Shown piece after piece: positions 1 through 64,000 of a stretch of 64,000 nucleotides of DNA. The position numbers were made by a program, and so were the translations under genes. The stretch spans positions 1,024 through 65,023 of the forward strand of contig CALHQS010000038.1 in assembly GCA_938036655.1 (NCBI GenBank), written 5' to 3'. The notes beneath the pieces are model-generated. The model did not search any database and had not been told where the DNA came from. It saw nothing but the letters and a program-made list of their open reading frames with translations. Within the stretch, counting starts at the first letter, position 1. Each line of letters opens with the position of its first letter. The stretch comes from an uncultured Candidatus Altimarinota bacterium (GTDB taxonomy: Bacteria; Patescibacteriota; Gracilibacteria; BD1-5; UBA2023).

Positions 1-582
1 AGTACTTCCAAGAGAAACCCCAAAAACTAGCGCCCAAAGCCAAAAGTTTTTTATTTCCAAATAATAAAAAATTTTCTTCAAAAAATATAATATAACACCA
101 AAAATCGCAACATTAATTATAAATATAATATATTTTGAAAAAACTCCAAAAAAGAATATACTAACCAAATGTACCAACATATAAAACAATGGTGGATGAA
201 CATCCATTGCTTGATTAAAATACACCATATCAAATCTTAATACATCCTTTATATCAACAGTCACATAATCTTTAGCATCTTCCATCGTTTTCCAAATTGG
301 CTTTTGTTTACTCTCAATTTCATTCACTTTAGCTCTCGCCCCATTAATATCTTTAATGAGTGAAATCCAATTATTTTCGAATATTACTCGATTCATACCA
401 TTAGCATAATCATATGGTCTAAACATAATATCATACCTATAATTAGATGAACCATATGAAAATACTTCATCAGAAAATAATCCTTTTTTCTGCCCCATCC
501 AATACAAAAAATTAGCCATAATAATAGTTATTACTAAATATTTAAAAACTCTGCTATTAAAAATTTTATTTAGCTTTTCCAT
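1..582 (-). CDS. membrane glycosyltransferase-like protein (PMT_2/ArnT-like), N-terminal part; gene runs off the window start
   Basis: Manual translation from ATG at 582 leftwards stays open to the window edge. It begins MEKLNKIFNSRVFKYLVITIIMANFLYW. It has several hydrophobic helices and a DVHPPLFYMLVH loop like the HPPL(Y/F)Y motif of GT39/GT83-type transferases. Confidence 0.45.
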   Translation of the reverse strand, partial: MEKLNKIFNSRVFKYLVITIIMANFLYWMGQKKGLFSDEVFSYGSSNYRYDIMFRPYDYANGMNRVIFENNWISLIKDINGARAKVNEIESKQKPIWKTMEDAKDYVTVDIKDVLRFDMVYFNQAMDVHPPLFYMLVHLVSIFFFGVFSKYIIFIINVAIFGVILYFLKKIFYYLEIKNFWLWALVFGVSLGST

Positions 583-649
583 AAAAACTCCAGTTAATAT
601 TATTTTCTATTTTAATATACAACATTTTGCAAATATTTACAAATTATAA

Positions 650-681
650 ACATAAAAAAGGATGCTTATTCAAGCACCCTA
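650..681 (-). terminator. intrinsic terminator after the dGTPase gene
   Basis: The minus-strand RNA has a GGGUGCUU-GAAU-AAGCAUCC hairpin (one G.U) followed by UUUUUUAUGUUU. It starts right after the TGA stop at 693-695. Confidence 0.55.
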
Positions 682-692
682 AAGTAAAATAT

Positions 693-1943
693 TCAAAATG
701 TAATCATCCTTTCATACTCAGAAATAGCCTTTCTATCAGTCATTCCAGAAATATATTCAATTATAGCAAAAGCATAGCTCTCACTACTTTGCAAATCGAT
801 AAATTTCTTAAAATCATATACATTTCCGTCATCATAGCTGTTTATCTCTTCCAAGTCAGTTTTAAAGTTGAAACAATAAATTTTTAGCCACTTAACAAAG
901 TCAAGCACTACATGTCCATATTCCCTCGCTGGGCGGGCAATCTTTAAAACACCATCATCATTTAATCCATAATATAAATCAAATAATGTATTTAAAATTA
1001 GTGAAAAATAAGGTTTGCTAATTTTCACTCTCTCTGAAAAGCAAATACGAGAAGTATTAAACGCCTTTATAGCATCCAATCTCTCAGCCCATTCCCCAGA
1101 AAATCTAATTCCATCCTCTGGATTTGAGTTTTGAACACAATCATTAATTAACCCACCAACAATTACATCCCTATTATATTCATTAAATTTTAACTTCAAT
1201 GAATATAACAAATCTCGTTCAATTTCCTCTCTAGTTAAAACATTTAGACGCAAAGCATCTTCAGTATCACGCATTATATAAGAAATTTTGTCTGACAGTT
1301 TCACCACACAAGCTTCCCATGTATAAGGATCATATTGGTTCGGCCTTATGTAATCCCTCTCTAGATTAATAAATTCATTTCTAGGCTTAAGGCCATTATC
1401 ATCCACCTCTCCACAGTGAGAAATTATACCATCCCTCACCGCATAGGTAAGGTTAAGCTGTTGACTCAGTCCCTTACTGCCCACAACAAGCTCAAAGTAA
1501 TCTGCAAGCACCACTCCATTCTTCTCATGCCAGAATGGTCTATTACAATATTTAAGATCAATCTTGCTTAAAATTGATTCACCTTCATGTCCAAATGGAG
1601 CATGACCAATGTCATGTCCAAGTGCAATTGCCTTACACAAGGTTTCATTAAGTCCCAATCTATTAGCAATCGTACTAGCTATAGATGATACATACAACAC
1701 ATGTTCACTCCTGGTACAAACATGGTCGTTCACAGGACTAAACAATAGTTGAGTCTTATTCCTAAGCCTCTTATATGCATTAGATTCCATGATTCGATAA
1801 TAATCTAATTCGAATCCCTTTGCATAATTAACATCCGTATCGAAAATCATCTTTCTCCGTCTAGATATTGCATTCTCATATCTATTATTTCCCTTATTCA
1901 TTGCTACTTCTAAAAATTTTTTCATATTATTCCTTTCTGCCAA
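693..1943 (-). CDS. dGTP triphosphohydrolase-like HD-domain phosphohydrolase
   Basis: Uninterrupted 416-aa ORF. It has the HD motif region RSEHVLYVSSIASTIANRLGL...ALGHDIGHAPFGHEGE typical of Dgt-family dNTPases. It ends with TGA used as a stop. Confidence 0.8.
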   Translation of the reverse strand: MAERNNMKKFLEVAMNKGNNRYENAISRRRKMIFDTDVNYAKGFELDYYRIMESNAYKRLRNKTQLLFSPVNDHVCTRSEHVLYVSSIASTIANRLGLNETLCKAIALGHDIGHAPFGHEGESILSKIDLKYCNRPFWHEKNGVVLADYFELVVGSKGLSQQLNLTYAVRDGIISHCGEVDDNGLKPRNEFINLERDYIRPNQYDPYTWEACVVKLSDKISYIMRDTEDALRLNVLTREEIERDLLYSLKLKFNEYNRDVIVGGLINDCVQNSNPEDGIRFSGEWAERLDAIKAFNTSRICFSERVKISKPYFSLILNTLFDLYYGLNDDGVLKIARPAREYGHVVLDFVKWLKIYCFNFKTDLEEINSYDDGNVYDFKKFIDLQSSESYAFAIIEYISGMTDRKAISEYERMITF

Positions 1944-2097
1944 TCGGCAACAAAAACATTAAACATTATAACATTATGTTACTATATTTATGTAAAATTG
2001 TTAATTTTAAGACAAAAAACAAATAACCAATACTTTTTTCAAAGATATATTGAATTTTATTTTCTTAAATTATATAATGTCACTACAAATTACAAAC

Positions 2098-2173
2098 GCC
2101 TGGATAGCTCAGTTGGTAGAGTGCAGCCTTGGTAAGGCTGAGGTCGGCAGTTCAATCCTGCTTTCAGGCTCCA
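2098..2173 (+). tRNA. tRNA-Thr (anticodon GGU), CCA encoded
   Basis: Cloverleaf read by hand: acceptor GCCTGGA/TTCAGGC, D arm GCTC-AGTTGGTA-GAGT, anticodon stem CAGCC/GGCTG with loop TTGGTAA, T arm GGCAG-TTCAATC-CTGCT. Confidence 0.85.
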
Positions 2174-2188
2174 TTTTATAAAAGCAAA

Positions 2189-2220
2189 AGAGCAGATCGT
2201 GAATTCTCACGATCTGCTCT
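2189..2220. terminator. perfect 14-bp hairpin terminator (AGAGCAGATCGTGA-ATTC-TCACGATCTGCTCT)
   Basis: A perfect inverted repeat with a 4-nt loop. It has a U-run on the minus-strand side (TTTTGCTTTTAT) and lies just 3' of the tRNA on the plus side. Its style differs from the terminators seen after 4.1 kb. Confidence 0.65.
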
Positions 2221-2511
2221 TACACATTATACTAATTTAGGCAAACCTACTCACATATCAAAATTTCTCTCAAGTGTAAATAAGTTCATACTGACTATTT
2301 TTTTATTCCTACTCTTAATAACCCTCCTTGTTAAAGTCCACTTCGCATCATTGACACTGATGCAATCAAGCAATCCAGGAAATCTTTTTCCAAAAGAATT
2401 AAGCACTTCTTCTTGCTATCCTATCGAAACAGGATAACCATCCGTCCATAAATTCATATGATACGAATTATCTTCAGATTCGCCATTTCTAAGGAAAAAA
2501 ATCCTATTGGG

Positions 2512-2916
2512 TTATTCGTGAAGTACAGCTGTTATACCATACTTACATAAAAACTTTTGAAAACTTTCTTCTCTAAAGAAAGTGTATTGATTATCTATAA
2601 AACCATCCGATAAACCTAAAGTCCCGTTTCCAAAAATTTCGCCTTTTTTAACAACAAATTCCATATTTATGACTCTAAGAGGTTCATTCGGCGTCTTAAG
2701 GGTTAATTTAGCAAAACCGTTTTGATATAATGTATACCTCATGCTATGGATGCCATCAATGCACAGCTCCTTCGCTGTACATTTTATAACTCCATTGTTC
2801 TGAACTTGGCATTCCCAGCCATTTACTAATAAATACTTGGGAATAAATATTTCAAATTTAACTCCCTCGCATTTTTCGAACACCAAATTCTTTATGGTTA
2901 TCATCGCTGCAGCCAC
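2512..2916 (-). CDS. hypothetical protein (134 aa)
   Basis: Intact ORF with a TAA stop. I recognise no motif. Confidence 0.45.
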   Translation of the reverse strand: MAAAMITIKNLVFEKCEGVKFEIFIPKYLLVNGWECQVQNNGVIKCTAKELCIDGIHSMRYTLYQNGFAKLTLKTPNEPLRVINMEFVVKKGEIFGNGTLGLSDGFIDNQYTFFREESFQKFLCKYGITAVLHE

Positions 2917-3228
2917 AATCTCCTTTCCCTACCCTATTAGGGTTCGTTTCCAAAATATAAAACTGGCTAAATCTATATTCCTGCTACATTAGCGGGGCTT
3001 TTCATTAATATATTACACAAAAAAAAAGATTCTGGCTGAACCTCAATTAGTATATATGAGGTAACAATTATTATCTTTTTTTCAATGTGCACGTATTATG
3101 TTACGTGGCAACTATTATAAACCATTTTACATAAAAATTCAATTAATCCGATTAATTAAATTTTTTCCAACCTCAAATAAAAAAAATATGATATAATATA
3201 CAAAATACATTAGAAAGAACTTAAAACA

Positions 3229-4074
3229 ATGGCATTCGACGGAATAATTTTAAAAAACATAACAAACGAATTAAAAGAACTTATAAATGGAAAAATAAAC
3301 AAAATTCAACAAAGTTCCAAAGATAACTTAACTTTATCAATTTATAACCAAAGACCCTATAACTTATACATAGATATTTCAGCAAATAACTATAGAGTAC
3401 ATTTAACAAATCATTCTGAAAAAAACCTTCAAACGCCTTCAAATTTCTGTATGGTATTAAGAAAATATATTACATCAGCCAAAATAACCAATATCTATTC
3501 ACTAGGATTAGAAAGAATTCTCTATATTGAATTTGAAACATATAATGAAATGAATGATTTAATAAAAAGGTATCTTGTATGTGAGTTAATGGGTAAATAT
3601 AGTAATATATTGCTTTTAAATGAACATTTCAATATAATTGACGCCTTAAAGAAATTTGACGGAAATGATATATCAAGAGACATCATGCCAGGTAGGCACT
3701 ATTCACTACCAAATGATACAAAAAATGACTTTACCAAAATAAATGAATCAGAATTTATCAACATCATAACAAATTCAGAATTCAAAACACTTGAAACAGT
3801 CATACCTTCCCTATTTACAGGAATAAGTAAATTATACATTCAGTCACTAATAAATGAATTAAAATTAAGTAATACCATTTCAGATAAAGCTTTAAAAGAA
3901 CTATACAAATCAATTTCAGACTCAATAGCAAATGGAAAAGGGATAAATTTTAAAAATAACTACACAATAATTCCTACATCTAATTCTGATAATTTAAAAT
4001 TAAATAAATTCTTAGATGACTTTTACTATAACAAAAATAAAATTGATAATTTTTTCACAAAAATTTTTTCGTAA
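3229..4074 (+). CDS. rqcH: RqcH/FbpA (NFACT-N) ribosome quality control protein, N-terminal 281 codons only (truncated at a sequence junction)
   Basis: It starts MAFDGIILKNITNELKELINGKINKIQQ, a typical NFACT-N/fibronectin-binding protein A N-terminus. Full-length homologues are roughly twice this length. The reading frame runs into a short unrelated tail (FFTKIFS*) at about 4045-4074. Confidence 0.7.
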   Translation: MAFDGIILKNITNELKELINGKINKIQQSSKDNLTLSIYNQRPYNLYIDISANNYRVHLTNHSEKNLQTPSNFCMVLRKYITSAKITNIYSLGLERILYIEFETYNEMNDLIKRYLVCELMGKYSNILLLNEHFNIIDALKKFDGNDISRDIMPGRHYSLPNDTKNDFTKINESEFINIITNSEFKTLETVIPSLFTGISKLYIQSLINELKLSNTISDKALKELYKSISDSIANGKGINFKNNYTIIPTSNSDNLKLNKFLDDFYYNKNKIDNFFTKIFS

Positions 4075-4152
4075 AAAACTCGAAAATATAATTTGTTTTT
4101 TTCTTGAAAAAAAGTACAATGTGTGTGTCAAAATTTTATCAAAATACAATTT

Positions 4153-5478
4153 ATGAATTTTTCACAAAAGAATGTAAATTTTACATTCAAATTTTTTCTT
4201 TTCTTTTTGCTCGGAATTATTTTTGGTGGTTTTTGGATTTTTCTTGGCTTTAAACAATGATTTTTTATCGCAAATTCCGCTTCACAATCAGAAAATATTC
4301 TTCAAAAAAATAATTTTTCACAAACTTCTGACAATGTCAAAAACTCGTGAGAATTGTGAGTTTTTTCCTCAAATAAGCTCAAAAAGATTTATTCTATTAT
4401 TGATCAGAAATTCTATGGATTTGCACAAAAATCTCAAGAAGAAGTCGAAAATAAAATAGCTGCCGCGATGATTGCAGGACTTGGGGATAAGCATTCAGAA
4501 TATTTTACTGCTGAAGAAAATGAAGAATTTCAATCTGAACTTTCTGGTGATTTTGAAGGAATTGGAGCGGTTGTAGGAACTCATGAATTGGGTGCTAAAA
4601 TTGAACGAATCCTTCCGAGTTCGCCGGCTGAAAAATTTGGGCTTTTGGCCGGAGATGTTGTGATTTCGGCAGACAATAATTCCCTTGCTGGGCTTACAAC
4701 GACGGAGGCAGTCAAGTTCATTCGTGGGAAAAAATGAACGAGTGTGACGCTCAAATATTTGCGTAATGGTGAGGAAAAAACGGTTGCTGTAACTCGTGAT
4801 TCTGTGAATCTTCCTTCGGTTGACGCGAAAATGATAGAAAATTCTCCGATTGGATATATTCAGATTAATTCTTTTGGAGAAAAAACGCCGTCAGAATTCC
4901 ATTCTGCGATTGCTGATTTGAAAAAATCTGGTGCTAAAGGACTTCTTTTGGATTTTCGATTCAATGGTGGCGGATATCTGACTTCCGCACAAACAATGCT
5001 TTCAGAATTATTACCGAGAAATTCAAAAATTGTGACGATTAAAGAAAATAATCCAATCAATAATGAATCACTTTTTACAAACCTTCTCTCATCGCCTGAT
5101 ATAGAAATTCCGGTGGCCGTTCTCGTGAATGAGTATTCCGCTTCAGCATCGGAAATTGTGGCAGGCGCGATTCAGGATTATAAGCGAGGAATTATTATTG
5201 GAAATAAAACCTATGGAAAGGGTTCGGTGCAGGAAATGTTCCCTCTCGGTGACGGTTCTATGATAAAAATTACAGTTGCACGATGGTATACACCAAATGA
5301 TAAAAATATTGATAGTGACTGAATTGATCCAGATATTGTAGTCAATTTTACAGATGAGGATCGTAAAAATATTTTTGATCGACAGAAAGATGTGGCACAA
5401 AAAATTCTTCAAAAAATGATTGATGGTGCAAAATATCAGGAAATAATTAATTCCGCAAAAGAATTTTCTAACTCATAA
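4153..5478 (+). CDS. carboxy-terminal processing peptidase (S41, Ctp/Prc family), table 25
   Basis: Joins the in-frame segment 4153-4467 with track ORFs 4468-4737 and 4744-5322 plus a tail, across 5 in-frame TGAs. It has an N-terminal TM, a PDZ region (GIGAVV...[23 protein letters not shown]), S41 motifs ([29 protein letters not shown]) and the TGA-encoded Gly positions RGKK-G-T and SD-G-IDPDI. Confidence 0.85.
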
Positions 5479-5483
5479 TTATT

Positions 5484-6728
5484 ATGTCTTATATTCAAAA
5501 ACAAGATCCAGAGCTATACGAGGCACTCTTGGGAGAAGAAAAACGCCAGCAAAATGAACTTGAACTGATTGCTTCTGAAAATTATGTTTCTAAGGCGGTT
5601 CTAGAGGCAAATGGTTCAATTTTTACTAACAAATATAGTGAATGATATCCTGGAAAGCGATATTATGCTGGTCAAAAATATGTCGATATTGTCGAAAATG
5701 TGGCGATTAAACGCGTGAAAAAACTCTTCGGGGCTGAACATGTTAACGTACAACCTCTTTCAGGCTCGCCAGCCAATTTAGCCGTATTTTTTGCTGTACT
5801 AGAACACGGTGATACGATTCTTGGAATGAATCTGGATCATGGAGGTCATCTATCTCATGGACATCCACTTAATTATTCTGGAAAAAAATTCAATATTGTA
5901 TCATATGGTGTCAATAGATCGACATGATTGATCGACATGTCGAATGTGGCGAAGTTGGCGAAGGAATATAAACCAAAAATGATTATTGCTGGGTTTTCAG
6001 CCTATTCTCGAAGCCTTGATTGGGAAAAATTTCGAGAAATTGCTGACGAGGTCGGTGCTATTTTAATGGCAGATATTGCTCATATTGCAGGACTTGTTGC
6101 TGGAGGGGTTCTTGAAAATCCTGTTCCATATTGCGATATTGTAACAACCACAACTCATAAAACACTTCGTGGTCCACGAGGAGCTATAATTATGTGTCGT
6201 GAAAAATACGCGAAAGATATTGATCGTGCTGTATTTCCAGGAATCCAATGAGGCCCACATGAGCATATTATTTTAGCAAAGGCTGTTGCTTTTGGTGAGG
6301 CTTTAAAACCAGAATTTTCGACATATGTTCGACAAATTATCGACAATGCTCGACAGATGGCGAAGGTATTTGTCGAAGAATGATTCGTGGTGATTTCAGG
6401 ATGAACAGATAACCATATCGTATTGCTAGATATTTTTGCATCGACAGGACTTTCTGGAAAGCAGGCTGAAGAAATTCTTGAAAATATTGGAATTTCCACC
6501 AATAAAAATATGATTCCATATGATACACGCAAGCCACTTGATCCATCAGGAATTCGTATCGGAACGGCAGCGATTACGACGCGAAAGTTTACAGAAAAAG
6601 AATGTGAAAAACTGGCAAAAATCATAGTACAAGCACTTCGTGAGCCAGAAAATTCTTCTTTGCAATCAGAACTTCGTGAGCAAGTGCATGAACTTTGTCG
6701 GCAATTCCCTATTCCTTCAACTTTTTAA
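5484..6728 (+). CDS. glyA: serine hydroxymethyltransferase, table 25
   Basis: Four same-frame pieces are joined across 5 TGAs. TGA falls at NKYSE-G-YPGKRYY, IQ-G-GPHEH and ISG-G-TDNH. The PLP region [13 protein letters not shown] is present. Confidence 0.95.
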
Positions 6729-6731
6729 AAT

Positions 6732-7463
6732 ATGGGTTTGGATAATTACGAATGACTTGATGATTCGCCCCAGCTTGCGAGTGGTCGTGAAGAATCTCAA
6801 GAACAATATCAAGAAAAATCTCGAAAAGCACAGATTCAGCTCAAAAAAATTCAAAAAGATGAAAAATCTGCACAAAACGATAATCAGAAATTATTTCTCA
6901 TTTTGTCGAGGTTTATTCAGGATGCTTATTATGAGTCACTCATTGGTGATGTTTCGGCTCTTTTGAGTGCAGGATTTTCGTCACGCGGAATTATTGCATT
7001 TATAGCGCTTTTTTATCCAGATGCGACTTTTTATGTCGCGGATTCGCTTGAAAGAAAAGAAAAAATGAAATTACTACTTTGATTACCTCGTTATGAAGAA
7101 AAAATCGAATTTCACGAGCAAAATATTTTCCCAGAAATTCGTGCCTGGATTTCAGAATGGATTCTTATGACAGAACTTTTTTTGACGGATAAATCAGCGT
7201 CTGTTCTTATGAACAAAAAAACTTTTGAAATGATGCGAGGTGAACATTCAGCGCTTATTGAACGCATTTTATCAAATTTTTTAATCTTTTTCTTTGGGAT
7301 GCGAAATGTGATTTTGCCCGAACATAAGGCGCGTGAGTTTGCAAAATTTATCAAAAAAAATATTTCCGACAAACTCGAAAAATATTTTGCTATTCAAGAA
7401 AAAAATATCCATGAACTCATCACGGATATTGAATTTAATTCCGATGATTTGTTTGGTTCGTAA
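6732..7463 (+). CDS. hypothetical protein (243 aa, 2 in-frame TGA)
   Basis: The ATG lies 3 nt after the glyA stop. The frame is continuous with track ORF 7167-7463 when TGA is a sense codon. I recognise no domain. Confidence 0.5.
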
Positions 7464-8997
7464 GAATTTTTTGCTCTTGTGAATGGAGTAAATAGAGAAA
7501 TCCCATGAAGTACAAAATGATACTAAGTGGGATTTTTGCTTGTTCAGGAATTTCTACAAGTGAAAATTTTCCAAAAAACCCAGAAACTGTAAAAATAATT
7601 TCTCCCAAAAAATATACTGGCAGTCAGAGAATGTACAAAATACTATCGGGAATAATAAAACTCAATCCAATATAAATCGTTGCCAAAAAGAGAAGTACAC
7701 TCATGAATCCTGCAATTAAAATATTGGCAATAATCCCCAAAATACTAACACTTCCGAAAAAATATATCATCGAACCGAGGCTTCCCATCGTTGCAGCCAA
7801 TGTTACACTCATGAGTGTTGAAATCCATGAAAATTTAAAAAATTTTTGTAAAAAATCATGAATTGGCCGATTGAGAAGAATAATTCCAATCGTGGCACCA
7901 AATGAGAGTCAAAAACTTGCATCATAGAGGAGGCTGAGTGGCGAGAAAAAGCTCAATATTACAGCCAGTGCACTCAGTAGGCTGATGCTATTAATTTTCC
8001 ATCCATTTGTAATACCAAAATAAATAATAATCCCCATCACAGTCGCCCGAATTACAGGAATATCCCATCCAACAAGACTTCCATAAAGTCCCAAAAATCC
8101 AAAAATCAGAATATATTTCATGATTCTTCTCATAGGTATATATTTGAGAAAAAACCCGAGAATCATGATAATAAAAGTGATATTTGATCCACTCACTACG
8201 AGAATATGCGTCAGGCTCGCGTTTTTAAATTCTCATTTCATTTCGCTCGTCATCATATCGGTATTTCCGATCGTGATACCAAGCAAAAGTGCAGAAGTTT
8301 TTTCTGGAAAGCCATTGAAAATCATGTTTTTTACTTTTTGTTGAATAGTATCAAAAAATGTTGGTTCTGCTTGAAATTTTCTCTCAAAAGTATAGAGTGA
8401 AAATTTGGCGTACGATTCGTGAAACCATGCATATCGTGAAAATCCTGTCACAGATTCATTCTCAAATTCGATCAGTGGCTTGAGCTTTCCTGAAAAAGTG
8501 ATGACATCGCCAATATTGAGTGTAAGGTTCTTTGGGATGTCGACAAAAATGCCGATTTTGTCTTCTGGATCACCAATATAGCGTGTCGAAGTTGTGTCGA
8601 TCATGTCGATATTGAGGCGATAAGTTTCGCGTTGATCGCCCTGAAACATCTTGCGAGTGATTCGTCCTGTAATCGTTGTTTTCTCAGAAAAATCGAGTGT
8701 AATCTCGCTGAGTTTCTCGAGCACTGCATGGCGATGATTTTCGGCTGTATTTGCAAGGCTCAGTCCAATCAAAAAAATGCCCAGAAAAAAGAAAAATTTC
8801 ACAAAAATTTTCTCAAAACTCGCATACAAAAAACCGAGAATAACCGTAATACTCACCAAAATAATAGCCAAAGAATAATTACTTCCAGCAATAATTCCCA
8901 AGAAAAAAGTAAAAACACCAAAGAAAAAGAACATCCGAGGATGTTCTAGGAACGAAAATGCTTTAAAATTCATATAATAGCCATCATAATAAAACAA
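7435..8997 (-). CDS. ComEC/Rec2-like competence channel protein without the C-terminal metallo-beta-lactamase domain, table 25
   Basis: Track ORFs 8233-8997, 7909-8196 and 7624-7812 plus a tail are in one frame across 3 TGAs. It has an N-terminal OB-like region (TITGRITRKMF...NIGDVITFSGKLKP) and a competence domain (LLLGITIGNTDMMT...LTHILVVSGSNITFI) with many TM helices. The start could instead be ATG 8973. Confidence 0.7.
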
Positions 8998-9725
8998 ATT
9001 CCGACTAGTTGATTCAATCGAATAAAAATCTCAAACATATCTGGTTTTCCAGATAAAAATTCCCCAAAAAAGAGCATCACACCAATTCCACTGAGCAAAA
9101 TATTTCCTATGTAACCATCGGGAATATTTTTATTTTCAAATTTTCTCCAAACGACGATAAGTCCGATAGTGATAAGGATATAGAGAATTGCGAGAGGAAA
9201 TAATTTTCCAGGAATGGAACTATATTTTGTATTATAATCCACTGCAAAAAACAGTGACGATGACACTCAATAGATCTGTCCACCCAAGAATGCTCCAATA
9301 TATCCTACGATTGATGCAATCAAAAATGATGGCAAAATCGCGTCGAGATATCGCTCGCGCATATTTTTTTGATCACGTGTTTTCCAAAAAAATACTATTG
9401 CAAAGCCGATAATTCCGCCCGCGAGTGAAAGATTGTAATTATCCGTGATGAAAAAATTTTGTAAAAATTCTATCAACGACGCATTTCCTGACAAGAAACT
9501 TTGAAATCCAAACTTCGTATCTCGCCACGCAGAGAACATATAAAAGAGCCTCGCAAAAAAGAATATTGCGATTGTAAAGCTCATAATATCGGAAAAAACT
9601 GGCTTTGTAATTCCCTTTTTTTGTGAAAAAATATGCAGACAATAAAAGAAAATTATCCACGAAATCACCAGAAAAATTCCAAAAACATAGATGTGAACGT
9701 CTCAAATGACAAGTTTGGGATACAT
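8946..9725 (-). CDS. lgt: prolipoprotein diacylglyceryl transferase-like (divergent Lgt), table 25
   Basis: ATG at 9725, with three in-frame TGAs joining track ORFs 9267-9668 and 8970-9266. It is a polytopic membrane protein with LAGGIIGF, GAFLGGQIY-G and GEFLSGKPD resembling the Lgt GG(I/L)xG, GNFxNxE and EFxRxPD regions. Confidence 0.6.
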
Positions 9726-9734
9726 AATGAAAAA

Positions 9735-11261
9735 TTATTTTGCGTATTCAATTACTCGTTTTTCACGAATGAGGTTAATCTTCACCTCACCAGGATAGCT
9801 ACAGTTTTCTTCAATTTGCTGTGCAATCTCGCGTGCACGATTCTCAGCATCAAGATCAGAAACTGTCTCTGCATCAACAAATACTCGTACTTCACGCCCA
9901 GCCGAGAGAGCAAATGCTTTACTGATACCAGGAAGGCTCATAGCAATCGCTTCCATCTCCTGAATTCGCTTGATATAATCTTCAATATTCATACGACGAG
10001 CACCTGGTCTGATAGCGGAAATCGCATCAGCAATTTGTACAATTTTCGTTTCTATACAAATCTGTGGAACATCATCGTGATGTCCTTCAATAATATTGGT
10101 CAATTTTTCATCGAGACCATATTTGCGAGCAATTCGTCCACCAATTTCAGGATGCGTTCCTTCAATATCGTGATCCATTGCTTTTCCAATATCATGCAAA
10201 AGCCCTCCTTTAAATGCTAGATCAGCATCTGCGCCAATGAGTTTGGCAATCGCACGAGCAATGTATGCCACTTCTTTTGAGTGTAACAATAAATTCTGTC
10301 CATAACTCGCACGGAATCGGAATTTTCCGATGAGTGGATACAGATCCTCAGGAATTCCAATAATTCCCATTTCATCAATCGTTTTTTGCCCGAGATCACG
10401 AATGAGTTTTTCTGCGTCTTGTTGATTTTTTTCTACGATTTCTTCAATACGAGCTGGCTGAATGCGTTTGTCAGCAATGAGATCTTCCAGAGATTTTTTA
10501 GCAATATATCGTCTAAAAAGATCAAAACTTGACAAGAAAACCGTATCAGGAGAGTCATCAATAATGAGTGAAACACCCGTTGCTCGCTCAAATGCGATGA
10601 TATTTCGTCCTTCTTTTCCGATGAGTTTTCCTTTTAGATCATCACTTTCGAGAGGAAAAATTGTTTGAGTTGCCTCGTTAGTTACTTCGCCGGCATACTG
10701 CTGGATAGCACTTATAAGAATTTCACGCGCCATCTCACCAGAGCGTGTGGTAAAATCTTTTTTCTTTTTTTCGATACGAGCAAGAATATCTTTTTCGTAT
10801 TTTTCTTCTGTGATTTTAAGAAGTTCTTCGCGCGCCTCGTCTTGTGTTAATCGAGCGATGTCCTCTATTTTTGACTGAAGTGATTTTTTTTCTTCTTCCA
10901 AAGAATTTTTGATTTTTTCATTTTCGTGTTCGCGTTCCAAAAGTTTGGTTTGTTTACGTTCTAGATCTTCGTATTTTCGATCGACTTTTTGCTCTTTTTC
11001 TTCGAGTTTTCGCTCATTTTCAGAAAAAGTTTTTTTACGATCTTTGAGATCAGCGCGCGCATCATCAATTTCTTTTTTGATAATATTCGCAGATTTTTCC
11101 GCGCGTTCAACAATTTTTTTGGCTTCATCTTCAGCATTTGCTACGATATCGTGCGCGTGTTTTTTTTGTTTTTGGTGAATAAAATAAAACATCGCCAAAG
11201 CACCCAAAGCCACACCCAGGATAATCCAGAGCGCTCCATAAAAAAGGGAAATGTCAGGCAT
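9735..11261 (-). CDS. rny: ribonuclease Y
   Basis: 508 aa with an N-terminal TM, a long coiled coil, a KH domain (LIGKEGRNIIAFERATGV) and an HD domain (LLHDIGKAMDH...HH). There is no in-frame TGA. Confidence 0.95.
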   Translation of the reverse strand: MPDISLFYGALWIILGVALGALAMFYFIHQKQKKHAHDIVANAEDEAKKIVERAEKSANIIKKEIDDARADLKDRKKTFSENERKLEEKEQKVDRKYEDLERKQTKLLEREHENEKIKNSLEEEKKSLQSKIEDIARLTQDEAREELLKITEEKYEKDILARIEKKKKDFTTRSGEMAREILISAIQQYAGEVTNEATQTIFPLESDDLKGKLIGKEGRNIIAFERATGVSLIIDDSPDTVFLSSFDLFRRYIAKKSLEDLIADKRIQPARIEEIVEKNQQDAEKLIRDLGQKTIDEMGIIGIPEDLYPLIGKFRFRASYGQNLLLHSKEVAYIARAIAKLIGADADLAFKGGLLHDIGKAMDHDIEGTHPEIGGRIARKYGLDEKLTNIIEGHHDDVPQICIETKIVQIADAISAIRPGARRMNIEDYIKRIQEMEAIAMSLPGISKAFALSAGREVRVFVDAETVSDLDAENRAREIAQQIEENCSYPGEVKINLIREKRVIEYAK

Positions 11262-11550
11262 ATATAAAAATTAAAAACATACATCCGATGAAACATTTTT
11301 CTTCATTTAAAGTACAAAATTTTTCGTCAAAATATTTCAAAATTTTTTCGATCAAAAGGACAAATAATTTTTCTTCAAAATTTCACCAGTGTGCACATAT
11401 TGTAAACAAAAATTGAAAAATAGAAAGTATTTTTTGAAGATTTTTATTTTTTGGCTTTCCATCCACAAAATTATATATCTTGATTTTTTTTCAATTTTAT
11501 TGTATAGAATATTTTTGAGTGAAAAAAGTGTGAAGATGGAGTGAAAATAT

Positions 11551-11578
11551 TTGACTTTTGAACGAATTTTGATATTAT
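11551..11578 (+). promoter_or_regulatory. candidate sigma-70-type promoter upstream of the S-layer gene (TTGACT-16-TATTAT)
   Basis: Same hexamers as the tRNA operon promoter at 19751. It would give a roughly 300-nt leader. Other AT-rich hexamer pairs exist in this 625-bp spacer. Confidence 0.35.
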
Positions 11579-11700
11579 TCTTGCGTTTTCAGAAACTTTT
11601 TTTAAAAGAGTTTCAAAAGCTTGGCCCGTCATGTCCGATGACAAGAGAATAATTTTTGGATTTTTTCTCGAAATTATCCTCTTGTTATGAACATAACTTG

Positions 11701-11718
11701 AGGTTAAAGCTTTAACCT
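11701..11718. repeat. perfect 18-bp palindrome AGGTTAAAGCTTTAACCT in the S-layer gene leader
   Basis: Read directly from the sequence. It is followed by a TCTCTC-CTGACCA-GAGAGA hairpin at about 11744-11762. Confidence 0.6.
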
Positions 11719-11886
11719 TTTCGTCTTTATGGCGACTTGGTAGTCTCTCCTGACCAGAGAGATCACAAAAAATCGTATAATGATACTTCAGTATTATTAT
11801 ACATGATAACTTCTGACCAAAGTTATCAAAACTTTCCTGCAAAATCATTTGATTTTTGCATTTTATTTTCTAACCATACTATTGTT

Positions 11887-14802
11887 ATGGCTAACTTCTC
11901 TACGAAGCTTGCTTCTACAGTAAGTGCTGCGGCTATCGTTGCATCAGCAATGGGTGCTTCACTCGTTTCTGCTGCTTCTGAGTTCCTTCCTTACGCTGAA
12001 GCTCTCGCTGCTAAGAAAGTAATCAACTCTCAGAATGCTGAGTCTGGTTACCGTCTTAACGATCAGATTACTCGTGCAGAACTTGCAAAAGTTGCTGCAA
12101 ACCTTGGTGGTTACACTGCAGTAAAATGTACTGGTAAAGTATATACTGATGTAACTGCATCTCTTGGTGATCTTTGTGATGCTATCGAAACTCTTGCTGC
12201 TGCAAAAGTTATCTCTACTGCATCTAACACATTCCGTCCTACTGCCAACGTTACTCGTGCAGAAATGACAAAAATGATTCTTGGTGCTCTCGCTGTAGCT
12301 CCTTCTACTAAAAACGCAGGTTTCTCTGACGTTAACTCATCTCTTGGTGATCTTGAAGGATTTATTAATGCAGCTGCTGAACAGAGCATTGTTAACAAGG
12401 CTACTTACTTCCGTCCTAATGCTACTGGTTCTCGTGGTGAAGTATTCAAGATTGCTGCTCGTGCTGCTAAACTTGAAGTGAAAACTGACAACAAACCAGA
12501 AGTTAAGGCTGGTAATGTAACAGTATCTCTCGTAGGTTCTGCTGCTGCTCAATACACTCCTCGGAACGCATCTTCTGTTAAGGTAGGCACTATCAAAGTA
12601 ACTGCTACAGGTGGTGATGTAACTCTTAATACTCTTACTGTTTCTCGTTCAGGTCTTGGACAGGTAGCTGGACTTAAGGCTTCTCTTGCTCAGAACGGTG
12701 TAGTAGTTGGTAATGCTCGTACATTTAACAACACAACTCAGGAAGCAGTAGTTCGTCTTAATACTCCAGTAGTATTGAAGAACGGTTCTTCTGTAGAATT
12801 TGATGTTCTTGCATCTCTTCCTAATGACGGAACTTCTAACTCTCAGCACCAGTTTGCAGTAAACGCTGCTAACGGTACTGCTATGTCTCCTGTAACTCTT
12901 GGTCTTCTTAATACTACTTCATACGCAGTATCAGACGTAGTAGTTTCTAATCTTAAGGCTGAATCAGTTCGTTCTGGTCTTGCTGGTACTCGTATTGCTA
13001 ATGTTGATATTCAGGCTCCAGCTGGACGTGATGTAACTGTACACGGAATCACTATCTCTAAAAATACAGGTAACGACCTTTCTCAGGCTATTACAAATGT
13101 AAAAGTATTCCGCAATGGTGTAGATACAGGTGCTAAGGCTACTGTAACTTCTGACAAGATTGTTATTACTGGTCTTAATACAAAACTAGAAGCAGGTAAC
13201 ACTGCTAAGTACGAACTTCGTGCTGATACTATCTATGTTGGTGAAACAGCTACTTATAATCTTCACATTGCTAATACAGAAGATATTTCTGCTACAGAAA
13301 ACTCTACTGGATATGTAACTCGTGTGAAAGGTACTGGAGTTAATGATGCACTCCCTGCTGCTGTTACACTTACAGTAAGCGGAATTAAAGTAACTACTGC
13401 TTTGAATAACAACTCTCTTAAGAATGTTGCTCCTGGAACATCTGGAGTTGACTTCCTTGATGGAAAAATCACTTCTTCTGCTTCTTTCGAAGTTCGTGGA
13501 TTTGAACTTACTGCAACTCCAAATACAATTGATAACTTGAAAAAAGTATTCTCATCTCTTACTCTTGATGTAGCTGGTTCTAACTATGACCTTCTTACTC
13601 AGACAATGGATAATGGTAAATTTAAATTTGGAAACTCAGATTCATTTGTAATGGATGCTGGTACTCCTGCAAACATCCGTGTTCGTGGTACAGTAAAACA
13701 GGACGCTGATAAGGCAAATATTGACGCTGTTAAATTCTCTTTGAAACTTACATCTCTTAAGAACCTTGACAACGGAAATACATTTACGCCTTCATCAGAC
13801 ATTGTTCTTACAGGTAACAATGTAAAAATCAAGGCTTCTACTCTTGATGTTCGTACTGCTACTGTAGCAGCTCCTTCTTCTCGTCATATTGCTGCTAATA
13901 TGAACGGTGTTGAAATCGGTCGTTTTGCTCTTGAGGCTAAAAATGCTGATATTCGTGTTGCGAAGATTACTGTTAACAATACGGGTAATCTTGCAGATCT
14001 TAAAAAACTTGCTGATGATGCTTCTTCATTCCGTCTTGTAGATCTTTCTACTGGTCAGGAAGTTGATACAAGCAAAGAATTTAAGAATGCTACAACGCTT
14101 GAATTTACAATTTCTCCAGCTCTTACTGTAAATAAAGACACTATCAAGAACTTTAAACTTACTGTTGATACAAAGGCTCTTGATACAGATGCTATGGCTA
14201 AGACATTTATCGGTAACTTCACAGTAGCTGCTGACGATCTTTCTACTGATAATGGTACTGCTGCTCTTGCTACTGCTACTGCTACAGGTGAAACTTACAA
14301 AACAGCTATTTCTATGCCTACTCTTAAGGTAAACCCTGTATCTCTCGTTGCTAACGGTCCTGTTGCTACAGTAACTGTGAAGAATGAAGATTCAGATAAT
14401 TATATTAAGGTTGAAAAAATGAAAATCCGTGTACAGGCTCGTTACACAGGAAATAATAATGTAAACTTTGATAATTCAAAAGTGTGTCTCCGTAACCGTG
14501 GTGCTACTGTAGCATGTTCTGATACTACTTCAGTAGTTCCGTCTACAGCTGGTGCGGTAAACGGTGCTTCTCTTGAATTTACATTCTCTAGCAACATTGA
14601 TGCTGGTAAAGTAATCTCTACAAATAGCGCGACAGACTTCGAAGTATACCTTCAGGATGCTCCACTATGGGTAGCGGGTGATCACGTTGCGGTATCTATT
14701 GAGTCAGCTGATTATAAGTATGGAGAAACTAGTACTCCAAATACAGATATCAAAGACACTTACGTAGGTCTTGCTGATGCTACTGCTACTTCTACAAAGT
14801 AA
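11887..14802 (+). CDS. S-layer protein with an N-terminal signal peptide and three SLH-like repeats
   Basis: It starts MANFSTKLASTVSAAAIVASAMGASLVSAASE. It has three repeats of the SLH type (YRLNDQITRAELAKVAANL, FRPTANVTRAEMTKMILGAL, FRPNATGSRGEVFKIAARAA). These are followed by about 750 aa of T/V/A/N/G-rich beta-type sequence. The gene has a strongly biased codon set (gct/act/ggt/ctt/cgt) and no TGA. The track start at 11737 is an upstream read-through artefact. Confidence 0.75.
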   Translation: MANFSTKLASTVSAAAIVASAMGASLVSAASEFLPYAEALAAKKVINSQNAESGYRLNDQITRAELAKVAANLGGYTAVKCTGKVYTDVTASLGDLCDAIETLAAAKVISTASNTFRPTANVTRAEMTKMILGALAVAPSTKNAGFSDVNSSLGDLEGFINAAAEQSIVNKATYFRPNATGSRGEVFKIAARAAKLEVKTDNKPEVKAGNVTVSLVGSAAAQYTPRNASSVKVGTIKVTATGGDVTLNTLTVSRSGLGQVAGLKASLAQNGVVVGNARTFNNTTQEAVVRLNTPVVLKNGSSVEFDVLASLPNDGTSNSQHQFAVNAANGTAMSPVTLGLLNTTSYAVSDVVVSNLKAESVRSGLAGTRIANVDIQAPAGRDVTVHGITISKNTGNDLSQAITNVKVFRNGVDTGAKATVTSDKIVITGLNTKLEAGNTAKYELRADTIYVGETATYNLHIANTEDISATENSTGYVTRVKGTGVNDALPAAVTLTVSGIKVTTALNNNSLKNVAPGTSGVDFLDGKITSSASFEVRGFELTATPNTIDNLKKVFSSLTLDVAGSNYDLLTQTMDNGKFKFGNSDSFVMDAGTPANIRVRGTVKQDADKANIDAVKFSLKLTSLKNLDNGNTFTPSSDIVLTGNNVKIKASTLDVRTATVAAPSSRHIAANMNGVEIGRFALEAKNADIRVAKITVNNTGNLADLKKLADDASSFRLVDLSTGQEVDTSKEFKNATTLEFTISPALTVNKDTIKNFKLTVDTKALDTDAMAKTFIGNFTVAADDLSTDNGTAALATATATGETYKTAISMPTLKVNPVSLVANGPVATVTVKNEDSDNYIKVEKMKIRVQARYTGNNNVNFDNSKVCLRNRGATVACSDTTSVVPSTAGAVNGASLEFTFSSNIDAGKVISTNSATDFEVYLQDAPLWVAGDHVAVSIESADYKYGETSTPNTDIKDTYVGLADATATSTK

Positions 14803-14825
14803 TTTTTCTCTCGAAAGATTATAGA

Positions 14826-14852
14826 AAATTTCCCCTCTTTGGGGATTTTTTC
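14826..14852 (+). terminator. intrinsic terminator of the S-layer gene
   Basis: AAAAT-TCCCC-TCTTT-GGGGA-TTTTTT. Confidence 0.75.
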
Positions 14853-14890
14853 GTGGTCGTTTTTTGAAATATATTTTGAGAAAGCAATGT

Positions 14891-14916
14891 AAAATCCCCA
14901 ACTTTGGGGATTTTTT
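14891..14916 (-). terminator. intrinsic terminator of sufCB (structure is bidirectional)
   Basis: AAAATCCCCA-ACT-TTGGGGATTTTTT lies between convergent genes. Confidence 0.7.
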
Positions 14917-14933
14917 GATATAGAATATTACAT

Positions 14934-16325
14934 TCATTCCATTTCCATAGCGATGAGTACATTCATTTCGGCAGCGTATTCGAGCGGAAGCTCTTTCATG
15001 AGAGGAGAGATGAATCCTCTCACGATCATCGTGCGTGCATCATCTTCTTCGATTCCGTGTGACATGAGATAGAAGAGTGTTTCTTCATTGATTTTCCCGA
15101 CGCTTGCCTCGTGTGCCACCATAGAAGTAGCGTTATTGACACGAATATCAGGGATAGTATCAGATCGAGAAATACTATCAAGAATCAATCCATCACAGTC
15201 AATCTTGGAAACGGCATTTTCAGCCGATTTTTTGATATCCAAGAGACCTCGATAGGTGGAGATACCACCTCACTTAGTGAGGCTTTTGGAAATAATTTCA
15301 GAGCGAGTATTTTTTCCGATATGGATAACCTTCGCACCAGTATCAGCATTTTGATTTGCATTGGCGAATGCGATTCCAAAGTTCATAGCTTGAGAATTAT
15401 CCCCCTTGAGGATAGAACACGGATAGAGCATTGTCACGCCTGAGCCAAGGTTTCCACCCACCCATTCAATCGTACCATTTTCTTCTACGAGTGCACGCTT
15501 GGTATTGAGATTATAAGTATCGAGCGACCAGTTTTCTACACTAGAATAACGCATTTTAGCATTTTTTCCGACATAAATCTCTACACAACCCGCGTGGAGA
15601 CTTGGAGTATCATATTTTGGTGCAGAACAGCCTTCGATGTAGTGCGCTGAAGAATCATCTTCCAGAATAATGATGGTATGTTCAAATTGTCCACCAGCCC
15701 GCACATTCATACGAAAATATGCCTGTAAAGGTGCATCAATATGTACACCCTTTGGAATATAGAGAAAAGTTCCACCAGACCACACAGCACCATGAAGGGC
15801 TGCAAATTTATGGTCGTGCATTGGTACTACTTTCATGAAGTGTTTTTTCACAAGATCTTCGTGCTTGTGGATAGCGACCGACATATCTTCGAAAATTACA
15901 CCTTGCGCCTGTAGTTCTTCGTGAAGACTATGATAGACCACTTCACTATCGTATTGTGCACCCACACCTGCCAACATGGCGCGTTCAGCCTCGGGAATCC
16001 CCAGTCTATCAAATGTTGCCTTGATATTTTCCGGCACATCTTTCCATTCTTTTTTATTTCCCGCACCTTCTGGTTTTGCAAAATAATAGATTTCATCGAG
16101 ATTGAGTCCACTCAAATCTGGCCCCCATTTTGGCAATTCCATTTTTTGAAATGTTTCGAGGGATTTGAGACGAAAATCAAGCATCCACTGAGGCTCGTTG
16201 AAAGAAGCTGAGATTTGTCGCACGACTTCTTCGTGGATTCATTGTACAGCTATCGATTGATAATTGACTGAATCGCTTGCATCTAGCGATTCTCGTGAGA
16301 TGTCTCAAAATGTTGTTGTATTCAT
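14934..16325 (-). CDS. sufB: Fe-S cluster assembly protein SufB, table 25
   Basis: ATG at 16325, with 3 in-frame TGAs joining 15270-16223 and 14934-15242. Conserved regions include HGAVWSGGTFLYIPKGV, EGCSAPKY and SKSLTK-G-GGISTYRGLL (TGA at 15270-15272). Confidence 0.9.
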
Positions 16326-16329
16326 AAAA

Positions 16330-17064
16330 TTATTGTGTGAATCCGTCTTGTTTAATTTTTTCAAGCAATTTTTTGTCTCCTGATTCGAGAATTTCTCCGT
16401 CTTTTAAAATAGTAATTGTATCAATGTTGAGATTTTCGAGCAAATGTAGGTTGTGAGAAATAATAATAATCGTTTTTTTCTCAGCTTTCCATTTATTAAT
16501 TTGCTCTTGCAAAACGCTGATAGCGTCGATGTCAAGCCCAGAATCGATTTCATCCAAAATAATCAGACTTGGATTCAAAAGAGAAACCTGCAAAAGCTCG
16601 ATTTTTCGCTTTTCACCACCAGAAAATCCTACAAAAAGTTCGCGTTCAAGCAATTCTTTTTCAATGTGTAATTCTGGCAAAAGTTTTTCCACCATTCGCT
16701 TAAAGACAAACAAACTTGGTGGTTTTTTGTCAGGATTTTCACGGGAAAAATGAGAATTATAGATAGTTCGCAAATATTCAATGACCTGAATTCCAGGGAT
16801 TTCTGGAATATTTTGAAATGAGAGAAAAATTCCTTTGCGATGGCGTTCTGACGGAGAAAGTTCCACGATATTTTCACCATTCAAGAGAATTTCACCAGAA
16901 ACCTCATAGCGCGGATGTCACATGAGAGAAAGTGCGAGCGATGATTTTCCCGATCCATTGTGCCCCAAAATAGCCGTAATAGTGCCATGAGGAAAGAATA
17001 AATCAAGCGCCGACAAAATAGAAGCGTCTTCAATAGACACCGAAAGATTCTTGATTGTAAGCAT
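16330..17064 (-). CDS. sufC: Fe-S cluster assembly ATPase SufC, table 25
   Basis: It starts MLTIKNLSVSIED. It has Walker A GHNGSGKSS, LM-G-HPRYE with TGA at 16918-16920, the ABC signature FSGGEKRK and Walker B LIILDEIDSGLD. Confidence 0.9.
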
Positions 17065-17169
17065 AAAATTTTTTAACGGCCTCTATAATAATACTAATTC
17101 TCAAAAACGCAAGTGAAAAAGTGGTCAAAATTGCTTTGGTTTTTTCTGAAAATTTCATATAATCGTACT

Positions 17170-17706
17170 ATGAATGAAAATCCATGAGCATACAACGAAG
17201 CGAGAAATCGTCTGCGTGAGGAAAAGGAGCGTGAACGTAAAGTGCTCGAGAATTTGGTCGAGCGATTTGAAAAGGAAAAAACTCACATGCGAGCAGAGAA
17301 AAAATTTGATATTTTTGAACTCAAAAGTCGCATAGAAACACATCATTCACTCAATACACTTCGTTCTGATATTGATAAAGCGCTTCGTGAAGGGATTATT
17401 TCGCGAGAAATGTTTGACACACTCAAAAATAAAATTGAATTTATTGAACATTTGCCGGAAAAAAATATTCTCACAAAACAATCGGAAAAAGCATTTTTTG
17501 ATGACGAAGATTTGCCTTTTGGAAAGACTGAGATTACGAAATTTTTGGAAAAAAAGAAAATTGGTGAAAATATTTTGGTGGATATTGGTGGGTTTTTCTA
17601 TGGATTCGTGGTGCAGGGTGGTGCGATTTTCGTTATTTTGCTCTGGAAAATCCTTTTGGATATTATTTTTCTACCACGCGATATTTTAAAAGAATTACAA
17701 AAATAA
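17170..17706 (+). CDS. hypothetical coiled-coil protein with a C-terminal TM segment (178 aa, 1 TGA)
   Basis: ATG at 17170 is in frame with track ORF 17242-17706 across TGA 17185-17187. Confidence 0.5.
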
Positions 17707-17707
17707 T

Positions 17708-18415
17708 ATGCAACGATTTTTTATTAATCGCCCATTACGGGAAATAGAAATTTTTGACGATGAAATATTTCATCAAATTACGAGGGTTCTTCGAATGAAA
17801 AAAGGTGATCAAATTATACTTTTTTGTGGAGATGGAATTGAATATCTGTACGAATTGACCAATTTTTCAAAAAAATCGGTGGAATGTGTCCAACAGAAAA
17901 AAATTGAACCGATGGATCGTGAGGCTCGCAAAAATATTACGCTCTATCAGTCTTTACCGAATAAAATAGAAAAACTTGAATGGATTGTTCAGAAAAATAC
18001 GGAGCTTGGTGTGCGGAAAATTATTTTTTTCCGATCTGATCGTTCGCAAAAGTTATTTCTTTCTGATTCTAAAAAAGAACGAATCAAAGCAATTTCTCGC
18101 GAAGCATTGGAACAATGTGGTGGACTTTTTCCGGTAGAAATTATTTTTTCTGATGAAAACCTAGGATCGATTTTAAAAAACAAGAATCCAGACGAAAAAA
18201 GAATATTTCTCCATACAGAATGACAAAAAACGCAACTCAATGAACTTGTGAATGAAGAAAAATTTGGAATTTTTATCGGGCCAGAAGGTGGATGGTCAGA
18301 CTCAGAAATTCAAAAAATGAACGAAAATAATTTAATAATTGTTCATTTATGATGAAGAATTCTGAGAACAGAAACCGCGGGTATGTGTATGGTTTTTGGC
18401 CTCAATAATATCTAA
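17708..18415 (+). CDS. rsmE: 16S rRNA (uracil1498-N3)-methyltransferase RsmE, table 25
   Basis: It starts MQRFFI. It has the SPOUT C-terminal motif GPEGGWS...HL-G-G-RILRTETA, where the two Gly are consecutive TGA codons (18350-18355). Confidence 0.85.
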
Positions 18416-18450
18416 AACACAATATATTGTGTTTTTATTTTTCTCTTACT
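18415..18450 (+). terminator. intrinsic terminator of rsmE
   Basis: AAAACACAATAT/ATATTGTGTTTT palindrome followed by TATTTTTC. Confidence 0.65.
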
Positions 18451-18675
18451 CCGATAGTAAAAATTTTACTTGTATAATTGCTCAAAAAACTTAAAAAATA
18501 ACGATTTTAAGAGAAGAATATGAGTACAGAAAATATACAGATACAAAAATTTTATACAAAAATCGTTTAATAACTGTCCGTTTTTTATATAAATATATTT
18601 TCCCTTACCAAAGCCAAAAATTGAGAATATCCTCTATATTTTGCGATTTTTTCATCAAAAAGCAAGACTAAAAGG

Positions 18676-18704
18676 TTGCAGCATTTTCGAAAAACTGATA
18701 TACT
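18676..18704 (+). promoter_or_regulatory. sigma-70-type promoter TTGCAG-17-TATACT of the ORF-less transcription unit
   Basis: Hexamers and the 17-nt spacer were read directly from the sequence. Confidence 0.5.
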
Positions 18705-18708
18705 GCTT

Positions 18709-19145
18709 GTGTCTTCTGGAGAACAGAAGGACACCTTAACAAAACCTGACTTGCTAATCATAGGATCCTTGACTCACAAGATCATCCTGTTTGTAAAAAC
18801 AAAAATTTATTTTGCCAATAATTATACCAATACAAAAGAACAAATAATAATTATACCAAAAGCAAATACAACGGAATGAGAGTCTATACTTTTTTTCTTT
18901 TAAAAAAGGAAGCGAAAAAGTTTAGATTCTCACTCCAACCAAAGGATTGAAACTTCCTTTTCAAAAAAGATTCGAAAAGCCAGTTAGGTCATTGCTTCGG
19001 CAATGCGAGCGTGAGAACTCAAAACCCTCGTGAATTGTGTCGTCTGACCTCTATTATAATGCCATAGATGCATTCGAGTGTCCCACAATCACTTATTATT
19101 TGAACTTCGGTTGTACCAACAATCCGAAGTTTTTTTGTTTTTCAA
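18709..19145 (+). ncRNA. candidate structured non-coding RNA of about 430 nt, class unknown
   Basis: A promoter lies upstream and a strong terminator (ACTTCGG-13 nt-CCGAAGT + T7) at 19104-19145. There is no ORF under table 11 or table 25. Helices seen: a 5' hairpin at 18709-18734 (10 bp), a long irregular hairpin at 18873-18936, and a CATTGC-TTCG-GCAATG tetraloop hairpin at 18990-19005. Confidence 0.45.
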
Positions 19146-19235
19146 AAATGGGCAATTATAAAAGTTTTTCACAAAAATGTAAAAAACTTGTTAAAAAGTA
19201 CAATTATAGTTCGATAATTGTCCGAAAATAATATT

Positions 19236-19694
19236 TTATTCGTGATGATAATTACTTCACTTCATAATTTCAAAACTTCGATAAATCTGCTCCATCAAAA
19301 TTAAAAAAGCAAGTGAATGAGGAAAAATCATATCTGAAAATTTGAGAAGTTGCACTCAATATTTTTCTTGAATTTTTTCAACATCAAAACCATAACTTCC
19401 ACCAATCACAAAAATTATATTCTCGCTTGTATTGTATAATTTTTGTATACAATTTGAAAAATTTTTCGTACTCATATGTTCGCCACGCTCATCACAGAGA
19501 AAGATTTTACCAGGAATTTTGGCAAGTTTTTCAAGAATTTTTTCAGTTTCTTTATTTTTGATAAAAATACTTTCTGTATGCTTAATTGATTTCAATGTAT
19601 GAATGGAAATCTGCTTTCCGAGGCGTTTTTCGTATTCTTTGATAGCATCACTAAAATGTTTGTGTCCGTCAGAAATGTGAATTATATGAATCAT
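19236..19694 (-). CDS. rlmH: 23S rRNA (pseudouridine1915-N3)-methyltransferase RlmH, table 25
   Basis: Track ORF 19356-19694 extends across 2 TGAs to TAA at 19236. It has VIGGSYGF and a C-terminal EQIYRSFEIMK-G-SNYHHE like the RlmH EQ(L/I)YRA..I..G.PYH tail. Confidence 0.85.
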
Positions 19695-19750
19695 ACAGTG
19701 GCTTTAATAAAAGAAAAAACAGAATTTTGAAAAAATTTTATAAAAAAATT

Positions 19751-19778
19751 TTGACTTTTCAAGTATTTTTCATATTAT
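19751..19778 (+). promoter_or_regulatory. promoter TTGACT-16-TATTAT of the tRNA Thr-Tyr-Val operon
   Basis: Read directly. It lies about 20 nt upstream of the first tRNA. Confidence 0.55.
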
Positions 19779-19798
19779 CTCTTGCGTCTATATGACAT

Positions 19799-19874
19799 GC
19801 CACCTTAGCTCAGTTGGTAGAGCATCGGTTTTGTAAACCGGCGGTCATCAGTTCAAGTCTGATAGGTGGCTCCA
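19799..19874 (+). tRNA. tRNA-Thr (anticodon UGU), CCA encoded
   Basis: Acceptor GCCACCT/AGGTGGC, anticodon stem TCGGT/ACCGG with loop TTTGTAA, T loop TTCAAGT. Confidence 0.9.
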
Positions 19875-19966
19875 CTTATTTGGGTTTTAGAAGTTTGGAA
19901 TATTAGATTGAAAAATCTTAAATCTAAAATTCGAAAAGTCTAAAACTTTTTTCTTTTCATTTTCCT

Positions 19967-20051
19967 GGGTCGGTTCCAGAGCGGTCAAATGGGGAGGACT
20001 GTAAATCCTTTGGCTTCGCCTTCGGGGGTTCGAATCCCTCCCGGCCCACCA
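19967..20051 (+). tRNA. tRNA-Tyr (anticodon GUA), long variable arm, CCA encoded
   Basis: It aligns by eye to bacterial tRNA-Tyr: GGGTCGG..CCAGAGCGGTCAAAT..loop CTGTAAA..variable arm TTGGCTTCGCCTTC..GGGGGTTCGAATCCCTC. Confidence 0.9.
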
Positions 20052-20064
20052 CTTTTACATCTAT

Positions 20065-20141
20065 GGGTGATTAGCTCAGTTGGCGAGAGCATCTGCCTTA
20101 CAAGCAGGGGGTCGGGGGTTCGAATCCCTCATCACCCACCA
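20065..20141 (+). tRNA. tRNA-Val (anticodon UAC), CCA encoded
   Basis: Acceptor GGGTGAT/ATCACCC, anticodon stem TCTGC/GCAGG with loop CTTACAA. Confidence 0.9.
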
Positions 20142-20145
20142 TATT

Positions 20146-20170
20146 GGTAACCTTTTGGGTTATTTTTTGT
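20146..20170 (+). terminator. terminator after tRNA-Val
   Basis: TAACC-TTTTG-GGTTA followed by TTTTTTGTTT. Confidence 0.55.
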
Positions 20171-20189
20171 TTAAAGGCATCAAAAAAAT

Positions 20190-20217
20190 TTGCTTTTGAT
20201 GAAAAAATTTATATAAT
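20190..20217 (+). promoter_or_regulatory. promoter TTGCTT-16-TATAAT of the tRNA Arg-Leu operon
   Basis: Read directly. It lies about 27 nt upstream of tRNA-Arg. Confidence 0.55.
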
Positions 20218-20244
20218 CGGCTCGGTTTTGAATTTTCAAAATTT

Positions 20245-20320
20245 GCACCCATAGCTCAATTGGAAGAGTATCGGTCTTCGAAACCGGCGGTTGTAGGTTC
20301 GAACCCTACTGGGTGCACCA
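20245..20320 (+). tRNA. tRNA-Arg (anticodon UCG), CCA encoded
   Basis: Acceptor GCACCCA/TGGGTGC, anticodon stem TCGGT/ACCGG with loop CTTCGAA (positions 34-36 = TCG). Confidence 0.85.
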
Positions 20321-20329
20321 CAGATATTT

Positions 20330-20413
20330 GCTCGGGTGGTGGAATGGTAGACACGTACGCTTGAGGTGCGTATGCCTAACGGTGTGGGGGTTCAAGTCCC
20401 CCCTCGAGCACCA
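20330..20413 (+). tRNA. tRNA-Leu (anticodon GAG), long variable arm, CCA encoded
   Basis: It aligns by eye to bacterial tRNA-Leu: GCTCGGGTGGTGGAATGGTAGACAC, anticodon stem TACGC/GCGTA with loop TTGAGGT, and T arm GGGGGTTCAAGTCCCCC. Confidence 0.85.
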
Positions 20414-20518
20414 ATTTGAACCAAAATTTTGGTTTCCTATTTCGCCAAATTAAAAAATAGGAGGAGGCTTTCGTACCTATCTTGAGCGATTGCATTTTAC
20501 TCTTTTATCCATTATTGT

Positions 20519-20773
20519 ATGAAAAAAGGAATTCATCCTGAATCTCGCGAAATTCTTTTCGTGGATCGAAGTGCGAATTTTGTTTTGAAAACTCGCTCAA
20601 CTCTTCAACCAAAAGATACTTACGAATACGAAGGGAAAGAATATCCTGTAATGTTTGTGGAAACTTCTTCAGCTTCTCATCCATTCTACACAGGACAGAA
20701 AGTTCTTTTGAAAACTTCATCTATCGACAAGTTCTACGCTCGTCAGAAAAAAACTGAAAATCTCTCAAAATAA
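20519..20773 (+). CDS. rpmE: 50S ribosomal protein L31, Cys-less type B
   Basis: MKKGIHPE...SSASHPFYTGQ. The CxxC zinc motif is absent. Confidence 0.9.
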   Translation: MKKGIHPESREILFVDRSANFVLKTRSTLQPKDTYEYEGKEYPVMFVETSSASHPFYTGQKVLLKTSSIDKFYARQKKTENLSK

Positions 20774-20790
20774 TTTGAGAGATTTTTTCG
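20761..20790 (+). terminator. terminator overlapping the rpmE stop
   Basis: TCTCTCAAA-ATAA-TTTGAGAGA followed by TTTTTTCG. Confidence 0.65.
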
Positions 20791-20910
20791 GTGAAATTTT
20801 AAAAAATTCTGCTCTCATTTTTCTTGGGAAACTCATAAAAAAGTAGATTTTTCTTTTGCATTTTTTGGATTTTTCCTATAATAGAGCGTACTCTTAACTT
20901 TATTTATTGT

Positions 20911-22218
20911 ATGTTAGCAAATGTGAAAAAAATCTGGGGAACAGCGCATATTCGAAAAAGTATAATTGTGACGCTTCTCTTGATTTTGGTCTACAAACTT
21001 TTGGCTTCAATTCCAGTGCCAGGAGTGAATACAGCACTGCTTGATCTGTATATTCAACAATTCCAATCGAATCAGCAACTTGCATTTTTTGGTGCGTTGA
21101 TGGGTGGTGGTTTGGAACAATATTCTATTATTTTGATGGGACTTGCGCCATATATCAACGCAACAATCGTCATTCAATTGCTTGGTGTTGTGATTCCATC
21201 GCTCGAATCTCTCAAAAAAGAAGGTGAACAAGGACAGAAAAAACTCAATAACTACGGACGATATTTGACAGTTCCACTCGCATTTGCGCAGAGTTATGGT
21301 ATGATTTTGCTTCTAAATACACTTTTCAATATTCAGATTATTGATACTTCCAACTTTATGGGAGCAGTGTTGCCAGCGATGATTACTATTACGGCTGGAA
21401 CAATGATTCTTCTTTGGCTTGGTGACTTGATTACAGAGAGTGGTATTGGTAATGGTACCTCGATCGTAATCTTTGCCGGTATCCTTGCGAATGTACCACA
21501 ATATTTTGTAAATTATATTTCCCAAGGGCTCTATATTCCACTAATTTCGCTCGTAGCACTGACAATTTTGGTGATTTATATTATTGTACGATTTACAGAA
21601 GGACATCGTCGCATTCCTCTCGTATATACTCGTACTGGTCGAGATGAGCGTTCATATTTCCCAATTCGTATCAACCAGGCAGGTATGGTACCTATCATCT
21701 TCGCAGCATCTTTGGTAACTTTCCCTTCTATTATTGGACAAGTTTTGGTACAGCGCGCTGGTGGTCAGGCTCGTGAAATTGGTGAATTTTTGGTAAGTCA
21801 TTTCAGTATGAATAACCCAAGTTGGTGGTTCATCGGAGTATATTTCCTTCTGATTATTGGGTTTTCATATTTTTATGTAGCGATTACATTCAACACAGAC
21901 GATGTTGCAGAAAATATTCAAAAACGCGGTGGATATATTCCAGGAATTCGACCAGGAAAAGAAACTTCTGAATATTTGACAAAAGTTTCTAATCGTCTTA
22001 ATCTTTTTGGTGGTGTATTCTTGGCGATTATTGCGGTTTTCCCGTATATTGTAACGAATCTCAATAATCAGTTTGGATTTTTCCCAGCACCGAATGGTGG
22101 TATGATTGACCTCGTGATTCCGGGGGCGAGCCTGATTATTGCGGTAGCGGTAATTCTCGAAATTATTCGTCGCATTGATACGGATCTCAAAAGTTTCAAT
22201 TATCGAAAATTTTATTAA
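20911..22218 (+). CDS. secY: preprotein translocase subunit SecY
   Basis: 435 aa with 10 TM helices. Typical motifs are PVPGVN and LGLAPYINATIVIQLL. There is no TGA. It is not attached to the ribosomal protein operon. Confidence 0.95.
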   Translation: MLANVKKIWGTAHIRKSIIVTLLLILVYKLLASIPVPGVNTALLDLYIQQFQSNQQLAFFGALMGGGLEQYSIILMGLAPYINATIVIQLLGVVIPSLESLKKEGEQGQKKLNNYGRYLTVPLAFAQSYGMILLLNTLFNIQIIDTSNFMGAVLPAMITITAGTMILLWLGDLITESGIGNGTSIVIFAGILANVPQYFVNYISQGLYIPLISLVALTILVIYIIVRFTEGHRRIPLVYTRTGRDERSYFPIRINQAGMVPIIFAASLVTFPSIIGQVLVQRAGGQAREIGEFLVSHFSMNNPSWWFIGVYFLLIIGFSYFYVAITFNTDDVAENIQKRGGYIPGIRPGKETSEYLTKVSNRLNLFGGVFLAIIAVFPYIVTNLNNQFGFFPAPNGGMIDLVIPGASLIIAVAVILEIIRRIDTDLKSFNYRKFY

Positions 22219-22248
22219 AATCTTCCTTTTTTGGAGGATTTTTTTGTG
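22218..22248 (+). terminator. terminator of secY
   Basis: ATCTTCC-TTTTTT-GGAGGAT (one G.U) followed by TTTTTTTG. Confidence 0.55.
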
Positions 22249-22314
22249 GAAAATTTTTCTGAAAATAAAATTCTTGACAAAAATGAAAAAACTCGAAAAA
22301 TAGAGATAAAATTT

Positions 22315-22343
22315 TTGCAAATTTGTAAATAATATGCTAAAAT
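22315..22343 (+). promoter_or_regulatory. promoter TTGCAA-17-TAAAAT of the giant ORFan operon
   Basis: Read directly. It lies 25 nt upstream of ATG 22369. Confidence 0.5.
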
Positions 22344-22368
22344 AACAAGGAATTTAATTTTTTTATAT

Positions 22369-24867
22369 ATGACAAGTTCTTATCAAATCAATTCTTTGCG
22401 CGATTTTTTTGAAAAAGGTGAAGAAATAACGAAAAAACCTTTGAGTGATTCGGTGATTACAGAATATGAAACACTGGTAAAATCGGCTGAAAATTTTATT
22501 AAAAACCTCGAAATAAATAGTCCAGAGCGACCTCAGGCAGAAAAAGCGCTTCAAACATTGCGTGAAAGTTTTGTAAAATTACAAGAAACAAGCAATGCTA
22601 ATAAACAAAAAATTCAGGAAGAACTTCGTACTGAGTGGGAAACATTGAGAAACTCTGTTGTTGAGATTACACCAACTCATTCATCTCAAAATGAGTGAAC
22701 ATCACAAGAAGAGGATTCTCAGGAAAAAAATTCTGAATCTCAAGAAGAATCTCAAGTAAAGCCTGCTGAATATAAACGAGAACCAATCACTGCAAAAGTA
22801 CAAGAAGAATTGAATGAATTCCAAAAGGAGGCATTCGAGGCTTTTAAAAAACAAACACTCGGTGAAAATGGAAAAATGGATGAACTTTCTTTCCGTCGCG
22901 GAATTGAATTTTTGTCGGAACTTTCTACTTTTTCAAACATTGAAGTGGAAAAAGGAAAATTTGACTGGTTGGACACAAAAGAAAAAGAAATGCTTCTCAA
23001 ACAAATGCCCGCTGTTCAGGGAATTATCGGTTCTATTTTTGTAGAACAATTTTTCCGTGCTGGATATGAATTTGGTTTCAATGCTGATAATACTGTGATT
23101 GTAAAACCAAAAAATGCTGGTCAACAAACAAAAGCTCGTGAACTAGAAACGCAGCTGAATAATCAAATTGCTCGCAATCCTCATTTTGCAAATTCGATTA
23201 AAGCCGGTCTTCTCTATAACAATCAAGATTTGCTCACATACTTGCGAATGAATGCTACTTCTGACGGAAAAGAAATTTCTGAAGATGCACAGAAACCAGA
23301 AAATTTTATAAAATTTTTGCAAGGGCGTAATACTGAGTCTGCCAAGGCTATTTTGGCGAGCCGAAATTTTTTCAAAGATTTGGATTGGGAAGGACATTTG
23401 CATGCTGCCAGTTATGTTCCAAGTTTTTCGAAAAAATTATCTGTGATAATGGATGATCCTGAAACTCAGCAGGCGATTGCTCGGAATTTTACTCAGAATC
23501 AGAGTGCTCCGAATCGTGCAACAGTGCTCTTTAATACAATGACTGCCCCAGATGATTCTCTCAATAAACCGCTGCCAACTTTGAAAGAAAATATTGATAA
23601 ACATGGATATGCTGGAGGAATGCTCACACATACAGGAATGCTTTGGGGTCGCGGATTTAAAACTTTATTTTCTTCGCCAGAAGCAGGAACTTTGACTATT
23701 GCGGCAATGATTATTTTACCATTTGTTGTTGGATTCAAAAATGCAATGGGAATTTTTGCGGGAACACCGTTGGCACTTGGGCTCATTGATAGTTTTACTA
23801 ACGATAAAAAGCCAGAGGAAGGATCACCAGAAGAAGAAAATGATCCGCCAACCACTTCTGCTGATCAAATGGGTATCAAGGATCTTGTTCCTGAGGAACG
23901 CAGAGCCCTCATTGAATCCACTTACCCAAAAGAAGAAGTTGAGCCAATGATTAAGGCTACGGCGGCTCTTCAGACTGAAAAAGTGGGATATCTTCGCGAT
24001 TATATCGGAGGAAATGCTGATGCAAAAATTTCTGATAATGCGAAGCAATCCCTTGAAACTGAAAATAATAAAGAATTAGCAAAAAAACATATTGAAACAC
24101 TTCGGAATAAGGAAATTGAGCTTGCAAAACAATCTGGTCAGTTGACTGAAGAAGGATTAAAAGTATATACACAACTACTTGACGATATGCGACTTTCGCA
24201 GCTGGAATGGTATTCTGTTAGTTCTATTGAAGAAAGAACCAAAACAATCAATGCATATATGCAGAAAAAAAGTGAACCAAATACCTCGAAAAATTCAGAT
24301 AGCTCAAATGATGCAAAAAAACAACAAAGCTCTTGATTGTCAGCATGGGAATATGGATTTTATGGTGCCATGACACTTATCGCAGTAAAGTTGATGGGCG
24401 GGGGACCACTCTTGAAAGGAGCATGGTGAGTAACGAAATGGGTTGTGGTAAAAGGAGGTTATGGTAAAGTCTTAAAACCAGCCGGTAAAGCAATTTTTGA
24501 TAAAGGAAAAACAGCTTTAGATAAGGTGACAGGGGGACGTAAACATATTATCACTTTGAAGACTGGAGAACAGGTAACACTTTCGCGTGCAGCATATCAG
24601 GACCATCAGGATCTAAAAAAAATGCTTCAAGGGGGGAAGATAGATGCTAATGATATACCAGAAATTAATAAAAAAATGGAAAATGTATTTAAAGAAGCTC
24701 TTCAAGACGCAAATTTTAAAAAGAAAGTTCTTGCAGAATACGGAACTTCTACTTTGGATGAGGCAAAATTTTTGGATGATATGAAGTATCAAACTTCAGC
24801 GAGAGGTCTAATGAAATCTCATAATATGTCAATGAGAAAGAGGATTCTTGAAATCCTACTTCACTAA
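22369..24867 (+). CDS. giant hypothetical membrane-associated protein A (832 aa, table 25)
   Basis: Track ORFs 22369-22698, 22810-24336 and 24445-24867 share one frame and are joined by 3 TGAs with no TAA or TAG between them. It has a coiled-coil N-terminus and hydrophobic segments (GTLTIAAMIILPFVVGF...GTPLALGLI; YGFYGAMTLIAVKLMGGG). A Gly/Lys-rich stretch and a C-terminal module of about 110 aa follow. I recognise no family. Confidence 0.7.
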
Positions 24868-24876
24868 TTATTATTT

Positions 24877-27051
24877 ATGTTTAAAAAACCAATAACATCT
24901 CGTGAATCTGATTCTAATAATACTTGGCAAGAATTACAAGATACTATTGGAGAAATTCGATATGAATGACTGGAAAGTACGGATTTTAGAAACTTTACTC
25001 GAGAAGAATCTATTCAAGAATTGAAGTCAATTATTTGGGAATTTTTTGAGATGACGAGTATTTTTAGACAAAACCCTGAAAAGTGAAAAAAAATTGCAGA
25101 AGATTTTTTCAACTATATTTTACAATTTCCATGATTTGATATTGATCAGATTCAATCAATTGGAATTAATCAGGCTCGAATGAAAATCGACCTGAAAGAT
25201 TCTACACAAATTGTGATTGACCTCGCGAATGCTTGGGATGAAATTGTAGTGACGCCAGAAAAACAAAAAATCCAGACTGATACTCGTGAACAAACACAAA
25301 AACTCAGAGAAACGGTAGATAAAGATTCATTTTTTGGTGGAAATATTATTTTTGAATATGGTGCAATAGGTGTTACGACCGGGCTCGCAACGAAAAAAAT
25401 TATTGATATCAGGAAAACAAATCAGGCAGCCAAAGAGTGATTATTTCAGTTGAATTCTTTGCTTGTGAAAATGGATGATGGAAAAACTATGCGCATTCAT
25501 TTGAGTGATGAACGGCCAATTATTGGAACCCACAAGGATTTTCAAGATTCAGTTGGTCGTATATTGGAGCGCGCCGAATTACAACTTGACCCTACAACTC
25601 GAAAAGTATTTTTCCCTGCAAAAAAAATGCTTCAAGCACTTGATGAAGACTTTTGAAATCTTACATATGAAAAGTACTTGAAAGAGAATGAAAATATTCA
25701 AGAAAAAATGACTCGTGAAGAATTTGAAAAATTTCGTCAGGAAAAAATCATCGAAAATCGTCAGATGATTCGTGATTTTGATGCAGGGAAAATTACATCT
25801 ACAAAAATCTTAAAATCTGTCGGTCATATTGCGATGCACGCAGCAATGCTCCCACTTTTTGCTGTACAGTATCACCGCCATCAAACAGCTGCCAATATGG
25901 TTGAGGCTGTTGGGGAAGAGGTGGCATTTGCTATCGGTGCCAAAGTAGTAGGAAAAGCTGCATCAAAGGCTCCTGGTGTATGGAAAGCTCCAGCAGTGAT
26001 TGTGGGAAGTCTTGCTGGAGGTATTGGTGCTGTGTGGGCTGGGCATACATTTTCTGAAAAAATGCTTGATGCAAAGCGTCATAAATGGCTCACATTTCAA
26101 AAATCAAATTATGAAAATAAACGCTCAAGACTTGGACATATTGTATTTGGGATGGGCGTAAATGAAGGACTTGGGTATCTCAATGATGGACTCAGATATA
26201 TTACAGAAGATTCAGAAATGGGTGGCTTGGATATAGGAATTGACAGAATGTCATTTAATAACCCGTTTACTGGAAAACATCTCTTTACCACTCCAGAGAT
26301 GTCTATTTTTCAAGATAAGGTCACCCTTGGTACTGAGCCTTGGACTTGGATGCAAACCGCAGCGAATCGCGATGTGAATCGTTGGAACGAGTATGTAGAA
26401 CGCTACAAAACACTTCTAAAAACTAATATTAATATTCTATTGGGTGAATATAATCGTGGCGAAGGAATTTTCTCGGATACGGACAAAATAAAAGAAAAGG
26501 GTAGCAAAGAAAAATTACTTGAATCAGAACTCTATGAAGTACTCAGAGGTGGCGAATCTGGTATATCTTTTGTGCGAGAAATGGCCACGCTGGTGAATGT
26601 GATTTTACAAGAAGTAAAAAACTGAACATCAGCCGGTAGTCGAGGAATTAATGATTACATTGACTTTACTGTGAATCAAATGAAAATTGATAGAGGATTA
26701 TATTTGTATCATCGAAAAATATCGCTCAATGAGGAATATGTGAGACTTATATCTTCTACTGAACGTTTCTCGAATCTGACACCAGAACTTACAGAATATA
26801 TCAAAAAAATCCCAGAACGAATTTATTTGCAGCAGGAAATTTACCAAAATAATACCGAAAAAAACATGTATGAATCTATGCTGAAAAATAAAAATACAAT
26901 AGAACGAACTGATGAAAATAGAAAAAAAATACAAGTAACTGTGGGAAATGAATTTGCGATTTGGCTTGACGAGATTGTCGCTTGGAATCAAGAAAAATAT
27001 TTTCTTGAGCAAATAGAGGCTGGCAATACGAAAGGTTTTGAATGGAAATAA
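24877..27051 (+). CDS. giant hypothetical protein B (724 aa, table 25)
   Basis: Five pieces in one frame (24877-25179 plus track ORFs 25180, 25450, 25678 and 26671) are joined by 6 TGAs. It starts 9 nt after A. It has a central hydrophobic, Gly/Ala-rich region (AFAIGAKVVGKAASKAPGVWKAPAVIVGSLAGGIGAVWAG). I recognise no family. Confidence 0.7.
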
Positions 27052-27067
27052 TTTTTAAAAATTTTTT

Positions 27068-27958
27068 ATGACAAATATTGAAAAAAAAGTGGAATTTAAA
27101 GATATTCCACAAAGCGTAAAAAACGCACTTCCTGACTCAAATGAATACCAAAAATTTGAAGCAGCTCGTAATAAACTCCAATCGCAGACTGATATTTTGC
27201 AAAAAAATACAGAAGATCGTCTGACTGCTCTCAAAAATGAATTGCCACCAGATATCCGAGCTAAAGTCGAAAATCTTTCCGATTTGGCTGATGCTGTTGA
27301 GGACAAAAACCTGTTTGAGCAAGCGAGGGATAAATACAATGAAGTCAAAGGTGATATAGCTGCTCTTCCTGGAAAAGCTCTAGACTCAGCGGAGGCTGTT
27401 TATGATCAAATTATTGGTTCGGATGTTACGATCAAGACTGATAAAGATTCATTTGCTGGACTCAAAACCGCTTTTGATACTTTCAAAGAAAAAGGTTTTA
27501 TCGAAGGAATGAAAGAAATCGGAAGTCAGCTCAAAGATTTTTTTGATAAAATTATTTCGATTTTTAAAGGTGGATTTGGTTGGGCGACTTTTGAAAAAAT
27601 TGGAGATTTATTTTCTGGAACAATTGATACTGGGAAAAAAATTTCTGATGTTATCAAGTGGGCGAAAGATACAATTGGTTTGTCATTTTCAGAGGGCGCA
27701 CCTTGGCGAGATGCGCTGGAAGACCGAAAACTGCTCGCGCTTCCGATTGAAAAAATTCGTGCTGGCATGTCGGTAGAAAATATTTCAAAAGAATTGGGAA
27801 TCAAACTTTCGAATAGCGATGCAAAAACATTTTTGGACAAATTTTTTAAGCCAGAAAATTTTGAAAAAATTATTGCTGAATATAAAACTAAAACCAATAC
27901 TTCCACAGTTGACGAAAAAATCGTGACGCTCAAAGATTTGGTTCTCAATCTCGGATAA
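27068..27958 (+). CDS. hypothetical protein C (296 aa)
   Basis: Intact ORF 16 nt after B. It is helical and charged, and I recognise no family. Confidence 0.6.
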   Translation: MTNIEKKVEFKDIPQSVKNALPDSNEYQKFEAARNKLQSQTDILQKNTEDRLTALKNELPPDIRAKVENLSDLADAVEDKNLFEQARDKYNEVKGDIAALPGKALDSAEAVYDQIIGSDVTIKTDKDSFAGLKTAFDTFKEKGFIEGMKEIGSQLKDFFDKIISIFKGGFGWATFEKIGDLFSGTIDTGKKISDVIKWAKDTIGLSFSEGAPWRDALEDRKLLALPIEKIRAGMSVENISKELGIKLSNSDAKTFLDKFFKPENFEKIIAEYKTKTNTSTVDEKIVTLKDLVLNLG

Positions 27959-27964
27959 AAATGA

Positions 27965-27996
27965 ATATCTCTGGAAATTTCCAGAGATATTTTTAT
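27965..27996 (+). terminator. terminator of the A-B-C operon
   Basis: Perfect 26-nt palindrome ATATCTCTGGAAA/TTTCCAGAGATAT followed by TTTTATTT. Confidence 0.75.
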
Positions 27997-28024
27997 TTGC
28001 AAAAAAAATTTTTTCCGTTACAAT
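27997..28024 (+). promoter_or_regulatory. promoter TTGCAA-16-TACAAT of ssb
   Basis: Read directly. It lies 26 nt upstream of the ATG. Confidence 0.5.
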
Positions 28025-28050
28025 GACGGCATATTTTAACTTTCAAAAAT

Positions 28051-28506
28051 ATGGCTAATTCACTCAATAAAGTACAATTGATCGGAAATCTTACGGCTGA
28101 TCCGGAAGTTCGCGAAACTCCAAATGGACAAAAAGTTGCGACTTTTTCTGTAGCGACGAATCGTCGTTGGAAAGATGCGTCTGGAATGACTCAGGAACAA
28201 GTGGAATATCACAGCGTAACAGCTTGGCGTTGGCTTGCGGATATCGCGGAACAATACATGAATAAAGGAAAAAAAGTGTATGTGGAAGGATATTTGCAGA
28301 CTCGTAGTTGGGATGATGCAACGACTGGTCAGAAGCGCTACAAGACAGAGATCGTTGCTGATAATATTATCCTTCTTTCATCGTCGGGTGGAGCTTCTGC
28401 TGGTGGTGATATGGGTGGATTCTCAGCTGCGGCTGGAGATGATCAACCTACTCGCGCCAAAGCAAAAGTGGAAGAAGATATTTCTATCGAAGACATTCCA
28501 TTTTAA
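28051..28506 (+). CDS. ssb: single-stranded DNA-binding protein
   Basis: It has an OB fold (LNKVQLIGNLTADPEVRETPNGQKVATFSVATNRRW...), a Gly-rich linker and an acidic tail ending DIPF. Confidence 0.95.
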   Translation: MANSLNKVQLIGNLTADPEVRETPNGQKVATFSVATNRRWKDASGMTQEQVEYHSVTAWRWLADIAEQYMNKGKKVYVEGYLQTRSWDDATTGQKRYKTEIVADNIILLSSSGGASAGGDMGGFSAAAGDDQPTRAKAKVEEDISIEDIPF

Positions 28507-28523
28507 AATATATATTTCAAAAT

Positions 28524-28547
28524 AAAAAATCCCAATTGGGATTTTTT
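28524..28547. terminator. bidirectional terminator between ssb and gene D
   Basis: AAAAAATCCCAATTGGGATTTTTT. The TAA stop of D (28546-28548) abuts it. Confidence 0.75.
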
Positions 28548-31140
28548 ATTGATTTGGAGTTGCTGGCTCTCCAGCTGTCTGTGTAGATAAGTTTCCTGGT
28601 GTGAGTGTTTCTATGCCTGGGTTATCAGAATTTTTTGGTACTCAAGCAGAATTTCATTCTGATACAAACTCTTTTCCAACTACTATCGAGCCTTCATCTC
28701 ATGATTGACCTTCGTTTTGTTCTGTATCGCTTGTTGATTGTTTGATTGTTTCTAAATAGTGTTTAAAAGCAGTTGTTGTATTTGGTCCAAGCATACCATC
28801 TTGTCATTTTGCTGTATCTGAAGATTTAATACCAATGAGTTCTTGTAAATTTTTGACTGCAAGGGGTGTCGGGTTGTGGATAGCGGTTTGGATAATATTT
28901 TTTACTTCTTGATCAATATAGTCTGCATATTGACCCTGAATATTATTCCATTCCGTTACTACTTGCTTCCATTGAGTTGTCTGAATCCATCGCTTAGAAA
29001 TAGATTCTCGGTAATCAGTAGTTGCTATTTTTCCATTGATTTTTCGTGTTAAATCAAGATTGACGGTAGGAGTTTCTGAGAATTGAGTGCTTCATTCATT
29101 CGGTGCTTGACCATCTCATTCTTTTGATGTTTGAGGAATTTTTGGATTAGGTTTTTGCTCGACTGACTGAAAAACTTCCTTTTCCCAATTTGGGTCAATG
29201 GTGGAGATATCGAATTTTTCATTAATTCGTGTTATAAGAGTTGTTATGGCTGCAGCAGGAAGCGCAGATTGTTTCAATGTAGTTCGTAGTGCACCAACCG
29301 TTTCAGTAATCTTTGAATTCACCGTGTTAAGCTCTTTTTCGAGATTTGCAATATTTTCTTTGATTTCAGGTGATTTTTTTGATTGACGAAGTGCTTTTCT
29401 TTCTTCTTGAAGTGCTTTGAGGATTTCTACTTTTTCCTCACGAAGAACCTTGAGTTCATTTGATTTTTTTGCAGAGTTTTGTCTCCATTTATCCCATGTT
29501 TCTCGGATTTTACCTGGATTCTGCGCTTCCGCTTTTGGCGCTTCCGCTTTTGGCGCTTCCGCTCCTTTCGTATTAGAGTTAGCCTTCTCTAATCTTTCTT
29601 CGAGTTTTGTTTTATTTTCCGAAAGGTTTTTATTTTTAGTATCCAGTTGATCCATCTTTTTTGTAAGTTGCTCATTTTGTCGCTCAAGTTTTTTAAGATT
29701 TTGTTCTAGTTGTGCCTTTTCACTTTCAAGGTATTTTAAATTTTCATTTGCTTCTGGCTTCACTCTAGATTGTTCTAATGCCATCTGTTCTTCCTTTAAC
29801 TTACTGATTCTTTCTTGACGAATCTTTTCAACAGTAGCATTTTTCTTTGGAACTTCACTTTCTAATTGTTTAAGCTGCTGTGAAATTTCTTCATGCTTGT
29901 GATAATTAATTTTTTTATTAATATTTTCAAGATTACCACTTCCTTCACTTATACGATTAAAGTTGGAAATTCTTTCAGCTTCAAGTGCTTTTTTAGCATT
30001 ATTATTTTGTGTAATGTAATCATCAATATTGTTAATACTTTCTTTGGTATTCACAACTCGTTTTTTGGTATAGTGTTCCTGAACATTATTTTTTATCTTT
30101 CATGCAGTATTTCGAACTCGGTTAATACTATTAGAGGCGGTATTAGTTACTGCCTCTTTTACTTTTCCTGTACCCTGTGTGATTTTTTCACCAACTGCAT
30201 TTTTCAAATTATTTCCAGTTTCACTAACTTTTTTAAGATTAGACTGAACAGCTTTTCCAACGGTACTATCACCGATTACTGAACCCACTTTTCGTGTGAC
30301 AGGATTATTTACTACCGGATTTACTATTTTTTTTGCAATATTAGTAGGAGCGTTAACTGACCCTACAATAGCTTTTCCACTTCATTCTACTATTTTGCCA
30401 GCTCACTGTAGTGCTTTTCCGCCGACTCTTCCAGCCATTGATGTGCTTTCTGCACTTATTTGTGCTCACTTCTTTACCGCGAGGCCACCACCCTTTATTA
30501 GAATTTTCCCGAAGGTTTTTGCAATACCAGCGATACCAGTGATTGCCAAGATGATATCAACACTGGCTCGCCCTTGTTCATAAGGATTTCCTTCAGTCAA
30601 ATCTTTCAATGTCTGTGCGAGTTGATTTTTTACTTGTTCCCAGCTCAGATTCTTAAGCGCTTCAAATACCTGGCTTCGGAAATTTGAATTTGAAATGGCA
30701 AGCTCTACAAACTCTGGCATTGCCAAAATAGAATCCAATCCACCCATAAAAAATGCTATACCAGGATGACTTTTTGAAGGATTATCTTTATCAAAATCTA
30801 CCGCCCAATGAACCGCCCTTCGTAGCGAGTCTATAATAAGTGAGTCGGTCTGCACTCTTACTTGTTCAATAATGTCTTGCTTCTTTATGCTTACTATTAC
30901 AATAAGATCAGAGAGTGTTTGTTTGGTCTTGAGGATATTTTGTAACATTTCCTTGTATATATCCATTGCATTGTCGTTCATCTTTTTGCTTAGAATATCA
31001 CGAGAGATTTCTCGTAGATGATTGTCAACAATAGATTGAAATGCTCATATTTCTCCGTCATTATATCATTCATCTTTCATGGTTTGTGATACCATTTGAT
31101 TGATTTCTTGTTGCTTTGCACTGAGTACTGATTTTTCCAT
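28546..31140 (-). CDS. giant hypothetical protein D (864 aa, table 25) with a Gly-rich repeat region, a long coiled coil, an AEAPK repeat and a C-terminal peptidoglycan-binding-like motif
   Basis: Manual translation from ATG 31140 to TAA 28546 is open when TGA is a sense codon (12 TGAs by my count). It joins track ORFs 30466-30981, 30100-30288 and 29116-30054. A hydrophobic segment (VDIILAITGIAGIAKTFGKIL) is followed by GKxxxG-type repeats. About 250 aa of heptad-like K/E/L/N-rich sequence comes next. The C-terminal DGMLGPNTTTAFKHYLE resembles the PG_binding_1 D-G-x-x-G-x-x-T motif. Confidence 0.7.
29523..29563. repeat. 15-bp tandem repeat x2.7 (GCGCTTCCGCTTTTG) encoding (AEAPK)n inside gene D
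   Basis: Read directly from the sequence. Confidence 0.9.
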
Positions 31141-31169
31141 ATTTGACTTTATAAATAATAAACATTCTC

Positions 31170-31198
31170 ATCGTAGCACAAATTTTTTTTTCGGTCAA
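31170..31198 (-). promoter_or_regulatory. promoter TTGACC-17-TACGAT of gene D
   Basis: The reverse complement of 31170-31198 was read directly. It lies about 30 nt upstream of ATG 31140. Confidence 0.45.
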
Positions 31199-31279
31199 AA
31201 AAAAACAAATTTATACAAAAATTCGCTTGACAAACTTCTTTTTTTATAAAAAATATTGATTTCCAAAAATTTTTCCCAT

Positions 31280-31304
31280 CAAAAAATCCCTCTTTCGAGG
31301 GATA
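31280..31304 (-). terminator. terminator of rpsA
   Basis: Minus-strand ATCCCTC-GAAA-GAGGGAT followed by TTTTTTGA. Confidence 0.7.
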
Positions 31305-31307
31305 AAA

Positions 31308-32441
31308 TTATACATTTTCTTCCAATGCTTCAGCTGGGATTTCAACTGGTTCTGCTGGTGGAACATAGTTTGGATCAAGGGCTTTCAAAGAAAGTCCGAT
31401 GCGTTTTGCTTGAGAATCAAAAGTGATAATGCGAGCTTGCATCATTTCTCCAGTATGAACTTTTCCTTCGATTCCTTCCATCATATCCGCTGGGATTTCA
31501 GAAAGGTGAATCAATCCAGAAATTCCTCCGTCAAGTTCCAAGAAAATTCCGAACTGAGAAAGACGAAGAACTGGTGCTTCGATAATATCTCCAACCTGAT
31601 ATTTATCAGCGAGAACCTGCCAAGGATTTGCTTTCAATCGCTTGATAGAAAGAGAGATTTTTTCTCCTTCAATACCAATAATCTGAACTGTTACCTTGTC
31701 ACCAACGCGAGCGTATTTGTGAGGGTTGTTCACGTGTCCCCAGTCAATTTCAGAAACATGTACGAGACCTTCAACTCCGTGGAATGTAACGAACAAACCA
31801 TAAGTCAAAATTCCAGAAACCGCTCCTTCTACAACATCACCAACCTTCATTGTAGAAAGTGCTTGTGAACGCTGTTCTTCGATAGCCGCTTTTTCTGAGA
31901 AGATGATTTTCTTTCCAGACTGATCAAGGTTGATCACGCGAACCTGGAATGGTTTTCCAATGAGCTTGTTGAGCTGTTCAAGAATTTTTTCTGGGTTGGC
32001 ATTTTCCACACGAGGGTAGTGGATTGGAGTCAACTGAGAAACTGGAATGAACCCCTTGATTCCGTCAAGATCGATCAAGAGACCACCTTTGTTTGCTTCG
32101 TTTGGAACCACCGTAATAATTTCTTTTGTGTCAAAATTTGAATGAAGTTTTTCAATCAATTTTGCCTGAGAAGCCTTACGAAGAGAAAGGTGAACAAGTC
32201 CAGAGTGAGGATCGTTTCCAATAATGATAGATTCAATCTTATCACCAGCCTTAATTGTTCCTGCATCTTCTGTTGAAGACTGCATGTGATTTCCAGTAAT
32301 GATACCAGTAAATTGTCCATCAAGGTCAATCAAAATCATTTTCTGATCAGCCACGATAACTGTCCCGCTTACAACTTCACCAACATTGAATGACTTAATT
32401 GGCTCAACTGATGCAAGATCTTTTGCAAAATCTGCCATAGA
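31308..32441 (-). CDS. rpsA: 30S ribosomal protein S1 (four S1 domains)
   Basis: It starts MADFAKDL (ATG 32441; the track start at 32492 is upstream read-through). It has four repeats of the S1 OB pattern (G.VV.G.V......G..V.L.G..G..H.SE). Confidence 0.9.
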   Translation of the reverse strand, partial: SMADFAKDLASVEPIKSFNVGEVVSGTVIVADQKMILIDLDGQFTGIITGNHMQSSTEDAGTIKAGDKIESIIIGNDPHSGLVHLSLRKASQAKLIEKLHSNFDTKEIITVVPNEANKGGLLIDLDGIKGFIPVSQLTPIHYPRVENANPEKILEQLNKLIGKPFQVRVINLDQSGKKIIFSEKAAIEEQRSQALSTMKVGDVVEGAVSGILTYGLFVTFHGVEGLVHVSEIDWGHVNNPHKYARVGDKVTVQIIGIEGEKISLSIKRLKANPWQVLADKYQVGDIIEAPVLRLSQFGIFLELDGGISGLIHLSEIPADMMEGIEGKVHTGEMMQARIITFDSQAKRIGLSLKALDPNYVPPAEPVEIPAEALEENV

Positions 32442-32577
32442 ATAAATTTTAAGAAATAAAATGTTACGAAAATAAAAATATAATTGTAACAAGAAATCAC
32501 CAAATTTTGGAAACTTTTTGCTAAAATCATCAAACGAATCCCCAGATGGCTGGGGAAATTGGTTTCAAAATCAAAAA

Positions 32578-32655
32578 TGGGGCGACCGATGGGGCTCGAA
32601 CCCACGACCTCCAGATTCACAGTCTGGCGTTCTAACCAACTGAACTACGGTCGCC
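32578..32655 (-). tRNA. tRNA-His (anticodon GUG) with encoded G-1 and CCA
   Basis: The reverse complement reads G-GCGACCG..GTTCAGTTGGTTAGAAC..CCAGA-CTGTGAA-TCTGG..GTGGGTTCGAGCCCCAT-CGGTCGC-C-CCA. The extra 5' G pairs with C73, which is the His identity feature. Confidence 0.9.
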
Positions 32656-32760
32656 ACAAAAGCTTTGGGATTATACGAAAAAAAATCAAATTTGCAAAAT
32701 TTTTTTCAAAAAACTTACTCAGCGCGCCATGAAGCCAAAATTGGCGTCAAATGAGAATTA

Positions 32761-32788
32761 TTTGCAAATATAAGAATTTTCCATATAA
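32761..32788 (+). promoter_or_regulatory. promoter TTGCAA-16-TATAAT upstream of the 3D-domain gene
   Basis: Read directly. It would give a leader of about 240 nt beginning with the hairpin CCTCTT-TGAACAAA-AGAGG. Confidence 0.45.
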
Positions 32789-33034
32789 TGGGCACCTCTT
32801 TGAACAAAAGAGGCTTTCAAATTTGGAATTTTTATCGATTTTAAGGGAAAAAATTGAAAAATATATTTTTGAAAAAATACTATTATTGAACAAAAAATAT
32901 ATTCGTCAAGAGAAAATTCTCGCGTTTCCTCCAAAAATCTGCTAAACTATTTTCGAATTTGAAAAAATTCCGTCTCCTGCTCATATTTTCCTAAAAAATA
33001 TTTGCGGTCGAGCTTTTATTTCTAAAATTTTTGA

Positions 33035-34186
33035 ATGCAAATTTCTTCTTCTTTTGCTCTGAAAAATTCAACTCATAAACGGGTTTCTCTGCTTTTGGAT
33101 CGAGATTTCGAGACATTTCAACGCACAAAAACCCAAAGTTCTTTTTCCCGATTTTATTCTTCAATTTGGCGTTTTTTTGCGAATCTTTTTCAAAAAAAGC
33201 CGATTTTTTATTTCCTTCTTTTTTGTGGTGCATTTTTCGCAGTTTCTGTAGATGCGGCGATGGCGGCTGAAACAAAAACATTTATCGCGACAGCGTATTA
33301 TTCACCAACGCCTGATCAGGCGAAATACTACACTGGAACATATGCGGGCGATTTGTCGCTCAATGGTGGTAATTCAAAAGCCTCAGATGGCACACCAGTA
33401 TATGTTGGAATGGTTGCCGCTCCACGAAATTATGCTTTTGGAACAAAAATCAACCTTGATGGAATTGGTGTAGTGAGTGTCCATGATCGCGGTGGTGCGA
33501 TTGGCTCTGGTGACGGATACGATCGTATTGATATTTGGATGGGATATGGTGATGAGGGGCTGGCTCGCACGCTTGCGTGGGGTCGTCGCGAAATCACTGG
33601 AACGATTGTAGATAATGGAACTTCCGTTTCTTTGGATCTTGAAAATATCCTCACAAATGCTCCAAAAGCTGGTGATTTGGCTCTCAAAAAATTGCAAGCG
33701 ATTGGCTATAACACGACTGGGCGTACATTTTCTGATGTAATTCTCCAATTTCAGCTTGATTATGGTGTGATCAATTCTCGCACGGATGCTGGTGCTGGAA
33801 ATTATGGTCCAAAAACAACCGCAAAACTCAGTGAAGTGTACAACAATTTTCTCAAAAATGGGAGCGTTCAGGCTCCAAAAGTAGAATCTGTTGTAGAAAA
33901 TGTATTGCCTTCAGCGCGTGATAATTCGGAAATCAAAAATTCTCTGGAAGCAGAAAAATTGAGCGAAAATATGAGTACCAATTTTTTCGGAGTGACGGAT
34001 GAAAAAGTACAAAATCTCCAAAATTTCCTCAGACAATCAGGATATTCCACGGATAACAATTCTGGAAAAATGGATCTTTCAACCCTCCACGCGCTTCGAA
34101 AATATCAGTCTGCCAAAAATATCTGACAAACTGGCCGCGTCGACCTTCGTACGCGACTTACGATCGCAAACGATCTTTCAAAATAA
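33035..34186 (+). CDS. secreted/anchored cell-wall protein with a 3D (MltA-like barrel) domain and two peptidoglycan-binding repeats, table 25; start uncertain
   Basis: A TM/signal segment (IFYFLLFCGAFFAVSVDAAMA) is followed by the 3D-domain pattern TATAYYSPTPDQ...GTYAGD...DGTPVYVGMVAAPRNYAFGTKI...VHDRGGAI...RIDIWMG. It also has two PG_binding-like repeats (NYGPKTTAKL; LHALRKYQSAKNI-G-QTGRVD). The TGA at 34124 is read through to TAA 34184-34186. Confidence 0.75.
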
Positions 34187-34206
34187 TCCTTCGGGATTTT
34201 TTTTGT
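34185..34206 (+). terminator. terminator of the 3D-domain gene
   Basis: AATCC-TTCG-GGATT followed by TTTTTTTG. Confidence 0.7.
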
Positions 34207-34295
34207 TGTCCAAAATTCTCTCGGGAAAATTTTCCAAAAACTTGAAAAAAAGAAAATTTTTTTTATTATAGCACTCGATTTTTTAAAAAATTTTT

Positions 34296-34898
34296 ATGAA
34301 AGTTTGTGTTTTTGATACGGAAACAACCGGATTTCCCGTGCGTGATGGAACGCTTGATAATCAGCCATATATCGTGCAATTTGCGGCGATTGTTGGTGAA
34401 ATCGATGAAAATAATGAATATAAAGAATTGGAACGCTACAATTTTTTGGTAAAACCACGAATTGCGATTCCATTCTCTGCATCACAAGTGCACGGAATTT
34501 ACGACAAAGATGTGGAAAATGAACCATATATTGAGGATAAAATTGATGAAATTATGCGAGTGCTCAATAGTGTGGATGTGGTTGTTGGGCACAATGTTTC
34601 GTACGATGAGGAGATTATTGGATACGAACTTGCACGCCTCGGGCGAACGGGCGAATATACGCCATCTCAGGTGGTTTGTACAATGAAAAGTTCAACTCAA
34701 TATTGCAAATTGCAGGGTCGCGGAATGTCTTTCAAACCGCCAAAATTGGCCGAGTTGCACAAGTTTTTATTCAACGAATTTTTCGAAGGGGCGCACGATG
34801 CGATGATGGATGTGGAAGCGACAATGCGTTCGTTCATCGAGCTTGTGAAACGCGGTGTTATCGAACTCGAAACATCCAATGTGATGCGATTATTTTAA
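34296..34898 (+). CDS. DEDDh 3'-5' exonuclease (DnaQ/epsilon-like)
   Basis: Exo I VFDTETTG, Exo II VVGHNVSYDEEII, Exo III GAHDAMMDVEAT. Confidence 0.85.
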   Translation: MKVCVFDTETTGFPVRDGTLDNQPYIVQFAAIVGEIDENNEYKELERYNFLVKPRIAIPFSASQVHGIYDKDVENEPYIEDKIDEIMRVLNSVDVVVGHNVSYDEEIIGYELARLGRTGEYTPSQVVCTMKSSTQYCKLQGRGMSFKPPKLAELHKFLFNEFFEGAHDAMMDVEATMRSFIELVKRGVIELETSNVMRLF

Positions 34899-34923
34899 AA
34901 AAATCCCAAAGCGGGATTTTTTG
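34896..34923 (+). terminator. terminator of the exonuclease gene
   Basis: AAAAAAATCCC-AAAGC-GGGATTTTTTG. Confidence 0.75.
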
Positions 34924-34943
34924 ATGACAATTTTTGACAAAAT

Positions 34944-34968
34944 AAAAAATTCCCATATGGGAATTTTG
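34944..34968 (-). terminator. terminator of rpsU
   Basis: AAAAAATTCCCATATGGGAATTTT palindrome, with a T-run on the minus strand. Confidence 0.7.
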
Positions 34969-34978
34969 GAAAATGCTA

Positions 34979-35182
34979 TTAACGTCCAAGACCTTGACCT
35001 TTTGAACGGTAAAATTCACGAATAATAGCACTCTCACGAATCTTTCTTTTAGAAGGAGCTTTAGAATGAGTTTGTGCATTACGAAGCTTATTCGCTGTAC
35101 GAGTCTGAAAAAAAGACTTCTTGTATCGAAGAATAAGTTTTTCGTTTGTTTCACCTTCTTTCTTGATAGAATAGCAGATCAT
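34979..35182 (-). CDS. rpsU: 30S ribosomal protein S21
   Basis: A 67-aa basic protein with LILRYKKS...RTANKLRNAQTHSKAPSKRKIRESAI, typical of S21. Confidence 0.8.
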   Translation of the reverse strand: MICYSIKKEGETNEKLILRYKKSFFQTRTANKLRNAQTHSKAPSKRKIRESAIIREFYRSKGQGLGR

Positions 35183-35267
35183 AGACGAGTAAAAAATTAA
35201 ATACCGAGAAATTTTATCAAAAGATTTGATTTTGTCAAATCTTTTTTTTGTAAACTTGGCAAAATTC

Positions 35268-35296
35268 TTGCACAGCCAAAAAAATTCTGCTAAAAT
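35268..35296 (+). promoter_or_regulatory. promoter TTGCAC-17-TAAAAT of the sortase gene
   Basis: Read directly. It lies inside the track ORF N-terminus, which supports ATG 35337 as the true start. Confidence 0.45.
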
Positions 35297-35336
35297 ATTT
35301 TGGACAAATATAAAAATATTTCAAACAAAAATACAT

Positions 35337-36281
35337 ATGAATCTTTATGATCCACTTCTAGAAGCTGAAAAATCCGTTCTAGAAACTCCAAAAACACAAA
35401 CAAAAATCAAAATTTCTCGCGCGAAAATTCTTTTCACAACACGACCAAAAAGCTTTGTTCGTCAGCTTTTTTCGAGTGCAAAATTTTTTGTAACTTATAT
35501 TGCGCTTTCAACGACGATTTTTTCGGTTATGATGGGTGCGATGAATTTTAACGCGTACAGCGCGCGTGTGGCTCATTGGTTCAATCCTGATGCGTACGCT
35601 CATGCAAGCGAACAAATGCACGGAATTCTCAATACTTCTCACGCAGAAATTGCGGGTGCGAAACAAACGGAAGAAGATATTGAACAGCGTGCGATTATCG
35701 AAGAAAAAATTGCGGCACAAAATCCAGAAATGGTGTATTCTCGAAAATATGCTTCAGAAAATTTGCTTTCCAATGTGCCTTTACAATCAGCAGAAAAGGC
35801 ATCATTTTCGGTAGCACCACAGGAAAATCGCGTTGTGATTCCTCGTCTTGCGAAAAATATTCCGCTTATTGATGTGTATCATGACAAAAATACGCCATTT
35901 GAAGAAATGCACGAAATTTTCAAACAGGAACTCGTGAAAGGAATTGTGCGCTATCCAGGAACGGCTCGTCCAGGAGAAAAAGGAAATGCCTTTATTTTTG
36001 GGCATTCTTCCAATGTTCCTTGGATCAAAAGTGATTACAATGATGTTTTTGCGTTGCTCGATACGCTCGAAAACGGTGACGAAATTATTGTATATTATAA
36101 TCAGAAAAAATTTGTCTACAAAGTGACTGATCGTACAACCGTAAAACCTGGCGACACAGAAGTTTTGAACGCGCGTGATCCAAATAAAAAAGAAATTTCT
36201 CTCATGACTTGTTGGCCAATTGGAACAACACTGGAACGACTTATTATTTTTGGAGAATTGGTCGAAGAATCTGCTTCATAA
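35337..36281 (+). CDS. sortase family transpeptidase with an N-terminal TM anchor
   Basis: Catalytic His (AFIFGHSS), Cys (ISLMTCWP, TLxTC-like) and Arg (TLERLIIFG) are in canonical order. Confidence 0.8.
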   Translation: MNLYDPLLEAEKSVLETPKTQTKIKISRAKILFTTRPKSFVRQLFSSAKFFVTYIALSTTIFSVMMGAMNFNAYSARVAHWFNPDAYAHASEQMHGILNTSHAEIAGAKQTEEDIEQRAIIEEKIAAQNPEMVYSRKYASENLLSNVPLQSAEKASFSVAPQENRVVIPRLAKNIPLIDVYHDKNTPFEEMHEIFKQELVKGIVRYPGTARPGEKGNAFIFGHSSNVPWIKSDYNDVFALLDTLENGDEIIVYYNQKKFVYKVTDRTTVKPGDTEVLNARDPNKKEISLMTCWPIGTTLERLIIFGELVEESAS

Positions 36282-36290
36282 TCAAAAAAT

Positions 36291-36572
36291 ATGAACTATA
36301 CTGGAATTTTTACATACGATACATCCGTATTGCTTACAGCGCCAAATAGTCTCGTTGTTGCGATTATTGTGATTATTTTGTCGGCAATTTTCGTACTTGC
36401 GGCTCGATATTTTCTATTGGCCTGTGCTGGAATGTTTCTCATTTATCAAGACAGAAAAAAATTTGCAAATCGTAAAAAAACGCTTTCTGATCTCGTTTTA
36501 ATGAAGGATATTCAGACAGAACTTGAAAAAGAAATTGAACAAGCAACGCTCAAAGCGGCTTTTCAAAATTAA
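36291..36572 (+). CDS. small membrane protein (93 aa), hypothetical
   Basis: The ORF starts 9 nt after the sortase gene and has two hydrophobic helices. Confidence 0.5.
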   Translation: MNYTGIFTYDTSVLLTAPNSLVVAIIVIILSAIFVLAARYFLLACAGMFLIYQDRKKFANRKKTLSDLVLMKDIQTELEKEIEQATLKAAFQN

Positions 36573-36629
36573 AAATTGCTTTTTTGAAATTTTTTCCTAT
36601 AATACAAAAACTTTTTTAAATTTTGTATT

Positions 36630-37193
36630 ATGAAAACAGCTCTACAAGCAAAAGTTGGGACAGTTCTCAAAATTGATGGAGATATTTTTCTCGTGATAAA
36701 GCACGAAATGCGTCGTGGTGGACGCGGTGCAACTAACGTTACAATGCGCCTTAAAAATCTTATCCAGAATACAACTTCTGACCGCGTAATGGATGGTGAA
36801 GAAAAATTGGATGATGTAATTCTTGAACGCTCAAAGGCAGAATTTTTGTACCAGTCTGGTGATGAATTTGCTTTTATGAATCAGGATACATATGAAACAG
36901 TAGAACTTCACGCGGACGATATTGGTGACGCGGCAAATTATTTGAAAGAAGGTTTGATCGTTGATCTCCAGACTTTTGAAGGAAAATTTGTTGGTATTAT
37001 TCTTCCAATTCGCGTAACACTTCAGATTACTGAATGTGAGCCAACAGTTGCTGGAAACACAGCCGACGGAAAGGTAGAAAAGTGGGCAACTCTTGAAACT
37101 GGTCTTCAAGTGAAAGTTCCAGGATTTGTAAACCAGGACGACTTCATCATCGTTTCAACAGAAGATGGTTCATACCTTGAACGCGCAAAATAA
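36630..37193 (+). CDS. efp: elongation factor P (Arg at the loop-tip position)
   Basis: 187 aa, colinear with EF-P (GDIFLVIKHEMRRGGRGATNVTMRLKNL...; C-terminal LETGLQVKVPGFV). The PGKG loop is replaced by GGRG. Confidence 0.9.
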   Translation: MKTALQAKVGTVLKIDGDIFLVIKHEMRRGGRGATNVTMRLKNLIQNTTSDRVMDGEEKLDDVILERSKAEFLYQSGDEFAFMNQDTYETVELHADDIGDAANYLKEGLIVDLQTFEGKFVGIILPIRVTLQITECEPTVAGNTADGKVEKWATLETGLQVKVPGFVNQDDFIIVSTEDGSYLERAK

Positions 37194-37203
37194 TTTGACA
37201 AAT

Positions 37204-37228
37204 AAAAATCCCAAACGGGATTTTTTTG
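37204..37228. terminator. bidirectional terminator between efp and the T4SS-like operon
   Basis: AAAAATCCCAAACGGGATTTTTTT. Confidence 0.75.
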
Positions 37229-37239
37229 ATGCGATTTTT

Positions 37240-38223
37240 TTATCGTTTGTTAGCGTCTTGTGCGTTGTATGCTTTGAGATATGTCTGCGTTGATGCGTTC
37301 ATATAAGTGGAAAGATTATTCCTGAGGTGAATGTAATCGTCATAAATAATCGCGAGCAATAGATGTGCTGGATACGCTTTTTCCATATCCATAAAAGTTC
37401 GAATGGCACGAGGAAGGGTCGAATCGGCACGACGAATTTCTGTTTCAAGTGCGGTTGCATAATTATTGTATGATTTGATCCAAGCTTCAGAATCACGAGC
37501 GATATTTGTTCCACTTCCGGTTCCGATGGCTTGTTCTACGCTTTCTACATACGCACGATCAGATTCGAGAGTTGTGTCAAGATATGACAGATAATATCGA
37601 TAGTGACAATATTGCCGTGTCGCAGAATTGACGATTTCTTGCATTACAGCCGTTTGATTAGCATCAGAATTATTGCACTGCAAATTATCTTTTTCGCGCT
37701 CCAATCGTGTTTGTTCTTTATTGAGTTGTGTCGTGATTTCAGAATTGGCTCCATTGAGCGTGCTTTCAACGGTTTCACGAAGCCCCTTCAGAATGCGCAA
37801 ACGAGAAGTGACAATCGCACACGAAAACAATGAATTCATCGTACTACGGTACTGCAATCGCGCTACTTCGAGCGTTTTAAATCCAGAAAAATCTCCAATT
37901 CGACTCATATCAAGTTCGCTTGCGAGTCGATTTTTTTCTTCTGTAGAAAGATTGGAAAGATTCTGTGTACGCGAAATCTGATGATTCACGGCGCTGGCTT
38001 TGAGCTCAGGATATTGAGGAACTGGGCGAATCGCATTATTTTTTCCCCAATATCGATCTGTACTATCACAATAGGATTTTGCGCCATCAAGATACGACTG
38101 ATAGCTTTTAAAATCAGGATTTTGTTCGCTCGGAATAATTTCGGCGTGCGCTGGGTTTTGCGTGAAAAAAATTCCAAAAATCATTCCAAGCGCCATCATC
38201 GATGTTCAAATATTTTTTTTCAT
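37240..38223 (-). CDS. secreted hypothetical protein (327 aa, table 25), last gene of the T4SS-like operon
   Basis: ATG 38223 lies 4 nt after the upstream stop. It has the signal peptide MKKNI-G-TSMMALGMIFGIFFTQNPAHA/EII, is Cys-containing and helical, and matches no family I recognise. Confidence 0.65.
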
Positions 38224-38227
38224 AAAT

Positions 38228-40657
38228 TTAAGAAATGCGATAAATAATATCTTTTTCCACAAATTCTCGTTCGCGCGCATATCGAAGACGAGAAAATTCT
38301 TTGAGCGCTTCACCAATTTTTGGGTCTCATTTTTCAAGCCACGGACGCGGAACATCCAGTGAAAAGCCTTGACTTGGCTGACCATCCACCGACAAGCGGA
38401 GTGCTGCCTGGAATTTGTCCATATTCATAAAATCGTGATTGGAATAGGCTGGTGCGAATTGTTCTTCAAGCAATTTAGCATCTTCTGGCCCGATTTTGTA
38501 ACTCATCATCGAACCAACATTTCCGAAAATCGCATCTTTGAGGTTGAGGCTTGATTTGGTGAGCGCGTCAGATTTTTGTAATTGCCCCAAATATTGATGT
38601 GCAATAATCAGTCCAAGACGATATTTTCGCGCTTCAGAAAGAATCGATTCAATCGAATCCGTCACATAATTTTGGAATTCGTCAATGTACAAGAAAAAAT
38701 CTTTTCGCTCGCTTGCGGGCATTTGTTGGCGCTTCATAGCTGCCATTTGAATTTTAGAAACGAGGATAAGACCGATAAGACTCGAATTGATGTCTCCCAA
38801 AACTCCTTTGGAAAGTGTTGCCAAAAGAATTTTTTGCGTATTCATCACATCAGTAATATCAAACGCTGATTTTGTCTGACCGATGATATTTCGCATCAGC
38901 GTGTTGGTGATAAATGGACCAAATTTGGCAGCAAAAAATGGAATCATTTCTGCTTTTTCTCGATCACCCATCGCTGCGTATGTCGTTTTCCACCAAGTTT
39001 TTACGATTGGATTTTTGATCGTTTGTATGCGTTCGCGCTGGAAATTTTCATCCGTAAAAAGTTTGATCAGCTCAATAAGCGTTCCGCCTTCTGGATAATC
39101 CATGAGCGCCAAACATCCATTTCGAAAATAATCCTGGATTCGCGGACCGAAAATTTCTGGCCCAAAAATTTTAATCATAATGCTCGTCGCCTCGCCAACG
39201 GCCATTTGTTTTTCATCATCAGTATCAGCTTCCAAAAGATTGAGTCCCATCGGACGACTCTGATCGGCTGGGTCGAAAAAAATCAAATCTTCCGCGCGAG
39301 TTTTTGGGATAAAATCCAAAAGTCCTGTCGCAAAATCTCCGTGCGGATCGAGCACTGCGAGCCCGCGACCATTTCGCAAATCTTGGCGCGCCATCACCGA
39401 CAAAATCGAAGATTTTCCCGTACCAGTCTGCCCAATCACATAAAAATGACGGAAACGATCTTCGTTCGACAAATAAATTTTTCGGCGCTCACCACGGAAA
39501 ATATTATCCCCAAGGTACAGTCATTCGTGCGGAATATTTGTCGGAGCCTTCACGACACGAAAATGTTGCCATTTGATTTCTGGTTGTTTGTTATATTTGG
39601 AATGCGGAAAATGAAAAAGCGTCGCAATTTCCTCAATATTGAGCAAAAAATTTTTCTGCCACCATGCAAATTGTCGCAAAATAAAATATTGAATCAAAAC
39701 CGAAAGCGATTTGTGACGCATCGGTAGAAAGCGATTGTAGGCGGGCGACGCAAACTGCGAAAATGATGAAATAATATTGCGAAGCTCGGCGTTTGCCACC
39801 ATTTCATCATCGGCAGTTACAATAATTCGCACCATCACGAGAAAACCGGTTTTTTTCACTTTTTCTTTCATGAGACCTTCGTCGTCGATTGGATCTTTTT
39901 CGTCGATTTCAGGCTCGTCTTTTTTATTTTTTTCTTCTGGATCTTGGAAAAAAATTTCTAAAAATCCACGAATCCACACAAGTGGATTGAGCGAAAAATA
40001 TCGTCGTTTTCCAGGACTTTTCTCTTCTTTTCGAATCATTTTTTTGATGCGATTTTGCCAGCCGTCATCCTCAGGCTTGAGCAAAATCTGAATCGTTGCA
40101 GAAGTATTTTCACTGAGCCGACCAAGCGCCGACAAAATAGCGTTCATACTATCTGATTCGAGCTTTTGATACGTTCGAATTGGGAATTCGTCGCCTTTTT
40201 TGAGAATCATCGCCTCGCCCAACACGGATTTTCTGTTTTCAAAAATATTGATTTCGCTTGTTTCTTCGATGAGACAATCCGGATAAAAACCAATAATTTG
40301 CTTTTCAACGAGCAATTTGGATTTGCGCGGTACCACGATATAAAAATAAATTTCGTTCGCGTGCGCCGTATATTCGAAAGAAATATATTCCTGCCCCAGA
40401 AGCCAGCCCAAAAAATTCCCGCGATAGAGCGATTTGAGATTGGACAAAAGTTGCTCCATGAGAGAAATTTGTTCTTTAAAATCTCGAATTGTTTCCTTTT
40501 TTTCATCGCTGTCGCTGTCTTTTCGTGCCATCACTACACGCAAAAAAGCCATTTCCTTCGAACGGCGTTTTGCGATATTTTTGCGATATTGCCACCAGAA
40601 AAAAGTCAGGAGAACAATTGTCGCAACGATGATGAGAAAAATTTTCCCAAGTTGCAT
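38228..40657 (-). CDS. VirD4/TraD-type coupling-protein-like P-loop ATPase (809 aa, table 25) with an N-terminal TM anchor and a large N-domain
   Basis: Track ORFs 39521-40657 and 38327-39472 are in frame, joined by TGA and extended across a second TGA to TAA 38228. It has an N-terminal TM (IFLIIVATIVLLTFFWW), Walker A HFYVIGQTGTGKSS, LAVLDPHGDF, Walker B FFLYIDEFQNY and IIAHQYLGQL. This fits the HerA/FtsK-like T4SS ATPase fold. Confidence 0.7.
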
Positions 40658-40666
40658 ATTTGTGAA

Positions 40667-41671
40667 TTAGAATGTGATTCCTTCGAGAATGAAAAATCTA
40701 AAAATTGCGTGACTCGCGACGAGCAAAACGAGCCCAATCACGATATAAATAATAATTTTTTTCGCGCGAGAAATTTTTTCTTCGTCGCCACCAGAAATAA
40801 ACAAAAGCCAACCCGCATAAATCGCCATCAAAATACAAAAAATCGTCAAAAATGTATTGAAATATTTGATAATATTGGCAAAAAGTTCTACCGCACCTTC
40901 AAATCTGGCCTCAGAATTGCTAGTACATGGCGTTTTCGCCAAATCCCAAACATGACCGCTCATTTGCTCACATTTTGGAACGCCGCTGTACAAAAGTGAA
41001 ACGATTCGATGAGGAATTTGAATCAAAATAAATCCCACCAATGCAAAAATCAGCGTATTTTTCCCTTTTCCAAATTTTTCTTCGTCGCCTGACCCTGTGA
41101 CGATAATATAAAATGCGTAAATCATCATCGCGAGGAATATAAATCCTGTAAAATAATATACCAGCCCCACGAGTGGTTCCAAAATATTATTCCAAAATTC
41201 CCACCCCCATTCAGCATCAATAATAACCGAAGTTCCATTGCTTGGATTTTTGAGAAGCGTCGCCCAAATAGAATACGCCATTTGAAGCAAAATCGCACCC
41301 GCCGCGGTCCAGGCAATATTGTATTTCCATTTTTTTACATCATCATCACTTCCGTCTGATGTGAACAATTTTATCACGCCGATAATCAAAAAAATTACCG
41401 CAATGAGCAACATAGCATTTTTGATTCCTTGCGCAATATTAAAAAATGTCGCACTAAGCGCATCATTTGCATTTGTGCTATCTGATTTGATAAAATAGCC
41501 TTCACCAACATCTTTTGTGAATTCATTAATTTGTTTGTGTTCCGTTCCTTCCGTTTTGATATTATTGGAAAGATTATTGATGACGTCGTTGTTGTCTTGT
41601 GCATGCGCGATAGGCATCATCGTGACACAAAAACTTGCCAGCAAAATGAGAAAAGTTTTTAAAAATTTCAT
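40667..41671 (-). CDS. signal-peptide protein built from three tandem VirB2/TrbC-like pilin hairpins (334 aa)
   Basis: Signal peptide MKFLKTFLILLASFCVTMMPIAHA. It then has three repeats of TM - short acidic turn - basic patch - TM. These are ...IGVIKLFTSDGSDDDVKKWKYNIAWTAAGAILL, ...YIIVTGSGDEEKFGKGKNTLIFALVGFILI and ...GWLLFISGGDEEKISRAKKIIIYIVIGLVLL. Confidence 0.6.
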   Translation of the reverse strand: MKFLKTFLILLASFCVTMMPIAHAQDNNDVINNLSNNIKTEGTEHKQINEFTKDVGEGYFIKSDSTNANDALSATFFNIAQGIKNAMLLIAVIFLIIGVIKLFTSDGSDDDVKKWKYNIAWTAAGAILLQMAYSIWATLLKNPSNGTSVIIDAEWGWEFWNNILEPLVGLVYYFTGFIFLAMMIYAFYIIVTGSGDEEKFGKGKNTLIFALVGFILIQIPHRIVSLLYSGVPKCEQMSGHVWDLAKTPCTSNSEARFEGAVELFANIIKYFNTFLTIFCILMAIYAGWLLFISGGDEEKISRAKKIIIYIVIGLVLLVASHAIFRFFILEGITF

Positions 41672-41691
41672 ACAAAAAAATTATCTCAAAT

Positions 41692-41720
41692 AGTATAGCA
41701 ATTCTTGCTCAAAAAAGCAA
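41692..41720 (-). promoter_or_regulatory. promoter TTGCTT-17-TATACT of the T4SS-like operon
   Basis: The reverse complement was read directly. It lies 20 nt upstream of ATG 41671. Confidence 0.5.
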
Positions 41721-41745
41721 ATTTCTTGCGCACTCTTCAAAAAAG

Positions 41746-41773
41746 TTGCATTTACAAAACTTTTTTTTATACT
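41746..41773 (+). promoter_or_regulatory. promoter TTGCAT-16-TATACT of fmt (divergent)
   Basis: Read directly. It lies inside the track ORF N-terminus, which supports ATG 41798. Confidence 0.45.
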
Positions 41774-41797
41774 ACAATTATAAAAATTTTTCAAAAT

Positions 41798-42739
41798 ATG
41801 CTTAAAATTGGTTTTTTTGGAACTCCAGAATTGTCTGCGTCGGTGCTTCGTGGGCTTTTGGAAAATGAAAATTTTTCCGTCGAATTTGCCGTGACAAATC
41901 CTGACAAAAAATTTGGCCGCGCGCAAACGCTCATTGCAAGCCCCGTTAAACAACTCGCTGAATCGTATCAAATTCCTGTTTTTCAGCCAGAAAAAATCCG
42001 AAATAATACCGAATTTCTTGAAAAAATTGCTGAGTATCAGTGCGATTATTTTGTCGTTGTGGCGTACGGAAAAATTTTGCCGAAAGAACTTCTGGAAATT
42101 CCAAAAAAAATGTGTATCAATGTGCATGGCTCGATTTTGCCCAAATATCGTGGCGCCTCGCCAGTTCAGTCTGCGCTTTTAAATGGGGAAAAAGAAACTG
42201 GCGTGACGATTATGCAGATGAGCGAAGGCATGGATGAAGGCGCGATGATTTGTGTTGCAAAAATTGCAATTTCTCCAAATGAAACGAGTGTGTCACTTTT
42301 TCAAAAATTTGCCGAAATTTCCCCAAATGCTCTCATTGACGGGATTTTGTGATTAGAATCAGGAAAATATTCCCCAATCGAGCAAAATCACAGCGAAGCA
42401 ACATATTGTACTAAAATTTCCAAAGAAGATGGAAAAATTGATTGGAATCAGGATGCACGCGAGATTTTTCATAAATATCAGGCATATTCGCCGTGGCCAG
42501 GAATTTTTGATATTTACCAAGGAAAACGCTTATTATTTGAAAAAATTTCTTTTTCTGATGCTATCGCGACTGACAAAAAAATATGAACAGTTTTTAAAGA
42601 TTCTGATGGAAAAATTGCGATTGCAGCCCATTCTGGCGTGATTTTTCCAGAAATTGTAAAATTGGAGGGGAAAAAATCTCAGTCGATTGCTGATTTTATC
42701 AACGGAAATCGTGCATTTCTTGATTTTTCATTTAATTAA
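41798..42739 (+). CDS. fmt: methionyl-tRNA formyltransferase, table 25
   Basis: MLKIGFFGTPE...VVVAYGKILP...INVHGSILPKYRGASPVQ. Two TGAs join the C-terminal domain. Confidence 0.9.
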
Positions 42740-42751
42740 TCATTTTTTCTT

Positions 42752-43168
42752 ATGTCAACTATTTTTTCTAAAATCATTGCTGGCGAAATTCCGTCATTCA
42801 AGATTTATGAAGATGATTTTGTATTTGCGTTTTTGGATATTTTTCCTCAACAGAAAGGGCATACATTGATTATTCCAAAAATCGAAATTGACCATTTTTC
42901 TGATGTTCCGCCAGAATATTTAAACGCGATGCTCTCGGCCGCGCAAAAAATTTCCAAAGCACTTCAAAAAGCGACCCATTGTGCGCGTGTTTGTGCGAAA
43001 TTTGAGGGATTTGAGGTTCCGCATTGTCATTTTCATTTGATTCCCGCCAACTCGATTGAAGATTCGAATTTTCAGAGTGTGCCTCGCACTGATGACGCTG
43101 AATTGGCTGATTTGCAAGCCAAAATTATCCAAGAATTATCTTCAGAATTTTCCAATCTTTCAAAATAA
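42752..43168 (+). CDS. HIT family (histidine triad) hydrolase
   Basis: FSKIIAGEIPS...FLDIFPQQKGHTLIIPK...VPHCHFHLIP. Confidence 0.85.
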   Translation: MSTIFSKIIAGEIPSFKIYEDDFVFAFLDIFPQQKGHTLIIPKIEIDHFSDVPPEYLNAMLSAAQKISKALQKATHCARVCAKFEGFEVPHCHFHLIPANSIEDSNFQSVPRTDDAELADLQAKIIQELSSEFSNLSK

Positions 43169-43169
43169 T

Positions 43170-43931
43170 ATGTATACAATTGCACTCAATACATTTCGCG
43201 AAATTCTTCGGTCTCGATTTTTTTCGATAACCTGTTTTTTTGGCATTGTAATGCTCTTTGGGATTATTTTTTTCAATATTTTGTCACTTGATCAATCCCA
43301 GTTTATCGTGCCAGATTTTGGGCTTTCATTCATGGAAGTCACGGGATTGTTGATTATTTTGTTTCTCGGAAATCGCCTTTTGTCGCGCGAATTTGAAGAA
43401 AAAACAATTTATCTTACGCTCTTGAGGCCGATTAGTCGTGGAAAAATTATTTTTGGAAAATTTTTTGGATTTGCGGCGATTTTACTGATTCTTGTGTTGA
43501 TTTTGTCAACGATTTTGATAGGGTTGATGATTTTTTTTGAAGTGCCAGTGACGCCGATTTTTGGTTTCGCGATCTTAGGAATTTTTCTCAAATGGCTATC
43601 ACTTTTGGTAATAATTTTGTTTTTTTCGATTTTTTTGTCAGGCGGAATTGCGACTTTTGGAACGCTTGCGGTGTATATTGTGGCGCACAGCGGATACGCG
43701 CTTTTGGAGTATGCGACGACGCATGAGCAGGCTGTTATGGCGAGTGTTGGCCGTGGAATTTTATTTTTCTTTCCCAATTTTCAGGCACTCAATTTTAAAG
43801 AATTGATTCATTTTTCATTCATGCCCAGTATTCATACTGCGTTAGTTTTTGCTTTTGCAATAGGATACATTGTCATTTTGCTTGGCACTTCGTATTACAT
43901 TTTTTCCAAAAAATCTTTTGATAATATTTAA
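43170..43931 (+). CDS. polytopic membrane protein, ABC-2-type permease-like
   Basis: ATG 43170 (the track start is upstream read-through). It has about 6 TM helices, and the N-terminal ALNTFREILRSRFF resembles NosY/ABC-2 permeases. No ATPase partner is adjacent. Confidence 0.45.
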   Translation: MYTIALNTFREILRSRFFSITCFFGIVMLFGIIFFNILSLDQSQFIVPDFGLSFMEVTGLLIILFLGNRLLSREFEEKTIYLTLLRPISRGKIIFGKFFGFAAILLILVLILSTILIGLMIFFEVPVTPIFGFAILGIFLKWLSLLVIILFFSIFLSGGIATFGTLAVYIVAHSGYALLEYATTHEQAVMASVGRGILFFFPNFQALNFKELIHFSFMPSIHTALVFAFAIGYIVILLGTSYYIFSKKSFDNI

Positions 43932-43960
43932 AAAATCCTCATACGAGGATTTTATTTTTT
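43930..43960. terminator. bidirectional terminator between the permease-like gene and rnr
   Basis: AAAAAATCCTC-ATAC-GAGGATTTTATTTTTT. Confidence 0.7.
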
Positions 43961-45934
43961 GATAAATTCGCCAACGATTTTCCCATCTTCCTTGAGGATT
44001 TTTTTGATTTTGATAGTTTTTTTCTCGCCGATTTGGAAAATAATTTTCTGATGACGATCGATAATTGCGCCCACGACGTTATCCACCTGAAAATCGTGAA
44101 ATCGTGGCAAATATACGAGAATTTCCACACCCATATCGAGCTCTACAAAAATTCCCCAATCCGTCACGCCCGAGATTTTTCCGTCAAAAATCCCGCCAAT
44201 ATGAGCTTCCATAAATCGCAACATATAAATTTTGTCCACAGAATTTTCAATCATTTCGGCACGCTTTTCTGTCAAAGTCGCAATTTCGGCTGTTTTTTCT
44301 AAAAATTTGGTGAGTGATTTTTTATTTTTTTCATCCAATTTTTTTGCCAAATATTGCTTGATGGCGCGATGCGTCGCGAGATCGGGATAGCGTCGAATCG
44401 GGCTGGTAAAGTGTGAATAAAAATCAAGCGCCAAACCGAAATGTCCACTTCTATTGTGTGAATAAATGGCTTTTGACATTTTGGGAAGAATGAGGCGAGA
44501 GGCATGATATCGTGCACTTTCATCGAGTTTTTCGAGATATTCAGCGATATGTTTTGGAAGAATTTTTTCAGATTTTTTGCGATTTTTCCCAAGAATATTT
44601 TCGAGAATTTGTATACCTTCGTCGTTCGGTTCATCATGCACGCGCGACAAAAACGGAATTTTTCGTTTCGTACACCATTTTGCCACCTCCTCATTGGCGA
44701 GCACCATAAATTCTTCAATCAACCGATGTGCATCGTTGCGATCGCGTTTTCTGATTCCAATCGGCGTGTGACTATTTTTTTCAAAATCAAAATACAACTC
44801 CGTCGTCTCGAACGCGATTTTTCCTTCCTTTTTTCGTCGTTTTTTAATGATTTCAAATAATTCAAAAGCATTTAAAATCGTATTTTCAAGAGATGCGTTT
44901 TCAAATTTTTTCTTTTGAAAATTTTCAAAAATTTTCCCATATTCGCCACGATGTTGGCTCTGAATGAGGCTTTCAAAAATATCGGTGTGAAGCACTTTTC
45001 CGGTTTTCTGATCGATTTTCATGAGACAGGTGAGCGTTTTTTTCTCGGTTTCTGGTGTCAGACTGCAAAGATGATTAGAAAGCGTTTCCGGAAGCATTGG
45101 AATCACTTTCTGCGGCAAATAAATACTCGTGCCCCGCGTTCGTGCCTCGTGATCGATGGGCGATTTTTCTGTGACAAAATGGCTTACATCCGCGATATGT
45201 ACACCAAGTAAAAAATTTCCATCGTCGTATTTTGCGATACTGATTGCATCGTCGAGATCTCTCGCGTCACTTCCATCGATGGTGAGTGTGTACCAATTTC
45301 GCAAGTCTACACGAGTGTCATTCTCGCTCGAAAGAGCGTTAAAATACGCGATTTCGGGATTATTTTTGAATATAGAAAGGAGATTTTTTTCGTCAGCGAT
45401 GAGTGAATCCGCTCGAAAATGAGGCTCGACTGGAAGCAATTTTTCATCAATATTTTTCAGAAATTTTTCCTGTTTTTTGATTTCTGGGCTCCATTTTTCA
45501 GGAATATTGTGCAAAAACAAAATACTCGCCACTTCGCTGTCGTGCTCAGTTGGTTCAAAAATTTTCTGGATTTTGGCAAATTTTTCATCAATTTTAAATT
45601 CTACCATCACATCACCAGGGAATTTTTCGAGAGAATTTTTCTCGATTCGAATTTTTTCAATAGTTCCAAAATTTGGCGCTAAAAAAATATATTTTCATTT
45701 TTTTTGTCCCAGCAGAATTTTTTGTGTTCGTTCCATGATTTTGAGAATCGCGACTTCCGCCATCCGCCCAGATTCTGATTTTTTCGTGATTTTCGCGAGC
45801 ACAATATCGCCGTGCACGAATTTTTTCCCCAATTTTCCACGCACGAAAAATCGCTCCCCGTGAGCGTTGAGGATGATTTTTGAACCCTCAAATAAGAGTT
45901 CGCCAACGAGATTTTTTGGATTTTTTTTCTTCAT
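43952..45934 (-). CDS. rnr: ribonuclease R/II family exoribonuclease, table 25
   Basis: Track ORFs 45695-45934 and 43952-45610 are in frame across one TGA. It has the RNB motifs TIDGSDARDLDDAISI, GVHIADVSHFV and TSIYLPQKVIPMLPE, plus a C-terminal S1-like domain. Confidence 0.9.
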
Positions 45935-45937
45935 ATT

Positions 45938-46378
45938 TTATGCCAAAAAATCAATTTCTTGGTACGCAATATCTGCCAAAATCGCATCAAGCGCGATTTT
46001 GTGATGTGGAATAAAAGGTGATGGCAAAGCAGAAATCGGGAACCATGCAAGGTCGGTTGCCAGGTCGGGTTCGCAAATCTCAGGAACACCTTCCCATTCG
46101 TCTACGAGCCCAAAATAACTAATTTTTGAACCAGAATTATTGCGATGAAAAACAATTGTTTCGCCAGAAAAGTTATATTTTTTTGCGTAAATCCCAACTT
46201 CTTCGGTCAATTCACGAAGTCAGGCTTCACGAAAAAATTCAAAATCATCCACTTTTCCACCAGGAAAAGCCCAAAAATTGGGCCAAGCTTTTGCTTTGTG
46301 AGATCGTTTGATGAGGAGAATATCGCTCCCATTGCGACAAATAATATTAGAAGAAGCGGGAAGAAACGCGCGAGTCAT
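45938..46378 (-). CDS. NUDIX hydrolase, table 25
   Basis: ATG 46378. The Nudix box GGKVDDFEFFREA-G-LRELTEEVGI fits Gx5Ex7REUxEExGU, with one TGA inside it. Confidence 0.85.
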
Positions 46379-46422
46379 GCGCGCATTGTATAAAATTTTT
46401 GAAAAAGTGCAAATTTTCTCGT

Positions 46423-47151
46423 CTATCCAAAATTATAGTCATCAACATTTCCACGCATCATAGTTTCTGCACCAATTCGTGGATTATAATAATTGTATAA
46501 AAGCTTGATAAGTTCGTCTTTTTTGAGTTCTTCCGCACGAAGTCCGATACTTTCGAGCGACATTTTAATGGTGCTGAGTCGCTCAGAATTCCCTTTATGA
46601 AGCTTCTGAACGCGACTTCGGTTGGCGCGAATATCGGCTACTGATTCGGTTTGAGAAATCGCCGACCAAAAACTTCGAAAAATCCCAAGAAAATCAGTTT
46701 TTCGAACACTTTCATTGTTTTCAAAATCGTATGGCACCACGATATAAAATTCTTTTTTCATAATTTGTGCCAAATCAATCAGTGTCAAAAGAAAATCGAT
46801 ATATTTGTATGTTTGTTCTTGGAGAAGCGGATTTTCTTGTTTGAGTGCGAGATTTTTGAGTTTGTTGATATAACTTTCGATATCCACGCGAAGCGAGCGA
46901 ATAATGATCTGGATTGGAAAATTGAGTGCATTCAAAAAACGCTGATAGCTCATCAAAATTGCGTCTTGCTCCTCAGTACTTTTGAGATTAAAATTGAGCG
47001 CATGAACCTTGAGAACCATACGAGACGAGCCGTCTTTCATCACGATGAGATTGTCGCGAATCTCAGAAAAAGGCATATAGCGCTGTACGCTCATATCCTG
47101 ATTTGGTTTTTTCCCACTTTTCACGGATTTTGTAGTTTTTTCTGCAATCAT
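46423..47151 (-). CDS. stand-alone VirB4/TrbE N-terminal-domain-like protein (242 aa)
   Basis: YMPFSEIRDNLIVMKDGSSRMVLKVHALNFNLKSTEEQDAILMSYQRFLNALNFPIQIIIRS follows the pattern of the N-domain of Gram-positive VirB4-like ATPases. It ends at a genuine TAG with no P-loop domain. Confidence 0.5.
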   Translation of the reverse strand: MIAEKTTKSVKSGKKPNQDMSVQRYMPFSEIRDNLIVMKDGSSRMVLKVHALNFNLKSTEEQDAILMSYQRFLNALNFPIQIIIRSLRVDIESYINKLKNLALKQENPLLQEQTYKYIDFLLTLIDLAQIMKKEFYIVVPYDFENNESVRKTDFLGIFRSFWSAISQTESVADIRANRSRVQKLHKGNSERLSTIKMSLESIGLRAEELKKDELIKLLYNYYNPRIGAETMMRGNVDDYNFG

Positions 47152-47154
47152 ATT

Positions 47155-47577
47155 TTAGAGATTTTTGAGTTTTTCCGCGAAATCTTCGTTGTTCGCGATT
47201 GAGGAAGTAAAGCTTTCTTTGGAAGTTGTTTGCACGATTTTTTCGTTTGAACTTGAAATGTGGCCAATTTCAAGTTCGGTATAACTATCCGTTCACTGCG
47301 ACCATGGACGGGCTTTTCCATTGAGCGACATTCGCAAAAAGTTGAGCGTTAGCGGTAAAAATGTCATTTCTGCGATTCGAACAAGCGCGATTCCAATACC
47401 CATTCCTGCCACAATAATTGCTGGAACGAGCGCGATTCCACCAATTCTTGATTCTAAAAATTGAAAGAGCGCGTAGGCGATTCCACCAAACACCATCATA
47501 ATCCCGAGCTGCCGCAAAGAAAGCCCAAGAACGATAGTATCTTCATTTTCGATTTGAATAGGAATTTTGTACTGCAT
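47155..47577 (-). CDS. PrgI/VirB3-like small membrane protein (140 aa, table 25)
   Basis: It starts MQYKIPIQIENEDTIVLGLSLRQLGIMMVFGG, followed by two TM helices, like PrgI-family proteins. One TGA is read through to TAA 47155. The promoter lies inside the longer track ORF. Confidence 0.55.
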
Positions 47578-47594
47578 AATTTTTGTTTTTAGAA

Positions 47595-47623
47595 AGTATA
47601 TACTATTTTTCGTAAAATCGCAA
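47595..47623 (-). promoter_or_regulatory. promoter TTGCGA-17-TATACT of the prgI-like operon
   Basis: The reverse complement was read directly. It lies 17 nt upstream of ATG 47577. Confidence 0.5.
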
Positions 47624-47691
47624 GAATTTTCTGATTTTTTTTGACTTTTTTGCACTCTCCCATAATATAAGGAAAATTTTAAAATATTTTT

Positions 47692-48732
47692 ATGTACTCA
47701 TTTGTTAAAAATCGAAAATTTGCGTATATTCTCGCAGGAATTCTTTTTATTTTTTCTGTTATTTCTCCATTTATTCTGCCATTTCATCAGGGAATTGATT
47801 TGACGGGTGGAGTGCAGGTCAAATATAATGTAACCAATATTGATACTGAAAAAGTAATTTCTGAAACGCGAGAAAAATTTATCGCTGAAGCGAAAAATAC
47901 GCTTTCTCGTGAAGAACAAGCGATTTTGACGGATTTTCTCGTTTATCGAATTACGGGTTCAGATGATTTTATGATCGAAATTGGTGTTGATGAGGCGATG
48001 ACAACGGGCGACACGGCGACTAAAACGGCTTTTGTCAATGCAACCAAAGAAAAATTTTTCCACAATCTTCAAGAACTCTACAATAGCGTTTCTGATGGGA
48101 AAATCACCCAATCACAATATGTAAATATTGGTGCGTCATTTGGAGAATATATTAAGAATTCTGGATATATTTCGCTTACACTTGTGGTGATTATGATTTC
48201 CATTTATATTATGTATGCATTTTCTGGCGCGATTCCGGGAATGGCGAGTTGGCCGTTTGCGGTGGTAACTGGAATTTCGCTTTTGCATGATGTGGTGGTG
48301 GCATTTGGGCTGTATGTCTTGACTTCAGCGATTTTCCCGGCATTCAAAATTGATATTTTCTTGATTACAGCGATGCTTACGGTGCTTGGATATTCTATCA
48401 ACGATACGATTGTGATTATGGATCGAGTTCGCGCTACGCTTAAAGAAGAGAAAAAGAAAAATTTGCCAACAATTATTGACGAAGCGATTCACGGGACAAT
48501 GCGCCGCTCGCTCTTTACCTCGCTCACTATTTTGATTGTTCTTCTTGCGATGTTTATTTTTGGTCCCGAATCTATCAAGGGTTTTGTGCTTGCAATGATT
48601 TTCGGAACAATCGTCGGAACTTGGTCGTCAATTTTCTTGGCAGCACCAGCGCTCGTGGATTTGACGGATTTTGATCCCAACAAAAAAATTCCAAAAAAAT
48701 CTCGTCGCGATGAAGACGGAATTATTCTCTAA
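47692..48732 (+). CDS. secF: protein-export membrane protein SecF
   Basis: GIDLTGGVQV near the N-terminus and the six-TM SecF core (LTVLGYSINDTIVIMDRVR...RSLFTSLTILIVLLAMFIFG). Confidence 0.8.
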   Translation: MYSFVKNRKFAYILAGILFIFSVISPFILPFHQGIDLTGGVQVKYNVTNIDTEKVISETREKFIAEAKNTLSREEQAILTDFLVYRITGSDDFMIEIGVDEAMTTGDTATKTAFVNATKEKFFHNLQELYNSVSDGKITQSQYVNIGASFGEYIKNSGYISLTLVVIMISIYIMYAFSGAIPGMASWPFAVVTGISLLHDVVVAFGLYVLTSAIFPAFKIDIFLITAMLTVLGYSINDTIVIMDRVRATLKEEKKKNLPTIIDEAIHGTMRRSLFTSLTILIVLLAMFIFGPESIKGFVLAMIFGTIVGTWSSIFLAAPALVDLTDFDPNKKIPKKSRRDEDGIIL

Positions 48733-48760
48733 AAAATCCCCGATTGGGGATTTTATTTTG
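48731..48760. terminator. bidirectional terminator after secF
   Basis: AAAAAATCCCC-GAT-TGGGGATTTTATTTTG. Confidence 0.75.
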
Positions 48761-49169
48761 GTAGTTTGTTGAGACCATTTTGAAATAAATATTGCCAGCG
48801 CTCAGGATTGGACATTTTGGCAGTTGGATCTTCGCGTTTTCCGCTATTTTCCGCATAAATATCTTGTGTATCGACATTCGCGTTTCCATTGACATCTTCT
48901 TGTGAAACCACATTAATCACCGTTTCGCCGGGCATGCTTTTGTTTTGCGAAGCCTTGGCAACCTGCGTTCTGTACGCATTCGTCGAAATATATTTTTCCA
49001 AATTTTCTTTGAGAGCCGTTCGTTCCGTGATTTCTAAATTTTGCTTCGTAATGGCATCAGAAAAATTTTCCACCTGAAATTTTTTAATTTGAAAAACGAC
49101 AATTTGGTAAATCAGATAAAAAATCACAAAAGCCAGAAATGCTAAAATGAGGCGATGATACTTATTCAT
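48753..49169 (-). CDS. FtsB/DivIC-like single-pass coiled-coil membrane protein (138 aa)
   Basis: It starts MNKYHRLILAFLAFVIFYLIYQIVVF, followed by a coiled coil. The assignment rests on architecture only. Confidence 0.4.
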   Translation of the reverse strand: MNKYHRLILAFLAFVIFYLIYQIVVFQIKKFQVENFSDAITKQNLEITERTALKENLEKYISTNAYRTQVAKASQNKSMPGETVINVVSQEDVNGNANVDTQDIYAENSGKREDPTAKMSNPERWQYLFQNGLNKLPK

Positions 49170-49242
49170 TTTTTTGAATTTTTTGGAAAAATAGTGTATA
49201 CTCGCTGTATCATATTTATTTTTTTGATAAAATCCAGTTTTT

Positions 49243-50394
49243 ATGAAAAAATTTTTTCTTGCCGTTTCGGTGATTTTGGTGACTATATTTATCACAGCGA
49301 TGGGCGTTTCTGCGTACAAATATTATCGCGCAATTCATGCTGACGACCCGATTGATCCGTATCTTTTGGTGGATTCTGGTGCGGCGCGAATTGTTCGTGG
49401 CGATGTGACGATTTCACTTTCTGAACACGAAAAATATTCACTCAAAGAAAAAGACACAATTATCACCGAAGAAAAATCTGAGGCGACACTTTTTTGGCCG
49501 GATCGTTCGACGACGCAGCTCGGCGCCGATACGACTTTTGCCATCAACAAAATGCAGGTTGCGGAAGATTATTCCAAGATTGAACTTGAAGCGACGCTGA
49601 TGCAAGGAAAAATTTATACTGATATGATTCGTACATTGTATCCAGGTTCTCGAATGTCGGTTCGTGTTCCTGAACATAATATCGTGGCAGGCGTTCGTGG
49701 TACGGTTTTCTCACTCAATTTGACAGAAAATTATATTCATTCGATTGATCACGCGGTGATGCTGGAAAATAATTTTTTCCAATCTTCGCTCTTGCTTCCA
49801 GGAGAAATTGCGTCCGCGACGAATATTTTTGAAAAATTGGGTCGCGAGGTGCTTGATCAGATTTGGGAAGATGCGATGACACTCAAAAATGAAACTTACA
49901 AATCCGTGCGTGCCGATGAGATGGCTCATGCATGGGAAGTTCTTGCGGGAAATATTTTAGAAAAAAATTATTGGGATGAATTTGTGCGCTGGATTTTGAG
50001 TTTTTTCGATGCTTTTAAAGAATTAGAATTTGTACGCGCGGTTTCTTCTTTTGATACTGATGCGATTCTCAAAATTCCGAGCGACACTCTCATCAAACTC
50101 TATCAAAATCTCAAAATTGGTGATTTCGCGCTTGAACGCGATGCTATTCGTGGAGCGATGTTTGAAATTTCCAAGGCTGATAAGGCTGTACAGAATTGGC
50201 TTGAAGTCTTGTCTTCTGAGTCACTTTGGGATAAAATGCAATTTCCAAATCTGGATTTGCACAATTCTCAAAAAATTTTGAATGATTTTGCAAAAAATTC
50301 CGCTCTTGATCTTGATGCGATTTTCAAAAACCTTTCTGAAAAAAATTATGCCGAAGAAGTTACTAATAATCTCAAAAAAATGTTCCACAATTAA
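49243..50394 (+). CDS. FecR-domain-like membrane-anchored protein (383 aa)
   Basis: It has an N-terminal TM, then the pattern ARIVRGDVTIS...ATLFWPDRSTTQLGADTTF...VAGVRGTVFSL, reminiscent of FecR/DUF4974 beta-sandwich proteins. Confidence 0.5.
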   Translation: MKKFFLAVSVILVTIFITAMGVSAYKYYRAIHADDPIDPYLLVDSGAARIVRGDVTISLSEHEKYSLKEKDTIITEEKSEATLFWPDRSTTQLGADTTFAINKMQVAEDYSKIELEATLMQGKIYTDMIRTLYPGSRMSVRVPEHNIVAGVRGTVFSLNLTENYIHSIDHAVMLENNFFQSSLLLPGEIASATNIFEKLGREVLDQIWEDAMTLKNETYKSVRADEMAHAWEVLAGNILEKNYWDEFVRWILSFFDAFKELEFVRAVSSFDTDAILKIPSDTLIKLYQNLKIGDFALERDAIRGAMFEISKADKAVQNWLEVLSSESLWDKMQFPNLDLHNSQKILNDFAKNSALDLDAIFKNLSEKNYAEEVTNNLKKMFHN

Positions 50395-50422
50395 AATCCT
50401 CAAAATACTGGGGATTTTTTTA
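50394..50422 (+). terminator. terminator after the FecR-like gene
   Basis: ATCCTC-AAAATACT-GGGGAT (one G.U) followed by TTTTTTTA. Confidence 0.55.
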
Positions 50423-50520
50423 AATTTTGTGAATTTTCTGTGAAGAATCCTTAAAGTGCTTGATTGTTGCGAAAAATTCCTAAAATGAGGTTTTGTAGAA
50501 AATAAAATTTTAAAATTATT

Positions 50521-51075
50521 ATGTCTCATTTTCTTTTTACTGTTCTTTTTCCTTATTCTATTCTTGTCATTCTTTTTCCTTTTACAACCCTGTGGTACGA
50601 ATTTTTCTGAATCTTGCATCCAAAATTTGGCTGGACACATATTTCTCAAAATTTTAGATTTGAAATGTTTGAATTATATTCCGTACCATTTTTTGTTTCC
50701 GCATTTTATACAGCTTTATTTTCTGCTTCAGGTCTAACTTTTATTGGGGATAGTTCTCTTTTTGGCACCTCAAAAATGATATTTACCGTTTCTGTTATTT
50801 TTGGTGTTCTGCTTGACTTCCTCATCCTTTCTTCTATCGCTTCCAAGAATAAAAAATTTTTACAAGAAAATCCTGAAAAACTTCCAAAAAATAAAATTTT
50901 TATTATTTTCTTCACCTTTTGGAGAATCTTTTTGCCAGATATTTTCGTTGCCAGCTCGTTGTCAGCTCATTATTCTCGAATGACTTTGAACAAAAAACAA
51001 ATTTTCCTGATTTCATTTTGAGTGCAACTAATTCGTATTTCAATGCTTGTAGTAATGTCTTTATTGTTTAAATAA
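50521..51075 (+). CDS. small polytopic membrane protein, paralog 1 (184 aa, table 25)
   Basis: ATG 50521 is in frame with track ORF 50614-51021 across 2 TGAs. Its C-terminal half is clearly homologous at DNA level to 51082-51576. Confidence 0.55.
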
Positions 51076-51081
51076 TTCTAT

Positions 51082-51576
51082 ATGCATATTTTTCAAAAAA
51101 TTTCTGATTTTTGGCTTTGGATTATTTGACTGAAAGTGTTTGATTATCATAAAGGAATAGAATGGAACTTGGCTTCATATTGGGGTTGAGATTATATCTT
51201 GTTTTCCTTGTGGACTATTTTTTCGAGTACTTCAGGAATGCTTATTCTTGACGAAAAAGGATTTATCGAGTTACTTGTTATTGCTGCAATATTTTGAATC
51301 TTCCTCGACTTCCTCATCCTGTCTCGCATTTCTTCCAAAAATAAAAAATTTTTACAAAACAATCCTGAAAAAACTGCAAAAAATTCTCATTTTATAACCT
51401 TTTTCATTTTCTGGAGAATATTTTTGCCAGATATTTTTATAGTAAGCTCGTTATTAGCACGCTATTTCCGAATGAGCTTAAACAAAAAACAAATTTTGCT
51501 GATTTCACTTTGCGCTCAGAGTGTTCGTATCGCAATTCTTGCAATCATATATTTTGGTATTTATATACATTTTTAA
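51082..51576 (+). CDS. small polytopic membrane protein, paralog 2 (164 aa, table 25)
   Basis: ATG 51082, 3 in-frame TGAs. It shares ...KNKKFLQ(E/N)NPEK...FWRIFLPDIF...NKKQI(F/L)LIS with paralog 1. Confidence 0.55.
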
Positions 51577-51606
51577 AAACCCTATTTCAGGGATTTTATT
51601 TTTTTA
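51576..51606 (+). terminator. terminator after the paralog pair
   Basis: AAAAACCCT-ATTTC-AGGGATTTTATTTTTTT. Confidence 0.7.
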
Positions 51607-51660
51607 AAAAAATTTTTTGAAAATTTTGACTTGACATTTTGAAAAAAATCAAAAAAACTT

Positions 51661-51688
51661 TTGACATTTGAAAAAAATACCATATAAT
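51661..51688 (+). promoter_or_regulatory. consensus promoter TTGACA-16-TATAAT of the ribosomal protein operon
   Basis: Both hexamers match the consensus perfectly. A second TTGACTTGACA lies 30 nt upstream. Confidence 0.65.
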
Positions 51689-51804
51689 CCACGAGCTTTT
51701 TATTTATTCGTGAAAGTACTTTCATCACTGAAAGTGAAGTTGCTAACACTATTTTCTACGGAAAATACATTGGCAACCTCTCATTATTTGTATATATTTT
51801 TTAT
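51689..51804 (+). promoter_or_regulatory. structured 5' leader of the rplC operon (possible autoregulatory element)
   Basis: The roughly 115-nt leader contains GAAAGTACTTTC (a 12-nt palindrome), TCACT-GAA-AGTGA and GTTGCTAA...TTGGCAAC helices. Confidence 0.35.
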
Positions 51805-52359
51805 ATGGCAGGTATTATTGCAAAAAAAATCGAGATGACTCGCGTGATCCACAACGGGGTTTTTACGCCAGTTACTCTTGTTTCTGTGCCACAACTTCAG
51901 ATTGCACAGATTAAAACTATCGAAAACGATGGTTACGCTGCTGTCGTGGTTCGCATGATTGACGGAAAAAAAGAAACTCTCCGTGAATTTGAACACACTG
52001 GCGCTTTCGAAGGTATGAACAAAGGTGATGCAATCACTCTTGATATGCTTGATGGCGTAGAGCTCGTAACGGTAGTTGGTACTTCTAAAGGTAAAGGTTT
52101 CCAGGGTGCTATGAAGCGTTGGAACTTCGCCGGTGGTCCAGCATCACACGGTTCAAAATTCCACCGTGCACTTGGTTCTATCGGTAACCGAAAACCTCGT
52201 CGTACAAAACCAGGGAAAAAGATGCACGGACACATGGGTCTTGACCGCATTACTCTTAAAAAGGTTCCAGTAGTTCTTGTAAATAAAGAATTGAATGTTG
52301 TGGCTCTCAAGGGTCCAGTTCCAGGAGCTCGTAATTCTCTTATTACTCTTGCATTCTAG
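51805..52359 (+). CDS. rplC: 50S ribosomal protein L3 (short form, 184 aa)
   Basis: GTSKGKGFQGAMKRWNFAGGPASHGS...GRM-like region. It is the first gene of the operon. Confidence 0.9.
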   Translation: MAGIIAKKIEMTRVIHNGVFTPVTLVSVPQLQIAQIKTIENDGYAAVVVRMIDGKKETLREFEHTGAFEGMNKGDAITLDMLDGVELVTVVGTSKGKGFQGAMKRWNFAGGPASHGSKFHRALGSIGNRKPRRTKPGKKMHGHMGLDRITLKKVPVVLVNKELNVVALKGPVPGARNSLITLAF

Positions 52360-52406
52360 CTGAATGAGAATTTCCATTCTAAATTATTTAATTTCTATTC
52401 ATTTCT

Positions 52407-53024
52407 ATGAAAGCCCCACTATTTGATAAAAACGGTAAACAGAAAGGTACAGTAGATCTTGAAGCTTCTCACTTTGGTGTTACACCAAATATGGGACTTA
52501 TTCACCGTCTTCTTGTCCTTCAGCAAGCTAATGGTCGTATTGCCATTGCTCATACAAAAACTCGTGGAGAAGTTAAAGGTACTACAAAGAAACTCTTCCG
52601 TCAGAAAGGAACTGGTAATGCTCGTGTAGGTGATCGTCGCTCACCAATTCGTCGAGGAGGAGGTGTTACATTTGGCCCACGAAATACTCGAAATTTCTCT
52701 GTTGATATGAACCGTCAGGAACGTCGATTGGCGCTTCTTTCCCTTCTTTCTACAAAAGCTTCTCAGGAAGCTGTAAAAGTAGTTGAAGCATTCAACGGAA
52801 CAAAAACAAAGGATGTTGTAGCGCTTATGAATGCTATGACCGCAAAAAAACCTTTGGTTGCTATCACTCGTGATGAAAAAAATTCAGTACTTGGTGCGTA
52901 CAACATTGCTAATTCTCGTGTTGTGAATGTAGAATATTTGAATCCACACGATCTTCTTAAATATCAGGATTTGATTTTCTCAGAAGCTTCACTCAAGCAT
53001 CTTTATGAACACTTTTCAAAATAA
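52407..53024 (+). CDS. rplD: 50S ribosomal protein L4
   Basis: KTRGEVKGTTKKLFRQKGTGNARVGDRRSPIRRGGGVTFGP. Confidence 0.9.
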   Translation: MKAPLFDKNGKQKGTVDLEASHFGVTPNMGLIHRLLVLQQANGRIAIAHTKTRGEVKGTTKKLFRQKGTGNARVGDRRSPIRRGGGVTFGPRNTRNFSVDMNRQERRLALLSLLSTKASQEAVKVVEAFNGTKTKDVVALMNAMTAKKPLVAITRDEKNSVLGAYNIANSRVVNVEYLNPHDLLKYQDLIFSEASLKHLYEHFSK

Positions 53025-53059
53025 TACCTCTGTATTATTTAGTTATTAAAAATTTTCCT

Positions 53060-53353
53060 ATGAATTCTCTTTATTCTGTGATTCGTTCATTTGTGGTAAC
53101 AAACAAGAGTACTGATGGAGAAATCCGCGGTGTATACACTTGTATTGTTGATGCAAATGCCACAAAAATTGACATTAAAAATGCTATCCGCACACTTTAT
53201 GGTGCAGAAGTTGCAAAAGTAAATGTTCTCAAAACTCGTGAAAAATTTCACTTTACTCGTCAGGGTGTACAACGAAAGCGAGGTATTCAAAAAAAGGCAA
53301 TGATTACGCTTAAGGCTGGTCAAAAAATTGCAAATTTCGAGAAGGTTAACTAA
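53060..53353 (+). CDS. rplW: 50S ribosomal protein L23
   Basis: Size, position and the pattern TCIVDANATKIDIKNAIRTLYGAEVAKVNV. Confidence 0.85.
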   Translation: MNSLYSVIRSFVVTNKSTDGEIRGVYTCIVDANATKIDIKNAIRTLYGAEVAKVNVLKTREKFHFTRQGVQRKRGIQKKAMITLKAGQKIANFEKVN

Positions 53354-53385
53354 TCCCTCTCTTCATTATTATAACTCTCAATTTT

Positions 53386-54228
53386 ATGCCGATTAAAAAG
53401 TATAAACCAACTACGCCTTCTCGTCGTTTTATGACAGGCTTAACATATGAAGAAATCACTGCTCATGAACCATACAAGCCACTTACAGTATATAAGAAGG
53501 CAAATGCTGGTCGTAACAGTGCTGGTCGAATTTCTGTTCGCCACCAAGGTGCTGGACACAAAAAATTGTACCGTATTGTAGATTTCAAGCTTGAAAAAGT
53601 TGGAATTCCAGCAAAGGTAGAAACTATCGAATACGATCCATATCGCTCTGCATTTATTGCGCTTGTATGTTATAAAGATGGTGAGCGTCGTTACGTTTTG
53701 GCTCACTCAACTATGAAAGTTGGTGATGACATTATTATTTCAAATGATGCAAAACCAGTTGCAGGAAATCGTATGGAAATCGGATTTGTTCCGACAGGAC
53801 TTCCAGTATACAATGTAGAATTGATTCTTGGAAAGGGAGCGAATTCTATTCGTTCAGCTGGTGCTTCAGCTCTTGTGATTTCACAGGAAGGTGAATATAC
53901 TCAGTTGAAAATGCCTTCTGGAGAAATCCGTTTGGTACACAAAAAATGTAGCGCTACTATCGGAGTAGTTTCAAACGAAGACTGGAATCAGGTAACGATT
54001 GGTAAGGCTGGTCGTTCTCGTTGGCTTGGCCGTCGTCCTACTGTTCTCGGTTCATCTATGAACCCAGTTGACCACCCACATGGTGGTGGTGAAGGACACC
54101 AATCTATTGGTCAGCGAAAAGGTCCAAAGACTCCATGGGGTCGTCTTGCTCGCGGTGTGAAGACTCGTTCTCGCAAGAGCACAGATCGTTGGATTCTTCG
54201 TACTCGTTCTGGAAAACTTCAAGGCTAA
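53386..54228 (+). CDS. rplB: 50S ribosomal protein L2
   Basis: MPIKKYKPTTPSRR...MNPVDHPHGGGEG. Confidence 0.95.
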   Translation: MPIKKYKPTTPSRRFMTGLTYEEITAHEPYKPLTVYKKANAGRNSAGRISVRHQGAGHKKLYRIVDFKLEKVGIPAKVETIEYDPYRSAFIALVCYKDGERRYVLAHSTMKVGDDIIISNDAKPVAGNRMEIGFVPTGLPVYNVELILGKGANSIRSAGASALVISQEGEYTQLKMPSGEIRLVHKKCSATIGVVSNEDWNQVTIGKAGRSRWLGRRPTVLGSSMNPVDHPHGGGEGHQSIGQRKGPKTPWGRLARGVKTRSRKSTDRWILRTRSGKLQG

Positions 54229-54262
54229 TTCCATTTCACTCTAAAATTTTACAATTTTTCCT

Positions 54263-54526
54263 ATGACTCGTAGTCTTAAAAAATGACCTTATATTGATCC
54301 TCGTGTAATGAAAAAAATCGAGAAACTCAATGAAACAGGTAAAAAAACTATTATTAAAACGTGGTCTCGAGCTTGTACTATCGCTCCAGAATTTGTAGGA
54401 CACACATTTGGTGTACACAATGGAAAACAACATATTCCTGTGTTTGTAACAGAAGATATGGTTGGACACAAGCTTGGTGAATTTTCTTTCACTCGCCGCT
54501 TCATGGCTCACTCTGGAAATAAATAG
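54263..54526 (+). CDS. rpsS: 30S ribosomal protein S19, table 25
   Basis: MTRSLKK-G-PYID with TGA at 54284-54286 on the invariant Gly. [15 protein letters not shown] is also present. Confidence 0.9.
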
Positions 54527-54564
54527 TATTTTCAAGATTCCACATTTAACTTTATCTAAAAAAT

Positions 54565-54888
54565 ATGAAATCCTCTGTTCGAAATGTTCGCATCTCACCA
54601 AAAAAGCTTAATGTAATTGCTTATATTATTCGAGGAAAAACGGCACAGGAAGCACTTGATGTACTTCGCTTTATGCCGAAAAAAGGTGCAACTATTGTTC
54701 ATAAAGTACTTAAAAGTGCTGTTAATAATGCTGTGCACAATGATTCTCAAAAAATTGAAGATTTGAAAATTGCTTCAGTGGTTGTAACTCAAGGAATGAT
54801 GTATAAGAGAATTAACCCAGTATCTCGTGGTCGTGCACATCGAATCCTGAAGAGAACTTCAAATGTTGATATTACTCTTTCTGTATAA
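54565..54888 (+). CDS. rplV: 50S ribosomal protein L22
   Basis: VRISPKKLNVIAYIIRGKTAQEALDVLRFMPKK. Confidence 0.9.
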   Translation: MKSSVRNVRISPKKLNVIAYIIRGKTAQEALDVLRFMPKKGATIVHKVLKSAVNNAVHNDSQKIEDLKIASVVVTQGMMYKRINPVSRGRAHRILKRTSNVDITLSV

Positions 54889-54909
54889 TTTTATTTCTAC
54901 TTAAAACCT

Positions 54910-55548
54910 ATGTGACACAAAGTTAGCCCACTAGCATTTCGTATTGGATACATCAAATCTTGGAGATCAAACGGATTTTATGATAAAAAATCTTACGGTC
55001 GTCATGTTTCATCTGATGTAGCAATCCGATCTGTTGTTACGAAGCATTATAAAGGTCTTCCTCTGGCAAATATCTTCATTAACCACAGCGGAGACAATAC
55101 TGTTTCTATTACAATCTATACTTCTCGTACGGCTCTTGTTCTTGGGAACGATGATGAAAATATCAACGCTCTTAAGGCGCTTCTTGAGAAAAAATTCCCA
55201 GAATACAATTTTACTCTCGAAGTAAAAGAAGTAAAAAAACCTGAACTTTCTGCTTCAATCGTTGCTGATTCTATTGCTCGTCAGATTGAAAAGAAAATGC
55301 CATACCGCCGCGTTATCAAAAATGCCATTGCTCGTACAATGGAAAAAGGAGGTCTTGGTGTGAAAGTAAAACTTGGAGGTCGTCTCAATGGTGCAGAAAT
55401 TGCTCGTAAAGAAACTTACAAGGATGGTTCTATTCCTACTCAGACGATTCGTGCTGATGTTGATTTTGCTTATGAAAGAGCAGAAACAACTGCTGGTACT
55501 ATTGGTATCAAAGTATGGATTTTTAAAGGAAATGTTTTCAAAAAATAA
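54910..55548 (+). CDS. rpsC: 30S ribosomal protein S3, table 25
   Basis: ATG-TGA-CAC-AAA gives M-G-HKVSPLAFRIG (the S3 N-terminus MGQK.HP), with TGA as codon 2. KH and C-terminal domains are present. The track shows only the last 83 aa. Confidence 0.9.
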
Positions 55549-55591
55549 TTTCTTAAAAATTTTCAATTTATAATTCTAATAATTCAATCCT

Positions 55592-56008
55592 ATGCTACAA
55601 CCGAGTAGAACACGATATCGAAAAGCTCATCGTGGAGTAATCAAGGGAATTGCCACTCGTGGTTCTGAAATTGCTTTTGGGGATTATGCTCTGAAGGTTA
55701 CAGAGGCTGGATACATCACTTCTCGTCAGATCGAAAGTGCTCGTAAGGCAATGATCCGATACCTTCGTAAAGGTGGAAATCTTTGGATTCGTATCTTCCC
55801 AGACAAACCTTATACTAAAAAACCTCTTGAAGTTCCAATGGGTGGTGGTAAAGGTTCTGTAGAAATGTACCGCGCTCCAGTAAAACCAGGACGAATTCTT
55901 TTTGAAATCGGTGATATTTCACCAGAAGTTGCTCGTGAAGCATTTACTCGTGCATCATTCAAACTTCCACTTAAAACGAAAATTATTCTTTCAAAAACTG
56001 ATTTCTAG
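55592..56008 (+). CDS. rplP: 50S ribosomal protein L16
   Basis: MLQPSRTRYRKAHRG...PMGGGKGSVE. Confidence 0.95.
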   Translation: MLQPSRTRYRKAHRGVIKGIATRGSEIAFGDYALKVTEAGYITSRQIESARKAMIRYLRKGGNLWIRIFPDKPYTKKPLEVPMGGGKGSVEMYRAPVKPGRILFEIGDISPEVAREAFTRASFKLPLKTKIILSKTDF

Positions 56009-56101
56009 TTTTTCTCTTTCATTGGAAATACTAATAATTTCTCCTTTTAGGAAAAAAATTTGTGTTTCTTTTGTTGATTATATTCAATTTACTATTATTT
56101 T

Positions 56102-56317
56102 ATGGCTAAAACTCAGAAAGCTACTTCAAATAAAAGAGTAGACGAACTCAAAGCACTAGAAAAATCTCAGCTTTTAGCAGAGCTTGCCAAGGCACAGAAA
56201 GAGCTTTTCGTTCTTACAATGAAGAAAGATCTCGGTGAACTTAAACAGACACATTTGATCCGTGCAATGCGTAAAGATATTGCTCGCATCTCAACATTTC
56301 TTTCGTCATCACTCTAA
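56102..56317 (+). CDS. rpmC: 50S ribosomal protein L29
   Basis: Size, position and ELKALEKSQLLAELAKAQKELF. It is preceded by an unusually long 93-nt spacer. Confidence 0.85.
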   Translation: MAKTQKATSNKRVDELKALEKSQLLAELAKAQKELFVLTMKKDLGELKQTHLIRAMRKDIARISTFLSSSL

Positions 56318-56341
56318 TTTTCTTCTTTATTTTTCTCTTCT

Positions 56342-56590
56342 ATGCGAACAAAAACTGGTGTTGTGACTAGTACAAAAATGCAAAAAACTATTGTAGTCAC
56401 TGTTGAGACATACAAAACACATCCAAAATATAAAAAGCGTTATAAGTCATCATCAAAATTTTATGCTCATGATGAGAACGCAATTGCAAAGGTTGGTGAT
56501 ACTGTAACTATTCATGAAACTCGCCCTATGTCTCGCCTTAAGCGATGGGCTCTCATCGAAGATTCTGTTGTATCTCACAGCGCAGTATAA
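56342..56590 (+). CDS. rpsQ: 30S ribosomal protein S17
   Basis: [17 protein letters not shown]...HPKYKKRYK...[29 protein letters not shown]. Confidence 0.9.
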
Positions 56591-56629
56591 TCTTTCAAAA
56601 TTTTTAATTCTCCTTCTAAAATATCTTCT

Positions 56630-56998
56630 ATGATTCAGACAGAAAGTAGACTTGTAGTTGTTGATAATACTGGTGCTAAGGAAGCTCTTTGTATTAAGGT
56701 TCTTGGTGGATCAAAACGACGCTATGCAAGTGTTGGTGATATTATTGTTGTTGCTATTAAACGCGCTCTTCCAAATGGAAATATCAAGAAAAAAGCGGTA
56801 GTAAAAGCAGTAATCGTTCGAGTGGCAAAGGAAATTCGACGCCCAGATGGAACATACGTTCGTAGTGATGATAATGCTTGTGTTATCATTGATGACAAAC
56901 GTGAACCAAAGGGAACTCGTATTTTTGGACCAGTATTCCGCGAACTTCGCGCACGAGGTTTCCAGAAAATTATTTCACTTGCCCCAGATGTTGTATAA
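56630..56998 (+). CDS. rplN: 50S ribosomal protein L14
   Basis: [27 protein letters not shown]. Confidence 0.95.
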
Positions 56999-57043
56999 TT
57001 CCCATTATCAACAAACATTGTTATCATTTTAATTCAAATTTTT

Positions 57044-57346
57044 ATGAAAATCCATACAAATGATGAAGTTATCGTCATCTCTGGAAAAAGCAAAGGAACG
57101 AAAGCAAAAGTAGTTCGTGCATTTCCAAAGGAAAACAGAGTTGTTGTTGAGGGGGTAAATATTGTTACTCGCCACATTAAAAAACAAGGCGCAACACCTG
57201 GCCAGAAAGTAGAAATTGCCAAAGCGATCGATGTATCAAATGTAATGCTTGTGGATCCAAAAACTGGAAAACCAACTCGTGTTGGATATCGTATCGAAAA
57301 CGGAAAAAAAGTTCGTTTTGCAAAAAAATCTGGAACAACTCTCTAG
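57044..57346 (+). CDS. rplX: 50S ribosomal protein L24
   Basis: KIHTNDEVIVISGKSKGTKAKV (KOW motif). Confidence 0.9.
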   Translation: MKIHTNDEVIVISGKSKGTKAKVVRAFPKENRVVVEGVNIVTRHIKKQGATPGQKVEIAKAIDVSNVMLVDPKTGKPTRVGYRIENGKKVRFAKKSGTTL

Positions 57347-57396
57347 TTCATTATTTTAGTCGCGGTATGTCAAGCCGTAATATTTAATTTTTTCTT

Positions 57397-57936
57397 ATGT
57401 CTTTTAAAGAAAATTATACTCAAAAAGTTCTTCCAGAAATTGCGAAAGAACTTGATATTAAAAATCCAATGCAGCTTCCTATGATTGAAAAAGTTGTAGT
57501 GAATATGGGTATTGGTAGCTATGTTGCTTCTGGTCACAAAGATTTTTCTTCTCTCAAGAATGATCTTGCCTTGATTACAGGACAACTTCCTCGTGTAAAT
57601 CACGCGCGAAAATCAGTTTCTAACTTTAAACTTCGTGAAGGAATGCCGGTTGGTATGATGGTAACTCTTCGAGGTCAGCGTATGTACGATTTTCTTGAAA
57701 AATTGATTGCTGTAGTACTTCCTCGTGTTCGTGATTTCCGTGGTATTTCTGCAAAATCTTTTGATAAAGATGGAAACTTTAACTTTGGTATTAAAGAACA
57801 TACAATTTTCCCTGAAGTTCCTCAACTTGATGTAGTGAAAACACACGGTATGCAGATTACTATCAAATTTAAAACTCAGAGCAAAGAGCATTCTCATGCC
57901 CTTCTCAAAAAACTCGGTTTTCCATTCAGTCGTTAA
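57397..57936 (+). CDS. rplE: 50S ribosomal protein L5
   Basis: NPMQLPMIEKVVVNMGIG...KSVSNFKLREGMPVG...RDFRG. Confidence 0.9.
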   Translation: MSFKENYTQKVLPEIAKELDIKNPMQLPMIEKVVVNMGIGSYVASGHKDFSSLKNDLALITGQLPRVNHARKSVSNFKLREGMPVGMMVTLRGQRMYDFLEKLIAVVLPRVRDFRGISAKSFDKDGNFNFGIKEHTIFPEVPQLDVVKTHGMQITIKFKTQSKEHSHALLKKLGFPFSR

Positions 57937-57948
57937 TCCTTTCTCACT

Positions 57949-58173
57949 ATGGCTCGAAAAGCAATTGTATATAAATGTCAACAAGCTCAGAAAAAAGCTG
58001 AGCGCGCAAAAGAACTCGGAAAAACTCCAAAGTTTTCTACACGACTTTACCACCGTTGTTCAAACTGTGGTCGTGTAAACGGATATATTGGTAAATTTCA
58101 ACTTTGCCGTATTTGTATTCGTGAAAAGGCTAATGCTGGAGAACTCATGGGTGTTCGCAAATCAAGTTGGTAG
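57949..58173 (+). CDS. rpsN: 30S ribosomal protein S14, zinc-binding type with an extended N-terminus (74 aa)
   Basis: [23 protein letters not shown] (CxxC...CxxC) and a C-terminal GVRKSSW. Confidence 0.85.
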
Positions 58174-58218
58174 AATTGATTCTATCATTCTTCATTATAA
58201 TTCTAAATTCTAAAACTT

Positions 58219-58605
58219 ATGACACACGATTCTATCGCCGATCTTCTCACGCGTCTTAGAAATGGGTATCTTGCTCGTCTTCACGAAGTAACTGTTCCGT
58301 TTTCTAAAATGAGAGGTGAAATTCTTCGTATTTTGAAGAAAAATGGTTATATTGTGGACTACAAACTTGCAGAAGATTCTCGTTCTTTTTCTGTTCAGCT
58401 TGAAGATGTTCGTAAAACAAAATATATTCCATCATTCCGAAGAATTAGTCGACCAGGACAGAGAATTTACATCAAATCTGCTGATATCCGAAAATCTCGT
58501 AATGGAGTGGGAATCTATATTCTCTCTACTCCAAAGGGTGTGATTACTGGATACGAAGCACACGCTCTTGGTGTTGGTGGTGAACTTCTTTGCGAAATTT
58601 ACTAG
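58219..58605 (+). CDS. rpsH: 30S ribosomal protein S8
   Basis: DSIADLLTRLRNG...GVGIYILSTPKGVITG. Confidence 0.9.
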   Translation: MTHDSIADLLTRLRNGYLARLHEVTVPFSKMRGEILRILKKNGYIVDYKLAEDSRSFSVQLEDVRKTKYIPSFRRISRPGQRIYIKSADIRKSRNGVGIYILSTPKGVITGYEAHALGVGGELLCEIY

Positions 58606-58647
58606 TCCAAATTCCGTTTAATCCTCTAAAATCTAAATTTATTTATT

Positions 58648-59199
58648 ATGTCTCGAATTGGAAAACAGCCAATTACTATTCCTGCTGGAGTGACTGTAGA
58701 AATCACGCCAGAAGCAGTAGTTGCAAAAAATGCGAAACATACACTTACTGTACCAGTACTTGAAGGTGTTCGCGTTGAGCAGGCTGATAATATACTTAAA
58801 GTTTCTATTGAAAATCAGGAAGTAAAACAACAAAAAGCTTTTTGGGGTCTTACTCGTTCTTTGATTCAGAATATGATGGTGGGACTTTCTGAAGGTTACA
58901 AAAAGTCTCTTGAAATCGTCGGGGTTGGTTACAAATTTGATGTAAAAGGCCCTCAGAAAATGGAACTTTCTCTTGGTTTCTCTCATAAAGTACCAGTAGA
59001 AGCTCCAGAAGGAATTACTATCGAAGTAGATAAGGATAATAAAAATATTATTCACCTTTCTTCTCACGACAAGCAACTCCTTGGTTATTTTGCAGCCTAT
59101 GTTCGCTCACTCAAGAAACCTGAACCTTACAAAGGAAAGGGTATTCGATATGTTGGTGAATATATTCGTCGTAAAGCTGGGAAAACGGCCGGAAAATAA
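58648..59199 (+). CDS. rplF: 50S ribosomal protein L6
   Basis: MSRIGKQPITIPAGV...PEPYKGKGIRY. Confidence 0.9.
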   Translation: MSRIGKQPITIPAGVTVEITPEAVVAKNAKHTLTVPVLEGVRVEQADNILKVSIENQEVKQQKAFWGLTRSLIQNMMVGLSEGYKKSLEIVGVGYKFDVKGPQKMELSLGFSHKVPVEAPEGITIEVDKDNKNIIHLSSHDKQLLGYFAAYVRSLKKPEPYKGKGIRYVGEYIRRKAGKTAGK

Positions 59200-59232
59200 A
59201 AAGTCTATTCATTATCTTAATTATTCGTTTTT

Positions 59233-59574
59233 ATGCTTAAAAAAGTACAAAACCGTCTTAAGCGAGCACATAAAGTGCGTTCTCGAATTCAGACTTCTGA
59301 AAGTCGTTTTCGTCTTTCAGTTTTCCGAAGTAATACGCATATCTATGCTCAGCTTATTGACGATATCAATTCTGTAACCATCTGTTCAGCAAGTGATCTA
59401 AAAGTTACTTCTGGAAATAAATCAGAAAGAGCCGCAGAAGTAGGAAATATGATCGCAAAAGCGATGCTTGATAAAGGCATTAAAACTTGCGTATTTGATC
59501 GTGGAGGATATCTTTACCATGGTCGCGTAAAAGTTCTTGCGGAAGCGGTTCGCGAAGCGGGAATTGCATTTTAA
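59233..59574 (+). CDS. rplR: 50S ribosomal protein L18
   Basis: RLSVFRSNTHIYAQLIDD...FDRGGYLYHGRVKVLAEAVREAG. Confidence 0.9.
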   Translation: MLKKVQNRLKRAHKVRSRIQTSESRFRLSVFRSNTHIYAQLIDDINSVTICSASDLKVTSGNKSERAAEVGNMIAKAMLDKGIKTCVFDRGGYLYHGRVKVLAEAVREAGIAF

Positions 59575-59594
59575 TTATCTTTCTTCTATTTAAT

Positions 59595-60218
59595 ATGTCA
59601 GATACTCCAAAAACTCCAGAGACAGAAGTAGTTGAAGCTGAAACAGTAACAACAGAAGTGACTCAGGAGACACAAAAAACTCAAGAAAATACTTCTGAAA
59701 AAGGTCGTGGAAGCCGTAAGCCTCGCCGAAATGACCGTAGAGGAATTCGTGAGGAAGTGAAGGAATTTCAGGAAGAAATTCTTGCAATTGACCGCGTAAC
59801 TCGTGTAACTGCTGGTGGACGCCAACTTCGTTTCCGAGTGTCTATGGTAATTGGCGACGGAAAAGGTCGTGTTGGTCTTGGTATTGGAAAGGCTGGTGAA
59901 GTTCAGGGTGCTATCGAAAAAGCTCTTCGAGATGCTCGTAAAAACCTCATTACTTTCCCTATCGTAGATGGAACGATTGCACACGATGTGACTGCAAACT
60001 TCAAATCAAGTGCGATTTTCATTCATCCAGCGCACCCAGGTACTGGTATTATTGCTGGTGGTTCTGCTCGTAAAGTTTTCGCAGTTGCAGGTCTTAAAGA
60101 TGTGATTGCAAAACAACACGGGGCACCAAACACTATTACAAATACTCGCGTGACTTTGAAGGCTCTTCAGTCTCTCAAACCATCTTCACTTACTCGCTCG
60201 TTTAGCAAAGCAAAATAA
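59595..60218 (+). CDS. rpsE: 30S ribosomal protein S5 with a T/E/Q-rich N-terminal extension of about 50 aa
   Basis: It has the S5 core (VTRVTAGGRQLRFRVSMVIGDGKGRVGLGIGKA...). The N-terminus MSDTPKTPETEVVEAETVTTEVTQETQKTQEN is low-complexity. Confidence 0.9.
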   Translation: MSDTPKTPETEVVEAETVTTEVTQETQKTQENTSEKGRGSRKPRRNDRRGIREEVKEFQEEILAIDRVTRVTAGGRQLRFRVSMVIGDGKGRVGLGIGKAGEVQGAIEKALRDARKNLITFPIVDGTIAHDVTANFKSSAIFIHPAHPGTGIIAGGSARKVFAVAGLKDVIAKQHGAPNTITNTRVTLKALQSLKPSSLTRSFSKAK

Positions 60219-60249
60219 TTTTGCAAACGCATTTTAACTCTCTATTTTT

Positions 60250-60708
60250 ATGGCAAATCTTTCAACAATTGCTCCAAACCGTGGTTCACAAACTCGAAAG
60301 ACTCGTCTTGCGCGAGGTCGTGGATCAGGTGTTGGTGGAACTTCTGGTCGTGGTATGAAAGGGCAGAATTCTCGTACAGGAAAAGGAAAGCGTTATCCAA
60401 CTTTTGAAGGTGGACAGACTCGCCTTTTCATGAGAACACCAAAGCGTCGTGGATTTACAGCGTATAATCCTGAAGAATTTGTAATCGTGAATCTTGATCA
60501 GATTGAAAAATTGGCTCAGGATGGTGTTACAACAGTGGATTACGCAGTACTTTATGAACGACGAGTTATCCGTGAAAAAGGAAAACTTTTGAAAGTTCTT
60601 GGACGTGGTACTCTTACAGCCAAGGTTACTGTAACAGCTGATGCGGCTTCTGCTTCTGCAAAAGTAGCTATCGAAAAGGCTGGCGGATCTCTTTCTATCG
60701 CTGAATAA
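60250..60708 (+). CDS. rplO: 50S ribosomal protein L15 (last gene of the operon)
   Basis: RLARGRGSGVGGTSGRGMKGQNSR. It is followed directly by a terminator. Confidence 0.9.
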   Translation: MANLSTIAPNRGSQTRKTRLARGRGSGVGGTSGRGMKGQNSRTGKGKRYPTFEGGQTRLFMRTPKRRGFTAYNPEEFVIVNLDQIEKLAQDGVTTVDYAVLYERRVIREKGKLLKVLGRGTLTAKVTVTADAASASAKVAIEKAGGSLSIAE

Positions 60709-60710
60709 GG

Positions 60711-60738
60711 AAAATCTCGAGAAATCGAGATTTTTTTA
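60711..60738 (+). terminator. terminator of the ribosomal protein operon
   Basis: TCTCGA-GAAA-TCGAGA followed by TTTTTTTATT. Confidence 0.75.
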
Positions 60739-60749
60739 TTACAAAAATA

Positions 60750-60786
60750 TTTTAAAAACCCCACTGAATTAGTGAGGTTTTTTTGC
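60750..60786 (-). terminator. terminator of the convergent membrane-protein pair
   Basis: Minus-strand CCTCACT-AATTC-AGTGGGG followed by TTTTTAAAATATTTTT. The hairpin includes the TAA stop. Confidence 0.6.
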
Positions 60787-61245
60787 TTGACAAGTGGTGA
60801 GATTTTTGAGGAGTTGGTATAATCCAAAAAGAAGAATAATAATTCCAAGAATTTTTAGTTCTAGCCCGCCGTAGGGGAAATATTTGGCAAGTGTATTCGC
60901 AAAAACACTAGCTCCAAGAGGAATGAGGAGTGAAGACCCACAACAGACGCTTCCGGAGATGAGAACTCCAATAATTCCCCCAAGAAATCCTGTACTATCG
61001 CCCTTGTAGGAGAGTTTTCCGAACATTATACTCCGAAATATCCATGCAGTAATAAAAAGCGAAAAGAGAAAAATATTAATAATAGACGCAGCGGTATCAA
61101 TAGAGGCTTGAACGGCGCCATAATTCCCGAACATAAGCTTAATATCTGTAAAATACCACCAGAGCGCTCCAAAAAATAAAACCAAGGCAATATACCCAAA
61201 AATATATTTTTTTTGAGAAAAAATGAGTTTGAGATTTGTAAACAT
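60769..61245 (-). CDS. polytopic membrane protein (158 aa) with a GSVCCGSS motif, hypothetical
   Basis: ATG 61245 lies 8 nt after the upstream TAA. It has 4 to 5 TM helices. The track start at 61323 overlaps the previous gene. Confidence 0.5.
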   Translation of the reverse strand: MFTNLKLIFSQKKYIFGYIALVLFFGALWWYFTDIKLMFGNYGAVQASIDTAASIINIFLFSLFITAWIFRSIMFGKLSYKGDSTGFLGGIIGVLISGSVCCGSSLLIPLGASVFANTLAKYFPYGGLELKILGIIILLFGLYQLLKNLTTCQAKKPH

Positions 61246-61253
61246 AAAAAGAA

Positions 61254-61625
61254 TTAATCGAGAGCCTGAAACATTACTTCCACGCAGGCTAGTGTTGCTA
61301 GTCCAGTGAGCGTAATGTGCCATTCTTGAATATTATAAAGTGACAAAACCATAAAAAAAATCGTCGTAAGCGCGAGCAGAATGGCTTGGCGAATACTTGC
61401 GCTCATTGTTGAAAGATTGACATCGCCTCGATAGTATACTTTTTTCAGAAAAAAAATCAGTGGCACCAAAAGACTTGCAACCATCAGAAAAAGTCCAATT
61501 CCCATCAGAGTGAGCGAGCGAGTTGGGTGCGGAATGGGATTCATATAAAAGAACAAAAGCCCAACCGACGCACTACTTGCGAGAAAAATAAACATTATCA
61601 CAAAAAGATAAAATCGAATTGACAT
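61254..61625 (-). CDS. polytopic membrane protein (123 aa), hypothetical
   Basis: Intact ORF with 4 hydrophobic helices and a TAA stop. Confidence 0.5.
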   Translation of the reverse strand: MSIRFYLFVIMFIFLASSASVGLLFFYMNPIPHPTRSLTLMGIGLFLMVASLLVPLIFFLKKVYYRGDVNLSTMSASIRQAILLALTTIFFMVLSLYNIQEWHITLTGLATLACVEVMFQALD

Positions 61626-61697
61626 ATTTTTGACAAAAGAACAAAGTTACGCTAAAATAACTATATCATTGTACTTATTTTTTAAAAAATCTCAAAT

Positions 61698-62240
61698 ATG
61701 AAGGCGAAAAAAGTGAGCGAACTTGGATTCTTCTTACGATTGAAAAATTTTCTCCAAACAAAGCAGTTTCAGTTTGGTCTTTCGGCTGTTGCTTGTGCCT
61801 TTGTTATGGCTTTTTCGTTTATTGGTTTTTCTCGATTGGAAATGAATGGAAATTCTCTGCTTGCATCTGTAGCGAATTCGGGCAACAATCCTTCAAAAAA
61901 CTCTCATTTTGAAGCTGATTTGGTATTGAAGGATGTTGGCAATGGATTTGAGCTTATCGCGTGAAAATCAATGGAAAAAGTCGATTTTGTAGAATGAGTG
62001 ATTGCCTTTGATCCCAATTCTGGACTTTTAATTTCCTCAGAATGAGCAGATATTGAACTGACAGAGCTAGCGCCAGGAATGTATCGTTTTATTATTCAAA
62101 TGCATCAAAAAAATATTGAAAATTGAACGATAATTGCCCGTTTTTCAAAAAACGAACAATTATCGACCCATATTACTTTTATCGATACGCAATTTGTTTC
62201 TGAGAATATTCGTTACAATCTTTCCAATATTGTGAAGTAG
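61698..62240 (+). CDS. hypothetical protein with an N-terminal TM anchor (180 aa, 4 in-frame TGA)
   Basis: Track ORF 61698-61964 continues in frame across 4 TGAs to TAG 62238-62240. Confidence 0.5.
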
Positions 62241-62263
62241 TTGCAAAAAAAGTTTTTTTCGAT

Positions 62264-62290
62264 AAAATACCGCTCATTGCGGTATTTTTT
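62264..62290 (+). terminator. terminator after 61698-62240
   Basis: AAAATACCGC-TCAT-TGCGGTATTTTTT. Confidence 0.7.
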
Positions 62291-62312
62291 ATTTATCAAA
62301 TATTTTTTAAAT

Positions 62313-63746
62313 ATGAAAAAACATGAAATTCTTGAAAATGTCAAGATTGAAAAATTAGTTTTTGGTGGAACTGGGCTTGCAACCGCGGAAGATGGCAGGA
62401 AAATTCTCATTTCTGGCGGGGTGATTCCTGAGGCAATTGTCGATATCCGTATTTTAAAAATCAAAAAAAATCATATCGAGGCGCAAGTGGTTCGAACGGT
62501 GCAAAAATCCCCATTTGAACGCGAAATTCCTGAAAATTGGCAATTGTATGGAGGTTGTAAATGGCTGCCGATTCCGTATGAAAAACAGCTTGAGATCAAG
62601 GAAAATCAAATCAAAGAAGCATTTTTTCACATTCAGGATCGAGTGAAAAATGCCACATTTCACCCAATTATTGCGTCCGTTGAGACTGAACATTATCGCA
62701 ATAAAGTGGAATTTTCTTGGGGGAAATATATTTCCGCGAGAGAAAATATTCATGACGAATATCGCTTTGGATTTCACTTGCCAGGCGCTTTTGATCGCAT
62801 TGAAAATTGTCGTTATTGTGTTTTGGCGGACGAAGAAATCAATGCTATTTTCCACGAAGTTGATGCTATTGCGAGAAATTCAGATTTTCCAACTTATGAC
62901 CCGAAAACGCAGATTGGTTTTTGGCGTCATCTTGTGATCCGTAAGGCAAAATACACGAATGAAATTATGATTATTTTTTCGGTAAATGGATTGTTCGGCG
63001 AGACAAGAAATGCAAAAAATATTCTTATGGATGATTTTTGTACAGATATCGCTCAAAAATTGTCCGAAAAATTTCCAAATATTGTCTCTATTTTTGTGCT
63101 TGAAAATACTGGAAAAGCTGATATTGTGGCGGGCGACGCGAAACATATTTTTGGAAAACTTTCAATTACGGAAAAATTATTTGATTTTTCTTTTGAAATT
63201 CAACCGAAAAGTTTTTTTCAGGTCAATACATTTACAGCAGAAAAATTGTATCAATGCGCGATTGATTTTTTGACTGCCAAAGAAAATTCTACGGCAAAAG
63301 ATGGGATTTTGCTTGATCTATATGCAGGAACCGGAACGATTGGAATGTTGTTGTCCAAATATTTTCGAGAGGTGTATTCTGTGGAACTTGTGACTTCTGC
63401 GAGCCAAGATGGTGAAAAAAATGCGTTCAAAAATGGCGTAAAAAATATGCATTTTATCAATCAAAAAGTGGAGGATTTTGCGGCTGATTTTGCTCTGAAC
63501 AATCTTTCGGCGCATTCGATTGTTGTAGATCCGCCTCGTGATGGGCTTCATCCATCAGCCATTGAAAATATTCTGAATTTTGCGACGAATGAGATTATTT
63601 ATGTTTCGTGTAATCCTGCGACGCTTGTGCGCGATTTGGAATTGATGACGGCTACAGAAAAATACGAAATTACTGATATTCGTGCTGTTGATATGTTTCC
63701 TCACACTCATCATATCGAGACGGTCGTTCGTTTGGCGAAAAAATAA
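62313..63746 (+). CDS. RNA (uracil-5-)-methyltransferase, TrmA/RumA (RlmD-like) family
   Basis: MKKHEIL start (the terminator lies inside the longer track ORF). It has a TRAM-like N-terminus, the SAM motif LLDLYAGTGTIG, VVDPPRDG and YVSCNPATLVRD. Confidence 0.85.
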   Translation: MKKHEILENVKIEKLVFGGTGLATAEDGRKILISGGVIPEAIVDIRILKIKKNHIEAQVVRTVQKSPFEREIPENWQLYGGCKWLPIPYEKQLEIKENQIKEAFFHIQDRVKNATFHPIIASVETEHYRNKVEFSWGKYISARENIHDEYRFGFHLPGAFDRIENCRYCVLADEEINAIFHEVDAIARNSDFPTYDPKTQIGFWRHLVIRKAKYTNEIMIIFSVNGLFGETRNAKNILMDDFCTDIAQKLSEKFPNIVSIFVLENTGKADIVAGDAKHIFGKLSITEKLFDFSFEIQPKSFFQVNTFTAEKLYQCAIDFLTAKENSTAKDGILLDLYAGTGTIGMLLSKYFREVYSVELVTSASQDGEKNAFKNGVKNMHFINQKVEDFAADFALNNLSAHSIVVDPPRDGLHPSAIENILNFATNEIIYVSCNPATLVRDLELMTATEKYEITDIRAVDMFPHTHHIETVVRLAKK

Positions 63747-63809
63747 TTTTTATTTGTGAAATCGTCAAAAAGTGCTATAATATTCCTGCTATTTTTTAAC
63801 TATACAATT

Positions 63810-64000
63810 ATGAAAAAATTTCTAACGGCGCTCGCGGCTGGATACGTGATTGGAGTGGGACTTTTGATGAAAAAGCGAAAAGACGAGGGAAAATCGAAAC
63901 TTGCGGACGATGCTTCTAAGACAACGCTTGAAAATGTGGTTGACGAAATCGTAGATTTGCACAAATCAGCTTTTGAAGATATCAAAAACTTTATTCACAC
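63810..64000 (+). CDS. hypothetical membrane-anchored protein, 5' part only (runs off the window end)
   Basis: ATG 63810, MKKFLTALAAGYVIGVGLLMKKRK... The frame is open to the window edge. Confidence 0.4.
   Translation, partial: MKKFLTALAAGYVIGVGLLMKKRKDEGKSKLADDASKTTLENVVDEIVDLHKSAFEDIKNFIH

Follow-up and report, generated by a model that had tools for sequence, protein, structure and literature searches.

In-frame UGA codons probably read as glycine in an oral Gracilibacteria chromosome segment with a foreign left end

Unrelated genes in the DNA analyzed here, a 64,000-nucleotide stretch that we refer to as the window, carry TGA codons within their reading frames, which raises the question of whether UGA is a terminator in this organism and, if it is a sense codon, which amino acid it specifies. 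UGA serves as a selenocysteine codon in other bacteria, and it encodes tryptophan under translation table 4, which is used by Mycoplasmatales, Entomoplasmatales, and several insect endosymbionts. Its reassignment to glycine is established for Gracilibacteria and Absconditabacteria and was inferred by Codetta in 13 of 15 Gracilibacteria species (PMC8629427), and oral Gracilibacteria are handled as code 25 (PMC10746230). Here we report that bases 4054-64000 are almost certainly chromosomal DNA of a human-oral, GN02-873-like Candidatus Gracilibacteria bacterium using translation table 25, and that the preceding bases come from a different organism.

The sequences that make up the window match contigs from human oral metagenomes. 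Over all 4053 nt, bases 1-4053 match contigs L089, L090, and L091 of an oral bacterium with 27% GC at 100% identity, and bases 4054-64000 are 99.9-100% identical to contigs L001, L003, and L006-L008. The window equals L089 up to position 4053 and L007/L008 from position 4034, and the two sources diverge beyond this overlap, the 20-nt length of which corresponds to k-1 for k=21. The original prediction placed the onset of recoding at about 4.15 kb; the recoded sequence starts instead at the assembly junction 4034-4053, and the boundary is not a biological one. Bases 1-4053 are foreign DNA of an unrelated standard-code oral bacterium, fused to the recoded sequence by the assembler via a 20-mer. 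The window is divided as follows:

1-4053, foreign segment from the 27% GC, standard-code oral bacterium
1-582, minus strand, partial membrane ORF of the foreign segment
693-1925, minus strand, HD/dGTPase-like gene of the foreign segment, with TGA as terminator
2098-2173, tRNA-Thr(GGU) of the foreign segment
from 3229, NFACT/RqcH gene, truncated by the junction, full length (571 aa) on L089
4034-4053, chimeric assembly junction, 20-mer AAAATAAAATTGATAATTTT common to both source sequences
4054-64000, Gracilibacteria (oral GN02-type) chromosome segment, with TGA as a sense codon

When scored with a codon-usage model built from the recoded part, none of the ORFs within 1-4053 passes. On L089, 3 of 19 genes use TGA as a stop, and this contig encodes a release factor 2 (RF2) with the SPF motif, the sole RF2 found; a naive RF2 check on a bin that includes the contaminant's longer contig could wrongly refute the recoding.

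The organism behind the main segment was placed by its SecY protein, which is 100% and 99% identical to those of the 'Candidatus Gracilibacteria bacterium' oral MAG JABCOP02 and GN02-873. SecY also shares 60-70% identity with dozens of Gracilibacteria MAGs, where in-frame TGA is present too, and 45-47% identity with Peribacteria/Peregrinibacteria loci without in-frame TGA. The guess of a Gracilibacteria lineage in the original prediction was therefore right, the organism being an oral Gracilibacterium. Because the 99-100% identical SecY proteins belong to a lineage with established table 25, the use of UGA for glycine is already known in oral Gracilibacteria, and the window adds nothing to the established picture.

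We curated a set of 56 genes, plus L18, which was added later. Only TAA and TAG were allowed as stops during gene calling, and all 56 genes end with one of them. Internal TGAs occur in 23 of the 56 (68 TGAs in total), close to the roughly 25 fragmented genes anticipated, and all ten TGA codons for which positions had been quoted are TGA in the frame given; sufB and sufC lie on the minus strand, and the plus strand shows TCA at their TGA sites. The count of six in-frame TGAs in the 24877-27051 frame was likewise reproduced. Stop-to-stop ORFs no shorter than 100 aa cover 0.83 of positions 4034-64000 when TGA is a stop and 0.98 when it is sense; in the standard-code contig L089, taken as a control, the two values are only slightly apart (0.947 and 0.963). 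Recoding reaches the right end of the window, where the last gene listed below has four TGAs. Gene calling in the window requires table 25, as table 11 fragments 23 genes and table 4 yields false tryptophans. The genes with internal TGAs are:

4153-5478, plus strand, S41 C-terminal processing peptidase (Pfam Peptidase_S41 and PDZ), TGAs at 4258, 4348, 4357, 4735, and 5320
5484-6728, plus strand, glyA (serine hydroxymethyltransferase), TGAs at 5643, 5925, 6249, 6381, and 6402
6732-7463, plus strand, hypothetical protein called by codon-usage score, no Pfam match, TGAs at 6753 and 7080
7435-8973, minus strand, ComEC (Pfam Competence), TGAs at 8233, 7909, and 7624
8946-9725, minus strand, Lgt, TGAs at 9702, 9267, and 8970, all covered by the Pfam LGT match (residues 7-253)
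14928-16325, minus strand, SufB (Pfam SUFBD_core), TGAs at 16305, 16239, 15270, and 14934
16330-17064, minus strand, SufC, TGA at 16918
17170-17706, plus strand, hypothetical protein called by codon-usage score, no Pfam match, TGA at 17185
17708-18415, plus strand, RsmE, TGAs at 18221 (variable position), 18350, and 18353
19236-19694, minus strand, RlmH, TGAs at 19356 and 19257
22369-24867 and 24877-27051, plus strand, two large lineage-specific hypothetical proteins, 3 and 6 TGAs
28546-31140, minus strand, large hypothetical protein, 12 internal TGAs
33035-34186, plus strand, protein with a peptidoglycan-binding domain (Pfam PG_binding_1), TGA at 34124
38228-40657, minus strand, TrwB/VirD4-like (DUF87) ATPase (Pfam match), TGAs at 39521 and 38327, both opposite Gly in a relative
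41798-42739, plus strand, Fmt, TGAs at 42350 (variable position) and 42584 (conserved Gly of the PGT motif)
43952-45934, minus strand, RNase R/II (Pfam RNB), TGA at 45695, variable, Lys or Asn in relatives
45938-46378, minus strand, NUDIX hydrolase (Pfam NUDIX), TGA at 46220, Ala or Ser in relatives
50521-51075 and 51082-51576, plus strand, two tandem paralogous membrane proteins (45% identity), 2 and 3 TGAs, one opposite Gly and one opposite Cys
54263-54526, plus strand, rpsS (S19), TGA at 54284, codon 8
54910-55548, plus strand, rpsC (S3), TGA at 54913, codon 2
61698-62240, plus strand, hypothetical protein, no Pfam match, TGAs at 61962, 61995, 62043, and 62124

Three independent tests, namely homologue alignments, codon exchange, and a likelihood decode, support glycine over tryptophan as the predicted meaning of TGA, in agreement with the original call of code 25 rather than code 4. 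Against solved-structure homologues and standard-code outgroup loci, glycine stands opposite 13 of the 21 testable TGAs (binomial p = 3e-10 vs a 7.5% Gly background), the remaining eight fall at variable positions, and tryptophan is found at none; the standard-code outgroup loci have Gly at 18/21 positions opposite window TGAs. In 78 loci from relatives, window TGAs stand opposite TGA in 51 cases and a glycine codon in 41, never opposite TGG, and the relatives' own in-frame TGAs face glycine of the window in 520 of 801 cases and tryptophan in three. Strains swap TGA and GGA at sufB and ssb, and no TGA/TGG swap was found in the strain comparison or among the 78 relatives' loci. The likelihood decode of TGA gives -135.5 for G, -206.9 for the next residue, N, and -369.7 for W, and in the all-codon decode TGA is the sole departure from the standard code.

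The alignments of individual proteins show where glycine is conserved and where it is not. In GlyA, four of five TGAs are opposite Gly in solved-structure homologues, and 5925 is opposite a variable Glu/His. The predicted glycines were borne out in SufC (16918, Gly in both E. coli and Thermus), in RlmH (19257, conserved Gly), and in the ribosomal proteins, where relatives have Gly (13) or TGA (28) at rpsS 54284, and Gly (22), Ala (1), or TGA (17) at rpsC 54913. In the S41 peptidase, 5320 is a conserved Gly as proposed, but 4735 is mixed, with Gly in CtpB and Lys in another homologue; of the two consecutive RsmE TGAs that had both been assigned to Gly, 18350 matches an invariant one and 18353 faces Pro, Pro, and Lys in the homologues with solved structures. 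SufB 15270, claimed as an invariant Gly, is Ala in E. coli SufB, where Gly is opposite 16239. The general statement that the TGAs sit exactly on invariant glycines was accordingly too strong, as about one third of the testable sites are variable and non-Gly (Glu/His, Ala, Pro, and Lys/Asn). ComEC 8233 is a variable, acidic position, and distant ComEC homologues include Gln among the non-Gly residues opposite TGA.

The reading of these TGAs as real stops in pseudogenes, in genuinely split genes, or through sequencing or assembly errors has some apparent backing in public gene calls on identical contigs, which fragment the genes and leave SHMT in four pieces, but its probability is next to nil. 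Frames of the curated set are interrupted by TGA alone and never by TAA or TAG, and the genes affected include essential ones (rpsC at codon 2, rpsS, glyA, and sufBC). Single Pfam domain matches run on in frame across the TGAs in SHMT (E=6e-158, profile positions 1-399, across five TGAs), Peptidase_S41, SUFBD_core, Formyl_trans, and LGT, and TGAs near the C-terminus lie within homologous alignments (RlmH and Lgt) or, as with SufB 14934, are GGA in sister strains. The window TGAs recur in independent assemblies of different samples at 99.9-100% identity, 25 of 33 are retained as TGA in strains of 92-96% identity, and conservation of individual ones extends to as many as 28 of 31 relatives; given this recurrence and retention, they are not sequencing errors. 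Selenocysteine insertion, readthrough, or ambiguous decoding (part stop, part sense) would fit the exchange with Cys codons seen at two TGA sites, in membrane paralogue A and at the variable RlmH 19356, where sister strains have TGC or TGT. This reading is nevertheless very improbable, as 68 sites in 23 unrelated genes go well beyond any selenoproteome, TGA sites match Gly and not Cys or Sec, no gene needs TGA as a terminator, and both Cys exchanges involve variable positions and codons that differ from TGA by a single nucleotide.

The ORFs would be repaired just as well under table 4, which has the reassigned codon, low GC, and the consequences for ORF calling in common with the system described here; the difference lies in the amino acid, which is Trp there and Gly here. 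In the public protein library, close ComEC homologues even have W at some TGA sites, and close relatives show either G (encoded by GGN) or this W at 7909 and 7624. However, distant homologues have a conserved Gly in the same columns, and we therefore interpret the W residues as TGA mistranslated under table 4; public protein collections seem to contain mistranslated proteins of this organism's relatives, produced by pipelines that choose between tables 4 and 11 alone. Together with the 0/21 Trp at testable sites, the frequent TGA/GGN and absent TGA/TGG exchange, and the poor likelihood of W relative to G, this makes tryptophan an extremely remote prospect.

Throughout 4054-64000, glycine is almost certainly inserted at UGA, and only UAA and UAG act as terminators. 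Published work on the Gracilibacteria clade suggests that the decoder would be a tRNA-Gly with anticodon UCA and that RF2 would have been lost from the organism. A group of tRNA genes lies in the recoded part of the window:

19799-20413, plus strand, tRNA cluster Thr(UGU), Tyr(GUA), Val(UAC), Arg(UCG), and Leu(GAG), detected with ARAGORN and Rfam

None of the seven tRNAs in the 64-kb window is a tRNA-Gly, and no tRNA-Gly(UCA) gene was found in the window or in 88 related loci scanned. A metagenome pattern scan detected tRNA(UCA) with Gly identity elements (G1:C72, C2:G71, G3:C70, and U73) on the recoded contigs L118 and L146, whose link to the organism is not established. No release factor gene is present within the window, which covers about 60 kb of Gracilibacteria sequence.

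The system resembles table 25 of SR1/Absconditabacteria and Gracilibacteria in its in-frame TGAs at Gly positions, TGA/GGN interchange, and exclusive use of TAA/TAG stops, as well as in low GC (about 37%), Gracilibacteria affiliation by SecY, and origin from the human mouth, with no difference in kind (PMC8629427, PMC10746230, PMC4032931). Absconditabacteria and some Gracilibacteria are reported to have CGA/CGG reassigned to Trp as well (PMC8629427), but the window shows no sign of this: the all-codon decode gives Arg for CGA (73 sites) and CGG (3 sites) and tRNA-Arg(UCG) is present.

Among 31 recoded relatives, TGA occupies rpsS codon 8 in 28 and rpsC codon 2 in 17, counts that are uncorrected for kinship; in the same alignments, its background frequency relative to all Gly-type codons (TGA and GGN) is 7%, and it is almost avoided elsewhere in ribosomal-protein genes. 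Kinship of the sampled relatives could account for much of this pattern, and we consider it unlikely that some UGA-Gly codons are kept by selection instead of drifting freely among glycine codons. If they are, a possible cause is that AAGGA strings resembling a Shine-Dalgarno sequence are avoided close to gene starts, as in the rpsS context AAAAAATGACC; alternatively, ribosomal-protein synthesis may be coupled to the availability of charged tRNA-Gly(UCA).

In the recoded part of the window, UGA is read as sense, behaves like a glycine codon, and is dispensable for termination. The original prediction was that UGA is read as glycine (genetic code table 25) from 4.15 kb onward. All ten codons it quoted are TGA in the reading frame assigned to them, with sufB and sufC on the minus strand, and the 24877-27051 frame contains six TGAs, as had been counted. 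Genes were called with TAA and TAG as the only stops and with starts trimmed to plausible methionine codons, which gave 56 genes in 4153-63746, supplemented afterwards by the L18 gene at about 59233-59570. The 68 internal TGAs are distributed over 23 of the 56 genes, and all 56 are terminated by TAA or TAG, the stops as defined. In 4034-64000, stop-to-stop ORFs of 100 aa or more covered 0.83 of the sequence with TGA as a stop and 0.98 with TGA as sense, as compared with 0.947 and 0.963 in the standard-code control contig L089. Reading TAA as sense also raised the coverage, to 0.96; ORF coverage alone is thus unspecific, and homology across the TGAs was therefore used as the main evidence. The SHMT Pfam match (profile 1-399) runs unbroken across five TGAs, and the Peptidase_S41, SUFBD_core, LGT, Competence, Formyl_trans_N/C, RNB, and NUDIX domains likewise cross TGAs; this continuity of Pfam domains is stronger evidence than ORF coverage. 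The TGAs are not errors: independent assemblies of other samples contain identical TGAs at 99.9-100% identity, and strains with 92-96% identity keep 25 of 33 as TGA.

The identity of the encoded amino acid was assessed using alignments to solved structures.

Residues at in-frame TGAs in alignments to solved structures (X with a number, residue position of the TGA in the named protein)
glyA: X54, X256, X300, and X307, Gly; X148, variable Glu/His
SufB: X29, Gly; X352, Ala in E. coli
RsmE: X215, invariant Gly; X216, Pro, Pro, Lys; X172, variable
RlmH: X146, Gly; X113, variable
S41 peptidase: X390, Gly; X195, Gly or Lys
SufC: X49, Gly
Fmt: X263, Gly (PGT motif); X185, variable

Together with S19 codon 8, S3 codon 2, NUDIX, and RNase R, which were evaluated on related loci, these made 21 testable sites, 13 of them conserved Gly positions, eight variable positions, and none Trp; against a Gly background of 7.5%, the binomial probability of 13 of 21 is 3e-10. 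The description of the quoted sites as invariant Gly positions goes too far at three of them: sufB 15270, the second of the two rsmE TGAs, and S41 4735.

Comparison with relatives supports glycine over the tryptophan of table 4. Opposite the window TGAs, the 78 non-identical related loci have TGA 51 times, Gly codons 41 times, Lys eight times, Ala seven times, and scattered others, with no TGG in any of them, and outgroup loci without in-frame TGA (Peribacteria/Peregrinibacteria) have Gly at 18 of 21 positions. Conversely, of the 801 in-frame TGAs in the relatives themselves, 520 lie opposite Gly in the window and three opposite Trp. Between strains, TGA is swapped with GGA at sufB 330, sufB 477, and ssb 159, and no TGA/TGG swap was found. 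Likelihood decoding of TGA with an empirical substitution table ranked G first (-135.5), followed by N (-206.9), with W far behind (-369.7). The interpretation of UGA as glycine is thus supported by Gly alignments, TGA/GGN exchange, and likelihood decoding. When all codons were decoded by the same procedure, TGA was the sole deviation. Additional reassignments of Arg codons have been reported in Absconditabacteria and some Gracilibacteria (PMC8629427), but are absent here: the all-codon decode revealed neither CGA/CGG to Trp nor an AGG reassignment, and CGA (73 sites) and CGG (3 sites) decode as Arg, consistent with the tRNA-Arg(UCG) gene at 20245-20320.

Exchange with Cys codons was seen at two TGA sites. 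In rlmH, the site at 19356-19358 is TGC or TGT in sister strains; in membrane paralogue A, the site at 51019-51021 aligns to a Cys of the tandem paralogue. Both positions vary, and the Cys codons differ from TGA by one nucleotide. The two tandem paralogous small membrane proteins (50521-51576) are 45% identical and both contain TGAs.

Tryptophan does appear in database homologues of ComEC, for which 1.84 billion representative proteins were searched and the best 150 aligned. X247 falls on a variable position of acidic character; at X355, distant homologues have Gln and close relatives G or W; and X450 is G or W. The W at two of these sites was rejected as support for Trp, since the same close relatives (P0001-P0040) also have W on columns with conserved Gly in distant homologues. 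Judging by these alignments, the close homologues were evidently translated with table 4, W standing for TGA, so that the lineage would alternate between GGN and TGA at the ComEC sites, which points to Gly. This indicates that public collections contain Gracilibacteria proteins translated by table 4 instead of table 25, and such entries can bias tests of Trp versus Gly.

The onset of recoding at 4.15 kb does not represent a biological switch; the boundary is an assembly chimera, in which sequences from two sources were joined at 4034-4053. The match to the Gracilibacteria contigs L007 and L008 starts at 4034, and upstream of the S41 gene these contigs have a different sequence with T2SSF-like and Peptidase_M17 genes. 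Three other contigs of oral origin (L089-L091) match positions 1-4053 with 100% identity, and on them the NFACT/RqcH gene, cut off in the window at the junction, is full length (571 aa). The partner organism, an oral bacterium with the standard code, has 27% GC, gains nothing from TGA as sense, uses TGA to end 3 of 19 genes, and encodes RF2 with the SPF motif; its HD-domain gene in the window has a TGA stop right at the end of the HD_assoc domain, and none of the ORFs in 1-4053 match the recoded part in codon usage. At 4034-4053, the two sources share exactly 20 nt, AAAATAAAATTGATAATTTT, a length that equals k-1 for k=21 and is the signature of a de Bruijn-graph misjoin. The intact RF2 gene (SPF motif) of the partner is located at 20061-21152 of L089, which uses TGA stops; in a bin containing such partner sequence, a check of the remaining genome for RF2 would falsely seem to refute the recoding.

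The partner's RF2 was the only one observed. By tblastn, RF2 had no match in the window, and in one recoded relative (L038), with little sequence covered, only a partial release factor without the SPF motif was found. From the literature on the clade (PMC8629427), UGA would be decoded by tRNA-Gly(UCA) and RF2 would have been lost. The seven tRNAs of the window include no tRNA-Gly, and tRNA-Gly(UCA) is also absent from the 88 related loci. When metagenomes were scanned for a tRNA(UCA)/Gly-acceptor pattern, 120 loci matched, eight of which have tRNA(UCA); two or three of the eight are of the Gly type, on recoded low-GC contigs (L118, L146, L188), and their neighbouring genes revealed no synteny with the present organism. 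The tRNA(UCA) genes at 323-397 of L118 and 172-245 of L146 have a glycine-type acceptor stem (GCG...CGC-U-CCA), and L118 is open only with TGA as sense, when ORFs of 80 aa or more cover 0.65 of it, up from 0.00. On the phage-like contigs L187 and L199, the tRNA(UCA)-like genes are unusually long (94-96 nt).

The ribosomal-protein block (51805-60708), with 18 curated genes or 19 if L18 is included, contains only two TGAs versus 66 elsewhere, where the maximum is 12 in a single large hypothetical gene (28546-31140). Thus, TGA behaves as a rare codon avoided in highly expressed genes. Some sites are nevertheless conserved: in counts without phylogenetic correction, TGA occurs at rpsS codon 8 (54284-54286) in 28 and at rpsC codon 2 (54913-54915) in 17 of 31 recoded relatives (among L011-L088), and similarly at rplF codon 5 in 17 of 37 and secY codon 190 in 17 of 51, relative to a background TGA share of 7% among Gly-type codons (TGA plus GGN).

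The SecY protein has exact matches on contigs from human oral metagenomes and is 100% identical to that of the oral MAG JABCOP02 ('Candidatus Gracilibacteria bacterium') and 99% to that of GN02-873, strains with 93-96% DNA identity to the window. The organism belongs to a known recoded clade, and the finding itself is already known, since in Gracilibacteria and Absconditabacteria the reading of UGA as Gly is well established (PMC8629427; PMC10746230; also, by its title, PMC4032931). The observation is thus confirmed and its interpretation supported for a known phenomenon. Useful by-products are the chimera and the RF2 trap, together with the evidence of table-4 mistranslated relatives in public protein collections.

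The secY gene (20911-22218) comes after a tRNA cluster and the gene for L31, at a distance of about 30 kb from the ribosomal-protein block, and is absent from the end of the spc operon in the window. Most of the 78 relatives have rpsS and rpsC within 10 kb of secY, and the displacement in the window points to a rearrangement in the oral lineage. The contigs L002 and L010, otherwise 92-96% identical to the window, have no detectable nucleotide similarity at 12660-14794 and 23452-26938, stretches that span two large hypothetical proteins and most of an S-layer-like protein (11887-14802), which is free of TGA and has the highest total codon-usage score. Both stretches appear hypervariable and are probably surface loci.

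What the first reader, a model, noticed from the sequence alone, without database searches (positions are those of the whole stretch)
18451..19235. ORF-less 0.8-kb locus with its own promoter and terminator: candidate novel structured RNA of about 430 nt
This is a tightly packed genome, yet the stretch between the rsmE terminator and the convergent rlmH has no credible ORF under table 11 or table 25. It contains a good promoter (TTGCAG-17-TATACT, 18676-18704). About 430 nt downstream is a strong intrinsic terminator (ACTTCGG-13-CCGAAGT plus a T-run, 19104-19145).

Between them are several clear helices:
- a 10-bp 5' hairpin (18709-18734);
- a 64-nt irregular hairpin (18873-18936);
- a CATTGC-UUCG-GCAATG tetraloop hairpin (18990-19005);
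- a possible long-range AGGTCA/TGACCT pairing (18986 / 19045).

I could not find the signature motifs of RNase P RNA (GGAAAGUCC, ACAGAA.CCGG), of tmRNA (tRNA-like 3' end) or of canonical SRP helix 8. The AGGU...tetraloop...GAGC arrangement around 18986-19010 is loosely SRP-like.
Basis: seen in the sequence. Interest (0 to 1): 0.7.

Follow-up and report, generated by a model that had tools for sequence, protein, structure and literature searches.

The report
New structured RNA gene in Gracilibacteria
The gene-free gap holds an independently transcribed, roughly 428-nt folded RNA that matches no described RNA family and is conserved beside the rsmE gene in every Gracilibacteria genome examined, so it is a new candidate housekeeping RNA of unknown function.

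Summary
The finding holds. Window 18709-19136 (+) is a gene for a ~428-nt structured non-coding RNA. It has an extended -10 promoter (TGaTATACT, 18696-18704) and an intrinsic terminator (19102-19136).

I found homologues in about 33 distinct loci, all from Gracilibacteria that read TGA as a codon (code 25). In every locus the RNA lies just downstream of rsmE. Three loci chosen only through the RsmE protein, without regard to the RNA, also carry it.

Covariation supports ten helices. In 25 sequences, 94% of cells pair against 77% when shuffled and 40-47% when the partners are slid. 45 of 67 pairs show compensatory changes. A long-range helix (18745-18755 with 18978-18988) and a 4-bp kissing loop (CUCA 18773-18776 with UGAG 19012-19015) also covary.

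No Rfam family, tmRNA, RNase P, SRP or 6S model matches, either in the window or in the relatives scanned. No reading frame is conserved.

A G-poor linker and the terminator loop carry about five UAC[C/A][C/A]A motifs, against 0.9 expected.

The function is unknown. My best guess is a lineage-specific RNA scaffold that binds a protein at several sites.

The parts
18676..18704 (+). Promoter: -35-like TTGCAG, 17-nt spacer, extended -10 TGaTATACT (TG at 18696-18697, TATACT at 18699-18704)
   Evidence: Read directly. T(T/C)GC...TGnTATACT is conserved at the same distance from the RNA in all 20 aligned relatives and in L059, L060 and L062. The simple scan does not call it.
18709..19136 (+). The RNA itself, about 428 nt. 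The start is inferred at 18709-18711 and the end lies in the T-run.
   Evidence: nhmmer and covariance-model matches in about 33 loci. Covariation. G-U pairs fix the strand. There is a single copy in the window.
18709..18734 (+). H1, the 5' hairpin. The loop is GAGAA here and a GAAA tetraloop in most relatives. The stem sequence is almost invariant.
   Evidence: 97.7% of cells paired, with no change on both sides, so the helix is conserved in sequence rather than through covariation.
18735..18744 (+). J1/2, an unpaired joiner CUUAACAAAA (UUAACAARA in the family)
   Evidence: Invariant block in A3. This is partly forced by the search pattern. L062, found through the RsmE protein, differs (TTAAAAAAT).
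18745..18755 (+). H2 5' strand (CCUGACUUGCU) of the long-range helix
   Evidence: Pairs with 18978-18988. 99.2% of cells pair, and three pairs show compensatory changes (AU/GC/CG, CG/AU/UA, CG/UA).
18761..18789 (+). H3, a two-part hairpin. The loop ACUCA lies at 18772-18776, and CUCA (18773-18776) is the kissing-loop partner.
   Evidence: helices 3 and 4, with 6 of 10 pairs showing compensatory changes. for the loop.
18790..18872 (+). G-poor, A/C-rich linker with AUAC repeats. It contains the near-invariant AAUACAAAAGAACAAAU (18829-18845), which relatives present in a hairpin loop (H4).
   Evidence: The linker measured (window 18790-18879) is 50% A and 9% G. AUAC occurs 4.1 times against 0.94 expected. 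The H4 stem is only partly conserved in the window (by eye).
18873..18936 (+).
   Evidence: helix 5 (window 18880-18900 with 18909-18929): 19 pairs, 16 with compensatory changes, 93.9% paired. The outer part out to 18873/18936 was read directly from the sequence and is not counted.
18941..18960 (+). H6 hairpin (AAAGGA...UCCUUU) with a loop of the YUCGNWANU type
   Evidence: single-sequence folding gives a hairpin here in 22 of 25 relatives, with at least eight different stem sequences. The T-loop likeness of the loop is my own reading.
18978..18988 (+). H2 3' strand (AGCCAGUUAGG)
   Evidence: helix 2. Coordinates.
18990..19005 (+).
   Evidence: helix 6: all 6 pairs show compensatory changes. 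The loop and stem length vary.
19007..19020 (+). H8, a 3-bp stem (GAG/CUC) with loop CGUGAGAA. UGAG at 19012-19015 kisses the H3 loop.
   Evidence: GC/AU/UA covariation. CUCA:UGAG in 22 sequences, CUUA:UAAG in L020, UUCA:UGAA in L017 and L025, so 25 of 25 are complementary.
19030..19092 (+). H9, a long three-part hairpin: a = 19030-19039 / 19084-19092, b = 19046-19051 / 19076-19082, c = 19058-19074
   Evidence: Single-sequence folds give the same topology in nearly all of the 25 relatives. There is covariation within clade C and across clades in the model-fitted alignment.
19102..19136 (+). H10, the intrinsic terminator. Its apex GUACCAAC carries one more UACCAA motif. The T-run is 19130-19136.
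   Evidence: all 12 pairs show compensatory changes. The motif sits at this position in 21 of 25 sequences.
18416..18433 (.). Conserved palindrome AACACAATATATTGTGTT, overlapping the last bases of rsmE (family pattern ACACnAnATATnGTGT). In the window it doubles as the rsmE terminator hairpin.
   Evidence: Whether it belongs to the RNA gene's control region is unknown.
18520..18579 (.). Conserved 60-nt block about 125-185 nt upstream of the RNA's -10 element. It holds several ATAC repeats and the core AAATGGTTnAATAAnTG.
   Evidence: The start of its mini-ORF is not conserved (ATG, GTG, CTG, ACG, TTG or CCG), so it is probably not coding. Its role is unknown.

Best explanation
The gap between rsmE and rlmH is a gene for a stable, trans-acting structured RNA of about 428 nt. 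It is a family not described so far, apparently universal in code-25 Gracilibacteria and always placed just downstream of rsmE.

Transcription starts from an extended -10 promoter and ends at an intrinsic terminator.

The RNA folds as follows:
- a 5' hairpin with a GNRA-type loop (H1);
- a long-range helix (H2) that closes a domain of four hairpins (H3-H6);
- a G-poor unpaired linker inside that domain;
- a 3' domain (H7, H8, the long hairpin H9 and the terminator hairpin H10).

A 4-bp kissing contact between the H3 and H8 loops ties the two domains together.

Shown here: conservation, strand, secondary structure, the kissing loop, the lack of any conserved reading frame, and the lack of any match to known RNA families.

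Inferred: that it is transcribed and abundant, and what it does.

My preferred mechanism, at about 0.35, is that the folded core is a scaffold. It would display about five copies of UAC[C/A][C/A]A (in the linker, in the H4 loop and in the terminator loop) to bind or sequester several copies of a single-strand RNA-binding protein, so that the RNA acts as the RNA part of a lineage-specific housekeeping ribonucleoprotein.

Other mechanisms under the same identity: a role tied to the ribosome or to rRNA maturation (about 0.2) and a catalytic RNA (about 0.08).
For: Conservation:
- The region is 75% identical to a relative whose RsmE is only about 65% identical.
- nhmmer finds the RNA in all rsmE loci fetched.
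- 19 genuine matches in species-representative genomes and 10 metagenome contigs.
- 3 of 3 relatives chosen only through RsmE carry it.
- Synteny is shown; in-frame TGA in all 13 carrier loci checked is shown.

Structure:
- RNAalifold predicts 61 pairs, 43 with compensatory changes.
- For 67 pairs, 94.0% of cells pair against 77.3% shuffled (0 of 500 shuffles as high) and 40-47% slid. The covariation score is 0.537 against 0.217 shuffled and at most 0.125 slid.
- A model of the 3' domain built from one clade finds the window at 36 bits, E = 7e-8. On the model-fitted alignment all 31 pairs show compensatory changes.
- The kissing loop has two independent compensatory events.

Strand: many G-U pairs, the promoter and the T-run.

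Not coding:
- The frame is broken between strains that are 94% identical.
- The ORF from the conserved AUG runs from 9 to 143 codons.
- Variability shows no three-base periodicity, and most gaps are not multiples of three.

Not a known family.

Motif array: UAC[CA][CA]A occurs 5.0 times per RNA against 0.86 expected, at fixed positions.
Against: - There is no expression data, so the ends and the abundance are inferred.
- No partner protein is known, and no candidate is encoded nearby. The conserved 178-residue neighbour has no Pfam match.
- Known sponge RNAs do not need an elaborate tertiary fold, so the scaffold and the motif array may serve different ends.
- The motif enrichment was tested only against mononucleotide shuffles of an A-rich sequence, and related sequences are not independent.
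- Part of the invariance of TGTCTTCT, TTAACAA and ACCTGACT is forced by the search patterns I used.
- The alignment used is fitted to the structure, which inflates the pair counts.
- In 8 of 13 relatives of one clade a long alternative helix competes with H2. The static model does not explain this.
Confidence: 0.85

Rival explanations
1. It is a very diverged copy of a universal housekeeping RNA (RNase P RNA, tmRNA, SRP RNA or 6S RNA) that the Rfam models no longer recognise in this lineage.
For: - The size (about 430 nt) and the strong stand-alone promoter and terminator fit a housekeeping RNA.
- It sits among translation genes: rsmE, rlmH, a tRNA cluster, L31 and SecY.
- RNase P RNAs of the candidate phyla radiation are known to be diverged and often score below Rfam cut-offs (PMC8172020).
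- A 5' hairpin followed by a purine-rich joiner and a long-range helix loosely recalls P3-J3/4-P4 of RNase P (my reading).
- No canonical RNase P RNA, tmRNA, SRP RNA or 6S RNA was seen in the 64-kb window or in 146 kb of relatives' loci. These all cover the same neighbourhood, so this says little.
Against: - No hit to any of these models at E<=10 in the window's 1.1 kb, or at E<=5 in nine relatives' loci.
- PMC8172020 reports that lowered thresholds did recover RNase P RNA in all its circular genomes, two Gracilibacteria among them.
- ARAGORN finds no tmRNA.
- The 5' and 3' ends form local hairpins instead of pairing with each other, so there is neither a P1 helix nor an acceptor stem.
- No conserved tag reading frame.
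- The only candidate SRP-like hairpin, H7, varies in loop and length.
- The fold is a multi-hairpin domain, not a rod with a central bubble as in 6S RNA.
Confidence: 0.05
2. It is not an independent gene but a cis-acting element: a long 3' UTR of rsmE, or a convergent-transcription buffer or terminator region for rsmE and rlmH.
For: - It lies downstream of rsmE on the same strand in every locus that includes the upstream gene.
- In most relatives its terminator abuts the rlmH stop codon.
- Conserved elements lie between rsmE and the RNA.
Against: - A conserved extended -10 promoter sits directly in front of the RNA in all relatives.
- Most relatives have a separate hairpin followed by a T-run right after rsmE (seen in the alignment).
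- The roughly 110 nt between the upstream block and the promoter are not conserved.
- Ten covarying helices and a kissing loop are far more than termination needs.
Confidence: 0.04
3. It encodes a small protein, as genome annotators assumed: a 156-residue ORF in GN02-873, and 67-, 65- and 161-residue ORFs in other relatives.
For: - Gene callers placed ORFs over it.
- An AUG (GUG in the oral clade) at nt 5-7 is conserved. The ORF from it has at least 60 codons in 17 of 25 sequences.
- By my count, stop triplets are about twofold rarer than the base composition predicts.
Against: - The frame differs between clades because of 1- and 2-nt indels in H1.
- The ORF is 9 codons in four relatives and 22 in another.
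- The predicted peptides diverge by frameshifts.
- The window and GN02-873 are 94% identical, yet the 156-residue ORF is broken in the window.
- Substitutions show no three-base periodicity, and gap lengths are mostly not multiples of three.
- Paired compensatory changes explain the conservation.
Confidence: 0.02
4. It is a decaying pseudogene or neutral spacer, and the helices are chance features of AT-rich DNA.
For: - The GC content is low (30%).
- Overall nucleotide identity to distant relatives (44-56%) is no higher than for rsmE (56-60%).
Against: - It is retained in about 33 loci across lineages whose RsmE is only 42-50% identical.
- 73 alignment columns are invariant.
- Covariation lies far above both controls.
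- The fold z-score is -8.6.
Confidence: 0.01

Closest known systems
Large structured bacterial RNAs of unknown or poorly known function (OLE, ROOL, GOLLD, raiA motif RNA)
   Same: - Several hundred nucleotides with many covarying helices and tertiary contacts.
- Restricted to one lineage.
- A stand-alone gene with no coding capacity, first noticed as a conserved 'empty' intergenic region.
   Different: - No match to any of their Rfam models.
- A different host lineage (Gracilibacteria of the candidate phyla radiation).
- Shorter than OLE, ROOL and GOLLD (sizes from my own knowledge).
- A fixed chromosomal position next to rsmE rather than phage or mobile contexts.
- Whether it forms multimers or binds membrane proteins, as some of those RNAs do, is untested.
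Bacterial RNase P RNA
   Same: - Similar size.
- A 5' hairpin followed by a purine-rich joiner and a long-range helix that closes a multi-hairpin domain.
- A GNRA-type loop and possibly T-loop-like loops.
   Different: - None of the conserved P4 sequences is present.
- No P1 or P2 pairing of the two ends.
- No nested P5/P7 architecture.
- 150 nt of further structure follow the long-range helix.
- No Rfam hit at E<=10 in the window or E<=5 in nine relatives.
tmRNA
   Same: - Similar size.
- A long-range helix encloses an unstructured A-rich stretch and several hairpins.
- It lies among translation genes.
   Different: - No tRNA-like domain and no pairing of the 5' and 3' ends.
- No conserved tag reading frame.
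- ARAGORN and Rfam are both negative.
Protein-titrating RNAs such as CrcZ (about 400 nt, several A-rich motifs) or CsrB/RsmZ
   Same: - A short motif is repeated about five times in unpaired or loop contexts within an RNA of about 400 nt.
- One relative gives a weak CrcZ match, far below threshold (18.5 bits against a cut-off of 95).
   Different: - The motif is UAC[C/A][C/A]A, not AANAANAA or GGA.
- The RNA has a long-range helix and a kissing loop, which sponge RNAs lack.
- No Hfq, Crc or CsrA partner is known here.
- The homology test was not met.

Membership tests
Bacterial RNase P RNA (Rfam RNaseP_bact_a / RNaseP_bact_b) | Match to the family covariance model | tested here: not met
   No match at gathering score, at E<=10 in 18300-19400, or at E<=5 in nine relatives' loci.
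Bacterial RNase P RNA (Rfam RNaseP_bact_a / RNaseP_bact_b) | P4 helix formed by the conserved sequences (GGAAAGUCC ... ACAGAA-CCGGCUUA), and a P1 helix formed by the 5' and 3' ends | tested here: not met
   By reading the sequence and the alignment. The long-range helix is CCUGACUNNNN/NNNNAGUURGG without the conserved residues. The 5' end forms a local hairpin and the 3' end is a terminator hairpin.
tmRNA | tRNA-like domain (acceptor stem from the two ends, T-arm, 3' CCA) | tested here: not met
   ARAGORN finds no tmRNA, standard or permuted. There is no Rfam tmRNA match.
tmRNA | Conserved tag-peptide reading frame | tested here: not met
   No frame is conserved across the family.
Bacterial SRP RNA (4.5S / large SRP) | Domain IV hairpin with a conserved GNRA tetraloop and conserved internal loops; match to the Rfam model | tested here: not met
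No Rfam match.
6S RNA | A rod of about 180-200 nt with a large central bubble; match to the Rfam model | tested here: not met
   No Rfam match. The covariation-supported fold is a multi-hairpin domain plus a 3' domain, 428 nt long.
OLE, ROOL, GOLLD, raiA, HEARO and other large Rfam RNAs | Match to the family covariance model | tested here: not met
   All 4227 Rfam 15 models were scanned and none matches in the RNA.
CrcZ-type protein-sponge RNA | Match to the family model, and repeated AANAANAA motifs bound by Hfq/Crc | tested here: not met
   Only an 18.5-bit match against a cut-off of 95, in one relative. The repeated motif here is UAC[CA][CA]A. Protein binding cannot be tested with these tools.
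Independent bacterial RNA gene (generic) | Own promoter and own intrinsic terminator, conserved in relatives | tested here: met
   TGnTATACT and a hairpin followed by a T-run are conserved in all relatives. All 12 terminator pairs covary.
Independent bacterial RNA gene (generic) | Transcript detected, with defined ends | not testable with these tools
Structured RNA (generic) | Base pairs kept through compensatory changes, above the controls | tested here: met
   45 of 67 pairs, 0 of 500 shuffles as high, slid controls far lower; 31 of 31 pairs on a model-fitted alignment; the kissing loop.

The most novel reading that the evidence does not exclude
This is a new class of housekeeping RNA specific to code-25 Gracilibacteria, with a precise three-dimensional fold. 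It would act on the translation apparatus or be catalytic, rather than being a passive protein sponge.

Three observations keep this reading open.
- It is invariably linked to rsmE and usually to rlmH. Both enzymes methylate rRNA at the decoding centre (U1498 of 16S, pseudouridine 1915 of 23S).
- Its invariant unpaired joiner UUAACAAG contains UAACAAG, the same seven bases as 16S rRNA 1498-1504 around the RsmE target.
- In one clade, a 12-18-bp alternative helix could free that joiner, which would make the RNA a two-state switch.
Probability: 0.15. Interest if true: 0.9.

Novelty: categorically new. Interest (0 to 1): 0.72.

Why it matters
Large, intricately folded bacterial RNAs are rare. Those whose function became known turned out to be core machines such as RNase P, tmRNA and SRP RNA.

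This one is conserved across Gracilibacteria, a largely uncultured, small-genome lineage with an altered genetic code whose biology is mostly inferred from protein genes.

Three things follow.
- It adds a conserved, probably essential component that protein-centred annotation misses. Annotators have in fact mis-called it as hypothetical proteins.
- It gives RNA biologists a compact 428-nt target with a defined long-range helix and kissing loop for structure and function work.
- It offers a specific marker for these organisms in oral and environmental metagenomes.

The novelty claim is at the level of the family: no described RNA family matches. Whether the mechanism is new is unknown.

Tried and rejected
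1. Rfam 15 at gathering score and at permissive E-values, on the window and on relatives. Only tRNAs and chance microRNA or snoRNA-like matches to the palindromic H5 hairpin turned up.
2. ARAGORN for tmRNA: none.
3. Coding hypotheses under tables 11 and 25: rejected.
4. The minus strand as the RNA strand: rejected. The fold is weaker (z = -4.9 against -8.6), there are many G-U pairs on the + strand, and the minus-strand promoter at 19183-19155 is not conserved.
6. A blind search for further covarying column pairs: swamped by clade-specific substitutions and not usable. Only the stacked H3-H8 loop pairing survived inspection.
7. Regular-expression anchors for a hand-made structural alignment: abandoned. 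A covariance model of the 3' domain was used instead.
8. Targets complementary to the conserved H4 loop within the window: 5 matches at up to 3 mismatches, one of them the locus itself, against 1.8 expected, and none convincing. Copies of the upstream-block motif elsewhere in the window: nothing meaningful.
9. Phage contigs: no copy.
10. Literature: six searches and three papers opened (only PMC8172020 was relevant); no description of such an RNA.
11. The conserved 178-residue neighbour as a possible partner: no Pfam match.
12. tRNA-like, T-arm-like, SRP-like and 16S-mimic readings of sub-regions were considered by eye. None passed beyond a 7-base identity (UAACAAG), which is post hoc and weak.
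Full report
**What is in the window.** The organism reads TGA as a codon. rsmE (17708-18417, +) and rlmH (19694-19237, -) are complete only when TGA is translated as glycine. RsmE is 93-94% identical to proteins of oral Candidatus Gracilibacteria, including strain GN02-873.

Between the two convergent genes lie about 820 bases. Table 11 gives only short ORFs there. Code 25 gives only stop-to-stop stretches without a conserved start.

The promoter also has a TG two bases upstream of TATACT, which makes it an extended -10 element. The consensus scanner lists neither the promoter nor the terminator. The -35 hexamer matches only 3 of 6 positions and the terminator stem has a bulge. The case for both therefore rests on conservation.

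The + strand of 18705-19145 folds at -114.9 kcal/mol (z = -8.6). The - strand gives z = -4.9.

**Known families.**
- Rfam 15 (4227 models) finds only tRNAs in the window at gathering score.
- At E<=10 the 1.1 kb around the locus gives only chance microRNA and snoRNA-like matches to the palindromic 64-nt hairpin.
- ARAGORN finds no tmRNA.
- Nine relatives' loci scanned at E<=5 and 146 kb of relatives' loci scanned at gathering score also give nothing in the RNA.
- A paper on complete genomes of the candidate phyla radiation reports that diverged RNase P RNAs, including those of two circular Gracilibacteria genomes, were still recovered with Rfam models at lowered thresholds (PMC8172020). That makes a hidden RNase P RNA at this locus unlikely.

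**Relatives.**
- Contigs encoding RsmE relatives all have the same unannotated gap.
- The gap of a relative with about 65% RsmE identity is 75% identical in DNA over about 820 bases.
- A profile built from three sequences finds the region in every locus fetched.
- An exact-pattern scan of one genome per species gave 21 matches. Nineteen are this RNA. They are labelled Gracilibacteria, Patescibacteria or 'Peribacteria'. The other two are chance matches in Colwellia.
- A second pattern found 10 metagenome contigs carrying the RNA among 28 matches.
- Because patterns return only positives, I also fetched three RsmE relatives without regard to the RNA. All three carry it, including variants that break my patterns.
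- All 13 carrier loci checked have in-frame TGA in rsmE or rlmH.
- rsmE lies upstream on the same strand in every locus that includes the upstream gene. rlmH follows convergently in most loci, and a tRNA cluster follows that.
- The window holds one copy. Phage contigs hold none.

**Structure.** On 25 distinct sequences RNAalifold predicts 61 pairs, 43 of them with compensatory changes. I added three outer pairs of H1 and the three pairs of H8 and counted 67 pairs:
- 94.0% of cells form standard pairs, against 77.3% after shuffling (0 of 500 shuffles as high) and 40-47% with slid partners.
- 45 pairs have changes on both sides.
- The covariation score is 0.537, against 0.217 shuffled and at most 0.125 slid.

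The long-range helix H2 (18745-18755 with 18978-18988) has three covarying pairs.

The 3' third aligns poorly with MAFFT. I therefore built a covariance model from one clade only (13 sequences). It finds the other clades, with the window 18991-19136 at 36 bits and E = 7e-8. On the model-fitted alignment all 31 pairs have compensatory changes, 97.1% of cells pair, and slid controls give 35-45%. That alignment leans toward the structure by construction.

Single-sequence folds give the same three-part hairpin H9 in nearly all of the 25 sequences. H6 appears as a hairpin in 22 of 25 sequences, with at least eight different stem sequences.

The H3 loop CUCA and the H8 loop UGAG are complementary in all 25 sequences. 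They change together twice: CUUA:UAAG in L020, and UUCA:UGAA in L017 and L025. This is a kissing contact between the two domains.

**Not coding.**
- Annotators called ORFs over the RNA: 156 residues in GN02-873, and 67, 65 and 161 residues elsewhere.
- The 156-residue frame is broken in the window although the DNA is 94% identical.
- Clades differ by 1- and 2-nt indels in H1.
- The ORF from the conserved AUG runs from 9 to 143 codons.
- Variability shows no three-base periodicity, and the predicted peptides diverge by frameshift.

**Clues to function.**
- The stretch between H3 and H5 is 50% A and 9% G. It carries 4.1 AUAC per RNA against 0.94 expected.
- UAC[C/A][C/A]A occurs 5.0 times per RNA against 0.86 expected. 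It sits at fixed places: the H4 loop, just after H4, and the terminator loop.
- H1 usually ends in GAAA. The H6 loop looks T-loop-like to me.
- Overall identity to distant relatives is no higher than for rsmE, as expected when helices covary. Even so, 73 columns are invariant, partly forced by my search patterns.
- I found no convincing complementary targets in the window.

I therefore commit only to a stable trans-acting RNA with a defined fold. My preferred mechanism, at about 0.35, is a scaffold that binds a protein at several sites.

The joiner UUAACAAG contains UAACAAG, the same seven bases as 16S rRNA 1498-1504 around the RsmE target (from my own knowledge of the E. coli sequence). This is a post hoc observation and weak.

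**Unexplained.** In 8 of 13 relatives of one clade, the 3' strand of H2 and the joiner before it are also complementary over 12-18 bp to the stretch after H8. The duplex energy is -17 to -29 kcal/mol, with z from -2.7 to -10. Whole-RNA folding then prefers this alternative helix.

H2 has covariation that the alternative partner does not follow, so both helices may be real and the RNA may switch between them in those lineages.

**Upstream elements.** Two DNA elements between rsmE and the promoter are conserved across the family:
- a palindrome that overlaps the last bases of rsmE (18416-18433);
- a 60-nt block (18520-18579) whose mini-ORF has no conserved start codon.

**Verdict.** The observation and the core interpretation are confirmed. 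The RNA matches no described family, and six literature searches found no report of it. Expression, partners and function remain to be shown.

Noticed in passing
window 18416-18433: The palindrome AACACAATATATTGTGTT, overlapping the last bases of rsmE, is conserved at the sequence level (ACACnAnATATnGTGT) in all relatives, even those with 45% RsmE identity. In the window it is followed by a T-run and so looks like the rsmE terminator. Most relatives have a separate hairpin followed by a T-run after it. It could be a protein-binding site or a conserved 3' UTR hairpin.
   Followed up: partly
window 18520-18579: A conserved 60-nt block (family consensus TGTATACAGATACTGCTCACATACACATTATTTATACAAAAATGGTTCAATAACTG) lies about 125-185 nt upstream of the RNA's -10 element. 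It reads as a 16-17-codon mini-ORF, but the start codon is ATG, GTG, CTG, ACG, TTG or CCG in different relatives, so it is probably not coding. It carries several ATAC repeats, like the RNA's linker. It might be an upstream activating site of the RNA promoter.
   Followed up: partly
window 19150-19232: This stretch between the RNA terminator and the rlmH stop codon is conserved only in the oral clade and partly in L003. In other relatives the terminator abuts rlmH. It contains an 11-of-12 sigma-70-like promoter on the minus strand (TTTACA-17-TATAAT, 19183-19155) that points into the RNA's 3' end. Its -10 part is deleted in L003.
   Followed up: no
L001 4969-5439; L060 4057-4542; L006 7046-7249; L062 4122-4319; L004 3205-3678 (-): Public gene calls place hypothetical proteins of 156, 161, 67, 65 and 157 residues over this RNA. 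The frames are not conserved, so these database proteins are most likely false.
   Followed up: yes
L006, L013, L028, L021, L043, L017, L025, L026 (A3 columns 303-321 with about 367-392): A 12-18-bp alternative helix is mutually exclusive with the long-range helix H2 and with the base of H9. It is far above chance in these relatives and absent in the window's clade. It may mark a two-state RNA.
   Followed up: partly
window 17170-17706: A conserved 178-residue protein lies directly upstream of rsmE in all relatives. It has no Pfam match and a hydrophobic C-terminal segment. It belongs to the same conserved block: hypothetical protein, rsmE, the RNA, rlmH, tRNAs.
   Followed up: partly
window 18735-18744: The family's invariant joiner UUAACAAG contains UAACAAG, the same seven bases as 16S rRNA 1498-1504. 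That stretch holds U1498, the base methylated by RsmE, whose gene always precedes the RNA. The window itself has UUAACAAA. The match was noticed post hoc and could be chance.
   Followed up: no
window 19799-20413: A cluster of five tRNA genes (Thr, Tyr, Val, Arg, Leu) follows rlmH. A tRNA cluster follows rlmH in the relatives as well, so the RNA sits in a conserved neighbourhood of stable-RNA and translation genes (L31 and SecY come next).
   Followed up: partly

Follow-up and report, generated by a model that had tools for sequence, protein, structure and literature searches.

Specificity and self-recognition loci of bacteria, such as staphylococcal agrB-D-C and Proteus mirabilis idsD/idsE, are mosaics in which conserved and variable segments span adjacent genes. 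Mosaicism and recombination are likewise characteristic of pneumococcal PspA/PspC, Gram-positive surface proteins with Pro-rich stalks, and the chlamydial Inc proteins, which are linked to type III secretion (T3SS), carry a bilobed hydrophobic hairpin of ~40-60 aa. The oral Gracilibacteria (GN02) are uncultivated, and to our knowledge nothing is known of how they find or hold a host cell. In a marine Gracilibacterium, a hypervariable gene with PTD repeats encodes a predicted surface protein that has been read as host-related; its variation is synonymous, lies within the 9-mer repeat array of one gene and is under stabilising selection (Sieber et al. 2019, PMC6851277).

The locus described here lies in the window, a 64,000-nt stretch of DNA whose source is a Gracilibacterium of the human mouth, near GN02-873, and consists of genes A, B and C with a further gene, D, nearby. 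It resembles the PTD-repeat gene in being a hypervariable locus of the same phylum, but differs in that A, B and D have whole-domain allele classes and a nonsynonymous excess over several genes. As in agrB-D-C and idsD/idsE, the variable block of A-B starts in one gene and ends in the next between conserved flanks, and there are a few discrete allele classes and membrane-embedded partners presumed to co-adapt; unlike in those loci, to which it has no sequence or domain kinship, there is no signalling peptide, kinase or T6SS context, and the interaction of A with B is one that we infer. Deep allele families within one species, mosaic alleles, diversifying selection and Pro/Thr/Lys-rich repeat linkers of varying number recall PspA/PspC; in contrast, proteins A to D have no signal peptide, LPXTG or choline-binding anchor, belong to a multi-gene module and would be anchored by internal hydrophobic hairpins. 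The likeness to chlamydial Inc proteins is one of architecture only (a hairpin flanked by coiled coils, no signal peptide, lineage restriction and fast evolution), whereas T3SS and homology are absent, the proteins are far larger and the operon partner family B has no counterpart.

Gene A (832 aa) occupies 22369-24867, B (724 aa) 24877-27051 and C (296 aa) 27068-27958 on the forward strand; the three genes are real, co-oriented and closely spaced. Translation with table 25 returned three intact ORFs at exactly the positions given by a sequence-only reading of this DNA, separated by 9 nt (A-B) and 16 nt (B-C), which bears out its claim of a tight operon. All three are open when TGA is read as Gly and TAA and TAG are the sole stops, with in-frame TGA occurring three times in A (codons 110, 656 and 687), six times in B and never in C. 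Because TAA and TAG are expected at ~5% of random codons at the GC content of the window (36.6%), a chance origin of ORFs of 700-800 codons is impossible. UGA encodes Gly (table 25) and Trp is excluded, since the SHMT gene of the window has five TGA codons, four of which fall on invariant Gly of solved (PDB) SHMTs, and since many aligned columns of A and B hold TGA in some strains and GGN in others. Table-4 translation of distant B homologues places W at columns where other members keep a conserved G. Genes tile the DNA densely only with TGA as a sense codon, every gene stops at TAA or TAG, and these long genes reappear in the table-25 annotation that GenBank itself gives for GN02-873. The GenBank homologues of A and B, RAL55377.1 and RAL55378.1, are hypothetical proteins.

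Public metagenome annotations of these contigs mostly rely on table 11, which splits such genes into 8-10 fragments, and the A-B-C stretch appears there as nine pieces of 109, 508, 140, 30, 86, 55, 315, 123 and 296 aa. The operon had been described as UGA-rich and as invisible under table 11. The fragmentation into small ORFs is indeed found, but not the invisibility, since C and pieces of 508 aa (A) and 315 aa (B) are called; the richness in UGA was overstated, TGA density being 3.6 (A), 8.3 (B) and 0 (C) per 1000 codons versus 4.7 in the whole window.

The operon is flanked upstream by secY (20911-22218, forward strand), which is conserved, and downstream by ssb (28051-28506, forward strand), which is also conserved and sits between two hypervariable segments; both are context outside the system. 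The TG-extended site TTGCAA-17-TAAAAT previously named as the promoter is present (22315-22343, forward strand), and its role as operon promoter is plausible at most, because promoter-like matches abound in this AT-rich DNA (35 found in the region versus 20 expected); a stronger consensus match, TTGACA-16-AAAAAT, occurs at 22274-22301. The perfect-palindrome terminator was recovered by folding at 27963-27992 (forward strand), where a 13-bp stem within a 28-nt perfect palindrome is followed by the T-rich tail TTATTT (MFE -19.8 kcal/mol, z = -6.1; 0 of 200 shuffles fold equally well).

Searches of Pfam, NCBIfam, PHROGs, PADLOC and PDB sequences gave no relative of A, B or C, nor did Foldseek with an AF2 model of the B family (pLDDT 71), in agreement with the earlier statement that no catalytic or structural family could be recognised. 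Kinship to a known fold at a more remote level may still exist. The lack of family matches and the poor AF2 model of C (pLDDT 46) would suit decaying sequence or an annotation artefact, a reading that is effectively refuted. ORFs of 832, 724 and 296 codons are open in dozens of independent contigs spanning them, with A open at 832-1018 aa in all oral contigs that span the gene, and TGA-to-GGN substitutions keep the frame. Purifying selection is evident from dN/dS well below 1 in B (0.13-0.29), C (0.15-0.37) and the N-terminal half of A, homologues and synteny exist in distant lineages, and the B-family model reaches a pTM of 0.62 (pLDDT 70.8). A phage tail tape-measure or structural protein was also considered and rejected: the best PHROG matches were to tape measure at E 0.03 (C and D) and to a family of unknown function at E 8.5e-4 (B), tblastn against 50,697 phage records gave no match, IMG/VR held no homologues, and the best BFVD Foldseek match of the B-family model had E 0.016 and TM 0.08.

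B founds a family of roughly 700-880 aa in UGA=Gly lineages, six diverse members of which are collinear over their full length. Among 1.84 billion representatives, 30 clusters were found at E < 1e-3; the ~30 distant clusters, at 27-40% identity, are in other UGA=Gly contigs, as the lineage-specificity proposed earlier would have it. Synteny across related genomes, which the sequence-only reading had named as a check, is present, in that B has an A-like neighbour, a C-like neighbour or both at every distant locus examined. More specifically, B is accompanied in L052 by an A homologue (E 4.5e-5) and, downstream, a C homologue (E 1e-13), and in L034 by a downstream C homologue (E 9e-12); L036 has B, a C-like gene whose N-terminal part matches C, a D homologue (1460 aa, co-directional with B and the C-like gene), then DUF4010 and SSB. 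In L035, L037 and L051 positional A-like genes adjoin B; by eye, their products are helical at the N-terminus, pass through a hydrophobic hairpin rich in Gly and then a Lys/Gly-rich stretch, continue as a coiled coil or a linker rich in Pro/Thr/Ala, and end in a basic tail.

A comparison of 46 oral contigs, an effectively small sample because many are near-duplicates, revealed two deep allele classes (types I and II) of the C-terminal half of A, most of B, and D, with between-class identities of 21%, 47% and 22%, respectively; SecY is at least 99% identical and unstructured by allele class. This strain-level hypervariability is new here, as is gene D (28546-31140, reverse strand), a fourth large ORFan of 864 aa with 12 TGA that lies on the opposite strand and makes up hypervariable segment HV2. 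Segment HV1 (23460-26762, forward strand) covers the C-terminal half of A and B to ~codon 629, and across it the DNA ceases to resemble that of type II strains (blastn breakpoints 23459 and 26763 against L009 and L014; left breakpoint 23832 in recombinant L012). Within A the boundary is sharp, identity dropping at ~aa 365 from at least 92% to 15-28%. Between the window and GN02-873, identity is 99% for SecY (dS 0.15), 96% for SSB, 94% for C and 94% for the first 365 aa of A, versus 22% for the remainder of A, 47% for B (dS ~1.8) and 23% for D.

Allele class is incongruent with the flanks, because secY differs by just 0.8% of nucleotides between type I L030 and type II L014 versus 8% between two type I strains. 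The allele types of A, B and D co-segregate near-completely; recombinants, to be read with the caveat that metagenome assemblies can be chimeric, combine a type I hairpin in A with a type II B (L012, L043, L048) or a type I B with a type II D (L040). Pairwise Nei-Gojobori estimates, which are crude for recombining sequence, place dN/dS above 1 in the distal half of A, which is under positive selection. In L014 versus L019 there are 45.5 nonsynonymous and 2.5 synonymous changes over aa 506-1018 (binomial p = 7e-4), and in L009 versus L014 there are 109 and 17 over the distal half (p = 0.011); purifying selection acts on B and on aa 1-505 of A. The variation does not look like that of a diversity-generating retroelement target: instead of being confined to adenine positions, the substitutions between L014 and L019 include every type (C>T 12, A>G 10, others) and are accompanied by indels, and no RT gene was seen among the genes called at the loci or annotated there with Pfam.

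Deeply divergent, recombining and positively selected versions are the pattern expected of molecules that touch a host cell, virus or competitor. Like the CDI CdiA-CT/CdiI, Rhs and LXG/T7SS toxins, A is a large protein in which a conserved N-terminus, here of 365 aa, gives way abruptly to a divergent C-terminus, and, as in polymorphic toxin loci, the next gene co-varies, recombination exchanges alleles and the tip is positively selected. A might then be a delivered effector with a conserved N-terminal trafficking part and a variable toxic or membrane-inserting C-terminus, B, with or without C, its cognate protector or helper, and the classes compatibility groups of competing strains. The Gly-zipper-like hydrophobic segments of all four proteins, the basic C-terminal tail on A-like proteins of all lineages, and the T4SS coupling protein and T4SS pilin (pilin-repeat) genes 7-10 kb from the operon could be accommodated in this way. 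However, no secretion system is in or adjoins the operon, no secretion genes adjoin B in the distant loci, and no orphan cassettes follow the operon. The variable ends of A are divergent homologues of one module rather than unrelated toxin folds, type I and type II modules aligning end to end as one unit (24-27% identity), and no toxin or immunity family was detected with Pfam, NCBIfam or PDB. B, at 724 aa, constant in length, conserved phylum-wide and syntenic in distant lineages, is unlike a small strain-specific immunity protein, and within type I the tip of A falls to 48-55% identity while B stays at 94-97% with no matching change at its N-terminus. On balance, a toxin-like system is distinctly unlikely.

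Strain-level replacement and positive selection are also typical of defence loci, in which large proteins of unknown function with membrane segments would be at home, their sensor parts diversifying under phage pressure. Yet PADLOC was empty for A, B and C and returned for D a non-specific match to the coiled-coil part of the SMC-like LmuB/JetC models; no domain of the nuclease, ATPase, TIR or Sir2 kind was found, and the phage and IMG/VR collections held no homologues. The locus is moreover in every strain at a fixed place beside secY and ssb, with no presence/absence variation, and a role in anti-phage defence or abortive infection is very improbable.

The hydrophobic Gly/Ala-rich segments, Gly/Lys-rich linker and distinct C-terminal module that had been described in A were all seen. 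The conserved N-terminal part (aa 1-~364; 22369-23459, like all parts of A and B on the forward strand) is 88-100% identical in all alleles and under purifying selection. The first hydrophobic Gly/Ala-rich segment (aa 437-497, 23677-23859; Kyte-Doolittle 1.85) is a probable two-helix membrane hairpin, and the frame G.G.K.LF.SP.A found there is kept in both allele types. A second hydrophobic segment (aa ~657-690) and the Gly/Lys-rich stretch that follows (together aa 657-705, 24337-24483) have a dN/dS of 1.1-1.9 among type I alleles, from small counts. The C-terminal module, of about 125 aa (aa 706-832, 24484-24864), reads as a beta-hairpin, helices and a basic amphipathic tail and is the most variable piece of A, with the low within-type identity given above.

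In B, the motif most conserved in the family, DIGI.R...PE..(F/I)Q.K..LGT.P..WM....R....WN..V..Y, occupies aa 450-511 (26224-26409), and a Gly/Ala-rich region with Gly-zipper-like spacing occupies aa 314-390 (25816-26046). The hydrophobic stretches of B are short and weak (Kyte-Doolittle maximum 1.5), and the equivalent region of P0100 has a pLDDT below 50 in the AF2 B-family model; B could be peripheral or cytoplasmic because of this weakness and low model confidence. C is all-alpha and 87-100% identical among full-length oral homologues, with a single indel-rich patch at aa ~80-105. D combines a Gly/Ala-rich hydrophobic segment with a stretch rich in Gly and Lys and a long coiled coil, and between allele types it diverges least in its C-terminal domain. 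Two of three PDB matches of the D-family profile were to the peptidoglycan-binding domain of phiKZ endolysin gp144 or a lytic transglycosylase, at a non-significant E of 1.1, and Pfam gave no match to the D C-terminus up to E 1 (PF01471, PG_binding_1, included); this likeness is a below-threshold hint of an extracytoplasmic location. The variable-number Pro/Thr/Lys-rich repeats (TPKPNAE...) upstream of the terminal module in type II A hint at the same, as does the presence in the genome of genes for a sortase and for an S-layer protein carrying SLH domains, which point to a wall of Gram-positive-like type.

The term envelope protein, as first used for A to C, is to be taken conditionally because no N-terminal signal peptide is recognisable by eye in A, B, C or D and because B is weakly hydrophobic. 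An internal membrane scaffold at the cytoplasmic face, involved for example in the shape, division or membrane remodelling of these tiny cells and varying through weak constraint on coiled-coil and linker regions and occasional allele import from related species, would account for the missing signal peptides and the long coiled coils. Hairpin-type segments would leave both flanks on the same side of the membrane, and the positive-inside rule would put the terminal module of A in the cytoplasm, given the Lys-rich stretch past its second hydrophobic segment. The module is also kept beside housekeeping genes in several lineages, and B and D evolve very fast in general (L036 and the window share 87% identity in SSB versus 29-33% in B). 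Relaxed constraint, however, would bring dN/dS near 1, in contrast to the significant excess in distal A, which occurs in a pair with identical first 800 codons; B is clearly under purifying selection within classes, and two discrete classes in backgrounds less than 1% apart at SecY point to selection rather than drift. A scaffold is considered unlikely.

The reading preferred here, held at somewhat below even confidence, is that A, B, C and probably D form a membrane-anchored complex restricted to the UGA=Gly CPR lineages (Gracilibacteria and relatives), in which a specificity cassette that faces an external partner can be exchanged. We infer this function, together with membrane topology, surface exposure, the identity of the partner and the physical association of A, B, C and D, the last because of synteny and the near-complete co-segregation of allele types. 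The constant machinery would comprise C together with the conserved core of B and the first 365 aa of A, which are conserved; the cassette would comprise D, the greater part of B and the C-terminal half of A (a putative membrane hairpin, helical stalk and small terminal module). The oral GN02-873-like population would keep this cassette as at least two ancient allele classes, moved by homologous recombination among otherwise near-identical genomes, with distal A under positive selection. The likeliest role would be strain-specific contact with the surface of a host or prey bacterium, with a phage using the complex as receptor, or with sibling cells; the dimorphism, mosaic recombination and dN/dS above 1 fit a phage receptor or kin recognition as well as host attachment or attack. 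That the locus is, more narrowly, an undescribed envelope apparatus by which UGA=Gly CPR bacteria recognise or attach to bacterial hosts, the cassette setting host- or partner-strain specificity, is a tentative suggestion and rather doubtful; were it true, each of the two oral allele classes would have a partner of its own, and the locus would provide the first genetic handle on the host range of uncultivated Gracilibacteria.

The locus is a conserved, lineage-restricted module with no detectable relative in the family and structure libraries searched. Its trans-lineage allele classes, its mosaic recombination and a dN/dS above 1 are together a clear population-genetic sign that it interacts with an external partner. 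The allele classes are easily typed in metagenomes, and co-occurrence with candidate host taxa or phages is therefore testable at once; proteins A to D lend themselves to labelling or pull-down as soon as there are cultures.

Three co-oriented genes were recovered on the plus strand between secY (20911-22218) and ssb (28051-28506) when open reading frames were called with TAA and TAG as the sole stops: A (22369-24867; 832 aa, with TGA at codons 110, 656 and 687), B (24877-27051; 724 aa, six TGA) and C (27068-27958; 296 aa, no TGA), with gaps of 9 nt between A and B and of 16 nt between B and C. This arrangement agrees in spacing and size with the sequence-only reading, whose count of about ten small fragments under the standard bacterial code (table 11) comes down to nine pieces in public metagenomes, of 109, 508, 140, 30, 86, 55, 315, 123 and 296 aa. 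The perfect-palindrome terminator proposed after C is borne out as a strong candidate, a plus-strand hairpin at 27963-27992 (z = -6.1) followed by TTATTT. The proposed promoter motif is present at 22315-22343, but a better match lies upstream of it at 22274-22301 and such matches are frequent in this AT-rich DNA (35 observed vs 20 expected). Downstream of C the order is ssb, a fourth large ORFan on the minus strand (D; 28546-31140, 864 aa) and rpsA. No paralogy was found among A, B, C and D inside the window.

The window, at 36.6% GC, is densely tiled with genes solely when TGA is taken as sense, and three lines of evidence show that UGA is glycine, not tryptophan. In the serine hydroxymethyltransferase gene of the window (5484-6728), four of five TGA codons align with invariant glycines of solved SHMTs; in many columns of A and B, TGA swaps with GGA, GGT, GGG or GGC between strains; and distant B homologues that others translated under table 4 (UGA as Trp) carry W at the conserved G of the family. 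Table 4 was ruled out by the SHMT alignment and by the TGA/GGN alternation. The description of A-B-C as UGA-rich proved inaccurate, because the TGA density of A, B and C is 3.6, 8.3 and 0 per 1000 codons compared with 4.7 window-wide; among the four genes it is highest in D (12 in-frame TGA, 13.9 per 1000 codons).

Exact copies of C occur on human oral metagenome contigs, one of which (L001) has 6 mismatches to the window in 20,891 bases. The C homologues are all 79-100% identical and, where a source is named, come from oral 'Candidatus Gracilibacteria' such as GN02-873 (L009). The genes for A and B are already in GenBank as hypothetical proteins, the table 25 annotation of GN02-873 including both an A homologue (RAL55377.1, 1018 aa) and a B homologue (RAL55378.1, 723 aa) under that name.

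A discontinuity is revealed by comparison of the window with GN02-873. At the amino acid level SecY (99%, dS 0.15), SSB (96%), C (94%) and residues 1-365 of A (94%) are nearly identical, and the remainder of A (22%), B (47%, dS ~1.8) and D (23%) are deeply diverged. Nucleotide similarity ends at 23459, returns at 26763 (about codon 629 of B), continues from there through C and ssb to 28563, is absent across the whole of D and is back at 31150. Typing of 46 oral contigs, many of them near-duplicates so that allele counts are not independent, resolved two deep classes for each variable segment, namely the hairpin region, mid region and C-terminal module of A, together with B and D. At every segment the window carries the type I allele. 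D is swapped whole between strains for an allele of 22% identity, with lengths of 864-1430 aa; in the protein, a hydrophobic segment rich in Gly and Ala, a stretch rich in Gly and Lys and a long coiled coil accompany a C-terminal domain, which differs less between allele types than any other part, and type II D carries tandem repeats of about 40 aa.

The classes of the different segments usually travel together. In three contigs (L012, L043 and L048) the hairpin region is type I and both B and D are type II, and in another (L040) B is type I and D type II, metagenome contigs being potentially chimeric; a fifth candidate recombinant (L044, B-II/D-I) was discarded, its basis being a match of 45 aa. 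Allele class is incongruent with the flanking phylogeny. The secY genes of type I L030 and type II L014 differ by 0.8% and those of two type I strains by 8%, the mean distance being 3.5% within classes and 4.2% between them; type I L024 and type II L014 share 99% identity over the conserved N-terminal portion of A. No divergence comparable to that of the cassette is seen in C, secY or ssb, and C and secY exhibit no class structure. Thus, the cassette alleles persist within one population or species complex and are exchanged there by homologous recombination.

The terminal modules of type I and type II A align end to end at 24-27% identity; they represent one domain in divergent versions, rather than two distinct domains. 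Type I strains that share 94-97% identity in B share only 48-55% in the C-terminal module of A. The mosaic architecture of the locus would fit a polymorphic-toxin-like system; however, the tips of A are homologous to each other, B is not immunity-like and orphan cassettes are lacking, and such a system is unlikely.

Selection also differs along the locus, as judged by pairwise Nei-Gojobori estimates under code 25 on recombining sequences. Purifying selection acts on B (dN/dS 0.13-0.41), C (0.15-0.37) and the N-terminal half of A, and decay or artefact as an account of the locus is hardly credible. The otherwise near-invariant C includes a short, indel-rich and highly variable patch at codons ~80-105 (27305-27385), from which its length variants of 286-308 aa among strains arise and which may serve as a contact loop or an exposed one. 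Purifying selection does not extend to the distal half of A, at least among type II alleles. Between the A genes of L014 and L019, two nonsynonymous differences fall in codons 1-505 and none from there through codon 800, and residues 506-1018 hold 45.5 nonsynonymous and 2.5 synonymous differences, a synonymous fraction of 0.05 against an expected 0.22 (binomial p = 7e-4). For the pair L009 and L014, distal A shows 109 nonsynonymous against 17 synonymous changes (p = 0.011). In the type I comparisons of its C-terminal module, dN/dS is 0.3-0.6, on older divergence. Because the changes in distal A involve every base type, rather than being adenine-specific, and include changes of repeat number in a TPKPNAE-like linker, a diversity-generating retroelement was rejected. 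Such variable-number repeats, rich in Pro, Thr, Lys and Glu (TPKPNAE, TTTEKKPD), lie at about residues 800-905 of type II A (L009:7200-7600, L019 and L014), separating the terminal module from the membrane-proximal part; the type I allele of the window lacks them, and most of the 832-1018 aa length range of A is due to them.

Judged by sequence comparison, the A-B-C module recurs in UGA=Gly lineages. With the TGA-free stretch of B (residues 261-582) as query, a full HMMER search through 1.84 billion cluster representatives returned 30 B-family clusters at E < 1e-3, about eleven of which are full-length (704-880 aa), 27-40% identical to B and collinear with it. The contigs of these distant homologues are abundant in in-frame TGA. 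One of them (L052, GC 27.5%) preserves the order A homologue, B and C homologue (C at E 1e-13), its A homologue having a weak blastp link to the mid-region of A (E 4.5e-5) and a C-terminal arrangement as in A; in L034 a C homologue (E 9e-12) accompanies B; and in L036, B is followed by a longer C-like gene, a D homologue of 1460 aa encoded on the strand of B, and then DUF4010 and SSB. The synteny across related genomes that was proposed as a check is thus present. Large proteins also lie upstream of B in L035, L037 and L051, with no detectable sequence similarity to A, and a jackhmmer search of four distant loci yielded no A homologue; in L035, L037 and L051 the designation A-like reflects gene position and architecture alone, L052 offering the sole blastp link. 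The shared plan was read from the sequences by eye rather than computed, the L051 protein being a C-terminal fragment only. On that reading the L035 and L037 proteins are helical at the N-terminus and continue with a Gly-rich hydrophobic hairpin, after which come a stretch rich in Lys and Gly and a coiled coil or Pro/Thr/Ala-rich linker; a short terminal strand-plus-helix unit is visible in L037, L052 and L034, and a tail of basic residues ends the A-like proteins, that of L051 included.

The SSB of L036 (10419-10877) is 87% identical to that of the window and its B (341-2545) only 29-33%, and B and D thus evolve much faster than housekeeping genes. Because the D homologue in L036 is co-directional with B, the divergent orientation of D in the window is a local rearrangement. 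Pattern scans of GTDB species representatives and JGI metagenomes returned oral genomes only (two oral species representatives and oral alleles, respectively), but the scans rest on two short peptide patterns and the wide B alignment is too divergent for this approach, so that they understate the distribution, and the taxonomic range given here for the module is a minimum.

Searches for relatives of known kind gave no significant match for A, B, C or D in Pfam, NCBIfam, PHROGs or PADLOC, for isolated sub-domains and alignments (the B family included) in Pfam, or for profiles of the B family, the D C-terminus and the A C-terminal module against all PDB sequences. An AlphaFold2 model of one B-family member, built on a 24-row alignment of distant homologues (mean pLDDT 70.8, pTM 0.62), comprises a predicted N-terminal alpha/beta region, a poorly resolved hydrophobic helix pair and a large, confidently predicted C-terminal helical domain. 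Foldseek matched it to nothing, the best E being 1.3 in the PDB and 0.016 (TM 0.08) in BFVD; the model of C (pLDDT 46, all-alpha) was unusable for fold search. A phage or mobile-element origin was rejected, no homologue being found in 50,697 phage genomes or in IMG/VR. A defence system is very improbable, with no matching models and a locus fixed in position. In behaviour, A-B-C(+D) is alike to polymorphic toxin loci, to specificity-group loci such as agr and Proteus ids, in which the variable block spans parts of adjacent genes, and to the mosaic surface proteins of Gram-positive bacteria, yet it belongs to none of these by sequence or, for B, by predicted fold, and several features that define these look-alike loci were tested for and found absent. 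Neither the oral GN02 MAG paper (PMC7739484) nor the paper on a hypervariable Gracilibacterium gene (PMC6851277) describes the locus, and no description of the family, module or polymorphism was found in the literature searched. Given this lack of kinship and of prior description, A-B-C(+D) is rated as new in kind, both as protein families and as a module, fold being compared for the B-family model alone.

The reading tentatively favored is that A-B-C(+D) may form a multi-protein complex that is anchored in the membrane and confined to UGA=Gly CPR bacteria, with a variable part that would meet an external partner. The N-terminal domain of A, the core of B, and C would make up its constant part, and distal A, much of B and D its variable, co-inherited part, which would interact with something evolving or niche-dependent, such as the surface of a host bacterium, phage or sibling cells. 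Three indirect hints underlie the prediction that the variable parts are extracytoplasmic. The first is the repeats of varying number in type II A. The second is the resemblance of the D C-terminal domain to the peptidoglycan-binding domain of the phiKZ endolysin, which accounts for two of three PDB profile matches at a non-significant E of 1.1, Pfam detecting no such domain there. The third is the wall toolkit of the window, where a 999-aa SLH-domain protein, probably of the S-layer (11803-14802, plus strand, no TGA), a sortase (35337-36281) and a PG_binding_1 protein (33035-34186) indicate a Gram-positive-type envelope. Against the favored reading, a signal peptide is not apparent and the hydrophobic stretches of B are weak; the Lys-rich stretch after the second hydrophobic segment of A would moreover place the tip inside, by the positive-inside rule. 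A fast-evolving scaffold on the cytoplasmic face is somewhat unlikely, being weakened by the dN/dS above 1 and by the occurrence of discrete classes in near-identical backgrounds.

Elsewhere on the minus strand of the window, a T4SS coupling-protein-like ATPase (DUF87/HerA, TrwB_AAD_bind; 38228-40657) adjoins a protein with three T4SS_pilin/VirB2-like repeats (40667-41671). The ORFs beside them (37243-38199 and 41684-42127) have no Pfam match, and the surroundings of B in the distant loci contain no T4SS genes of this kind.

The whole 64-kb window yielded no tRNA with anticodon UCA; five tRNA genes (Thr-TGT, Tyr, Val, Arg-TCG and Leu-GAG) lie clustered on the plus strand at 19799-20413, just upstream of rpmE and secY. 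The long table 25 ORFs across this cluster (e.g. 20080-20379) are artefacts of translated tRNA DNA. More generally, with TGA as sense numerous spurious long ORFs open up in other frames or on the opposite strand, such as those within 37165-38247 on the plus strand (e.g. 37363-38247), opposite the minus-strand gene at 37240-38199, and that at 48287-48916, with 8 TGA; genes are overpredicted when the longest ORFs are called naively under table 25.

Follow-up and report, generated by a model that had tools for sequence, protein, structure and literature searches.

What is encoded by a reading frame that is crossed by a dozen TGA codons? The window, by which we mean the whole stretch of 64,000 nucleotides analysed here, comes from an uncultured Candidatus Altimarinota bacterium of the Gracilibacteria. 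From its letters alone, an earlier note had proposed that the minus strand encodes a stalk-like protein with a murein-binding end, able to reach a cell wall, either its own or that of a host. Here we ask whether the frame is a gene, which of its parts can be recognised, and how far these parts argue for such a stalk.

One recoded reading frame and its boundaries

A single frame runs on the minus strand from the ATG at 31140 to a TAA at 28546–28548 (CDS 28546..31140). It comprises 865 codons, giving 864 amino acids under code 25 (TGA = Gly), and holds 12 in-frame TGA codons and zero other stops before the terminal TAA. The meaning of TGA in the window was read from two comparisons. In the gene for serine hydroxymethyltransferase (SHMT; 5484-6728, plus strand), four of five TGA codons lie opposite glycines of the solved SHMT 3pgy. 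Among seven alleles of the focal gene, codons 241, 325 and 400 show TGA/GGA swaps, and the TGA-bearing columns never contain TAA, TAG or TGG, with the exception of codon 829 (TGA or TAA). TGA is thus a sense codon read as glycine in the window, and the proposal of one 864-residue frame with 12 sense UGA codons is borne out by the frame count, the SHMT alignment and the alleles. The frame is also under purifying selection (dN/dS 0.20–0.43 across the seven alleles, the Gly-rich part and residues 801–828 excluded), and the same MEKSVLS start occurs in the close homologues P0001 (NCBI, from a Ca. Altimarinota MAG) and P0002. We conclude that the frame is a real gene of an uncultivated Gracilibacterium. 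Standard gene callers split it into fragments, and several database entries (P0003–P0013) are code-11 pieces or code-4 mistranslations.

Codon 829 governs the last part of the protein, a Pro/Gly/Thr-rich extension (residues 829–864; 28549..28656, minus strand). This codon is TGA in the window and in L006 and TAA in L001, L002, L007, L008 and L009, so that residues 829–864 are translated in the window only because codon 829 is TGA. The 35–36 residues of the tail are absent from five of the seven alleles through this TAA, and the tail frame is open in all seven. The tail noted earlier is therefore present in the window but optional rather than conserved. The switch shows neatly what code 25 can bring about: one G/A change (TGA to TAA) toggles a C-terminal extension between strains.

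The boundaries of the gene carry plausible signals. A promoter-like site, TTGACC-17-(TG)CTACGAT, lies 30 nt 5' of the ATG (31170..31198, minus strand); it has 9 of 12 matches plus the TG extension and is kept in the four related alleles with aligned upstream sequence. The promoter first proposed, TTGACC-17-TACGAT, is thus present and conserved, but sites of this kind are no more frequent across the region than in shuffled sequence. The upstream gene, rpsA, has a terminator-like hairpin at 31286-31303, which suggests that the focal gene is served by its own promoter. Directly past the stop codon, where ssb and the focal gene converge, the sequence AAAAATCCCAATTGGGATTTTTTAT forms a palindrome with a T-run (28521..28545) that is also kept in L001 and L002 and is likely a bidirectional terminator. 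The terminator described beside the TAA was accordingly seen as a palindrome and T-run, but a consensus terminator scan made no call there, probably because the stem has almost no loop.

A Gracilibacteria-specific family with a hydrophobic helix and a rod

The first 190 residues (30571..31140, minus strand) are predicted to form an all-helical domain, with helices only in an AF2 model built from an 18-sequence alignment (pLDDT 66 overall, 85–93 for the first 50 residues). The domain is under purifying selection (dN/dS 0.26). It had no match in Pfam, the PDB or Foldseek: every Foldseek match of the model to PDB and BFVD entries had an E-value of at least 0.17, and a profile search of PDB sequences gave no match. 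This N-terminal domain belongs to no described family.

In order to find relatives, 1.84 billion representative proteins were searched (phmmer/HMMER) with the close allele P0001, which is 87% identical to the focal protein over aligned positions. The homologues that the earlier note had suggested seeking in Gracilibacteria were found: 15 matches below an E-value of 1e-3 (1e-42 to 5e-4) share the same N-terminal stretch, and the distant ones with a named source or a read locus are all Gracilibacteria. The HMMER scan and alignment A3 define a conserved core at residues 125–215 (30496..30768, minus strand) with the motifs ..F..G..D.....PE.VEL...R and G.AY..G(R/K)..V....TG..G..K; F130, G133, D136 and P142 are invariant, and R155, Y187, G190 and G202 nearly so. 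Among the scanned loci, a profile of this core found Gracilibacteria only, and a profile of the N-domain alignment retrieved two proteins only from an index of 5.8 billion. A hand-made DNA pattern matched two Gracilibacteria loci and five chance sequences in genomes and no real family member in the JGI metagenomes. A back-translated protein pattern gave chance matches only on genome contigs, probably because the conserved glycine is TGA-coded in these genomes. The focal protein therefore belongs to a small, Gracilibacteria-specific family with an undescribed N-domain. Its members share one order of parts, namely the helical N-domain, a hydrophobic 'TG' helix, a basic Gly/Lys segment, a coiled-coil rod, a spacer and a C-terminal module, and for the focal protein this architecture held when checked item by item.

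Phage tail tape-measure proteins are long and helical, lack a signal peptide and carry Gly-rich hydrophobic segments and a wall-interacting module, and in overall look the focal protein resembles them. A few such proteins appear among the non-significant Foldseek matches, and a 296-aa neighbour has weak PHROG tape-measure matches (E 0.03). We nevertheless consider a phage or mobile-element remnant of this type very improbable: the focal protein itself has no PHROG match, the BFVD hits share the poor E-values given above, and the gene lies among rpsA, tRNA-His, ssb and secY, with no phage genes near, in a locus that is syntenic across all seven strains. Another neighbour, of 832 aa, carries a similar hydrophobic helix as well as GGG and GK motifs; paralogy with the focal protein was considered and rejected (BLASTP E 8.3 against a database of window ORFs, not significant).

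The TG helix, rich in Gly, Ala and Ile and followed by a GGG turn, occupies residues 191–222 (30475..30570, minus strand). The hydrophobic segment described earlier, VDIILAITGIAGIAKTFGKIL, is present there; its mean Kyte-Doolittle value is 1.7 across 19 residues and 2.0 across 15. It is the sole hydrophobic stretch common to all family members examined (mean 1.7–2.5 over 15 aa) and a candidate membrane anchor on the strength of its hydropathy. The helix is short, with 12–16 unbroken apolar residues and, in the focal copy, Lys 208 and Lys 212. Its C-terminal flank is strongly basic and its N-terminal flank is not, which under the positive-inside rule speaks against an N-in/C-out orientation. 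The N-termini read, from the focal protein and from family members, contain no signal-peptide-like hydrophobic stretch, and the focal N-terminus, MEKSVLSAKQQEINQ, is hydrophilic. By Sec/sortase criteria, neither an LPXTG motif nor a hydrophobic end was found at the focal C-terminus, and the idea of a sortase substrate was dropped on these grounds. In the stalk reading set out below, the helix would be the single anchor, with the N-terminus in and the C-terminus out.

Residues 223–355 (30076..30474, minus strand) form a basic, amphipathic segment (13% G, 13% K, 14% V and 11% N; net charge +14). A degenerate G-K-[AIV] motif occurs in it seven times, and in many windows the helical hydrophobic moment lies above 99% of the null. 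The GK..G/V.N repeats that had been reported here hold as a Gly/Lys-rich amphipathic composition but not as a true periodic repeat, since autocorrelation is weak and the DNA has no tandem repeat. The segment is hypervariable: among the seven alleles its dN/dS is 1.00, compared with about 0.25 elsewhere, and indels occur in 37 of 133 alignment columns.

The rod that follows was described as a coiled coil of about 250 aa, and the heptad test together with the AF2 helices shows it to be real but interrupted. Its two parts are residues 356–520 (29581..30075, minus strand; dN/dS 0.27) and 546–625 (29266..29505, minus strand; dN/dS 0.20). In the heptad test, residues 329–369, 454–531 and 574–645 score above 99% of shuffled sequences, and the first ~28 residues of the second part are supported by AF2 helices alone. 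In the P0001 model these long helices span approximately residues 340–625 (window numbering); this whole-protein run had a pLDDT of 45.8 and is unusable as a fold. Between the two parts lies a low-complexity spacer of Ala, Glu, Pro and Lys (residues 521–545; 29506..29580, minus strand), in which TRF finds a 15-bp tandem repeat (29523-29563; 2.7 copies, 100% identity). Relatives carry one to seven copies of two unit types, AEAPK and AEAKG, as expected from the suggestion of a length-variable spacer. A dN/dS near 1, indels and a repeat number of 1–7 are typical signs of an exposed part, here C-terminal of the putative anchor. Beyond the rod (29041..29265, minus strand), a weakly hydrophobic helix at residues 627–639 (LPAAAITTLITRI) leads into a Pro/Gln/Thr-rich linker at residues ~650–700. 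Over most of this stretch AF2 draws no secondary structure and its pLDDT stays under 50; the linker is probably disordered and appears comparable to the Pro-rich stretches found ahead of the wall-binding domains in P0017 and P0026.

The C-terminal module and its relatives

The linker ends at a helical module (residues 701–828; 28657..29040, minus strand) for which a likeness to the PG_binding_1 core had been claimed. The motif, T758..AVKNLQELIG..[7-aa insert]..DGMLGPNT..AFKHY, lies at ~28753-28872 and includes DGMLGPNTTTAFKHYLE at residues 781–797. The HMM search proposed as a check gave nothing in Pfam: neither the whole protein nor its C-terminal 173 aa matched PG_binding_1 even at E <= 10 (gathering score 23 bits), a result in which HMMER filters could mask very weak matches. 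A PDB sequence search with the C-terminus gave no match, and Pfam, PHROGs and NCBIfam returned coiled-coil noise only for the protein or its parts (Sec10_N, ApoLp-III, SMC). When residues 758–795 were aligned directly with PG_binding_1 by hhalign, the score was 22.9 (P 8e-4), which none of 300 shuffles reached (mean 10.0, sd 2.0, maximum 17.3). The match is only ~30 residues long and sets residues 758–789 against the second half of the domain. An HMM made from nine PG_binding_1 sequences (hmmsearch) had its sole match in the 864 residues at 762–795 (5.1 bits), and residues 757–800 are under purifying selection (dN/dS 0.25). With regard to the three-helix bundle of PG_binding_1, AF2 of P0001 places three helices at fitting positions (697–730, 734–743 and 761–782), but at a pLDDT of only 45–58. 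By sequence comparison the likeness exceeds chance, and what the focal copy keeps is a weak, degenerate version of the domain. The claim is thus partly supported, by the shuffles, the selection and the genuine domains of relatives, but not by Pfam or the PDB.

Those relatives are more explicit. Of the six long family clusters, four have a wall-binding module at this end. PG_binding_1 scores 48.2 bits near the C-terminus of P0025 (E 1.3e-12) and 46.6 bits near that of P0026 (Pfam cut-off 23 for both), and SH3_3 scores 31.5 bits near the C-terminus of P0018 (cut-off 27). The domain of P0025 matches the solved PG-binding domains 5tv7, 6tci, 4xxt, 5nm7 and 1lbu, and NCBI gives its cluster mate P0033 the name 'peptidoglycan-binding domain-containing protein'. 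P0016 and P0023 end instead in an unrelated region of ~350 aa. SHOCT-like matches were seen in four distant family members. PG_binding_1 and SH3b are usually extracytoplasmic wall-targeting modules, the main exception being phage endolysins before release, and the family C-terminus should for this reason act outside the cell.

The argument bears on a reading in which the protein stays in the cytoplasm and serves at the membrane as a coiled-coil scaffold of cytoskeletal or division type, its TG helix and basic amphipathic segment resting on the inner leaflet and its PG_binding_1-like stretch being vestigial. Such a scaffold would need no signal peptide, basic amphipathic helices past a hydrophobic helix suit the cytoplasmic face, the motif stays under all curated thresholds, and the coiled coil yields SMC-type noise only. 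We regard it as improbable, since the intact PG_binding_1 and SH3b domains of relatives would lack a cytoplasmic ligand, the PG-like stretch evolves under constraint (dN/dS 0.25), and hypervariability with repeat expansion is unusual for a cytoskeletal scaffold.

Alternatively, the protein could be exported independently of Sec, as an effector or adhesin whose variable C-terminus targets the wall of another bacterium, host or prey. The N-domain would then be a trafficking module, and the cationic Gly/Lys segment and TG helix would engage the membrane of the target instead of the producer's. This reading accommodates the N-termini without signal-peptide-like stretches, the joining of a constant N-module to varied C-termini (PG_binding_1, SH3b and the region of P0016 and P0023), and the basic flank, which fits a signal-anchor poorly. 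At 7–10 kb from the focal gene are genes for a coupling ATPase of T4SS-like type and for a pilin-like protein of conjugal transfer; a dependence on hosts is presumed for Gracilibacteria (PMC11452946), and the T4SS of Patescibacteria has apparently been co-opted for non-conjugative roles (PMC12102498). However, housekeeping genes stand between the focal gene and the T4SS-like ones, neither an immunity-like nor a secretion gene adjoins the focal gene, the gene context differs among distant relatives, and the protein has no catalytic or toxin module. No LXG or PT-TG match was found in a Pfam search of the focal protein and 17 family members, and known trafficking and toxin domains were likewise unmatched. 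An effector is in our judgement fairly unlikely. The specific idea of an LXG/PT-TG toxin was discarded, as no search supported it and neither a toxin domain nor an immunity gene was found.

A possible murein-binding stalk and its known counterparts

The reading that we prefer, with a probability of roughly 45%, is a stalk anchored in the membrane and binding murein. The orphan helical N-domain of ~190 aa would stay in the cytoplasm and the TG helix (~194–216) would fix the protein in the membrane. Beyond it, the basic Gly/Lys segment would be followed by the interrupted coiled-coil rod of ~270 aa with its length-variable Ala/Glu/Pro/Lys spacer, and the Pro-rich linker would lead to the tip, a small helical module with a degenerate PG_binding_1 that may bind murein. 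The tip would either tie membrane to wall or display a wall-binding end at a distance set by rod and spacer; a cell-wall tether and a host-docking stalk are both plausible, and the wall bound would correspondingly be the cell's own or that of a host.

In favour of this reading, distant homologues that share the N-domain, and the helix at the same position, end in wall-binding domains, the TG helix is the sole conserved hydrophobic segment that could cross a membrane, residues 758–795 match PG_binding_1 above chance under purifying selection like that on the N-domain, and the part beyond the putative anchor varies as exposed regions typically do. It is further favoured by wall-related functions encoded in the window, a 3D-domain protein with two PG_binding_1 domains (33035-34186) and a sortase (35226-36281). 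Complete peptidoglycan synthesis has been reported for Gracilibacteria (PMC11452946). Against the stalk stand the Pfam and PDB negatives, the short helix, its basic C-flank and the poor whole-protein AF2 model; and since the surrounding genes differ from one distant relative to another, an envelope role draws no support from partner genes.

A bolder version, improbable in our estimation, sees in the family a modular stalk with which host-dependent Gracilibacteria dock, its swappable tip reading host-wall chemistry. N-module and anchor would stay with the symbiont, rod and adjustable spacer would set the reach, and the tip (PG_binding_1, SH3b or another module) would be host-specific, while an arms race with host or phage would have left its mark in the hypervariability of the Gly/Lys segment and in the tail switch between TGA and TAA. 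If true, this would be a first candidate host-wall adhesin of an uncultivated recoded lineage.

How does the proposed stalk compare with known systems? Its tip resembles PG_binding_1 (PF01471) as found in SleB, the Streptomyces Zn D-Ala-D-Ala carboxypeptidase (1lbu) and the peptidoglycan-binding domain 5nm7, in its motif (T..AVK.LQ...G / DG.LGP.T..A), in its C-terminal position and in having a genuine domain in distant family members. It differs in lacking the first DGxxG half-repeat, in a 7-residue insertion, in its sub-threshold Pfam score and in having no attached hydrolase domain. ExeA/GspA (PG_binding_1) and FtsN, DamX and DedD (SPOR) are bitopic murein tethers, in which one TM helix joins an N-domain in the cytoplasm to a PG-binding domain at the C-terminus. 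The proposed layout of cytoplasmic domain, single anchor, long helical or low-complexity linker and wall-binding end is alike, whereas the focal protein has no AAA+ or SPOR domain and no secretin or divisome context, its rod is a coiled coil of ~270 aa, and its anchor is weak with a basic C-flank. In TolA and TonB, a membrane anchor precedes an extended Ala/Lys/Glu-rich helix or a rigid Pro-rich spacer whose length can vary, as proposed here for the anchor, helix and spacer of the focal protein. TolA_III and TonB_C are absent from it, however, and the window holds no ExbBD or TolQR partners. Systems of the TolA/TonB type belong to diderms, and the sortase and monoderm-type T4SS genes of the window point to a monoderm-like envelope.

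LXG toxins are polymorphic effectors with a constant N-terminal module and swappable C-termini. The focal family shares with LXG-type families a helical, signal-peptide-less N-module joined to varied C-terminal modules, and differs in having no LXG/PT-TG match, toxin domain or immunity gene, with no T7SS genes seen. Within its own family, the focal protein shares N-domain, order of parts and a Gracilibacteria source with P0033 (MDD2871083.1, from a Ca. Gracilibacteria MAG), whose 50%-cluster representative is P0025 (E ~1e-4 with a single-sequence query). Compared with the focal protein, P0033 is ~25% identical in the N-domain, has a full PG_binding_1 and lies in a different genomic context. 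To our knowledge no oral Gracilibacterium has been cultivated, and we know of no described way in which the class touches its presumed hosts. Considering the wall-binding tips of its relatives and the fast strain variation of its exposed-looking parts, the focal family is a concrete candidate, open to testing, for a role in tethering the wall or docking to a host.

Reading frame and genetic code

The gene is encoded on the minus strand from an ATG at 31140, and its frame comprises 865 codons, of which 12 are TGA; the terminal TAA at 28546–28548 is the sole other stop. The single frame with 12 sense TGAs proposed in an earlier note is thus borne out, with TGA read as glycine. Independent lines of evidence identify TGA as a glycine codon in the source organism. 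The serine hydroxymethyltransferase gene of the window (5484–6728, plus strand) contains five in-frame TGA codons, four of which align to glycines of the solved enzyme 3pgy, including those in KY(A/S)E-G-YPG and GIQ-G-GP motifs. When seven alleles of the focal gene were rebuilt (the window, L001, L002 and L006–L009), codons 241, 325 and 400 were each read as TGA in some alleles and as GGA in others, and no TAA, TAG or TGG replacement occurred in TGA-holding columns, codon 829 (TGA/TAA, below) apart. Glycine is also annotated at these positions in P0001, the database protein nearest to the focal one; its source is an NCBI MAG under the label Candidatus Altimarinota, which we take to be the current NCBI name of Gracilibacteria. 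UGA-to-Gly recoding is established for this lineage (PMC4032931). No tRNA-Gly(UCA) was found within the window. Pairwise dN/dS is 0.20–0.43 across most of the gene, from which we conclude that this is a genuine coding sequence under selection.

Public gene calls (P0003–P0013 and P0040 from ENA/Logan; loci L006–L009) cut the gene into 2–4 fragments under code 11, where TGA is a stop, or translate TGA as tryptophan under code 4, giving 4–8% Trp; as a result, searches that rely on protein words or on back-translated patterns mostly fail to find the family. The proposed promoter, TTGACC-17-TACGAT, is present, yet shuffling the sequence yields at least as many sites of this kind; a palindrome with a T-run follows the stop codon, where the terminator had been placed.

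Protein layout, strain variation and an orphan N-domain

As a description of the 864-aa protein, the earlier note was accurate: the hydrophobic segment, the motif DGMLGPNTTTAFKHYLE and the Pro/Gly/Thr tail are all found, and the 15-bp tandem repeat at 29523–29563 amounts to 2.7 perfect copies. Heptad periodicity is significant at residues 329–369, 454–531 and 574–645, in agreement with the coiled coil, and all three stretches lie in a helical rod of ∼270 residues interrupted by prolines and the spacer. The GK repeats need qualification, as the region holds seven loose G-K-[AIV] motifs but no periodic repeat, and is compositionally biased, basic and amphipathic.

The seven alleles span 779 to 864 aa. 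The length-variable spacer suspected earlier is confirmed among relatives and alleles, which carry 1 to 7 copies of a 5-residue unit of the AEAPK or AEAKG kind. Across the seven alleles, the Gly/Lys-rich segment 223–355 shows a dN/dS of 1.00 and indels in 37 of 133 columns, and the N-domain, rods and PG-like part show 0.20–0.27. Codon 829 (window 28654–28656; L001 12410–12412; L002 2989–2991) is TGA (Gly) in two alleles (window and L006) and TAA in the other five, in which the protein ends ...VPE or ...VPK; the 35-codon tail frame is open in all seven, up to a common final TAA just before the terminator. This is most simply explained by a single recent G/A change within one clade. Codon 829 shows how one transition toggles a C-terminal extension on or off under code 25 (TGA as Gly), and the Pro/Gly/Thr tail is dispensable.

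When the protein and parts of it were searched against Pfam, PHROGs, NCBIfam and PDB sequences, nothing beyond coiled-coil noise came back. In a word-indexed search of 5.8 billion proteins, two full-length close relatives were recovered (84% and 81% identity), and a C-terminal query returned a set of ENA fragments, the pieces into which code 11 breaks this gene in other strains. With the N-terminal 244 residues of the close allele P0001 as query, an exhaustive HMMER scan covering 1.84 billion representatives yielded 15 proteins (E 1e-42 to 5e-4), matched always at the same N-terminal position, the long ones measuring 652 to 927 aa. Most are code-4 mistranslations (4–8% Trp, about 2% Gly). A homologue search in Gracilibacteria had been suggested as a check; all source-named members are 'Candidatus Gracilibacteria'. 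The shared core (∼residues 125–215) has invariant F130, G133, D136 and P142 and near-invariant R155, Y187, G190 and G202, and closes with a hydrophobic helix whose pattern is ..VF.ILLLTG.GG.LK (the TG helix). The core has no Pfam family or PDB relative, no structural neighbour of an N-domain model (pLDDT 66) turned up in PDB or BFVD, and DNA-pattern scans of GTDB species genomes and JGI metagenomes recovered the core in Gracilibacteria contigs only. The N-domain is therefore an undescribed, lineage-restricted orphan. Four distant homologues (P0017, P0018, P0025 and P0026) give weak SHOCT-domain matches (best E 0.0012) at residues ∼45–65, on a 'GKIS.E(D/E)(Y/F)..Y' stretch of their N-terminal part; this motif is absent from the focal protein.

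The C-terminal module

Spurious tryptophans in the distant relatives were turned back into glycine before their C-termini were searched for domains. PG_binding_1 was found in P0025 (48.2 bits, E 1.3e-12) and P0026 (46.6 bits, E 4e-12) and weakly in P0017 (14.5 bits, E 0.041), the Pfam cut-off being 23, and P0018 carries a bacterial SH3 domain, SH3_3 (31.5 bits, cut-off 27, E 2e-7). The P0025 domain aligns with solved peptidoglycan-binding domains, and NCBI gives P0033, from the same cluster, the name 'peptidoglycan-binding domain-containing protein'. Pro/Ala-rich repeat linkers precede the module in P0017 and P0026 (AAPAQP and PAVPVAPVTP repeats), a Pro-rich, non-repetitive stretch precedes it in P0018, and these three share a coiled-coil or helical region; the order of parts is thus that described for the focal protein.

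In the focal protein, a nine-sequence PG_binding_1 profile has a single match in 864 residues, at 762–795. With hhalign, residues 758–789 align to the second half of the domain (T..AVK.LQ...G, a 7-residue insertion, DG.LGP.T) with a score of 22.9, reached by 0 of 300 shuffles (mean 10.0, sd 2.0, maximum 17.3). The signal is weak but above chance. The earlier claim of a PG_binding_1-like C-terminus is partly supported, by this signal and by the true domains of relatives, but the focal protein failed the formal family test. It is improbable that the protein is a cytoplasmic, membrane-associated scaffold with a vestigial PG-like motif; the stretch is under purifying selection (dN/dS 0.25), as is the N-domain. 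Since position, motif and relatives agree, the profile match exceeds chance and selection is purifying, we read this stretch as a putative degenerate PG_binding_1 module.

Genome neighbourhood and a proposed stalk model

The locus is syntenic in the six related strains with flanking sequence, L002 being too short to show flanks. Upstream lie tRNA-His and rpsA, and downstream a convergent ssb, three conserved unknown genes and secY. The tRNA-His (GTG) gene, immediately upstream of rpsA, occupies 32578–32654 (minus strand), so the listed table-25 ORF at 31308–32657 over-extends rpsA across it. The unknown ORFs, of 832 aa (22369–24867), 724 aa (24877–27051) and 296 aa (27068–27958), are consecutive on the plus strand, syntenic in L001 and without Pfam or PHROG assignment or obvious signal peptide. 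Both large proteins have internal Gly-rich hydrophobic segments. Residues ∼660–720 of the 832-aa protein (hydrophobic helix, GGG, GK-motif stretch) resemble the focal TG/Gly-rich part, but not significantly (BLASTP E 8.3).

On the opposite side, genes within 10 kb encode a 3D-domain protein with PG_binding_1, RNase T, a sortase, EF-P and a small T4SS-like set. The 383-aa 3D-domain protein (33035–34186, plus strand) has an N-terminal hydrophobic anchor and, by eye, a 3D-type (RlpA/YabE-like) domain and two PG_binding_1-like stretches, its precomputed Pfam entry listing PG_binding_1 only; it is likely a murein hydrolase, and shows that the organism uses canonical PG_binding_1 domains. The sortase gene (35226–36281, plus strand) is some 4 kb away from the focal gene, and a second (L003 1–1010) about 3 kb from P0033, which also adjoins a prepilin peptidase; since the focal protein has no LPXTG motif, no sortase link is shown. 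The T4SS-like module (37240–41671, minus strand) encodes a 327-aa secreted protein (37240–38223), an 809-aa VirD4/TraD-like ATPase (38228–40657; DUF87/TrwB-type P-loop, weak TraD/VirD4/CedD matches) and a 334-aa polytopic protein (40667–41671) of the NCBIfam Mbov_0395 pilin-like conjugal transfer family (51.6 bits, cut-off 40). Neither a relaxase nor VirB4 was seen in the window. The set agrees with the monoderm-type T4SS that has been described in Patescibacteria (PMC12102498). The contexts of distant family members are unrelated, which leaves no operon partner to name. That the gene is a tape-measure-like relic of a mobile element is very unlikely.

As a rule, PG_binding_1 and SH3b domains work outside the cytoplasm and target the wall, so the C-terminal end of the family should be active on the outside of the cell. 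Among the members whose N-termini were read, none has an apparent signal peptide. Export by a non-Sec route as a host-directed effector or adhesin is unlikely. In every member examined, conserved hydrophobicity is confined to the TG helix, and the most economical model is a signal-anchor stalk with a wall-binding tip: the N-domain would lie inside the cell, the TG helix in the membrane and the basic amphipathic segment on its outer surface, with rod and spacer forming the stalk and the C-terminal tip binding wall. Against this, the helix is short, and its C-flank rather than its N-flank is strongly basic, contrary to the positive-inside rule; for these reasons we put the model at about 0.45. 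On a rough estimate of about 0.15 nm per residue, the fully extended rod would be near 40 nm, which exceeds wall thickness. The wall of a neighbouring (host) cell and that of the cell itself are equally conceivable targets. The earlier interpretation is partly supported, through family-level evidence and not through the focal sequence itself, and with the tail left out.

The finding would be of greater interest if the tip proved to bind the wall of a host. On this reading the protein is a new, lineage-specific version of a familiar kind, the anchored coiled-coil stalk, with a putative wall-binding end; it carries an undescribed N-terminal domain, and its strain-level variability is notable.
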